From Deinococcales bacterium (GTDB lineage: Bacteria > Deinococcota > Deinococci > Deinococcales > JAAFIG01), in assembly GCA_031414595.1 (NCBI GenBank), contig JANNVX010000012.1, forward strand, positions 1 through 32,941: a stretch of DNA of 32,941 nt. The letters are read 5' to 3'. The position numbers were made by a program, and so were the translations under genes. The notes beneath the pieces are model-generated. The model was given only the letters and a program-made list of their open reading frames with translations, had not been told where the DNA came from and made no database searches. Of the stretch, positions 1 through 32,941 are shown in pieces. Position 1 is the first letter of the stretch. The number at the start of each line of letters is the position of its first letter.

Positions 1-137
1 ATCTTTGCTGATTTGGATGCTTTGGAAGATATTTTGTGTGACCGTTGTGCTTTTCTGATGCAGAATCCTGAACTGGTTCGTGGTCGGGCTGGTTTTAGCT
101 GGCTCGATGATTAAATACTATCTAAGTAAATTTGGTA
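1..137 (+). mobile_element. Right end of an IS630-family element: transposase C-terminus (1..114, partial) plus putative terminal inverted repeat ending ...AAATTTGG|TA
   Basis: Frame +1 reads IFADLDALEDILCDRCAFLMQNPELVRGRAGFSWLDD* (TAA 112-114), resembling the C-terminal 'F..LD.LE..L..RC..L...PE.VR...GF.W' tail of IS630 transposases. It is followed by a short tail ending in TGGTA, with TA (136-137) matching IS630 target preference. Recognised from family memory, not from a database search. Confidence 0.7.
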
Positions 138-647
138 TTAGACCCAAAAGAAGTTGACTTTACAAAATACACAAGTCTAAACCAGCAACTAGAAGAAGCT
201 GGAATAAAATTCCAAACCCTCTCGAGTTTTTCAACAGATACCCGCCTCAAACAACTTTATGACCTTGACCTCGAGCTAATTCTCGATGTGCCATTTGGAC
301 AAACTGCCACCCCAGAACCGTTTGAGCTTTGGCAAAAGAATTTTTTAGAAGACCCAGAAAATAACCCGGAGACCCTTTGGATAGCCACCCACAAGGCAAA
401 TTGGATTGCTTTAAGCAGTTTAGGCAAACAAAAAGACCATTTTTTTATCGGCATGACAGGGGTTAAAAAAGACTACCGAGGCATGGGCATTGCCAAAGCC
501 CTAAAACTCGAGGGGGTGCGTTATGCCCTAAACACTGGACTCGAGATTCGCACCATGAACGACCATGTAAACACCGCGATGCTCGAGATGAATAAAAGTA
601 TGGGCTTTGTGCAGCATCACTCGAGATTGCGTTTTGAGAAGCGTTGA
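138..647 (+). pseudogene. C-terminal half of a tandem-domain GNAT N-acetyltransferase, 5'-truncated by the IS630 insertion
   Basis: GNAT motif A (TGVKKDYRGMGIAKALK) and 'RTMNDHVNTAMLEMNKSMGF'. The ORF-track TTG start lies inside the IS tail, and the protein begins at the inter-domain 'LDPKEVDF' region typical of double-GNAT proteins. Confidence 0.7.
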
Positions 648-718
648 TGATTGTCGTTCAGCTATTGGCTGTTTGTTTCTACTGACTGCCTTTAGGAATC
701 GGATGAATTACTAAAATT

Positions 719-2740
719 TCAGTCGAGCAAGGTTAAACCTAGTAAAGTCGGGTTACTTTGTAGCCCCGCACTCTCGAGAACAATGCTTTTAATTGCCAAA
801 CTCGGCTTAGGATTTGCCCAAGTCATGACCACCACATTGATGTCTAAGCCGCTCTTGGTCTGTCCGCGCCAAACAGGGTCAAAGAGGGTGGTACGCACCA
901 AGGGTTCTGTCCAAGCACTGATGTTTCTACCGTACTCGAGTGGAATAACGGTATTTGTGCCGTCGGTATAAACAACCGTGTATGAACCAATTTTGGTGCG
1001 TGGGCTGGTCAGCGGTGATAACCAACCTGTGGTGTGTAAAAAAGCCAGACTGCTGGCGGTTGTACCAATCTCGAGACTGACTTTTTTTGGTAGGTTCTGG
1101 CATGGCGGACGAGCGCCCCACATCATGATGCCTCTACTTATATCAAAGGCATATGCGCCAAGTCGAACATTGCTGCCTGTTGGTAAGCTCGATAAATCGG
1201 TATCTGCGCCTTTCCCAATCCATTGGGTTTCGTCGGTGTCGCTTAAGGCTCGAGTGGCTAGGCTGGATAAGTTAAAGAGTTTTCCTGCAACTGGTGCTAT
1301 TTTTAACGGAAACCGAGCATCGCGGTAACGGCTGGCGCTGTCGGTGGGAATAGGCGCAGTGGTATTCCAGAAAGCATTTCCTGCATTCAAATAAGCAATA
1401 CCTTGTTCGACCTGACCATCAAGCAAGGTATTATTGCCAAAGTAGCCACTCCAACGGGTTTGCAATGCCCCAAAAGCCCCAACTCGAGCCACGGCGCTTG
1501 CCATGCTTTCGGGGTTGTTATTTGCAAACCAACTCGAGCCAATCGCTCTAAAACCCTGTTTTTGAATGTACTCGAGCAGAGGGTAATCGGCACTTGGACT
1601 ATAATTCCAGTAGGTGATGACCATATCTTTTGGTAGAAGCGGCAAAATCGTTTCGCGGTGCGACTCGGTGGCTGCGACATCATGCCAAATCATTGTGCCA
1701 ACATTCATGGTTTTGAGGTGCGAATGTAGCCGCACGGCATGGTCAGCAAAGATTTTACCTAGCCCTACCGCCATGCCATCTGGACGACCCGGAAAGCGGT
1801 CTCTGGCTGCTACTTCGTCGTGTCCGATATGCACAAATTCGGGTTTGAAGACTTCTACAGCTTCGGCTAAAATAGGCAGAATAATATTGTAAACCCGTTC
1901 ATCCAAGGTGTTATAGGCATAGGGGTCTTTGGAATCGGGGTCTTGCATCAGTTCGCGGTTTTTGTTGTTGTAAAAAAACCATTGGGCATGTCCGGGTGTT
2001 TCGATTAAAGGAATGGCTTTCATGCCGTGGGTGCGAATCAGTTCGGCGACCCGCCGCGCTTCATCTTTGCTTGCACCATTGGGATGCCAAATATTCTTAG
2101 CGCTGTCCCAACGCACATAATTACACATAATCAGCAAGTGTGAAAATTTAAGTTTAGCAAGTAACGGCACAAGAATATCATTGACCCCTTGGCTGGCACT
2201 GTCTAAATAAATCATCGCCATGCGGTTTGTTAAGCTGGGATAGTCTAAAATACTGGCAAATTGAAACCCATCTTTTTGAATTAACTGCCGTAAACTCTGC
2301 GCCCCTCGATACGCGCCAAGTGCATCAAAACCAACAAGACCAATTCCCGAACCGTCCACCCAAAGCCCGTAGCCCTCAGCACGGTTCGGCACTAGGCCTC
2401 GAGCCGTGGCTTCGGTTTTTAGCGCTGCATTCTCGAGTGTCCCAATCCGAATGGTTCTCGAGGATGGTGTTAAAGGCAACGTATCAAAACCGCGCATCTG
2501 CATTTCAGTATTCAAATCCCTGACCGCCCAAGCCAGTTCTTGGGCATTGCCCTCGAGTTTTATGCCTAGGTCTTTTAGTGCCAAAAACCCAGTCTCGAGT
2601 TTTATTTTTTGCGGCACTGGCAAAATACTCGGATGAGGATTTCCAGCAAAAGCATTTTCGATTCGGGTAAATGGCAAATTCTGGGCTGTAGCACTCGAGA
2701 CCACCAAAAGCAGCAAAAGAAAAAGTATTCGTTGTGTCAT
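719..2740 (-). CDS. Secreted glycoside hydrolase family 20 (beta-N-acetylhexosaminidase-like)
   Basis: Signal peptide, GH20 N-terminal domain (EGYGLWV...GAYRGAQSLRQL, DYPS), 'IPLIETPGHA' and catalytic 'HIGHDEV'. Leaderless -10 TATGCT lies 5 nt before ATG. Confidence 0.9.
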   Translation of the reverse strand: MTQRILFLLLLLVVSSATAQNLPFTRIENAFAGNPHPSILPVPQKIKLETGFLALKDLGIKLEGNAQELAWAVRDLNTEMQMRGFDTLPLTPSSRTIRIGTLENAALKTEATARGLVPNRAEGYGLWVDGSGIGLVGFDALGAYRGAQSLRQLIQKDGFQFASILDYPSLTNRMAMIYLDSASQGVNDILVPLLAKLKFSHLLIMCNYVRWDSAKNIWHPNGASKDEARRVAELIRTHGMKAIPLIETPGHAQWFFYNNKNRELMQDPDSKDPYAYNTLDERVYNIILPILAEAVEVFKPEFVHIGHDEVAARDRFPGRPDGMAVGLGKIFADHAVRLHSHLKTMNVGTMIWHDVAATESHRETILPLLPKDMVITYWNYSPSADYPLLEYIQKQGFRAIGSSWFANNNPESMASAVARVGAFGALQTRWSGYFGNNTLLDGQVEQGIAYLNAGNAFWNTTAPIPTDSASRYRDARFPLKIAPVAGKLFNLSSLATRALSDTDETQWIGKGADTDLSSLPTGSNVRLGAYAFDISRGIMMWGARPPCQNLPKKVSLEIGTTASSLAFLHTTGWLSPLTSPRTKIGSYTVVYTDGTNTVIPLEYGRNISAWTEPLVRTTLFDPVWRGQTKSGLDINVVVMTWANPKPSLAIKSIVLESAGLQSNPTLLGLTLLD

Positions 2741-2818
2741 ACGGTAGCATAAAAGAAAAACATGAGAGAAAAGAGGAGAGTAAACTCTCTAACCCATACA
2801 TATTAACTATTCTTAGGT

Positions 2819-3526
2819 TTATTTTTTAGCAGTGCCATTTTTGATCACATCAGCAATGACACTTGGTAAATCCCAAGTTAAAATGTCAAAAGCGGCGGCT
2901 TGTAAGTTGTAGTTCACTTTTAAGAGTTCGACTCGTAACTTTGCCCCAGTAAAATCAAGAATCGCACAGTCCGCGCCGGGTTCTCCGTTGAGGCTTAAGC
3001 CAACACTTCCGGGGTTGATGATAAAACCTTGGTTGACTTCGCGCATACCGGGGACATGGCTGCCTCCGGTAATAAAAATTTGGCAATTAAGTTTCTCGAG
3101 CAGTTCATTGAGGTTTTTTTGTGAATCTGCCATATCAACTCGAGCATCTGGGTCATCGGGGAGTCCGTGCATAAAGCGGACCCTGCCGTGGCTGGTTTGT
3201 ATTTTGCCTGTCATTGGTAAGGCTCGCATCCATTTGAGGTCTTCGGGGCTTAAACGGGTTCTGCTCCATTCGATGGTTTGGTCAGCAATGCCCTGACGCA
3301 CCTCGCGGTTGTTCAGTTCAAAGGCTAAACGGGCTTCGCTTGAACCCATGGTGGTACTGACTTCGTGTTCACGTAAAAAACGCAGCACTTCGTCTGGGGT
3401 TGCACCGTATCCGACTAAATCGCCTAGACAAACAATTTGGCTGACCTGTAAATCCTGAAATTTTTTCCATACGGCGCGTAAAGCATGGATATTTGCATGA
3501 AGGTCGCTGATGACACCAAGTCTCAC
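2819..3526 (-). CDS. Metallophosphoesterase (calcineurin-like, YfcE/MJ0936-type)
   Basis: SDLHAN, LGDLVGYG, MHG and NPGSVG motifs. The GNH and GHTH motifs are degenerate (GSSE, GGSH). Confidence 0.85.
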   Translation of the reverse strand: MRLGVISDLHANIHALRAVWKKFQDLQVSQIVCLGDLVGYGATPDEVLRFLREHEVSTTMGSSEARLAFELNNREVRQGIADQTIEWSRTRLSPEDLKWMRALPMTGKIQTSHGRVRFMHGLPDDPDARVDMADSQKNLNELLEKLNCQIFITGGSHVPGMREVNQGFIINPGSVGLSLNGEPGADCAILDFTGAKLRVELLKVNYNLQAAAFDILTWDLPSVIADVIKNGTAKK

Positions 3527-3561
3527 AATTCGCTTAGTTTACTTTAGTTTTTTCATCTTTG

Positions 3562-3620
3562 CTAGACGTGACATTTGCCAATGCCTAGACGTGATATTTG
3601 CGGATGCTTAGAATGTTATT
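3562..3620. repeat. Imperfect 23-bp tandem direct repeat (about 2.5 copies) in a divergent promoter region
   Basis: CTAGACGTGACATTTGCCAATGC (3562-3584), CTAGACGTGATATTTGCGGATGC (3585-3607), degenerate TTAGAATGTTATT. Confidence 0.75.
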
Positions 3621-3631
3621 ATCCTGCCGCT

Positions 3632-5140
3632 ATGCGTAGCGATGATTTAGCCTTTTCTTGGCGTTCTACTCCAAAAGCCATGACCTTCAGTGCAAGGTTG
3701 GCTTTTGCGGCTGGTGTCCTGACTGGTTTTTTGCACCTGCCTTTTTTATTGGCTTGGCTCAGTGTCTTGCCACTGGCGGGCTTGTTGTACTTGGTGGCTC
3801 GAGAACAGACCGCTAAAGATGCGGCTCGAGTCGGGTTTTTTGGCTGGCTTGGCTTTTGGGCAGTGCATTTATTTTGGTTGCCGCAGTCGTTTTCGCTTAG
3901 TTTTGGTTCTTTTGTCTGGGTGATTATGCCGCTTTTATGGGTGGCGGAAGCGGCTCTAAATGCAGCGATGGCATGGCTGGCGCACCGGTTGACCAAAACC
4001 CACTTGGGTACAGTTTGGGTACTGGCAATGCTGGTTTTAATCCTCGAGTATGTTCGTGCCAACATGAGTGCTTTGTCTTTTCCGTGGGGGAATTTTGGGT
4101 ATACCTTAATAGATACCCCGTTAGCGCAGTTAGCCCAGTTTGGCGGGGTCTATTTACTGAGTTTTGTGCTGCTTGGAGTGGCTGCCAGTATTGCCGCTTT
4201 GGGCTTTCTCGAGTGGCGTTGGTTGCCTGTATCGGCGGCAGTGCTGGTCTTGGGTTTGGTCTTTGGGCTAACCCGTCCAGCGCCAAGTACCCCAAACCAA
4301 AATGCTTTATTGGTGCAGGGCAACATAGACCCATTGGGGCGTTTGGCACGTCCAAGTGGTAAATCTGACCTTGAAATTTTTAAGGATTTATCAAAACCAA
4401 AAAATCCCAATACGGTCATTATTTACCCCGAGGCAGCGCTTAGCCTTGAGCAACTTGCCAATTTGAACGGTTCAAGCAATGCTCCCAAATTAGGGCGTTT
4501 AATTTCGGGGGTTGCCGATTTTCGTCAGGGTGGACGGGTCAATGCTGTGGCAGCCATTAAGAACGGGACTTTACTAGGTACATCTACCAAGCAGCACCTT
4601 GTGCCTTTTGGGGAGTTTTATATTTTTCGGCGTGAACTGGCATTTATTTACAATCCGATTTTTTCCTTGCTTGGTTTAGGGGCTGGTTTTGGAGGTATGG
4701 ACTTAAAATTTGAAACCCGTACCCTCGAGTTGGATAATGAGCGTTTTGGTACATATGTTTGTTATGACAGTGTTTTCCCAGATGTAGCGAGGGCAAGGGT
4801 ACAAGACGGGGCGCAAGTCTTGGTTAATGTGTCTAACGATGGTTGGTTTGGGCGCACCTGGGGAATCGAGCAGCATTTTATGATGGGCAGACTCCGCGCC
4901 ATCGAAACAGGACGTTATGTGCTACGGGTTGGTAATACTGGTATTACGGCAGTGATTAGCCCACTTGGTCAGGTTTTACAACGCGCTCCGATTCAGCAGT
5001 CCTTGGCGCTCGAGGCAAAATATGCACTCGAGAAAACCCAAACCTTTTATGTGCGCTTTGGGGACTGGGTAATTTGGTTGGTTATCTTGGCAGCCATCTT
5101 TGGCGTAGTGGCTTCGCGTACCATAGACAATGCTTGGTAA
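3632..5140 (+). CDS. lnt: Apolipoprotein N-acyltransferase
   Basis: Multi-TM N-terminus with FPW motif; nitrilase domain with VQGNI, YPEAA, KQHLVPFGE, VCYDSVFP, SNDGWFG, RAIETGR and NTGITAVI. Start moved to ATG 3632, which has a TATCCT -10 box 6 nt upstream. Confidence 0.95.
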   Translation: MRSDDLAFSWRSTPKAMTFSARLAFAAGVLTGFLHLPFLLAWLSVLPLAGLLYLVAREQTAKDAARVGFFGWLGFWAVHLFWLPQSFSLSFGSFVWVIMPLLWVAEAALNAAMAWLAHRLTKTHLGTVWVLAMLVLILEYVRANMSALSFPWGNFGYTLIDTPLAQLAQFGGVYLLSFVLLGVAASIAALGFLEWRWLPVSAAVLVLGLVFGLTRPAPSTPNQNALLVQGNIDPLGRLARPSGKSDLEIFKDLSKPKNPNTVIIYPEAALSLEQLANLNGSSNAPKLGRLISGVADFRQGGRVNAVAAIKNGTLLGTSTKQHLVPFGEFYIFRRELAFIYNPIFSLLGLGAGFGGMDLKFETRTLELDNERFGTYVCYDSVFPDVARARVQDGAQVLVNVSNDGWFGRTWGIEQHFMMGRLRAIETGRYVLRVGNTGITAVISPLGQVLQRAPIQQSLALEAKYALEKTQTFYVRFGDWVIWLVILAAIFGVVASRTIDNAW

Positions 5141-5203
5141 GTCGCCCATAGACACTCTTGGTAAGTCGCCCATAGACATGCGCTCATAGACAACTCTTGG
5201 TAA
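5122..5203. repeat. 24-25-bp tandem repeat duplicating the lnt 3' end and stop codon (about 3.5 copies)
   Basis: CATAGACAATGCTTGGTAAGTCGCC / CATAGACACTCTTGGTAAGTCGCC / CATAGACATGCGCT / CATAGACAACTCTTGGTAA. Confidence 0.85.
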
Positions 5204-5230
5204 AAAATTTGTTAAACTACTGTTATTACC

Positions 5231-5989
5231 ATGTTGATTGTTATTCCAGACTTGCACGGACGCGCTGATTTACTCGAGGCGGCGGTGCGTTATTACCCCA
5301 GCGATACCCAATTTATTTTTTTAGGTGACGCAATTGACCGTGGTCCAGACTCGAGGGGTTGTGTGCGTCAATTGCTTGAATTAAATGATGCTGGGCGGGT
5401 GACTTTACTGCGTGGCAATCATGAAAGTATGCTCTCGACTGCCGCCGAGTATGACCGACTTGCTCAAGAACTCGGTGATGCCAACATGCTGAAAATGGCT
5501 CGAGAAGAATTTGTTAATTGGCAACGCAACGGTGGCAATGCGCTTTTCAGGGAATACGGTTTTTTTGGACCCGGTAATGTTCCAGATGACTTACTCGAGT
5601 TTATCAGACGCACCCGCTTAGCCTTTGAAAGCCACAATCATTATTTATGTTCTCATGCTGCGCCGCCCGTTTTACTAGACCGTTATCAAACCGTGGCAGA
5701 TTCGATGCTTTGGGCGCGTCCCAACGAAGGTCCTTTTGAAATGGATAAGCACCTGATTGGCAGTATTCATGGGCATACGCCTTTGGCTGTGCCAACTTGG
5801 GTCGAAAAACATTTGTATATAGACCTTGGCGCGGTCTTTAGTGGCAATTTATGTACGGTTAATTTAGACACTTTAGAAACGATTGTGCTGCGTGGTTCTG
5901 GGGGGGTTGGACGCGAAGCGCTTTTAGAACTGGCTTCGGATGAAGCTGGTTTGGTGCGCGAACAACCGTTTAGGATTGTAGAAATATAA
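5231..5989 (+). CDS. Ser/Thr phosphatase-like metallophosphoesterase (PrpA/ApaH-like)
   Basis: PDLHG, LGDAIDRGPDS, LRGNHE, SHA, HGHTP and IDLGA motifs. Confidence 0.9.
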   Translation: MLIVIPDLHGRADLLEAAVRYYPSDTQFIFLGDAIDRGPDSRGCVRQLLELNDAGRVTLLRGNHESMLSTAAEYDRLAQELGDANMLKMAREEFVNWQRNGGNALFREYGFFGPGNVPDDLLEFIRRTRLAFESHNHYLCSHAAPPVLLDRYQTVADSMLWARPNEGPFEMDKHLIGSIHGHTPLAVPTWVEKHLYIDLGAVFSGNLCTVNLDTLETIVLRGSGGVGREALLELASDEAGLVREQPFRIVEI

Positions 5990-6032
5990 AAGATTGTTCG
6001 CAAATCCCTTGACTTTTGTAATCATGTTTGAC

Positions 6033-6045
6033 TACTATAAGTATC
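6033..6045. promoter_or_regulatory. Single C-box-like site overlapping the methyltransferase promoter
   Basis: TACTATAAGTATC matches 11/13 nt of GACTATATGTATC (7792-7804) in the C-box. TTGACT at 6009-6014 is a candidate -35. Confidence 0.45.
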
Positions 6046-6049
6046 AATT

Positions 6050-6919
6050 ATGATTGCAACTCAACTTCATCAAAACTCAAAAGTCGTTGAAGTCAGAAAA
6101 CTACTAGGTAAACCATTTTTTGAAGCTCCTAACTGCCTGATTTATCATCAAGATTGTCTCGAGGGTATGAGGTTGCTAAATTACGAACTTATAGATTTAA
6201 CAATAACCTCACCGCCATACAATATCGGCAAGGAATACGAACGGGTCTTACCTTTAAGTGATTACATCACATGGTGCGAAACTTGGATTTATGAAGTGTA
6301 CCGACTTACAAAACCCAACGGAACATTTTGGCTTAACTTGGGTTACACCAGTCTTCCAGATACTGCCAAAGCAATACCATTACCTTATTTGTTATGGAGT
6401 GTAATTCCTTTTTTTTTAATGCAGGAAATTGTTTGGAACTACGGGGCTGGCGTGGCTGGTAAGAAGTTTTTTTCACCACGTAACGAAAAATTTTTATGGT
6501 TCGTTAAAAACCAAGAAGAGTACATATTTAACTTAGATGCTGTGCGTGACCCAAATGTAAAGTATCCAAATCAGAAAAAAAATGGCAAAATAAAAGTTAA
6601 TCCACTTGGCAAAAACCCAACTGATGTATGGCAATTTCCTAAAGTCACTTCTGGAAAAAACCGCAGTTCAACGGAGCGAACCGCCCACCCAGCCCAATTT
6701 CCAATTGCGGTCATTGACCGAATTATCCGAGCTTCATCAAATGTTGGTCAAACTATTCTCGATCCTTTTATGGGGTCTGGTACATGTGCAGAGGTTGCAC
6801 TTCGTAATCAAAGAGCGATTATTGGTTTTGAAATTAACCCAATGTACTGCGAGGTTATTGCCAACAGACTCGAGAGCCTGATGACCCAGACAACACTTTT
6901 TGATGAAACTAGATTTTAA
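6050..6919 (+). CDS. Type II DNA methyltransferase, beta class, probably N4-cytosine (M.ScaI-like)
   Basis: Catalytic TSPPY precedes HPAQFP and the SAM-binding DPFMGSGT (beta order). SPPY is typical of m4C enzymes. Adjacent to the restriction gene. Confidence 0.9.
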   Translation: MIATQLHQNSKVVEVRKLLGKPFFEAPNCLIYHQDCLEGMRLLNYELIDLTITSPPYNIGKEYERVLPLSDYITWCETWIYEVYRLTKPNGTFWLNLGYTSLPDTAKAIPLPYLLWSVIPFFLMQEIVWNYGAGVAGKKFFSPRNEKFLWFVKNQEEYIFNLDAVRDPNVKYPNQKKNGKIKVNPLGKNPTDVWQFPKVTSGKNRSSTERTAHPAQFPIAVIDRIIRASSNVGQTILDPFMGSGTCAEVALRNQRAIIGFEINPMYCEVIANRLESLMTQTTLFDETRF

Positions 6920-7530
6920 GGCATCACCGATACAAGTTTATTGTGCTTAGCCCGAGTCGTTAATGAGGCTTGTTGCCCCGTTTGTGCTTTTTGTCCTTTC
7001 CAATCGGTATGGTCTAACCAACCAAAACGAACATTGGTGATTTTTGGTTTTTTGGATTCCGAAACAACAAAATCACCATGGGCATCGGTAGCAAATTTTT
7101 CAAAATTGATGGCAATGTAGAAACCCGATTTGGATTTTTGTGAAGTCGTGCTTATTTGTGCATAACTGCGGTTGCCAAAAATGTCATTGGCACTCGAGGA
7201 GGCTTTCACTTCTATCGAATAGTAAGCATTAGGCAAGTACACCAAGTCTTTTTCGTTTTTACTTCGGTCTCGTCGCCACACATCTGGATAACGGCGTTGC
7301 AACTCGAGGGCAGACAATTCTTGAATTAGGGTTGCCATAATTTGTGGGGTGAAGAAAATATCCTGACCAATTTGGGCTTTAGCTGCACCTATTTGGGATG
7401 TAAAAATATCTTGCCAAGCCGTTAAAACCACTTCGCAAATTTCAGTGCCAGTGAGTGGATGTGTAGCAATAAGTTCCAAGGTTTTTTGTTTCCAAGTCGT
7501 CACTTCTAATCCAAAATAAGGTGAAATCAT
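6916..7530 (-). CDS. ScaI-family type II restriction endonuclease (prototype site AGTACT)
   Basis: SPY...KT.ELI..HPL, PQIM..L..EL, 'EKDLVY...YYSIEVKASS' (PD-(D/E)xK), IFGNRSYAQ, KSKSGFY.AINFEKF, RFGWLDHTDWKGQKAQTGQQA, all recalled as ScaI-family features. Convergent with the MTase; the two TAA stops overlap in TTAA 6916-6919. Confidence 0.8.
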   Translation of the reverse strand: MISPYFGLEVTTWKQKTLELIATHPLTGTEICEVVLTAWQDIFTSQIGAAKAQIGQDIFFTPQIMATLIQELSALELQRRYPDVWRRDRSKNEKDLVYLPNAYYSIEVKASSSANDIFGNRSYAQISTTSQKSKSGFYIAINFEKFATDAHGDFVVSESKKPKITNVRFGWLDHTDWKGQKAQTGQQASLTTRAKHNKLVSVMP

Positions 7531-7751
7531 AACCGATCTACTTTTTCGAGTAGCTGACTGGGTGTAACATTTAATGCGTTTGCAATTTTTACAATCGCAA
7601 GTACACTGATATTGCGCTCACCACGTTCCAAACCGCCAATATAAGTTCTATGAAGTCCACAAAGTTCGGCTAGTATCTCTTGCGAAAAATTCTTTGATTC
7701 ACGCACTGTCCGTACATTTTTCCCAAGCTGACCCAGCGATTCTTCGCGCAT
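7527..7751 (-). CDS. R-M controller (C) protein, XRE-family HTH
   Basis: SQEILAELCGLHRTYIGGLERGERNISV is the classic C-protein HTH. ATGA overlap with the endonuclease start; C-box upstream. Confidence 0.9.
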   Translation of the reverse strand: MREESLGQLGKNVRTVRESKNFSQEILAELCGLHRTYIGGLERGERNISVLAIVKIANALNVTPSQLLEKVDRL

Positions 7752-7776
7752 ATGGTTACACTTTGCCCAGAAAGAT

Positions 7777-7804
7777 GACTATTCGTCTACAGACTATATG
7801 TATC
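7777..7804 (-). promoter_or_regulatory. Tandem C-box operator upstream of the C-R operon
   Basis: Minus strand reads TACA-TAT-AGTC-TGTA-GACG-AAT-AGTC, matching the PvuII/BamHI-type GACT-N3-AGTC-TGTA-GACT-N3-AGTC pattern, 25 nt upstream of the C start. Confidence 0.8.
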
Positions 7805-7817
7805 TTATTGGAGATCT

Positions 7818-7851
7818 AAAAAGAAAAAGCGCAAGGCATTACCTTGCGCTT
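7818..7851 (-). terminator. Rho-independent terminator for the BMP gene
   Basis: Stem AAGCGCAAGG/CCTTGCGCTT, 5-nt loop, U-rich tail on the minus strand. Confidence 0.85.
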
Positions 7852-7867
7852 CTCGAGTACAAATAAT

Positions 7868-9022
7868 TTATTTGCTTGGTTCGTCTGCCACTTCGCCAAC
7901 CACACCGGGGGCAACCCAACCCATGGTGTTTAATTCAAGGATACTGGCAGCCCGTCCTGCTGGGATGCGTAAAATGCCTTTGCGGTCACGAATTGGTCCT
8001 TGGAATGGGTGAAAAGTGGGTTTGGCAGCCGACATTTTCTTTTCTAAGTCAAGAATACGGTTGTAAACCGAAACAGTTTGTGTACCGACTTTGAGGGTGG
8101 CTTTTTTCAGAGTATCAACAAATTTGGGGTTAATCGTCATGGTTTCTTCTGCACCGAGTTCCACGGCTTTTTCTTTCAGTAACCACCAGTAATCTACGTT
8201 CTGCAAGTTCTTGGTGGTGTACGCGCCGCTCAAGACTTTTTTAAGAATATCGGTGTAAATTTTTTCCCAGTGAACAATCTGCCCGGAAACCACCGTATCT
8301 GGGGCGAACTTGTACATCGGGCTGTAATGCCCAAAGCTCGGGATGCCTTTTTTGCCAGCCACAGATACAACTGTAGCCGTATCTTCGGTAAAAGCCAGCA
8401 CATCGTTGCCTTCACTCATCAGCGCTTCGGCGGCTTCTTTGGCTTTAGCAGGGTCAAACCAAGCGTTAATCCATTTGACATTGACCACGGCTTTTGGGTT
8501 GGCTGCCCTCGCGCCCAGTGCAAAAGCACTAATGTGGCGTTTTAACTCTGGAATGGGAAACGCAGCCACATAACCGAGTTTGCCGGTTTTAGAAAGTGCG
8601 CCTGCCATCAAGCCATTTAAGTAATAGACTTCATAAAAATCTGCCATGTAGGTCAGCATATTTGGCGCACGCTTGAAACCTGAAGCATGGGCAAAAATCA
8701 CGTCTGGGTACTTACCAGCCGCCTCGAGCGTCTGATCCATATAACCAAAGCTGGTGGTAAAAATCACTTTGCAACCCTGCGAAACCAAACGATCTATCGT
8801 TGGTAGCGCGTTGCCTTCTGGAACACTTTCGACGTATTTGGTCTCGAGATTTGGAATGGCTTTTTCGGTCAGTAACCGCCCTTGATTATGGGCATACGTC
8901 CAACCAATATCCCCAATTGGTCCAATATAAGTAAAACAGGCTAATAATTTCTTATCTTGAGCCGAAGCCATCATTGACACAGCCAAGGCAGCAGCCGCTA
9001 AACCAATCAGTGCTTTTTTCAT
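7868..9022 (-). CDS. BMP-family ABC transporter substrate-binding protein (nucleoside/purine-type)
   Basis: CF.YIGPIGDIGWTYAHNQGR, IFTTSFGYMD, KLGYVAAFPIPE and WFDPAK motifs. Start at MKKALIG with an AGGAGG RBS. Confidence 0.9.
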   Translation of the reverse strand: MKKALIGLAAAALAVSMMASAQDKKLLACFTYIGPIGDIGWTYAHNQGRLLTEKAIPNLETKYVESVPEGNALPTIDRLVSQGCKVIFTTSFGYMDQTLEAAGKYPDVIFAHASGFKRAPNMLTYMADFYEVYYLNGLMAGALSKTGKLGYVAAFPIPELKRHISAFALGARAANPKAVVNVKWINAWFDPAKAKEAAEALMSEGNDVLAFTEDTATVVSVAGKKGIPSFGHYSPMYKFAPDTVVSGQIVHWEKIYTDILKKVLSGAYTTKNLQNVDYWWLLKEKAVELGAEETMTINPKFVDTLKKATLKVGTQTVSVYNRILDLEKKMSAAKPTFHPFQGPIRDRKGILRIPAGRAASILELNTMGWVAPGVVGEVADEPSK

Positions 9023-9161
9023 ACATCCTCCTAGAACAACTCCGAAGATGGAGCTTAGAGCGCATTCTAACTTGTTCAACTGGACAACGCAAAGTGAACA
9101 GATGACACGAGTTTCAAAGACATTTTGCGAAGCAAGAACGATAGCTTGACCGCTTTTTTGG

Positions 9162-9872
9162 TCAAAGGTTGCAGTTGTTCTTTTTTAGACCACTACCTTT
9201 TTTAATAATTTCGGCATCCCTTGGCAATTTACATAAATCAGCTATTTTTAGGCTCAAGTTAGTTTTCCATTCTGGAATTTGAATGTCAAACTGCATCGTG
9301 TTTTTCTCGTCAAAACTCTGGAAACGGTAGACTCGAGCCGGATTATCGAGTACCCAGACCTTAATTCTCGAGTATTCAAAGTCACCTTTTTTCTTCGGGG
9401 TAGCTTCGACCAGCCATGCCTTACCGATTGGGGTAGTGTCGGCTTTGACAGCTTCAAAGTTCAAGTCGGCTTTGGGGAAAGTGGCGTTAAAGTCGTTGAG
9501 TTGGCTGGGGTTAAAGTTAAATCCGCCAACTTCTGTGCCAGTTGTGGATTTGGAAATCGTGACTTGGTTGGTTAAGAATAAGTAATTGTAAACATTTTGG
9601 TTGTCCACAATCAAAATGTTATCGGCAAGCGCATCTGGGGCAACAAATTCGATTCGGGTTAGTTTTTTATCCAGCACACTCGAGATTGCTGCTTCGATTT
9701 TGAGTTTAGTTTTGTCTTGTTCAACTGTGCCAACAATTTTGGCTTTGAAATCCTTGGTGGTTTTTTGGGCAGCATCAAGGCGTTTAATCAAGTCGTCTAT
9801 GCTTGGCGCATTTTGGGCAAAGGCAGTCACGGTCAGGGCAGCCAGTCCAGTTAATAAGGCAATTCGTTTCAT
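9162..9872 (-). CDS. LolA-like outer-membrane lipoprotein carrier/sorting protein
   Basis: Signal peptide; 'RIEFVAPDALADNILIVDNQNVYNYLFLTNQV' resembles Deinococcus/Thermus LolA-like proteins. Leaderless TATGCT 7 nt before ATG. Confidence 0.7.
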   Translation of the reverse strand: MKRIALLTGLAALTVTAFAQNAPSIDDLIKRLDAAQKTTKDFKAKIVGTVEQDKTKLKIEAAISSVLDKKLTRIEFVAPDALADNILIVDNQNVYNYLFLTNQVTISKSTTGTEVGGFNFNPSQLNDFNATFPKADLNFEAVKADTTPIGKAWLVEATPKKKGDFEYSRIKVWVLDNPARVYRFQSFDEKNTMQFDIQIPEWKTNLSLKIADLCKLPRDAEIIKKGSGLKKNNCNL

Positions 9873-9932
9873 GACTTAGAGCATACGGTCTTTGCATGTG
9901 AGTGGCGATGAGCAACGTCCCAAGGGGCGTTA

Positions 9933-10027
9933 AGCCATGCCGTTATCAAGTCTCGAGCCATGCCGTTATTAAGTCTCGAGCCATGCCGCTATCAAGTCTC
10001 GAGCCATGTCGCAGGTTAAGTCTCGAG
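9933..10027. repeat. 23-bp tandem repeat (4 copies), each carrying one CTCGAG, in a divergent intergenic region
   Basis: AGCCATGCCGTTATCAAGTCTCG / AGCCATGCCGTTATTAAGTCTCG / AGCCATGCCGCTATCAAGTCTCG / AGCCATGTCGCAGGTTAAGTCTCGAG. Confidence 0.9.
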
Positions 10028-10104
10028 AATGTCACCTGGGGTGTTTGCTTGAAAGTCCATTAGCGGTATGCTGGTGCGGACTCAAAATTGGAGGGGTCTA
10101 TCCT

Positions 10105-11892
10105 ATGCAAAAACGCTTGTCTAAACTGGCTTTGGCTTTTGGTGTTCTAGGAGTAACTGCGGCGATGGTGGCTGTGGCTGCGCCGCCACCGAGCGCTAAA
10201 AAACAACCGTCTTTTAGTAACATTGGTCTGACCACAGGTAAAGCTGGTGGCACATTAACCCTTGCGATTGGCAGTGCGCCAACCACCTTTATGTACTATG
10301 GTGCAATAGATGGTGCAGCCCAACGCGTGGCGCAACATATGTTTAATGGTTTGATTGAATCAAACCTTGCCACCGCAAAAATCGAACCCGCACTGGCAGA
10401 GTCTTGGACGGTTTCTAACGACGGTAAGGTTTACACTTTTAAGTTGCGTCAGGGTGTCAAATGGCACGATGGGGTGGAGTTTACTGCCGATGATGTGGTC
10501 TTTACCTTCGATCAGATTATTGCCAATAAAGAAGCCCGTGGCGGGGATTTTGCTAATTTCTCGAGTGGTGGCGTGAAATTTAAGTTTGAAAAAGTTGATA
10601 AGTATACCGTCAGGTTCACCCTGCCATTCTCGAGTGGGGCGTTTTTGGTACAAATGCGTACTTTTATCATGCCAAAGCATAAACTGCTTAAATTTACCGA
10701 AGAAGGTGGTGGCAAAGCTGCCGATATTAACGGCGCTTGGGCAACCAATTCTAATCTAAGCGATATTGTTGGTACAGGGGCGTATAAGATAGTCAGTTAC
10801 ACCGCCAATCAAAAAGTGGTACTCGAGAAGAACCCAGATTTCTGGGCAGTCGATTCTAAAGGTGGCGCACTGCCGTACATCAATAAACTCGAGTATTTAG
10901 TGCTGATTGGTCCTGCGGCACAAGAAGCGGCTTTTAAGAATGGGACGCTGGACGCACTCGACATCAGTGGCGCACAATTTCCAGATTACAAAGCCCAAGA
11001 ACGGGCTGGGGCAAAATGGAAAGTCGTTTCGCAATTAGGCGACGCGATTTATGGAAGCCCGCCACATTTGGCATTTAACTTTGTGGCTAAAGATGCAGCG
11101 CTTGCTAAAGTCTTTTCTGATTTGCGTTTCCGCAAAGCCATCAACTTGGCAGTTAATCGTAAACGCATCATTGAAGATGTCTATAACGGCCAGGCACAAT
11201 TGCCCGGTCATATGGGTGTGCCACCTGCTGGGCGTTTTTACAGCGATACCAAGCGTTACTTTGGCGATTTTGATTTGAAAGCCGCCAATGCTGCGTTGGA
11301 TGCAATGGGTTTACGTGACACCGATGGTGATGGTGTGCGGAATATTGGTGTGGGTAAGCAACTCGAGTTTAGTTTGACTTATGGTACGGACTCGACTATT
11401 TGGGTACCGCTTGCCAACATCTTCCAGGCCGATTTTAAGAGTGTTGGGGTTAAAGTTAACCTTAGAGGGGTTCTCTCGAGTACGCTTTTAGGAACTGGTT
11501 TAGGTTCAGATTGGGAAGCGATTTTTGTTGCCTTAGGTGACCAACCAGACCCAGAATTGCGTAAACCAATCTGGCAACCCGGCGGCAGTTTGTACTACTG
11601 GAATCAAGCCACTAAACCACTTGTAGCTGGTGGTGCGCCAAACTTTGCCAAGATGACCACTTGGGAAAAGCGTCTCTGGGAAATTTTTGACAAAGGTACA
11701 AAGTCGGCTAATCAAAATGAGCGTTTAGCCCTCTACCAAGAAGGTCAAAACATCTTAGCCCAGTACATGCCAGTGCTTATGATTGCCAAGCCAGCCAACA
11801 TTACAGTTGTGCGTGACACACTGTCTAATTTCGTCTACAACCTCGGCGTGATTCCGGGTTACAACCCAGTCCCATTCTTCTTTTTTAAGTAA
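10105..11892 (+). CDS. ABC transporter substrate-binding protein, family 5 (OppA/DppA-like)
   Basis: PALAESWTVSNDGKVYTFKLRQGVKWHDGVEFTADDVVFTF signature, VGTGAYK and FRKAINLAVNR. GGAGG RBS before ATG 10105. Confidence 0.92.
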   Translation: MQKRLSKLALAFGVLGVTAAMVAVAAPPPSAKKQPSFSNIGLTTGKAGGTLTLAIGSAPTTFMYYGAIDGAAQRVAQHMFNGLIESNLATAKIEPALAESWTVSNDGKVYTFKLRQGVKWHDGVEFTADDVVFTFDQIIANKEARGGDFANFSSGGVKFKFEKVDKYTVRFTLPFSSGAFLVQMRTFIMPKHKLLKFTEEGGGKAADINGAWATNSNLSDIVGTGAYKIVSYTANQKVVLEKNPDFWAVDSKGGALPYINKLEYLVLIGPAAQEAAFKNGTLDALDISGAQFPDYKAQERAGAKWKVVSQLGDAIYGSPPHLAFNFVAKDAALAKVFSDLRFRKAINLAVNRKRIIEDVYNGQAQLPGHMGVPPAGRFYSDTKRYFGDFDLKAANAALDAMGLRDTDGDGVRNIGVGKQLEFSLTYGTDSTIWVPLANIFQADFKSVGVKVNLRGVLSSTLLGTGLGSDWEAIFVALGDQPDPELRKPIWQPGGSLYYWNQATKPLVAGGAPNFAKMTTWEKRLWEIFDKGTKSANQNERLALYQEGQNILAQYMPVLMIAKPANITVVRDTLSNFVYNLGVIPGYNPVPFFFFK

Positions 11893-11904
11893 CAATGTAG
11901 CTCG

Positions 11905-11932
11905 AGCCTCCTGCTTAAAATAGGAGGCTTTT
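11905..11932 (+). terminator. Rho-independent terminator
   Basis: AGCCTCCT...AGGAGGCT stem followed by TTT. Confidence 0.75.
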
Positions 11933-11940
11933 GCCACAAA

Positions 11941-11962
11941 TTTGACACAGATTTTAGTCAAA
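11941..11962. promoter_or_regulatory. TTGACA -35 hexamer embedded in inverted repeat TTTGAC-N10-GTCAAA (candidate operator)
   Basis: Seen directly upstream of the second family-5 SBP gene; the -10 is weak (TACGCA). Confidence 0.4.
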
Positions 11963-12052
11963 ATGTACGCATTACAAAAGATACCAACCGAGGCGGTTAA
12001 ACGCTTCGACTTCTTTTGTTATCGCCCACATGGGCAGTCTCTTGGAGGAGAT

Positions 12053-13876
12053 ATGAATAAAAAGTTACTCGCAGCATTCGGAGTTTTAGCCCTGTCAAGC
12101 GCAGCTTTGGCAGGACCAGTCGGCAATAGCCTTATTTTGGGGACAACCCAACAACCCACCGCCCTTGACCCATTTGTTAATAACCAAGCCATCAGTGCCG
12201 AAGTCAACTCTTGGTTGCATGGTGGTCTGGCATACTTTGGCTTTGATGGCGAACTGAAAGCCGACCTTGCCGCCGAAGTCCCAACCGAAGCCAACGGTGG
12301 GGTCAAACTGACCAAGAACGCCCAAGGCGACGTGACTGCCCAAACGATTCGTTGGAATTTACGCAACGGTATCAAATGGTCAGATGGTCGTCCTGTCACC
12401 AGTGCCGATTTTAAGCTGGCATATGATATTTTCGGCGATGAACGCCTTCCAGTCTCGAGCCGTGACAATTACCCTAAAACCTTCAAAGTTTTAGATGACA
12501 ATAGCTTTGAATTGACCTACGACCCACCATACTTGTTTGCGGTAGCAGCCCCTAGTTTTGTTCAAAATTACACCCCACCAGCCCATGTGGTACGCCCAAT
12601 CTGGGAACGCGCCAAAGCATTAAGTGCGGGTAAGAGCAAAGAACAACAAATCGAAATCATGCAAAAAGAATTTTTAGCCAATAAATTCTTTACTGCCGCC
12701 GGCGGACCGGCGGTGACCAGTGGCGCATTTAAGTTTCAAAGCTGGGCGCGAGACCAAAGCTGGACATTGGTGCGTAACCCCAATTACTGGAATAACAATC
12801 CAACTGGGGTTGACCGTGTGATTTACCGCTTCTTCTCCAAAACCGAAACCCTGCAAGTCAATGTCTTAGCTGGACAAGTGGATGCCACCTCGAGCGTTGG
12901 CTTAACTGCCAGTGCGACCACCGTTAAAACCCTCAAAGATGCAGCCAAAGGCGTTTACGATGTCTTTACACCAAAAGCTGCCCTTTGGGAACACTGGGAC
13001 ATTAACCAATTTGATGAAACCGTACCAGAAGTCGCCGACCTGCAACTCCAAGATAAGCGCACCCGCCAAGCCTTGTTGTATGCCTTAGACCGCGAAACTG
13101 TGGCTCAGGACTTGCGTGGTGGCACTGCCAAACCAACCAATAACTTTGTCAACAGCGTGGCTAGTGTTTACTCCGAAGCTGGTTTAACCAAGTACAATTA
13201 CAACCCAGAACGCAGCAAGCAACTTCTGGCTGCCTTGGGTTGGAAAGCTGGTTCGGACGGAATTTTAGAACGCAGTGTTGGCGGACGCACCGTTAAATTT
13301 GTTCTCGAGTACGTGACCACCGCCGGTAATGCTGTCCGTGAACGCGACCAACAATTCTACCAAGAGAACCTGAAAAAAGTTGGAATTGCGGTGCGTTTTA
13401 ACAATGCACCATCCAGCGTGGTTTTTGATGATGCTTTCATTGCCCAAGCCAGCACAGGCAAATGGAAAGGTGTCTTTCAATTTGCGTATGTACAATCGCC
13501 AATTGTCGAAGACCTCAGCTTGTACTACTGCGAAGATGCCAGCAGCAAGACTGTTAAAGACAACGTACCAACTGCCGCCAACGGCTTTGCTGGTCAAAAC
13601 ATCGGTGGTTGGTGCAACGCTGCTTACGACAAGCTCTGGGACCAAGCTCGCCGCGAATTTAACACCACAGACCGCAAGAAGATTTTAGCCGAAGCCCAAA
13701 AAATCTGGAATGAAGAACTCCCAGCCATTCCATTGTACGAACGCACCGACCTCTACACTGCCCGCAAAGGCTTAAAGAACTACACCTGGAATGCTGCCAC
13801 CCGTTACCCAAGCGCCCTGGCTTGGCAAATTGGATGGGAACAAAAAGGTCAAAAAGAAATCCAACCGATGAAATAA
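12053..13876 (+). CDS. Peptide ABC transporter substrate-binding protein, family 5 (Thermus/Deinococcus OppA-like)
   Basis: LAAEVPTEANGG, LRNGIKWSDGRPVTSADF, RTRQALLYALDRE and ELPAIPLY motifs. GGAGGAG RBS before ATG 12053. Confidence 0.92.
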   Translation: MNKKLLAAFGVLALSSAALAGPVGNSLILGTTQQPTALDPFVNNQAISAEVNSWLHGGLAYFGFDGELKADLAAEVPTEANGGVKLTKNAQGDVTAQTIRWNLRNGIKWSDGRPVTSADFKLAYDIFGDERLPVSSRDNYPKTFKVLDDNSFELTYDPPYLFAVAAPSFVQNYTPPAHVVRPIWERAKALSAGKSKEQQIEIMQKEFLANKFFTAAGGPAVTSGAFKFQSWARDQSWTLVRNPNYWNNNPTGVDRVIYRFFSKTETLQVNVLAGQVDATSSVGLTASATTVKTLKDAAKGVYDVFTPKAALWEHWDINQFDETVPEVADLQLQDKRTRQALLYALDRETVAQDLRGGTAKPTNNFVNSVASVYSEAGLTKYNYNPERSKQLLAALGWKAGSDGILERSVGGRTVKFVLEYVTTAGNAVRERDQQFYQENLKKVGIAVRFNNAPSSVVFDDAFIAQASTGKWKGVFQFAYVQSPIVEDLSLYYCEDASSKTVKDNVPTAANGFAGQNIGGWCNAAYDKLWDQARREFNTTDRKKILAEAQKIWNEELPAIPLYERTDLYTARKGLKNYTWNAATRYPSALAWQIGWEQKGQKEIQPMK

Positions 13877-13887
13877 TGAAGTCCAAG

Positions 13888-13917
13888 GAAAAAGGCAGCT
13901 TAATGGCTGCCTTTTTC
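13888..13917. terminator. Bidirectional rho-independent terminator between convergent genes
   Basis: GAAAAAGGCAGC-ttaatg-GCTGCCTTTTTC. Confidence 0.88.
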
Positions 13918-13936
13918 TATTCTCGAGCCTCATCGC

Positions 13937-14374
13937 TCATTTAGGCTTAAATGCGTCCACGCCACCCATTTTCTTTAAGTCGGCCGTTAAAACCGCGACG
14001 GTCTTGGTTGGTTTGCTGGTCGCATCACCCGGTAAGGTCTTTGCCACAATCTCGAGAACATCCGAGAATTTATCGCCATCCGAGTCTTTATTTGCTTTTA
14101 AGGTTTGGTACAAAGCATCACCGATATTGCGTTTAGAAGTTCCAAAGTATAAACCACGAATTTCTTGACCAAATTTATTCCAACTGCCACCACCACTCGG
14201 GCTGGTATGACAATAAATACAACCAATTTCGCCTTTGCCATCGGCGCTGATTAGCTTAAATTGGCTCTGAGCCGCAATTCGGTAACTGTTTTTGGCACTG
14301 GCATATGGGGATAACACCAGAGCAGCAAGGGCGAGTGATCCAAGACCGAGAAGATGTGCAGGTTTCAATTTCAT
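13937..14374 (-). CDS. Secreted putative monoheme c-type cytochrome with a TSP3-like Ca-binding motif
   Basis: Signal peptide, single CxxCH (CIYCH), DSDGDKFSDVLE...LPGD motif, GGAGG RBS. Confidence 0.65.
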   Translation of the reverse strand: MKLKPAHLLGLGSLALAALVLSPYASAKNSYRIAAQSQFKLISADGKGEIGCIYCHTSPSGGGSWNKFGQEIRGLYFGTSKRNIGDALYQTLKANKDSDGDKFSDVLEIVAKTLPGDATSKPTKTVAVLTADLKKMGGVDAFKPK

Positions 14375-14471
14375 TTGGAAGAACCTCCAAGAAACAGTTT
14401 ATCAGGACAAATGTATGTGTGCATGAAAATTTCTCGAGCCAAGTCTTTAACATTATTGGAAGAGTAGAACC

Positions 14472-14624
14472 CCTCCCCTCCGGCGCGTCGCTTCGCTCCT
14501 AGCCACCTCCCCAAATGCCTAGGCATTTGGGTGAGGCTTTTCAAGGCTTTTAGCATTTGCCTTGAAAAGCCTCGCCCAACGGTGACGTTGGGGAGGTGGC
14601 GAGCGAAGCGAGACGGAGGGGAGG
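14472..14624. repeat. REP-like inverted doublet (two about 70-bp GC-rich palindromic units head-to-head)
   Basis: Left CCTCCCCTCCG..TCGCTTCGCTC..GCCACCTCCCCAA..TTGGGTGAGGCTTTTCAAGGC; right GCCTTGAAAAGCCTCGCCCAA..TTGGGGAGGTGGCGAGCGAAGCGA..CGGAGGGGAGG. Perfect 15-bp inner stem 14533-14547/14559-14573; each unit has its own internal hairpin. Confidence 0.85.
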
Positions 14625-14629
14625 AGGTT

Positions 14630-14971
14630 TTAGCCCCGCTTCATGCCCAATGCTTCTAAAGCCAACACAACCGCCCTAAGCTCTTCGAGAACAACCCGAT
14701 TTTCAAAGCGCATGACCTTAACCCCGTGCTTCTCGAGAATTTCCGTTCGAGCTTCATCTTTTGCCATGCCTTCTGGGGTGTAATGGTGTGCGCCATCCAA
14801 TTCAATACCCAAGTGCAGTTTGGCGCAATAAAAATCGAGGATGAATCCTGCCAGAACATGTTGTCGCCGTACTTTGGGGGTGCAGTAACGCAGGTGTTCG
14901 TACCAGAGGTGTTGTTCGGCTCGAGTGGGGTTTTTGCGTAAGTCCCGAGCTAAGGGCGTGAGGTTTGGCAT
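14630..14971 (-). CDS. DUF559 endonuclease-domain (Vsr-like) protein
   Basis: ARDLRKNPTRAEQHLW, RRQH, ILDFYC, IELDGAHH and DEARTEILEKHGVKVMRFEN signature. Confidence 0.92.
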   Translation of the reverse strand: MPNLTPLARDLRKNPTRAEQHLWYEHLRYCTPKVRRQHVLAGFILDFYCAKLHLGIELDGAHHYTPEGMAKDEARTEILEKHGVKVMRFENRVVLEELRAVVLALEALGMKRG

Positions 14972-14977
14972 AAGTCT

Positions 14978-15778
14978 TTAAGTTAAAGGGTCTGGGCGAC
15001 GACTCAATAAACCTTCACGAATAAAAACTTCTACGACCGACTCGAGTGTCCCTGCATCGCGCTCCAAGGTACTGGCAATCTCGAGTGGGGTTTTGCCTCG
15101 TCCTAGAAGCGTCAGCACCTCGAGGGCTGGCTTACCATGGGCTGCCCTTGCTCGGTTATAGGTGTCGGTAATGGGATTAACGGCATCGCGTCCCCGTAGC
15201 GTTAGCACATAGCGTTCCGAAGCCCAAGCGCCAATCACTCGAGGCAGGGTTAAGGATTTGGGACGCAGGGCGGCAGGATACGCCCCCGTTTCACGACTTC
15301 CTATTTGTACCCGTCCAAACGCCTCACCATCTGCCATAAATGCCAAGTAGCCATTGCCCATTGCCCGTGAACCTGTAAAACCATCCGACGGCTGCACCCG
15401 CCACGGACGATCCTGCAAGCCCGATAAGGCATGAGCCACCCGCCGCTCGAGAATCAGTGCCTCGAGCAGCAGCCCTTCGGAGTAAGTGCGTGAAAACTCG
15501 AGCAATGCCGCATCTGACCACAATAAATCCTCGCCCTTGACTGCACAAGCATTGACAATTTTACCTTCAAAAAACAGTGCCACTGCCGATTCAAGCACCA
15601 ACGCCCCATCAAAACCACTTTTCTCGAGGTAAGCACAAAGTTTTGGTAATTCGGCAAAACTATGATGTAAGCCAAAACCAAGGCGCTGACCACTTGGCAA
15701 AGCATTTAACAAAGGTAACGTTGCGTCTGGGAAGGCACGTTCGAGAATGGGAGTGGCTTTGCTGCGTTCCTGCGCCAT
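14978..15778 (-). CDS. Hypothetical protein, possible C-terminal winged helix
   Basis: Long ORF with host-like codon use; start moved to MAQERS to avoid overlap. C-terminal 'GKTPLEIASTLERDAGTLESVVEVFIREGLL' is wHTH-like. Confidence 0.65.
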   Translation of the reverse strand: MAQERSKATPILERAFPDATLPLLNALPSGQRLGFGLHHSFAELPKLCAYLEKSGFDGALVLESAVALFFEGKIVNACAVKGEDLLWSDAALLEFSRTYSEGLLLEALILERRVAHALSGLQDRPWRVQPSDGFTGSRAMGNGYLAFMADGEAFGRVQIGSRETGAYPAALRPKSLTLPRVIGAWASERYVLTLRGRDAVNPITDTYNRARAAHGKPALEVLTLLGRGKTPLEIASTLERDAGTLESVVEVFIREGLLSRRPDPLT

Positions 15779-15806
15779 ACCTTGTATTCTTGCACAGATT
15801 TGGTAC

Positions 15807-16601
15807 TTAGAACATTGTTTTGATCGGGAACTGGGAAATAGCAACTCGAGTCCCACCAAGAGCAAAAATTTCTTCGGTTAAAACTTGGCTCGAGGTCTGG
15901 CTACGGAGTTCAGGCAAGAGTTTATCTATGCCGCTTCCCAGATGGCTCTGGCTTTGATGTGCCAGAATCGCGGCTCGTTTCTGTTCAACAACTGGGCTGG
16001 TGTCCAAGGTCAGAATTGGGTCTGGTAGGGCGTATTCGTCTAGGTCAAAGTCTCCAAAACCAGCTTGATTAAACCGCTCAAGCATGGCGCGGCTGGGCAT
16101 GATGTAAAAAAGTTTTTGTGGGGCTTTTATTAAACTGGCACTTGAGAAAAATGCAGCGTTGACAATTTGGTGGGTGGCAATGTGGTCTGGGTGTCCGTAA
16201 TAGCCACGCGGGTCAAAGGTGACAATGGCATCGGGTTTGGTTTTTTCTATGACGCTTCTAACCTCTCGAGCCACGGCAAAAATATCCGCATCCACAAGGC
16301 GATTCTTGAAGCCACTGGGTTGACGAAAACCACTGTCGTGATACTCGAGAAAACGCGGTGGTTGTGTGCCTAGAATCTGACAAGCAGTTTGTAACTCGAG
16401 TTGACGCAGTTCTGGAATAGTTTTTTTGCCTAAAATAGCTGGCGGGACTGTACCCGCTTCGCCTTTGGTTAAACACAACACTTGGGTTCGCACGCCTTGG
16501 CTGGCAAGCAGCGCGAGGCTTCCACCACAGCAAAAACTCTCATCATCGGGATGGGCAAAAACGGCGAGTAGGGTTCTCGGCTCGAGTATTGTGGACTTCA
16601 T
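15807..16601 (-). CDS. PIG-L/LmbE-family deacetylase (MshB/BshB-like)
   Basis: VFAHPDDES, LTKGEAG, TFDPRGYYGHPDH and AILAHQSQ motifs. TATACT -10 lies 8 nt before ATG 16601. Confidence 0.9.
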   Translation of the reverse strand: MKSTILEPRTLLAVFAHPDDESFCCGGSLALLASQGVRTQVLCLTKGEAGTVPPAILGKKTIPELRQLELQTACQILGTQPPRFLEYHDSGFRQPSGFKNRLVDADIFAVAREVRSVIEKTKPDAIVTFDPRGYYGHPDHIATHQIVNAAFFSSASLIKAPQKLFYIMPSRAMLERFNQAGFGDFDLDEYALPDPILTLDTSPVVEQKRAAILAHQSQSHLGSGIDKLLPELRSQTSSQVLTEEIFALGGTRVAISQFPIKTMF

Positions 16602-16669
16602 GTACACGAAGTATAACGCGGCGTATAATCTGCAAACGAGCAATTCAAAAACTGTTCGAGGAGGCTTGT

Positions 16670-17941
16670 GTGAAAAAACGATACGCAGTTGGTTTGGTGG
16701 CATTAAGTGCGGCATTGGCAATGGGTGTGAGCGCTCAGGGTGGTAAAACCCAAGTGTTGTACTGGCAGTATGTGTTTGCCAGTAAAGTCACTTTTGTGGA
16801 TGAACTGATTGCCGAATTTAATAAGGCAAACCCCGACATCGAAGTCAAACAAGAAAATTTTCCGTTTGATAGTTACATCGCTAAAGTGAAAAGTGCGGTT
16901 GGCGCGGGTCAGGGACCTGACGTGGCAAACCTTTTTTATGGTTGGCTTCCAGACTGGGTAGCTGGTGGCTACTTACAACCACTGCCAAGCAATTCCTTTA
17001 ATGCCAAAGCACTCGAGGCGAGTGTTGGACCACTTTTTAAGGCGGGAAAAGTCAATAATCAATACTGGGCAGTCCCTACCGCCGTGCGTACCTTAGCGAT
17101 TTTTTACAACAAGGATTTGTTCAAAGCGGCGGGCATTAACACCATCCCGCGAACTTGGGCAGAACTCGAGGCGGCTGGTAAGAAAATTCAGAAAATCGAA
17201 AATGGCAAAACCACAGTTGCGGGTATTGCGATTCAACCCGAAGGACAAGACCATCACTTGTTCCGCGAAGTCCTAAGTCGTCAATGGGGTGGTAAACCAT
17301 ACACCGGCGACTTCAAAGAAATTACTTATGACAGCGCTGCCGGACTCGAGGCGTTCAAATGGTACACTGGACTCATCGAACGCGGCGCTGCCACACGAGG
17401 CTTAGACATGCTGCCCGGTTCAGGCAATGCTTACCGCGATACTTTTATTTCGGGTAAAGCTGGCATGATTGTAGATGGTTCATTTGCGATAGGTGGAATC
17501 CGTAGCGGTGCAAAATTCAACTGGGGCGTGTTCCCCTTGCCAACCAAAGACCTTGGCGGTTTACGCGCTAACTTTGGTTCGTACTGGGTGCATGGTTTAA
17601 CCCCCAATGCCAAAGGTCCAAAACTCGAAGCCAGTATCAAATGGATGAAATTCCTAACTTCCGAAAATGTCCAACGCCGTTGGTTACAAAAAGTTGGGGA
17701 AATCCCAGCCGATTCCACCCTGTCCAGCGACAAAGCCCTACGTAACGACCCAGTGTTTGGACCATTTATCAGTAGTTTGCCCTTTGCTCGAGCCACTTTC
17801 TTTGTAGACGAAGCTGGTCAACGTAAAGCCCTGTCTGATGCGATGAGCAGTGTTTGGCTGACCAAAACCAGTCCAGCCGATGCCTTAAAATCAGCGGCGG
17901 CTGGTGAACAAAAATTACTGAACTTATTTTTTAAGAAGTAA
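16670..17941 (+). CDS. Carbohydrate ABC transporter substrate-binding protein, family 1
   Basis: EFNKANPDIEV, GQGPDV, LAIFYNKDLFKAAGI.TIPRTWAEL and FISGKAGMIVDG motifs. GAGGAGG RBS before GTG 16670. Confidence 0.92.
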   Translation: MKKRYAVGLVALSAALAMGVSAQGGKTQVLYWQYVFASKVTFVDELIAEFNKANPDIEVKQENFPFDSYIAKVKSAVGAGQGPDVANLFYGWLPDWVAGGYLQPLPSNSFNAKALEASVGPLFKAGKVNNQYWAVPTAVRTLAIFYNKDLFKAAGINTIPRTWAELEAAGKKIQKIENGKTTVAGIAIQPEGQDHHLFREVLSRQWGGKPYTGDFKEITYDSAAGLEAFKWYTGLIERGAATRGLDMLPGSGNAYRDTFISGKAGMIVDGSFAIGGIRSGAKFNWGVFPLPTKDLGGLRANFGSYWVHGLTPNAKGPKLEASIKWMKFLTSENVQRRWLQKVGEIPADSTLSSDKALRNDPVFGPFISSLPFARATFFVDEAGQRKALSDAMSSVWLTKTSPADALKSAAAGEQKLLNLFFKK

Positions 17942-18055
17942 GCGTTTATCTCGAGATTTTTTGGACTTGTAAACTCTGAACATTTAGGATGATCCCACGC
18001 CAGTTTAAGCCATTTCTCGAGCCGATTGATTGCAGACGGGCTGTACCCTACCAAG

Positions 18056-18086
18056 AAAAACCCGTTCTCGAAACTCGAGAACGGGT
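18056..18086 (-). terminator. Repeated CTCGAG-core hairpin, copy A (terminator)
   Basis: Perfect 12-bp stem ACCCGTTCTCGA-aac-TCGAGAACGGGT with a U-tract on the minus strand. Confidence 0.8.
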
Positions 18087-18096
18087 ACAGAAAAAG

Positions 18097-19875
18097 TTAC
18101 AATATTTGAATCTCGAGTTTAGAACCCGCCCCAGATTCTGGGGTTATTTTTACGGGCAGATGCTCCGACCAAAGCCCTACAAAAATCTTTTCCATAGAAG
18201 CGACCTGAAAAACCAAAGGACTTGGGTCTAAACGCGGTGAGCTTGGGCGTTCCCAGTAATACGATTCCCCATTATGCCAAGACCGAATTCGCAATGTATC
18301 ACCTGCAAATTGTTTACTTAAAACACGATTGACTTCTCGAGCAATTTTGGAGAGTTTTTCTGTCCCCAAAGCCCGAATAACCACTTTTGTTTTGCGTTTT
18401 GCAAACCGCGACTTAGGAATCACAAATTCTAATTTGAAACCCCCAATAGGCGCATCTTCAAGCCCAAGACTCGGGTACTTAATTAAAGTCGTGCCATGCG
18501 CCCCATTAAAGCCACCATCTAATTTAGAACCAGAATTCTTAAACCCAGCTGTCAAAGCCTCGAGCAGTATTGTGTACTCGAGCATACTTAAGCTCGTTTG
18601 CACCAATTCACCTTGTTCATCAAAACGCTGTGCAAAAGCATAACGCCCTTCAAAAACTGGTTTAATTCCTAGTTTTTGTAATCGCGCCATGTCCCGAGGA
18701 GGAATTTCCATCATCTCACAAGCATTAAAACTCTCCATCCCTCCTTGACGCTCGAGACTTGCCATTGGATTAAACCGAGCCATCAGCGCTGAAAAAAAAT
18801 CTTCTTCAGAACCAAGGTTTTCTAAATCCAAACCCATAGGTGGCGCACCACGTTGATTATAAATAAATTGACAAAAACCAAGCCAAGAAGGAAACATCGC
18901 CAAACCAAACGATTCACCCACATGCCCCATGACCGTAGCGTACTGCCAGTCAGCATTGGGTAACTTAAAAGCAATACACGAGTCTGGTAAAATAAATTCC
19001 CACGGTTTAAGCCCAAAGAAACGCTTAGCAACTTTGGTAAAATCCCGAATTTCTTGTTCTGGAGCATCCTTAAAAAAATAATTTGTTTGGATTTCTAAAC
19101 CACCTTTCTCGGCAAAAGTCTGATAAATCTGGTCTTCTATGCTTGCATCTGCCACTCCCACAGCAACACCCAAGGTGCTTAAAAAAGCAGTTAAAGAACC
19201 AGCTAACGCTGCATCAGGAAAACGCAAAGCCTTCGGACGCAACTGCACACGCCCAGAAGGAGGATTAGCACAAGCACGCAACAACAACGCCTCGAGTTCT
19301 GAAGTCACAAAAATTTTAGGCTGCAGTTGCGTATCCCGCATCTGCCCAGCACTATCAATAATCACCGCTAAGTACACCAATTTGGCATCTGCAAACGGAC
19401 TTTCTTGCACATAATCCAACGCCTGAACTGACAACAACCACTCCTCGGTCTCAGATTGCGGACAAGCCAAAACAACCTCTAAAGACGGAGCAGGCGCACC
19501 CATACGGTTCTTCTCGAGCCTTAACGAATCTGCATGTTCAACCCAAGGCTGCCCCGACCACTCACCCGAAGGTAACAACGTCGCCACTGAAGCCTCCGTG
19601 ACTGTCTTATCCACCGAAAAACGTTCGATACTAAACTGCTCGAGGGCAAATTCAGAAACCCACTCATCCAAATCTGCAAGTTCGCAACGCAAAGCACCAC
19701 AAGACTCGCAGTGCGAAAGACTAAAAAAATCAGATAGTGCTTTATTTTTATCAAGCTCCTTGCTTTTGACTGATTTCTCAAAATGCAGCGTCAGATTCGC
19801 CTCGAGCGTATCGGTGTCTGCGCTACCACAAGAAGGGCAAGTTTCGGAATCGGTATTTGTCCAAAAAAGATTCAT
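18097..19875 (-). CDS. Hypothetical multidomain protein with N-terminal CxxC...CxxC zinc ribbon and DUF7309/DUF6930-like domains
   Basis: CPSCGS and CESCGA; 'FFGLKPWEFI...YATVMGHVGESFGLAMF' resembles DUF7309 (from memory). TAAACT -10 lies 7 nt before ATG. Confidence 0.65.
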   Translation of the reverse strand: MNLFWTNTDSETCPSCGSADTDTLEANLTLHFEKSVKSKELDKNKALSDFFSLSHCESCGALRCELADLDEWVSEFALEQFSIERFSVDKTVTEASVATLLPSGEWSGQPWVEHADSLRLEKNRMGAPAPSLEVVLACPQSETEEWLLSVQALDYVQESPFADAKLVYLAVIIDSAGQMRDTQLQPKIFVTSELEALLLRACANPPSGRVQLRPKALRFPDAALAGSLTAFLSTLGVAVGVADASIEDQIYQTFAEKGGLEIQTNYFFKDAPEQEIRDFTKVAKRFFGLKPWEFILPDSCIAFKLPNADWQYATVMGHVGESFGLAMFPSWLGFCQFIYNQRGAPPMGLDLENLGSEEDFFSALMARFNPMASLERQGGMESFNACEMMEIPPRDMARLQKLGIKPVFEGRYAFAQRFDEQGELVQTSLSMLEYTILLEALTAGFKNSGSKLDGGFNGAHGTTLIKYPSLGLEDAPIGGFKLEFVIPKSRFAKRKTKVVIRALGTEKLSKIAREVNRVLSKQFAGDTLRIRSWHNGESYYWERPSSPRLDPSPLVFQVASMEKIFVGLWSEHLPVKITPESGAGSKLEIQIL

Positions 19876-19909
19876 GCCAAATAGTTTACCGCAACTTGGC
19901 TCGAGCCAT

Positions 19910-19942
19910 AAAAAAACCCGCCCTCGAGTCTCGAGAACGGGC
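19910..19942 (-). terminator. Repeated CTCGAG-core hairpin, copy B (terminator)
   Basis: Minus strand GCCCGTTCTCGAGACTCGAGGGCGGGTTTTTTT. Confidence 0.8.
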
Positions 19943-19956
19943 TTTGGGCAGTGGGA

Positions 19957-22900
19957 CTACGGGGTAAGGACTTTTACAGTATTGCCAACTATAAACCAAA
20001 TGTTTCCATTACTATCACTAGCAATGCCAGACACCATATTTGAAGTGCCAACTTGAATGGTTTGCGATGTAGCATTTGAAGCAACTGTGGAAATAGGTAG
20101 TCTTCCTAAGTTTGTACCAAATCCAAATAAAGCACTGCTGGCACACCAAAAGTGATTATCGCTGCCAACGACGGGATTTGAACCACCACAAGCACCAACA
20201 TTGGTTATTTCACCATTGTATGTAACCCGAGTGATATTGCCAAAAGTGCTTCCCAACCAAAGTGCATTGTCGTGAACAAGTATGGTGCTTGCGCCAGTAC
20301 CTGAAACATTGGATAGAATAGTGATTGCACCACTTGCTGAAATGCGTCCGATTCCCGTGCTACTTGCTGTGAACCAGATATTGCTATCGGTTGCCAGAAC
20401 AAGCTCATTGCTAACGCTGAAGCTACTTGCAAAATTTGCGGATGGGACAACGAATTCAACTAAATTCGTGCCGTCTGGTTGAATTCGTCCTATTTTGAAA
20501 GAATCAGTTCTCGAGAACCAAATGTTTCCATCTGCTCCAAATGCAATTGCTGCGGGCTTAACACCAGTAGGCAAAACAGTTTCTGAAATAACATTGCTGG
20601 GTGTAACTTTAACAAATTTGGTTTCTGAAGCAATCCATACATTGCCTTGTGCATCTAACGTCATATCTCTGGCACTATAAGTAGGGATATTGGGAATAAC
20701 AAGACGTGTAACAGAACTATTTAGACTGACCCGAGAAAGAATCAAATTAGGAGGCGAACCCGAGGTTTCATTTTCGAGGAAATAGATGTTGCCATTTTCG
20801 CCCTTAAGCAAATTGGTTGGGTTCGCAGTTGAAAATTCCGTTACTGCATAATAGGTGTATTTACTCAGGGCTGATGTTGTAGATGTACCTCGAGAATTCT
20901 GCAAGGTTATATCTACAGTACCTACAGTACCTGCTGGTGCGATAACGGTCATGGACTGCGAGCCAGTTAAAGTTTTACTGGTCACTTCTACTGCTCCAAA
21001 GAAAACTTTGGTATTGATGTCAAAATAAGCGCCGTTAATGGCAAGACTATTACCACCAGCCGCCAAACCACCTCGAGAACCAATTTGGGTAATAATTGGT
21101 CGGAAATCTAAAATTGCGGATGCAACTGAAGCACCAAAGAATTGCTGAGTTGAATAATAAGGAGCGTCTTGTACAAATAAACTAAATTTGTATGTGCGAG
21201 AAGTGCTTAGATTAAGACCATAAAATTCTCGCTCATTGCCGTAAGTTGATTGTTTCGCTTGTACAACTTCGCCTGTTACTGCATCAGTAACTTCTGTATA
21301 ATATTCTAACTGTGCAGATGGATTAGTTTCCACAGAATCCCATTTCAAAATTGGATTATTTGAGAATGAAGTCCGAATGACCACGTTCTTTGCAGTGGGC
21401 AATTTTTGTGTTGCATCTATGATGAAAACCGTACCACCTGTTGTTTGGGTTGCACGTCGAACTGTATAAGAGCCAGATACAGGGGGAATTTCACTTAAGA
21501 TCGTGGTGGAGGCTAAAATCCCATTAGATTTATAAATTGTATTGAGTGGCTGGTTATTATTCCAGCCTAAAGGACCGATAATAGTTATAGGAATATCATT
21601 AAGGGTAGGTCCGCCAGTACCGTTACTAAAAACTAATCGGATTGATGTGCCAAGGGCTGTATCTTCGATGTTAAATGTGTTCCCAAAAGCAGTAAAGCCA
21701 ACCACTGCAATATTGGTTGTTGCAGATAAACTTGTGTTTTTTAGCTGGACGTTCAATTGCGTATTGCCGAGCTTCTTAGCTGTAACAACGCCCGACGCAT
21801 TAACCTCGAGAATAGTTGAATCGTTTGAAGTCCATTCAAGTTCTGAATTTAGGAATTCATAACCATCTGCTGCGGTGGTAACAAGATTGGTGGTTTCGCT
21901 TACTTCTAATTCGGGTTTTGGGTTGCTAATGGTAATTACTCCCGAAGGAATAAATCGCCAAGTCACATCAGAAGGTACTGAGTCTGTGGAAATCCTTAGA
22001 CTATTGCTGGAAATAAATTCTACCAGTAAAATATTCCATCCTTGCTTAAACGTTGCATTTGCTGTTTGGGTAGAACCATTGGAAGAACATGTACCTGTTA
22101 GTGTACTTGCCTTATCTGAAAAGTAGTAAAAAGCTCGTTTAGTACCAGCACTCTGGCTAGATGGATTAGAGTTATTTGCTCGAACCAATGAGCCACTTAA
22201 AGCACCATTTGTGGTTTCGACACCGAAGTCAACGGTTGCACCCTTGGCATCGGGTGGTGTCAGGACAAAGCTATTCGAGCCACAAGCACCTGTCGTTAAT
22301 AAAGATTGCAAGTTTGATACTGTATCTGGCAAAGTCATCTCGAATTGACCTGCTTGGCTAAAAGTTCCAATAGCTGCTGTTACTGGCGCATTAGGTATTG
22401 TAAAAATAACGCCCTTTAGAATCCTTGCCCCTCGAGTCCAAGGTGTTATTGTTCCAGAAATAACATTGGCTGGTGGCTCGACTGGTTGAGCTACAGTTAC
22501 TGTGACTGCTTTTGTTTCACTGCCAAGACTGTTAGTGGCTGTCAAAGTATATGTGGTTGTAGCATTCACGGTCACGGCTTTTTCTGTGCCAGTCACAGTT
22601 CCTACGGCTTTATCAATGCTAAGGGTGTCTGCCCCAGCCACTGTCCAAGCAAGGGTACTCGAGCCTCCCCCAACTGGTAATGAAGCTGGGGTTGCAGTAA
22701 ATGTACTAATGACTGGTTTACCTGTTGCGACAGTAATGGTCACGGTTTTTTGAACGCTTCCAGCACTATTTGTTGCAGTGAGCGTATAACTTTTTGTTGC
22801 TGTAACAGTAATTGCTTTTTCAGTCCCAGTTACAACGCCTACGCCTTGGTCTATGGTTAAGGTATCTGCATTTGTTGTTGACCAAGCTAAGGTACTCGAG

Positions 22901-23028
22901 CCACCGCCAATTGGGAGCGACTCGGGTGTAGCCGTAAAGGTCGTAATGGTTGGTAGTACAATTGGGGTCGGACAAGCCACCAGAATAGCCGCTAGTCCTG
23001 CCAATAAAAATTGCTGTAATTTTTTCAC
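19957..23028 (-). CDS. Large surface lipoprotein: two Ig/PKD-like repeats, Big_2 domain, IPT/TIG domain, C-terminal Vgb-like beta-propeller
   Basis: Lipobox ILVAC. Two about 76-aa repeats 'FTATP.SLP.GGGSSTLAW...YTLTATNS.GS'; 'WTSNDSTILEVNASGVVTAK' (Big_2); 'GGNSLAINGAYF...GTVDITLQNSRGTS' (IPT); repeated 'G.DGNIWF' blades. Confidence 0.8.
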   Translation of the reverse strand: MKKLQQFLLAGLAAILVACPTPIVLPTITTFTATPESLPIGGGSSTLAWSTTNADTLTIDQGVGVVTGTEKAITVTATKSYTLTATNSAGSVQKTVTITVATGKPVISTFTATPASLPVGGGSSTLAWTVAGADTLSIDKAVGTVTGTEKAVTVNATTTYTLTATNSLGSETKAVTVTVAQPVEPPANVISGTITPWTRGARILKGVIFTIPNAPVTAAIGTFSQAGQFEMTLPDTVSNLQSLLTTGACGSNSFVLTPPDAKGATVDFGVETTNGALSGSLVRANNSNPSSQSAGTKRAFYYFSDKASTLTGTCSSNGSTQTANATFKQGWNILLVEFISSNSLRISTDSVPSDVTWRFIPSGVITISNPKPELEVSETTNLVTTAADGYEFLNSELEWTSNDSTILEVNASGVVTAKKLGNTQLNVQLKNTSLSATTNIAVVGFTAFGNTFNIEDTALGTSIRLVFSNGTGGPTLNDIPITIIGPLGWNNNQPLNTIYKSNGILASTTILSEIPPVSGSYTVRRATQTTGGTVFIIDATQKLPTAKNVVIRTSFSNNPILKWDSVETNPSAQLEYYTEVTDAVTGEVVQAKQSTYGNEREFYGLNLSTSRTYKFSLFVQDAPYYSTQQFFGASVASAILDFRPIITQIGSRGGLAAGGNSLAINGAYFDINTKVFFGAVEVTSKTLTGSQSMTVIAPAGTVGTVDITLQNSRGTSTTSALSKYTYYAVTEFSTANPTNLLKGENGNIYFLENETSGSPPNLILSRVSLNSSVTRLVIPNIPTYSARDMTLDAQGNVWIASETKFVKVTPSNVISETVLPTGVKPAAIAFGADGNIWFSRTDSFKIGRIQPDGTNLVEFVVPSANFASSFSVSNELVLATDSNIWFTASSTGIGRISASGAITILSNVSGTGASTILVHDNALWLGSTFGNITRVTYNGEITNVGACGGSNPVVGSDNHFWCASSALFGFGTNLGRLPISTVASNATSQTIQVGTSNMVSGIASDSNGNIWFIVGNTVKVLTP

Positions 23029-23060
23029 AAAAAAACTCCCTAACCATCTGCTAAATTTTG

Positions 23061-23090
23061 AAACCCGCCCTCGAATCTCGAGAACGGGTT
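23061..23090 (-). terminator. Repeated CTCGAG-core hairpin, copy C (terminator after korB)
   Basis: Minus strand AACCCGTTCTCGAGATTCGAGGGCGGGTTT. Confidence 0.7.
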
Positions 23091-23132
23091 AATTCTACTA
23101 CTTATTTTTAATTGCCAAGGTCAGCTTTGACC

Positions 23133-24188
23133 TTATGCGTAACTTGCCATGACTTTTTCTAAGCTCTCACGGCTTGGGCGGGTCAGGTGTTCGGGCAGCA
23201 GTGCCAGTGGTGTAGCGTGAACATCTTCGGTGTCTATCAGGGTTTTGCGGCTTTCATTGAGGTATACTAAGCCCGTCACCAATTCGCCACTGCGTTGCCC
23301 ATCGGCTAATAACTTCAAAGCACTGAGTTTATCGGTTGGATTGTGGTCTTTGGCGAGTTTTTTAAGTTGAATCGTTGGACCTTCGTGCAGTTTAACGCTC
23401 AAGACTTCGCCAGGTTCGTACTCCACACTAATCTCGGAGAATTCTGGGACAAAGGTAATGTCGTGAATCGGCACTTCGTTTTCCTTGCCGTAACTGTAGC
23501 TTTTGGTGCTGTCGTCAGCGTTGTTAAAGGTCACGCATGGCGAAATGATGTCCAGCACCGCCACACCCTTAAAACTCATGGCGGCTTTTAAGAGTTCGGT
23601 CACTTGCTTGGCATCACCCGCAAAACTGCGTGCCACAAATCCTGCACCTGCAATAATCGCTTCGGCACAAAGGTCTAGCGGTGGTTGTTCGTTTGTACCA
23701 GCGTATTTGAGGGTTTGCCCTTCGTCGGCAGTGGCGCTAAATTGCCCCTTGGTCAGTCCGTAGACACCGTTGTTCTCGATGATGTAAACCATTGGTACAT
23801 TGCGACGAACCGCGTGCTTAAACTGCCCTAAACCAATGCTTCCAGAGTCGCCGTCGCCAGACACACCAATCGCGGTTTGGTTGCGTTGGGCAAGCATTGC
23901 ACCCGTGGCGACGCTGGGCATCCGTCCGTGAACTGTGTTGATACCGTGAGCGCCATTCAAAAAATAAGCTGGCGACTTACTCGAGCAACCAATGCCAGAC
24001 AGCTTAATCACTTCATGGGGTTTTAAGCCAATGCTAAACGCCGCGTCTATAATTCGCATCGAGATGCTGTCATGTCCGCAACCCGGGCAGAGGGTGCTGG
24101 GTAAGCCTTTGTAATCGGCTTTGGTTAAACCAATTTTGTTGGTGTTTGCGGTCGGTACTGTTGGAGTCGGTACTGTTGCAGCAGTCAT
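23133..24188 (-). CDS. korB: 2-oxoacid:ferredoxin oxidoreductase subunit beta
   Basis: LCPGCGH, SGIGCSS, HGRMPS, GDGDSGSIG (TPP binding), NNGVYGLTKGQFS and SPCVTFN. Substrate specificity not determinable. Confidence 0.93.
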   Translation of the reverse strand: MTAATVPTPTVPTANTNKIGLTKADYKGLPSTLCPGCGHDSISMRIIDAAFSIGLKPHEVIKLSGIGCSSKSPAYFLNGAHGINTVHGRMPSVATGAMLAQRNQTAIGVSGDGDSGSIGLGQFKHAVRRNVPMVYIIENNGVYGLTKGQFSATADEGQTLKYAGTNEQPPLDLCAEAIIAGAGFVARSFAGDAKQVTELLKAAMSFKGVAVLDIISPCVTFNNADDSTKSYSYGKENEVPIHDITFVPEFSEISVEYEPGEVLSVKLHEGPTIQLKKLAKDHNPTDKLSALKLLADGQRSGELVTGLVYLNESRKTLIDTEDVHATPLALLPEHLTRPSRESLEKVMASYA

Positions 24189-26005
24189 GAGTTTACTCCT
24201 TTTACTCGAGTCGCCACAAAGTCGCCACTGAGCGGTAAGCCGTCGCAGTGGGCAATGCTGTGGATGCGGGTGGCAAATTCTGGGTATTCGGTACGCAGTA
24301 AAATAGCAAGTTGACCATGTTGGTTCATTTCAATCACGATCACTTTGTCGTGGTTGCCAATAAATTCGCGCACTTCCGAGCCAAATGGCAATGCTCGAAC
24401 GCGCATGTAGTCACTCGAGATTCCTTCTTTGGTAAGCATCGCTCGACCCTCAACCATGGCTGGGTCTACACTGCCCATGGCAATCAGCCCAAGGCTCGAG
24501 CCAGTTAAGTCAATCACTGCTTTTGGCACGATGTCACGAGCATGGTTATGCTTTCGGTCAAGTCGGGCAAGGTTTTTCTGCCAATCTTCTGGACGCTCGG
24601 AATAGGTGGCAAGGTCGGTGTGACCTGTACCGCGTGTGAAGTAAGCTGCGCCCATGGCATCTGTACCGGGCAATGTACGTGGACCCACGCCTAAACCGTC
24701 TTCGTCTTTGTACCGTGCAAAGGTATGACCTGCTTTAATCACATCTTCGGCGCTTAAGACCTTACCGCGATTCATCGGTTCGGTTGGGTACTCGAACGGT
24801 TCAGACATCCAGATATTCATGCCCAAATCAAGGTCAGAATTGACAAACACAGGGGTTTGCAGTTGGTCGGCGAGGTCAAAAGCCCGCCAGCCAAATTCAA
24901 AGCATTCTTTGGGGTCGCTTGGCAGCAGCACAATATGTTTGGTGTCGCCGTGCGACAAGTAATAGGTGCTTAATAAATCGCCCTGCGAGACCCTTGTTGG
25001 TAAGCCAGTGCTAGGTCCCATGCGTTGAACATTCCAAATCACAATTGGCACTTCGGCAAAATAGGCATAACCCGCAAACTCAGACATTAAGCTAATACCG
25101 GGTCCACTGGTGCTGGTCATGGCTCGAGCGCCGCCCCAACCTGCGCCGATTAGCATGCCAATCGCGGCTAATTCGTCTTCGGCTTGGACAATAGCAAAAG
25201 TGGCTTTGCCAGTCTCTGTGTCTTTACGCAGTTTTGGCATCCATTCAATCATGCCGTCGGCTAGGCTGGTGGCTGGGGTAATTGGATACCATGCCAGTAC
25301 GGTACAACCACCGTAAATGCCGCCCAAAGCTCCTGCCATGTTGCCATCAATTAAAATTTTGCCTTTGGTGGCATCCATTCGTTCGGCGCGGTATGGGTCG
25401 GTTTTGGTAACATTAGCGGCGCACCAGTCAAAAGCAGCTTTGGCGATGGCAAAATTGGGGTCTACCAGTTTTGCTCGACCACCAAAGTTTTTATTTAGGT
25501 AGGCATAAATCGAATCCATTTCGATGCCGACAACCTGAGCCAGCGCACCAACGTAGACCAAGTTAATCATGCGGTCACGAAACTTGGGGTCTACGTTTTG
25601 TTCTTTCATGATTGCACTGGCGGGCAGCGCATAAACACTTATATCGTCTCTCGAGCCTACGAGTTTAATGTTGTCGGGGTAGAACATTACGCCGCCACTT
25701 GGCAGGGTGCGGAAATCCTCTTCAATGGTTTTGGCATTAAACGCCACCAGAATTTCAGAATAATCCCGACGTGCAGTAAAACCCGCGCCACTGGCACGAA
25801 TCGAATACCAAGTTGGCAAGCCCTTAATGTTACTTGGAAATAAGTTCTTAGCGTTGACTGGAATGCCCATTTGGAACAGTGCATTAACCAATGTTGCATT
25901 GGCGGTTTGAGAACCCGAACCGTTGACTGTAGCGACGTTAATCGTAAAGTCATTGATAACAGGAGCGCGATTGGTGCTGACTGGACGTTCGGCGAGTTGC
26001 GTCAT
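24185..26005 (-). CDS. korA: 2-oxoacid:acceptor oxidoreductase subunit alpha
   Basis: Fused gamma-like N-terminus, YPITPAT, QAEDELAAIGM, TSTSGPGISLM, QRMGPSTGLPT. ATGA-coupled to the beta subunit. Confidence 0.93.
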   Translation of the reverse strand: MTQLAERPVSTNRAPVINDFTINVATVNGSGSQTANATLVNALFQMGIPVNAKNLFPSNIKGLPTWYSIRASGAGFTARRDYSEILVAFNAKTIEEDFRTLPSGGVMFYPDNIKLVGSRDDISVYALPASAIMKEQNVDPKFRDRMINLVYVGALAQVVGIEMDSIYAYLNKNFGGRAKLVDPNFAIAKAAFDWCAANVTKTDPYRAERMDATKGKILIDGNMAGALGGIYGGCTVLAWYPITPATSLADGMIEWMPKLRKDTETGKATFAIVQAEDELAAIGMLIGAGWGGARAMTSTSGPGISLMSEFAGYAYFAEVPIVIWNVQRMGPSTGLPTRVSQGDLLSTYYLSHGDTKHIVLLPSDPKECFEFGWRAFDLADQLQTPVFVNSDLDLGMNIWMSEPFEYPTEPMNRGKVLSAEDVIKAGHTFARYKDEDGLGVGPRTLPGTDAMGAAYFTRGTGHTDLATYSERPEDWQKNLARLDRKHNHARDIVPKAVIDLTGSSLGLIAMGSVDPAMVEGRAMLTKEGISSDYMRVRALPFGSEVREFIGNHDKVIVIEMNQHGQLAILLRTEYPEFATRIHSIAHCDGLPLSGDFVATRVKGVNS

Positions 26006-26171
26006 CGAAAAAGTACCTCGAGAGAATAGAGAGAAATTCTTGCTTAAGCCACCGTGACTTAAGTACCGCCCATGAGTCTAGCAAACCTGAACCGTTAAGA
26101 GCATGGGCAAAATGCCCAAAGAGTCTATGTGTCTTTGGCGGGAACAACAAGAATTACCCTATACTAATGCC

Positions 26172-26765
26172 ATGACTGCCTTACTTGAACGACCAGAAAA
26201 AAAATCTGAGGCACAACCAGTTACACCACAAGGACTTCGTTTCGCACGAATTACGCTCGAGATGTATGACACGCTGATTGCAGCCGGAAAAATCACCAAT
26301 GAATCTCGAGTTGAACTGCTTGATGGTTATATTGTACGAAGGGAAGACATGAATCCACCACATATGAACCGAGTCAAAGATTTGTATGGTCTACTCAAGC
26401 CACAATTTCAGGGACGGGCGGATGTCTACCAAGAAAGTGCCATTGAGCTTCCGACAGATGGAAGACCTCAGCCAGATATTGCAATTATTGTTAAAAATCA
26501 GGCTCGAGACAAGTTTGCTCGTCCAGAAAGTATTCATTTAATCATTGAAGTAGCCGAAACTACCATTCACACAGACCGTGATCATAAGCAACTGCTGTAC
26601 GCTCGGGATGGCATACCCGAATACTGGATTCTGAACTTAAACACCAACGAACTCGAGGTTTACCGAAAACCAAATGGCGAGCGCTACACGAGTAGTTTTA
26701 CGCTCGGTGCTGGCGAAACAACCGCTTGCCTTGCGTTTCCAGATGACCAAATAGATTGGGCATAA
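26172..26765 (+). CDS. Uma2-family (DUF820) PD-(D/E)xK endonuclease-like protein
   Basis: RVELLDGYI, PQPDIAII, LIIEVAETT..DR..K..LYARDGIPEYWILNL. TATACT -10 lies 6 nt before ATG 26172. Confidence 0.92.
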   Translation: MTALLERPEKKSEAQPVTPQGLRFARITLEMYDTLIAAGKITNESRVELLDGYIVRREDMNPPHMNRVKDLYGLLKPQFQGRADVYQESAIELPTDGRPQPDIAIIVKNQARDKFARPESIHLIIEVAETTIHTDRDHKQLLYARDGIPEYWILNLNTNELEVYRKPNGERYTSSFTLGAGETTACLAFPDDQIDWA

Positions 26766-26807
26766 ATTTTGACATTTGGCTCACACAATTTTTTATAAAC
26801 TCGAGGG

Positions 26808-27974
26808 GTGAAATCTCTCTCCCCGTATTGGCGTGGCTCGCTTTACTTTATTGCCTTTTGGGGTTCGCTGGGGAGCATCGTTGGTTTTTTTGGGGTGCGT
26901 TGGATAGAACTTGGGATTCTACCCGCCCAACTTGGTTTACTGGCTATTTTTGGACCGATTGCTGGGTTTACCCTTGCGCCAATTATCTCGAGAATTGCTG
27001 ATGCTAGAGGCACACACCGTCAAATTATTGCGGGCAGTTTATTTTTCATGGGCTTGGTTTTAAGTTTGGGCGTGTTTGTCCACGACTTTACTGGGGCGCT
27101 GATATTATCCATTGCCACCGCGATTGTTGCCTCACCACTTGGTTCGGTTGGCGACGGGCTGATTGCTCGGATGGCAAGCAACAACGGTTTGCAATTTGGT
27201 CAAATGCGCCTTTGGGGGAGTTTGTCCTTTGCGATTGCTAGTGCCTTATTTGGTTTTGTCTACAGTAAAACTGGTTACTTACCGATGTTCTTAATTTGCG
27301 GTCTGGGCTTAATGTCCATGATTCCCTTAGCGCTAAATCTCGAGCCGAGCAAAGATAAAGAAATTACCCGCGAGACACCAGAAAAGCCTGTTCTCGAGTC
27401 AAACTCGCTCGAGCCAAGCAAACCAAAATTTGAAAGCAGTTTAATTGTGATTTTACTGGTCAATTTACTGATTGGACTTGGGCTTGGTTTTACAGGACCC
27501 TATTATGGCGTGCGGGTTGGGCAACTTGGCGGTGATGCTGCCCAAATCGGATTTTTCTTTGGGATTGTTGCCTTGGCAGAACTTCCGACCATGCTCTATG
27601 AAAAACGCATTGCCAAACGCCTTGGAGATGCGGGGTCGTTGTTGCTGGCAGGAGTTTTATATACGGTTGCCCATTTGTCATATACCTTAGCCCCAAGTGC
27701 GACATGGATGACTTTTAGTGCCTGTTTTCAGGGATTGGCGTTTGGACTGTTTTTTGTCGGCAGTGTCCGTATGGTGGATGCTCGAGCCGGAGCGCTGATT
27801 AGCACCCTACAAAGTTGGCGCAATGCCATGTTAGGAGGGGTTGCGCCGCTTGTGGGGGCTGGGGTTGGGGGCTGGGTTGCAGGGCAGTACACTGTCCAAG
27901 GCGTTTTTGCCCTGACCACTGGTATCATGTTGGTCTCGAGTATTGTGATTTTTGCGACCCGTAAGCGATTGTAG
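26808..27974 (+). CDS. MFS transporter (MFS_1_like, nucleoside/PPP symporter-like)
   Basis: About 12 TM segments, 'SRIADARG', 'FGQMRLWGSLSF', 'LAELP'. Confidence 0.88.
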   Translation: MKSLSPYWRGSLYFIAFWGSLGSIVGFFGVRWIELGILPAQLGLLAIFGPIAGFTLAPIISRIADARGTHRQIIAGSLFFMGLVLSLGVFVHDFTGALILSIATAIVASPLGSVGDGLIARMASNNGLQFGQMRLWGSLSFAIASALFGFVYSKTGYLPMFLICGLGLMSMIPLALNLEPSKDKEITRETPEKPVLESNSLEPSKPKFESSLIVILLVNLLIGLGLGFTGPYYGVRVGQLGGDAAQIGFFFGIVALAELPTMLYEKRIAKRLGDAGSLLLAGVLYTVAHLSYTLAPSATWMTFSACFQGLAFGLFFVGSVRMVDARAGALISTLQSWRNAMLGGVAPLVGAGVGGWVAGQYTVQGVFALTTGIMLVSSIVIFATRKRL

Positions 27975-28044
27975 CCGCTCAAGCTGAGGCTCGAGGAGCA
28001 TTTTGAGGTCATCTCGCCCCAATGATACAGCTTATTCTCGAGCC

Positions 28045-28830
28045 GTGAAGCGCTTAGTTTGGGCATTGTTTTTTCTGCATTTGCTGATGCAACCGATTTA
28101 TGCGCTTTTACCCAGTCACCTCGAACTGACTGGCACACTTTTAATCGTCTCGAGCAGCACCGCCTTTGCTTTTTTTCATTTACTGGTCACTCGAGGTTGG
28201 AAAAGTGCATTTTTACTTTTGGCATTATGCTTTTTTGTGGCTGGTGGCTTTGAGATTTTAAGCGTTCAAACAGGTTTTCCCTTTGGTGTCTACACCTACG
28301 GCGCTCAACTTGGTTTTGCAGTGCTGGGCGTACCGCTTCTTGTGCCGCTTTGTTGGCAGATGATGGCACACAATGCCGCGACACTAGCAAGGCTTGCCGA
28401 CCCTCGAGCCGCCGTGCTGGTTGCATCTGGGGCATTAGTCGCGTGGGATGTTTACTTAGACCCGCAGATGGTACGCGGTGGCTACTGGACTTGGCAACGA
28501 ACCACGGGAGGCTTTATCTACCAAGGCATTCCGCTCGAGAATTATGCGGGTTGGTTCTTGACAGCGCTGATTATCTTTGGACTTTACTGGAAGCTGACCA
28601 AACCACAACCTATTTTGAGCCTCACAGTATTTGAAGCCTTACCAATACTCTCGTTCTTGTGGACTTGGTTTGGGAGCGGTTTGGTTAATATCGTTTGGTG
28701 GGGTCAGCCTGTGGTGGGTTTGGCAGGGCTTTTTTGTATGGGCTTTTTTGCTATTCCAGCCATTAAGCGCTTGCTTGAACTTGGGTTTTTGAGGGCTTTT
28801 TTGCGGTCTCGAGCTAAGAAAAATTTCTAA
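28045..28830 (+). CDS. cruF: Carotenoid biosynthesis protein (DUF422 / CruF-like carotenoid 1,2-hydratase)
   Basis: E.LSVQTGFPFGVYTY...LG..V.GVPL.VPL.W, AWDVYLDPQMV..GYWTW and GIPLENYAGW motifs. Start GTG 28045 with TATTCT -10 6 nt upstream. Confidence 0.8.
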   Translation: MKRLVWALFFLHLLMQPIYALLPSHLELTGTLLIVSSSTAFAFFHLLVTRGWKSAFLLLALCFFVAGGFEILSVQTGFPFGVYTYGAQLGFAVLGVPLLVPLCWQMMAHNAATLARLADPRAAVLVASGALVAWDVYLDPQMVRGGYWTWQRTTGGFIYQGIPLENYAGWFLTALIIFGLYWKLTKPQPILSLTVFEALPILSFLWTWFGSGLVNIVWWGQPVVGLAGLFCMGFFAIPAIKRLLELGFLRAFLRSRAKKNF

Positions 28831-28850
28831 GTTTGCGGTACGCTCACACC

Positions 28851-29345
28851 ATGAAAAAAATACTTCCAAAAGCAGGTCAAGAAAGCGTTTGGGATTACCC
28901 GCGTCCACCACGTCTCGAGCCTTGTGGTAAACGCATTCGGATTGTCTCGGGTGGTTTGGTGTTGGCAGATTCGATTCGTACTTTGCGTTTACTCGAGACT
29001 TCGCACCCACCAAGTTATTACATTCCACCAGAAGACGTGAATCTCGAGATGGTACAACACAGTTCAGCCTCGAGTTACTGCGAATTCAAAGGCGAAGCGG
29101 CATATTATGATTTGAAAACTGGGGCAAAGAATGCGGCATGGTTTTATCCAAGTCCGACTCGAGCCTACGCCGGACTGATGAATCACCTAGCGTTTTATCC
29201 GTCTCGAGTGGTGGTTCAAGCTGGTGATGGCTGCTTTGTGAATGATGAACGGGTGACACCACAAGCTGGGAATTTTTACGGCGGGTGGATTACGGCAGAT
29301 GTGGTGGGTTCTTTTAAGGGCGAAGCTGGTACTCAAGGTTGGTAG
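28851..29345 (+). CDS. DUF427 domain protein
   Basis: ESVWDYPRPPRLE, LETSHPPSYYIP, SYCEFKGEA and FYGGWIT..VVG.FKG..GT.GW. TACGCT -10 lies 6 nt before ATG. Confidence 0.9.
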   Translation: MKKILPKAGQESVWDYPRPPRLEPCGKRIRIVSGGLVLADSIRTLRLLETSHPPSYYIPPEDVNLEMVQHSSASSYCEFKGEAAYYDLKTGAKNAAWFYPSPTRAYAGLMNHLAFYPSRVVVQAGDGCFVNDERVTPQAGNFYGGWITADVVGSFKGEAGTQGW

Positions 29346-29752
29346 TGGTAAAAATTCGTGACCGGCACAGCAAAAACCCTTGCATAAGCTCGAGCCTTGA
29401 CTTGGCTGATGAGGCGTTTGGCGTTTAGGTACTTAGAAATCAGGCTCTGGTCAATACCAGTTGTTGCTGCTAATTGCACCTGATTGGTTTTTGTATTTTC
29501 CATGTACCACAAAAGCATTTCGTGCGGAGGGCTTAACTCGAGTGGATGGGCTTGGTCATAATCGGCAATCAGTTTAACAACTATCTCGAGTAAACCACGC
29601 AGTGCATGATTGGGTTGGTCTCGAGTGACCTCGAGTAAATCATCGAGCAGAGCTGCCAATTGGTCATAATGCGTTTCGGATTGAACGGGTTGCAAAATCC
29701 CACCAACTGAGTCTTGAAGCGCGTTCCAGTATTTTATGGTTGTTTGTTTCAT
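29333..29752 (-). CDS. higA: HigA-like antitoxin, XRE HTH
   Basis: 'PVQSETHYDQLAALLDDLL...LLEIVVKLIADYD...PPHEMLLWYME...Q.QLA..GIDQSLISKYLNAKRLIS' is the typical HigA architecture; AAAGAGG RBS. Confidence 0.8.
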   Translation of the reverse strand: MKQTTIKYWNALQDSVGGILQPVQSETHYDQLAALLDDLLEVTRDQPNHALRGLLEIVVKLIADYDQAHPLELSPPHEMLLWYMENTKTNQVQLAATTGIDQSLISKYLNAKRLISQVKARAYARVFAVPVTNFYHYQP

Positions 29753-29764
29753 GATGACCTCTTT

Positions 29765-29803
29765 TTACTCGAGCGCAGCAAGGGCTTTGGTAGAAACAGT
29801 CAT
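29765..29803 (-). pseudogene. 12-codon leaderless ORF MTVSTKALAALE*, possible remnant of the HigB toxin
   Basis: TACACT -10 box exactly 6 nt before ATG. Occupies the toxin position upstream of higA, weakly resembles HigB N-termini (MxVISxKAL), and ends at CTCGAG-TAA. Confidence 0.35.
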
Positions 29804-29907
29804 GGCTCGAGTGTACAAAGATTTCGAGCAGCAAGCAACCGCTAGACTAAACCTGCATATTTTCAATCAGTATTCAAAAAACTCTTTTGAAATGCTAGTA
29901 TAGAAAA

Positions 29908-30582
29908 ATGAAAAAGAACAGACAAGCGTGCGTAGTTCGAGCAAAACCTGACGGGAAAGATAGAGAAGAGCAGTTTTTAAGTGGCGGGATTGCTAGTTTA
30001 GGATACCCAAGTTTGGAAGATTTGAGAAATTCAAAAAATCAAATTTTATCTTTTGATGAAATTTTTGCAATTATGACCAGAGAATATGGAGATAGCCATA
30101 GTGTTTCACTTGCTACAACGCAGGTTTTTGCATTCGCAAATCTGCCTATTGGGTCAATCATTGTTACACCAAGTATCAAAACTCGAGATATTCATTTACT
30201 CGAGACTACGAGTGAATATTATTTTGACAAAACTGTTCCAGACGACGTTGGAAACCCACATCAGATTCGAGTGAAACACTTGAAAACCGTGTCTCGAGAA
30301 GTTTTTCCCATTGAATTTCAAGACATGCTTAAAGCCGCTAAAAAAGCTGTGACCAAATTACAAGGGCGCAATGAAGAAACCGTTTTTGCAGTTGTGGATG
30401 GTAATTCGCCCACGCCAAAAACTTTGCCAGAAGGAGTAGAAGCGAAAATCGAAAAGACGCTTTTGGAATTACTAGAAAGTGACTCAAGAGAAATCAGGAT
30501 ACAGGCTGCTATGAAGCTGATGGATAGCAATTCTGAAAGCGTACGACTTAAAGCTATCGAAGCTATCAATCCTAAAATTTGA
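29908..30582 (+). CDS. Protein with Mrr/McrB N-terminal-like (EVE/PUA-like) domain and C-terminal HEAT-like repeats, no nuclease domain
   Basis: 'VVRA....E.QFL..GIASLGY..L.DL...FA..LPIGSIIVTPS...SEYYFD...PHQIRVK.L..VSR..F' resembles the N-domain of long Mrr and McrB-like proteins. 'LLELLESDSREIRIQAA..L.DSNSESVRLKAIEAI' is HEAT-like. TAGTAT -10 lies 6 nt before ATG. Confidence 0.6.
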   Translation: MKKNRQACVVRAKPDGKDREEQFLSGGIASLGYPSLEDLRNSKNQILSFDEIFAIMTREYGDSHSVSLATTQVFAFANLPIGSIIVTPSIKTRDIHLLETTSEYYFDKTVPDDVGNPHQIRVKHLKTVSREVFPIEFQDMLKAAKKAVTKLQGRNEETVFAVVDGNSPTPKTLPEGVEAKIEKTLLELLESDSREIRIQAAMKLMDSNSESVRLKAIEAINPKI

Positions 30583-30602
30583 ATCTTCTTTTTGAATTTC
30601 TA

Positions 30603-30631
30603 TTGACAAATACTTACACTTGCTGTATTAT
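30603..30631 (+). promoter_or_regulatory. Near-consensus sigma70 promoter
   Basis: TTGACA-17 nt-TATTAT, followed by a leader with an AAGGAG RBS before ATG 30685. Confidence 0.75.
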
Positions 30632-30684
30632 TTTTAAGAGCGATTGCTAAGTCGGGAATGCTCTGAATCAAAAGGAGAAATTTT

Positions 30685-30981
30685 ATGTCTGAAGAAACAT
30701 ATCAAAAGCCTGCAACCGTCACTTCACCCAAGGAAGCGCTGGACCTCGGACCTATCTTAGTTGATTCAGGGGAGGGAGGCTATGCCTTAGCACTTGGAAA
30801 ATGGTACTCCCAACCAGTATTACTGATTCGTTGGAATGGCACTGTTGAGCAGCAAAAGGGCAACCCAATTTCTACCTTTCATGCTACATGGCTCGTGCTG
30901 CCAGACGAATTCCAGACTGCAATCGTTGGAACTCTATCCTTTAAAAATCAGCGTATTGCTCGAGAATTTTTGGAAGCATAA
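30685..30981 (+). CDS. Small conserved hypothetical protein (V.SPK...RWNG...GNP.S...TW..LP family)
   Basis: Strong promoter and RBS; the motif set is recalled from small uncharacterised proteins in mobile/accessory regions. Confidence 0.75.
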   Translation: MSEETYQKPATVTSPKEALDLGPILVDSGEGGYALALGKWYSQPVLLIRWNGTVEQQKGNPISTFHATWLVLPDEFQTAIVGTLSFKNQRIAREFLEA

Positions 30982-30982
30982 A

Positions 30983-31384
30983 GTGATTATTACAGGCAAT
31001 AAAAAACAAATCCCTCGAGAAATTTTACTCGAGGGAACTTGGTACGTTGGTCGTGGTCGTAATTCCAATTTCGGACTTTGGACTGGTACTTACTTTTTAA
31101 CCATCGGCTCGAGTATGGGCAATGCTGTAGCAAAGCACGAAGCCTATTACACCCCAAAAGCCGAGTGCGTTGGTGAACCCCCTGAAGAAAGTTGGGGTAC
31201 ATTCCAGCCTTTTCTTGCTTTAGACGATGGTGATGTTCTCGAGTTTGATGATGAATCTTATGGATATGCCAAAACTCTTAAATTCCCAAGTAAAGCAGGA
31301 AAAGCAAAACCTGATCCTAACTGGACTCTCGAGGGGCAGAAGCGTTTGAAAGCCTCTGCAAAACGAGCGCTTGGGCGTAAATAG
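30983..31384 (+). CDS. Hypothetical protein, phage-like (IP...L..G.WY.GR.RN....W.G..F...F.P)
   Basis: GTG start 1 nt after the upstream stop, suggesting coupling. The upstream part of the ORF-track call overlaps the previous gene and is probably not coding. Confidence 0.6.
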   Translation: MIITGNKKQIPREILLEGTWYVGRGRNSNFGLWTGTYFLTIGSSMGNAVAKHEAYYTPKAECVGEPPEESWGTFQPFLALDDGDVLEFDDESYGYAKTLKFPSKAGKAKPDPNWTLEGQKRLKASAKRALGRK

Positions 31385-31540
31385 TTCACGAAGCGGCTGG
31401 CGAAGCGGTTCTGCGCCAAACGCGAATTATTAACACGGCTCGGCGTTGGGCTTTGCTCGAGCTTTAACATCCTTGGATTTGCGGCAATCGTACTTTTGGT
31501 GCGATTTGGTCTTTGTATTCTCAAAAAAGCGGGTCTTGGT

Positions 31541-31843
31541 ATGCAAAAAAATTATCGTCAAGGCGATGTGATTCTCGTTTCGATCAACCCTCCAGAATCG
31601 GCTCGAGCCAAAGAAGTGGTTCTGGCTGAAGGTGAATTGTCTGGTCATGCTCACCGTATCACAAAAGGTTATGCGGTACTTCATGAAGAGGAATATTTTC
31701 GCTCAGGACAGTATATTCGCTTGCTCGAGTGCAGAACTGAGTGCGAATTAACCCATGAAGAGCATCACAAAATTATTTTGCCAATGGGTTTGTACCATGT
31801 ATCAATCCAGCGTGAATTTGGTCGGGATTATCGTGGTGATTAG
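31541..31843 (+). CDS. RQGD-motif His-rich small protein, usual partner of DUF6745
   Basis: YRQGDV, LAEGELSGHAH, LTHEEH..I.LP.G.Y.V..QREF. Confidence 0.85.
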   Translation: MQKNYRQGDVILVSINPPESARAKEVVLAEGELSGHAHRITKGYAVLHEEEYFRSGQYIRLLECRTECELTHEEHHKIILPMGLYHVSIQREFGRDYRGD

Positions 31844-32807
31844 TGCTTATCAACCCGGGTGGCGACCGCTCGATAAGTTGTTTCGTCAGCATTATTTGAT
31901 GGTCAATACCAATCAGGCTTGGGCGGAATCGGTTTATGCACGGCTTTATCGGCAACTCAGGTTGCCCAAGCCTCAGTTCTTGTGGTTTGAGAGTTCTGTG
32001 GCGCTCGAGGTGGAATTGGCAAAAATGAAGCCTTCTACCTGTGGTAAACCATTGGCTTATCCGCTGACCAAATTGTTTGAAATAGCGCTTGGGACGTTCT
32101 CGAGTGATGGCTTTGATCCAGTTCTTCTGAGTCGTTTGCACGGTCACATTTATAGGCTTTGGGCAATGGTGGATCAATGGTCGTTCCGGAATTATCAGTT
32201 ACATTTTGCGTTTCAAATGGCAAAACAAGTGTTTTATCGCAGCATTGGCCTGCAATACAGCCAAGAATCCCCAGAACACCTTCATTTTTGGTCTGAATTC
32301 ATGGATAGCGGTGCCAATTGGAGTGTCCCTTTTGAACACAAGGTCTTGTTTTGTAAAAGCCCAATCATCAGGCGTTGGACTGGAAAAACACATCCGATGC
32401 TTCATGCCGATGGCGAACCTGCCTTGGTATTTGGTGACAATCAAGCCGTTTGGTATTTCCAAGGTAAGCGATTGCACAATCTGCGTTACCATGTGCATAG
32501 TTCACTTTGGCAAGCCGACTGGCTGCATGACGAATCAAATTCACAGATGCGAGAACTCTTGATTGAAGTTTTGGGACATCAAAGACTACTATCTGAACTC
32601 GGCTCTCGAGAACTTGATTCTTGGCGCGAATACAAACTTTTGACGCTTGAGAATCATGAACTGCCGATCCGATTCCTGAGCATGACTTGCCCGAGTACAG
32701 GAAAGGAGAACCTTGTACGTGTACCTCCAAATGAAACAACGGCTCGAGAAGCAGCCGCTTGGATTGGGTGGGGCGTTGATCCAGAATCGTATTTGATTGA
32801 AACTTAG
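31836..32807 (+). CDS. DUF6745 domain protein
   Basis: LHADGEPALVFGD...WYFQG, WQADWL.DE.N...R..LIE.LG, ELDSWREY.LL and MTCPSTG....RVPP...TAREA.AW..WG.DPE. GTG start (31833 or 31836) overlaps the partner's end. Confidence 0.85.
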   Translation: MISAYQPGWRPLDKLFRQHYLMVNTNQAWAESVYARLYRQLRLPKPQFLWFESSVALEVELAKMKPSTCGKPLAYPLTKLFEIALGTFSSDGFDPVLLSRLHGHIYRLWAMVDQWSFRNYQLHFAFQMAKQVFYRSIGLQYSQESPEHLHFWSEFMDSGANWSVPFEHKVLFCKSPIIRRWTGKTHPMLHADGEPALVFGDNQAVWYFQGKRLHNLRYHVHSSLWQADWLHDESNSQMRELLIEVLGHQRLLSELGSRELDSWREYKLLTLENHELPIRFLSMTCPSTGKENLVRVPPNETTAREAAAWIGWGVDPESYLIET

Positions 32808-32941
32808 TGCAGCGTCGGATTAAGAAGTAATCTTTGGATACCTGTCCGCAAATTTCGTCCGAGCAGATTTGATCGAAAATTGCCAATTAATCTTTATACA
32901 GCGCTTATTCCGCTCTTTAACCCAAGTCTTTACTTCACGCT
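32805..32941 (-). mobile_element. End of a second, different IS630-family element: transposase C-terminus 32820..32939 (-), terminus TA|GTGCAGCGTCGGA
   Basis: Minus strand reads REVKTWVKERNKRCIKINWQFSIKSARTKFADRYPKITS*, matching the IS630 'W...RN.....I.WQF....AR.K....YP' tail. The element end abuts TA at 32805-32806. Confidence 0.8.

Follow-up and report, generated by a model that had tools for sequence, protein, structure and literature searches.

CTCGAG as a candidate highly iterated palindrome specific to one uncultured lineage of Deinococcales

Why does a single six-base palindrome recur about once per 200 bases in the DNA of a Deinococcales bacterium? The question arose from a contig of 32,941 nucleotides, analyzed over its full length and called the window hereafter, in which approximately 150 copies of CTCGAG had been counted by hand. 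The computed number is 156 in 32.9 kb (4.7 per kb), close to this estimate; the copies are dispersed over positions 221..32748, the first lying at 221 and the last at 32743-32748. CTCGAG ranks first among all 6-mers of the window, the runner-up being TTTTTT with 62 copies. Base composition predicts 6.8 copies, and dinucleotide-preserving shuffles gave an expectation of 3.53 (sd 1.79, maximum 8), the observed number being reached in none of 100 shuffles. The excess over these composition-based expectations is 23-44x, which rules out that CTCGAG is an avoided target of restriction-modification.

To the preliminary description, the copies had seemed to be often extended to palindromes of 8-10 bp within a system centred on TCGA. 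Neither proposal held. Extensions to 8 bp were found at 34 of the 156 sites (39 expected) and extensions to 10 bp at nine of them (9.75 expected), i.e. at chance level, and the flanking positions carry almost no information. Outside CTCGAG, TCGA occurs 73 times in the window compared to about 119 expected occurrences, and none of the three remaining palindromes of the form NTCGAN occurs in it. Words differing from CTCGAG at one position had observed/expected ratios (O/E) of 0.06-1.2 in the window and of 0.13-1.44 and 0.10-1.93 in the pooled sequences of two subclades (see below). The other 63 six-base palindromes showed O/E values of 0.37-0.45 (0.37 in the window's subclade); many other palindromes are also avoided in cyanobacterial genomes with the highly iterated palindrome HIP1 (GCGATCGC). 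CGATCG does not occur in the window, and HIP1 proper, or another word containing CGATCG, was rejected on this count.

Sites were found in each of the coding phases as well as in non-coding DNA. By phase, 72 copies read CTC|GAG, 36-37 xCT-CGA-Gxx and 28 xxC-TCG-AGx (two overlapping ORFs share one site), 20 are wholly intergenic, and each of the 29 ORFs used contains at least one copy. Synonymous-codon shuffling, which preserves the proteins and a codon usage inflated by the motif itself, yielded 4.36, 3.33 and 1.29 sites per phase against the observed 72, 37 and 28, and in 300 replicates a maximum total of 19 against 137, an enrichment of 11-22x in all three phases. In 2,562 b of intergenic DNA, 20 sites compare with 0.45 expected (44x; maximum of 4 in 1000 shuffles), and the density is 7.8 per kb there versus 4.5 per kb in coding DNA. 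The phase independence and intergenic occurrence claimed at the outset were thereby confirmed, as was the conclusion drawn from them, a process at the DNA level instead of codon or codon-pair bias: the excess survived codon-aware nulls in each phase, was not confined to the Leu-Glu phase and was strongest intergenically. Presence in every coding phase and in non-coding DNA, beyond the effect of codon usage, is a property of the HIP class that CTCGAG shares. Wherever coding constraint leaves room, a force at the DNA level works on the bare hexamer, and the motif is used in 72 of 112, 37 of 70 and 28 of 85 peptides that can be spelled with it.

The excess is not restricted to the window. All 17 related loci (about 204 kb), originating from uncultured Deinococcales/Deinococcota MAGs and serving as a stand-in for the rest of the window's genome, revealed O/E values of 10.9-28.3 at a GC content of 45-64%, and 2.8-7.6 copies per kb, approximately one per 130-350 bp. 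A short palindrome at least about 15-fold over expectation genome-wide is characteristic of the HIP class, to which CTCGAG was assigned on the window and these 17 loci. The O/E did not exceed 3.7 in 63 other loci. Pooled over the two subclades, 511 copies in 99.6 kb (O/E 23.9) and 748 in 137 kb (O/E 18.2) were counted, while loci outside the clade contained 166 in 887 kb (O/E 0.6). A similar enrichment had been suspected for other Deinococcota; this applies to one uncultured Deinococcales clade only, but not to the opening 50 kb of two plasmids, D. radiodurans MP1 (O/E 0.47) and T. thermophilus pTT27 (2.66), or to a Trueperaceae MAG locus (2.9). CTCGAG abundance is constant clade-wide, whereas avoidance of GATC and GGCC differs among members. 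The force behind it predates the split of the clade.

Individual sites were compared between the window and its relatives. Against a phase-matched hexamer expectation, conservation was significant in four of six pairwise comparisons, which are not independent of each other: 42 of 47 sites were conserved in L004 (31.7 expected, p=5e-4), 15 of 17 in L003 (5.3), 11 of 15 in L002 (3.6) and five of five in L014 (1.7), while six of seven in L001 (4.5) and 11 of 18 in L016 (10.3) did not reach significance. The constituent codons were better conserved inside the motif than outside it in all four cases, CTC with 28/32 vs 33/67, CGA with 31/33 vs 27/56, GAG with 24/32 vs 39/77 and TCG with 21/28 vs 42/75; three of these differences are significant, again in comparisons that are not independent. 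Conservation of sites and codons beyond background, a further property of the HIP class, is therefore present. Among five close relatives, ancestral sites had changed at four of 90 columns, compared with 0.127 per column in the background, and none of eight ancestral one-off words had become a site, a number too small to gauge a drive towards the motif. Three sites are deeply conserved around the 2-oxoacid:ferredoxin oxidoreductase genes, whose alignment shows the two subclades to be approximately 70% identical at the nucleotide level: 25123..25128 in the alpha gene (alignment column 880; 14 of 16 aligned clade sequences, both subclades), 24205..24210 near the alpha/beta junction (column 1798; 12 of 15) and 23980..23985 in the beta-subunit gene (column 2070; 13 of 15). 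On the other hand, five sites are unique to the window and five to L004, as against 42 shared ones, and lineage-unique sites also appeared in the oxidoreductase alignment. Thus, individual sites outlast their neighbouring sequence, yet sites still arise and vanish. Their conservation is not proof of selection since continuing biased repair in both lineages predicts it as well.

The spacing of the copies is indistinguishable from random placement (coefficient of variation of the gaps 0.95 vs 0.99+-0.08). It resembles a Poisson process, the copies neither excluding one another nor clustering, and the only period, at the short range of the 33 kb window, is 3. Some local arrangements were noted. 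An intergenic tandem repeat on the plus strand (9933..10027; about four units; period 23 with 3.3 copies and 94% matches, or period 46 with 2.0 copies) lies upstream of a solute-binding-protein ORF and runs into its start (10006); each 23-bp unit holds one CTCGAG (9952, 9975, 9998, 10022). The best terminator-like hairpin of the window (18060..18086, minus strand; 12 pairs followed by a T-run, arms of 12 nt with 100% complementarity) is situated directly 3' of the ORF 18097-19875(-) and carries an exact CTCGAG (18074-18079) in one arm and a one-off copy in the other. Three copies within 36 bp (19900..19935; 19900, 19923, 19930) occupy an 81-b spacer between two minus-strand ORFs, and an inverted pair (31014, 31028) forms a 9-pair minus-strand hairpin with a T-rich tail (31011..31036) within the ORF 30836-31384. 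On the minus strand, an ORF without a Pfam family (14978..15865) is rich in sites (nine, 10.1/kb, eight of them in the Leu-Glu phase); the strongly conserved gene for the TPP-binding beta subunit (23133..24188) has a single one (0.95/kb).

CTCGAG behaves like HIP1 in four respects: it is hyper-abundant and phase-independent, its sites are conserved beyond background, and its codons are better conserved inside the motif than elsewhere. Both words are short palindromes that are hyper-abundant in coding and non-coding DNA throughout a clade, and HIP1 sites also beat background conservation, with constituent codons better kept inside the motif, according to the passages of Xu et al. 2018 considered here. 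CTCGAG differs in sequence, in length (a 6-mer instead of an 8-mer) and in phylum. With 2.8-7.6 copies per kb, its density surpasses the maximum given for HIP1 in these passages of Xu et al. 2018, 'as high as one per 350 nt'. Moreover, words that differ from it by one base do not strongly favour changes at the outer positions, and an inner core for a methyltransferase, as CGATCG or GATC would be, was not identified in it. The distribution of HIP1 is periodic with periods of 10-90 kb; the period of 3 noted above concerns the short range that a 33-kb window covers. Alternate HIPs of single cyanobacterial strains likewise have a different palindrome in the place of HIP1 and are accompanied by a methyltransferase of matching specificity; as far as described in the cited parts of Elhai 2015, they are sporadic in single genomes, reach about 1 per kb and agree with a model needing a G beside the methylated C. 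By contrast, CTCGAG is common to 17 of 17 sampled species-level genomes, is several-fold denser and contains no GC dinucleotide.

Like CTCGAG, the uptake sequences of Neisseriaceae and Pasteurellaceae (DUS/USS) are words over-represented throughout the genome and specific to a clade; their copies are dispersed, and some form inverted pairs in terminator-like hairpins. However, they are non-palindromic with extended consensus flanks and occur about once per kb, whereas CTCGAG is a bare 6-bp palindrome with about 5 copies per kb. An assignment to DUS/USS was rejected for this 6-bp palindrome with uninformative flanks, compared to a non-palindromic core of about 10 bp, the motif length given in the introduction of Xu et al. 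2018. RAATTY of Campylobacter jejuni is also a short, palindromic and very frequent hexamer. Methylation at RAATTY marks DNA as self for natural transformation, and DNA lacking methylation at this word is not taken up by C. jejuni, as stated in the part of PMC10046745 cited here. The word CTCGAG itself is recognized by XhoI/PaeR7I-type restriction-modification and by a haloarchaeal m5C methyltransferase. RAATTY is frequent largely through the AT-rich genome, but CTCGAG, known here from sequence alone, lies 23-44x above its composition-based expectation. The CTCGAG-specific m5C methyltransferase exists in Halorubrum sp. BOL3-1, for whose genome only 560 sites are listed in the material used from PMC8112702. 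Since restriction normally selects against sites, and those of the clade are hyper-abundant, an active cognate endonuclease seems unlikely and an orphan methyltransferase likelier.

Candidate genes were searched for in the loci at hand. The window's only DNA methyltransferase (PF01555, 6050-6919) adjoins a ScaI-family endonuclease gene. Neither a methyltransferase specific for CTCGAG nor a reader or an uptake receptor came to light in about 237 kb of genomes of approximately 5 Mb, and no DNA methyltransferase family matched among 130 scanned ORFs out of 195 in the related loci.

On these grounds, we tentatively regard CTCGAG as a lineage-specific highly iterated palindrome of the uncultured Deinococcales clade and a functional analogue of HIP1, with a self tag of an orphan methyltransferase as its likeliest role; this reading may well be correct, though it falls somewhat short of probable. 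A resident enzyme or binding protein with sequence specificity for DNA would act on the hexamer; judging from HIP1 and from the methylated RAATTY of Campylobacter jejuni, it is most likely an orphan methyltransferase for CTCGAG. Sites would arise through ordinary point mutation and then be retained by selection, each marked copy serving as a 'self' tag whose benefit is small and roughly additive; the Poisson-like spacing suggests such an additive action per site. Wholly by analogy, the tag might act in DNA uptake and/or in homologous recombination or repair. For HIP1, a function as uptake sequence has been put forward (Rodriguez-Cruz et al. 2026), and its methylated form raises transformation >100-fold (Kamoku & Nielsen preprint), as far as the portions of these two sources cited here go.

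Biased DNA repair, in which a resident methyltransferase together with methyl-directed or very-short-patch-type mismatch correction turns near-sites into CTCGAG and protects the copies already there, the sites themselves being functionless, is a rather unlikely alternative. It explains the phase independence, the higher density in intergenic DNA, where constraint is weakest, and the conservation in both lineages with persistence throughout the clade. In E. coli, very-short-patch repair by Dcm/Vsr on CCWGG combines a methyltransferase with a mismatch endonuclease and alters word abundance, but the effect is small and predicts a depletion of T-containing variants. No such depletion was seen: TTCGAG/CTCGAA (O/E 1.44 in subclade A, 1.93 in B) and CTTGAG/CTCAAG (1.36 and 1.06), the C-to-T products that a T:G-correcting drive should remove, are among the commonest one-off words, which contradicts a word bias driven by this type of repair. 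An ORF of the DUF559 family (14630-14971), which we take to share its fold class with Vsr, is present in the window and matches PDB 3hrl, an 'endonuclease-like protein', but neither the Vsr family nor a C5-methyltransferase was matched in the window or in the 130 scanned ORFs of the related loci. The alternative corresponds to Elhai's ratchet model for HIPs as well as to a bias of the Dcm/Vsr type, and section 3.4 of Elhai 2015 offers an explicit model for alternate HIPs. As presented there, this model depends on a G adjacent to the methylated C and levels off near 1 site per kb. CTCGAG has no GC dinucleotide, there is no preference for a G before its first C (79 of 312 symmetrised flanks), its density in the clade is well beyond that limit, and its spacing is not under-dispersed.

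It is unlikely that an abundant nucleoid-associated or chromosome-organising protein binds CTCGAG independently of methylation, a reading modelled on the one that Xu et al. proposed for HIP1. A palindromic hexamer fits a dimeric DNA-binding protein, the sites are conserved, and selection with a role in chromosome structure is argued for HIP1 in the cited passages of Xu et al. 2018. However, neither a preferred spacing nor helical periodicity or clustering was detected at short range, and no candidate protein was found.

An effect at the level of translation or protein, through a preferred CTC-GAG codon pair or selection for Leu-Glu peptides, is very improbable even though this phase is the biggest class (72 of 136 coding sites) and Leu-Glu is over-represented. 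The other two phases exceed the synonymous null 11x and 22x and intergenic DNA its own null 44x; once the motif is set aside, CTC and GAG are minor codons (82 of 998 Leu codons and 74 of 439 Glu codons, respectively), and the reverse dipeptide Glu-Leu occurs at expectation (O/E 1.02-1.18). Leu-Glu is the top dipeptide of both subclades (O/E 2.22 and 2.11; 0.99 outside), being spelled by CTCGAG in 191 of 321 and 234 of 345 cases compared to 153 of 1692 outside the clade. The CTCGAG pressure doubled the frequency of this dipeptide. A dispersed mobile or REP/MITE-like repeat, suggested by the 23-bp array and the few hairpins containing the motif, is the least credible explanation of all, because the flanks of the 156 copies have no common sequence, 136 copies are in-frame parts of ordinary genes, conserved enzymes among them, and an overlap with an exact CTCGAG was seen in only six of 18 short inverted repeats (one more has a near-site in each arm).

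Searches of the literature library used here found no earlier description of a CTCGAG system. CTCGAG represents a HIP-like system in a second phylum, and the pressure behind it is strong enough to bend protein sequences. It is conceivable, if less than probable, that this uncultured family-level lineage of Deinococcales possesses an ancient core genome-marking system, in which a methyltransferase and a reader tag self DNA for uptake, recombination or repair, as a second, independent invention of a HIP. If so, some 20,000 sites would be present on a 5-Mb chromosome by extrapolation, and the HIP principle would have been invented independently outside the cyanobacteria.

The hexamer CTCGAG occurs 156 times in the window, the first copy at 221 and the last at 32743. 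Base composition predicts 6.8 copies and dinucleotide-preserving shuffles gave 3.53 (sd 1.79, maximum 8), the observed number being reached in none of 100 shuffles. At a GC content of 46%, CTCGAG is top-ranked among all 4,096 hexamers; TTTTTT comes second with 62 copies, and the remaining top hexamers are mostly one-base shifts of CTCGAG. The genome is represented by these 33 kb alone and the gene models are mechanical ORFs. For counts by reading phase, the 29 longest non-nested ORFs were used, 23 of which belong to a Pfam family. All 29 harbor at least one site. The phase CTC|GAG (Leu-Glu) accounts for 72 copies, xCT-CGA-Gxx for 36-37 and xxC-TCG-AGx for 28, while 20 copies are wholly intergenic.

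Codon, codon-pair or dipeptide bias could be ruled out as the cause. Synonymous codons were shuffled among all ORFs in 300 replicates, which preserved the proteins and the overall codon usage, itself inflated by the motif. This procedure yielded 4.36, 3.33 and 1.29 sites per phase and at most 19 in total, compared to 137 observed, and a within-gene shuffle of codon order gave a mean total of 5.9. Outside the motif, CTC makes up 82 of 998 codons for Leu and GAG 74 of 439 for Glu, both being minor codons; nevertheless, CTCGAG encodes 72 of the 112 Leu-Glu pairs and is used in 37 of 70 and 28 of 85 tripeptides able to host the other two phases. The 2,562 b of intergenic DNA contain 20 sites where 0.45 were expected (maximum 4 in 1000 shuffles), corresponding to 7.8 per kb compared to 4.5 per kb in ORFs. 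Thus, the excess in each phase and between genes is not a codon, codon-pair or peptide effect, and the phase-independent, DNA-level excess proposed in the preliminary description was confirmed.

The favored word is the hexamer alone. Among the 156 sites, next to no information resides in the eight positions to either side; 8-bp palindromes number 34 (39 expected) and 10-bp palindromes nine (9.75 expected), so that a longer consensus was excluded and the impression that the sites are often extended to 8-10 bp reflects chance. Hexamers differing from CTCGAG by one base were not enriched, neither in the window (observed/expected ratio, O/E, 0.06-1.18) nor in the two pooled groups of relatives described below (0.13-1.44 and 0.10-1.93). 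A degenerate word of the AvaI type was ruled out, since CCCGAG/CTCGGG showed an O/E of about 1 and CCCGGG occurred twice (5.1 expected). The system is not centered on TCGA either, as had been supposed: 156 of the 229 TCGA lie within CTCGAG, TCGA is not enriched elsewhere, and the window contains none of the sister words ATCGAT, TTCGAA and GTCGAC. After masking of CTCGAG, no second hyper-abundant word comparable to it was detected. The over-represented 8-mers were then led, in the window and in its closer relatives (subclade A), by TTGG/CCAA-rich words, one with 16 copies (15x), which may be a side effect of a vocabulary restricted through palindrome avoidance.

The arrangement of the sites is inconspicuous. 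The gaps had a coefficient of variation of 0.95 (0.99±0.08 for random placement), 36 were shorter than 50 b (32±4.5), the largest measured 903 b, and no periodicity other than 3 was found among 930 sites in nine loci. No regular spacing, clustering or helical periodicity was thus evident. A few copies lie in special contexts, namely in a 23-bp tandem array of four units (9933-10027) and in the stems of two terminator-like hairpins (18060-18086 and 31011-31036); since this concerns few sites only, embedding in hairpins is no general explanation. Two more short tandem repeats (3562-3612, period 23, 2.2 copies; 5121-5178, period 24, 2.4 copies) lack CTCGAG; the first lies where the apolipoprotein N-acyltransferase ORF (3575-5140) begins and the second where it ends. 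Intergenic DNA at 14510-14579 contains a perfect 13-nt palindrome (14510-14531), followed by an inverted repeat with 21-nt arms (14527-14547 and 14559-14579, 95% complementary). Rfam and tRNA scans of the window gave no matches. ORFs of 295, 592, 224, 182 and 115 aa without a Pfam or NCBIfam family are located at 14978-15865 (minus strand), 18097-19875 (minus strand) and within 29908-31843; some of them are richer in CTCGAG than any other ORF of the window (10-12 per kb).

To place the word among relatives, the alpha subunit of the 2-oxoacid:ferredoxin oxidoreductase, encoded at 24185-26005 (minus strand) within the oxidoreductase region 23133-26005, was used to retrieve 80 loci from one-genome-per-species contigs. 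Seventeen of them, the best-related at 98-74% protein identity, come from 17 different assemblies, all MAGs of uncultured Deinococcales (16) or Deinococcota (1). The other 63 of these best 80 loci are mostly from Chloroflexota (53-60% identity) and include one further Deinococcota locus, from a Trueperaceae MAG (55%); the almost exclusively Chloroflexota-like homologues beyond the clade may be due to gene transfer or to sampling. In all 17 clade loci, at GC contents of 45-64%, the O/E of CTCGAG was 10.9-28.3 (2.8-7.6 per kb), and in 15 of them it was the commonest hexamer. By contrast, the 63 non-clade loci showed values of 0-3.7. Pooled, the window-like subclade A had 511 sites in 99.6 kb (23.9x) and subclade B 748 in 137 kb (18.2x), compared to 166 in 887 kb (0.6x) outside the clade. 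The flanks of the clade loci contain unrelated genes, e.g. recA with cinA and ligT, metK, lptF/G and pilC-like genes; thus, the excess is not tied to one genomic neighborhood. In one of them (L007, 19368-21785), cinA, a LigT-like phosphoesterase gene and recA, the latter with five sites (4.6 per kb), lie in a row on one strand. This matches the arrangement known from Deinococcus and agrees with how the MAGs are labelled taxonomically. For cultured Deinococcota, plasmid DNA was sampled: over the first 50 kb of each plasmid, the O/E was 0.47 for D. radiodurans MP1 and 2.66 for T. thermophilus pTT27. The Trueperaceae locus reached 2.9. Enrichment in other Deinococcota, as surmised earlier, therefore holds for the uncultured relatives and fails for these samples, so that the hyper-abundance is a mark of one uncultured clade rather than of the phylum.

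The relatives are MAG contigs, and comparisons among them lack phylogenetic independence. Window sites aligned to relatives were compared with phase-matched hexamers. They were retained significantly beyond expectation in the clade loci L004 (42 of 47, 31.7 expected, p=5e-4), L014 (5 of 5, 1.7 expected), L003 (15 of 17, 5.3 expected) and L002 (11 of 15, 3.6 expected), but not significantly in L001 (6 of 7, 4.5 expected) and L016 (11 of 18, 10.3 expected). Codon conservation inside and outside the motif, a control used for HIP1, the cyanobacterial type case of a highly iterated palindrome (Xu et al. 2018), was summed across five non-independent comparisons. CTC was conserved in 28/32 cases inside and 33/67 outside, CGA in 31/33 and 27/56, and GAG in 24/32 and 39/77, whereas the difference for TCG (21/28 and 42/75) was not significant. 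In the oxidoreductase alignment of 16 clade members, 23 columns have a site in one or more of the sequences; of these, four are common to both subclades, which share about 70% nucleotide identity, and several are confined to one lineage. The window and L004 (91.6% identity) have 42 sites in common, while five differ on each side. Among five close genomes of subclade B, four singleton losses were found at 15 ancestral sites, with a change per column of 0.044 in these sites compared to 0.127 over all columns; no gains were seen from eight ancestral words one base off, too few data for a gain rate or a drive. The sites are thus old and individually kept about three-fold better than average sequence, yet they are still turning over. 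Putative recent arrivals tend to a lower density, which is no more than suggestive: the two ScaI-type restriction-modification (R-M) genes, whose GC content is 39-41%, are below average with 2.3 and 3.3 sites per kb, and the HigB toxin gene of L004 (3883-4218, 38.7% GC), neighbor of a transposase ORF, has none. This DDE (IS) transposase ORF (642-1856) runs counter with seven copies; its 5.8 per kb is the usual density of the clade, so that the element has probably long been resident in the lineage.

The word also affects the proteins. In both subclades, no dipeptide exceeds its expectation as strongly as Leu-Glu (O/E 2.22 and 2.11), which occurs as often as expected in the non-clade loci (0.99, 698 ORFs); for Glu-Leu, Leu-Asp and Ile-Glu, the values are close to 1 in either set. 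CTCGAG encodes 60% and 68% of Leu-Glu in the two subclades compared to 9% outside the clade, and the tripeptide classes able to host the other two phases are in excess as well (70 vs 44 and 85 vs 62 expected). Amino acid sequences are hence altered by a DNA-level pressure.

Other palindromes are strongly avoided in the clade. The remaining 63 six-base palindromes had O/E values of 0.37 and 0.45 in the subclades and 0.81 in non-clade loci. In the window, 27 of all 64 are absent, and GGCC (5 vs 95 expected), GATC (21 vs 127) and CCGG (33 vs 95) are rare. The avoided set varies among clade members, GATC and GGCC not being strongly avoided in the loci L005, L006 and L013, while the excess of CTCGAG is constant. 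The pattern is in line with a core feature that stays stable while the set of restriction systems changes. The only DNA methyltransferase gene of the window (6050-6919, plus strand; N6/N4 type, PF01555, closest solved relative M.RsrI) is convergent to and overlaps with a ScaI-family restriction endonuclease gene (6916-7530, minus strand; PF09569, E 5.6e-70). AGTACT, the ScaI site, is absent from the window (9.1 expected). The two genes thus form a conventional R-M pair, and the methyltransferase is no orphan. A search of the clade loci for DNA methyltransferases or Vsr detected no DNA methyltransferase family in the 130 of 195 ORFs scanned; the other 65 are oxidoreductase orthologues or orthologues, judged by synteny, of scanned genes. 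A DUF559 protein of 113 aa (14630-14971, minus strand; PF04480) resembles the 'endonuclease-like protein' of PDB 3hrl (E 9e-9), weakly matches an NCBIfam model of the E. coli YcjD type and has no adjoining methyltransferase; a link to CTCGAG would be speculative. A gene for a putative endonuclease of the Uma2 family (PF05685) adjoins the oxidoreductase operon in the window (26103-26765, plus strand) and in the clade loci L002 (9262-9861) and L003 (1873-2475). Cyanobacteria, as the other phylum that has a highly iterated palindrome, show a great expansion of the Uma2 family.

The force acts on the DNA word itself: it does not depend on reading frame, extends across the clade, is old, preserves sites and has a roughly additive effect per site. 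By analogy with known systems, we favor the explanation that CTCGAG would be recognized by a resident sequence-specific methyltransferase or binding activity and that selection may retain the sites, which would label DNA as self during its uptake, recombination or repair. Elhai (2015) described a co-occurrence of alternate palindromes of this kind with methyltransferases of the same specificity, and a preprint by Kamoku & Nielsen reports that methylated HIP1 raises natural transformation. [quoted passage not shown] 2026), and C. jejuni is described as taking up RAATTY-methylated DNA only (PMC10046745). The main rival, less probable but still plausible, is biased repair, by which sites without function would accumulate. 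Conservation of sites is expected under selection and biased repair alike. The rival is weakened, however, by the one-off words arising from C-to-T changes, which are the commonest one-off words and not depleted. Moreover, Elhai's ratchet, a repair model for alternate palindromes, requires a GC dinucleotide, which CTCGAG does not have, and saturates at about 1 site per kb, whereas the density here is several-fold higher and the spacing not under-dispersed.

In the CC-licensed literature of PubMed Central and bioRxiv, no description of CTCGAG hyper-abundance in any bacterium was found, and an earlier mention elsewhere is possible; the only related match, from an MspJI methylome, concerns an m5C methyltransferase of a haloarchaeon whose genome has 560 sites (PMC8112702). 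By its operational hallmarks, CTCGAG is a highly iterated palindrome. It differs from HIP1 in the word, CGATCG being absent from the window, and an uptake sequence of the DUS/USS type as defined, REP/MITE elements and a VSP-type word bias were each rejected as its class.

Work on HIP1, which has remained puzzling for three decades, has to our knowledge been confined to a single phylum. An independent case with another word in another phylum, and with relatives at 45-64% GC, opens comparative tests of what such palindromes are for. Such tests can address which genes for methyltransferases, competence or repair accompany the motif in both phyla, and whether selection or biased repair keeps the sites. 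With Leu-Glu as the clade's most over-represented dipeptide, it is also a clean case of DNA-level pressure rewriting protein sequence. CTCGAG provides a compact signature for binning or recognizing contigs of the lineage, and XhoI-type enzymes would, if the sites are unmethylated, yield fragments of about 200 bp. If the findings on HIP1 carry over, genetic systems for this group may need CTCGAG sites or methylation on incoming DNA.
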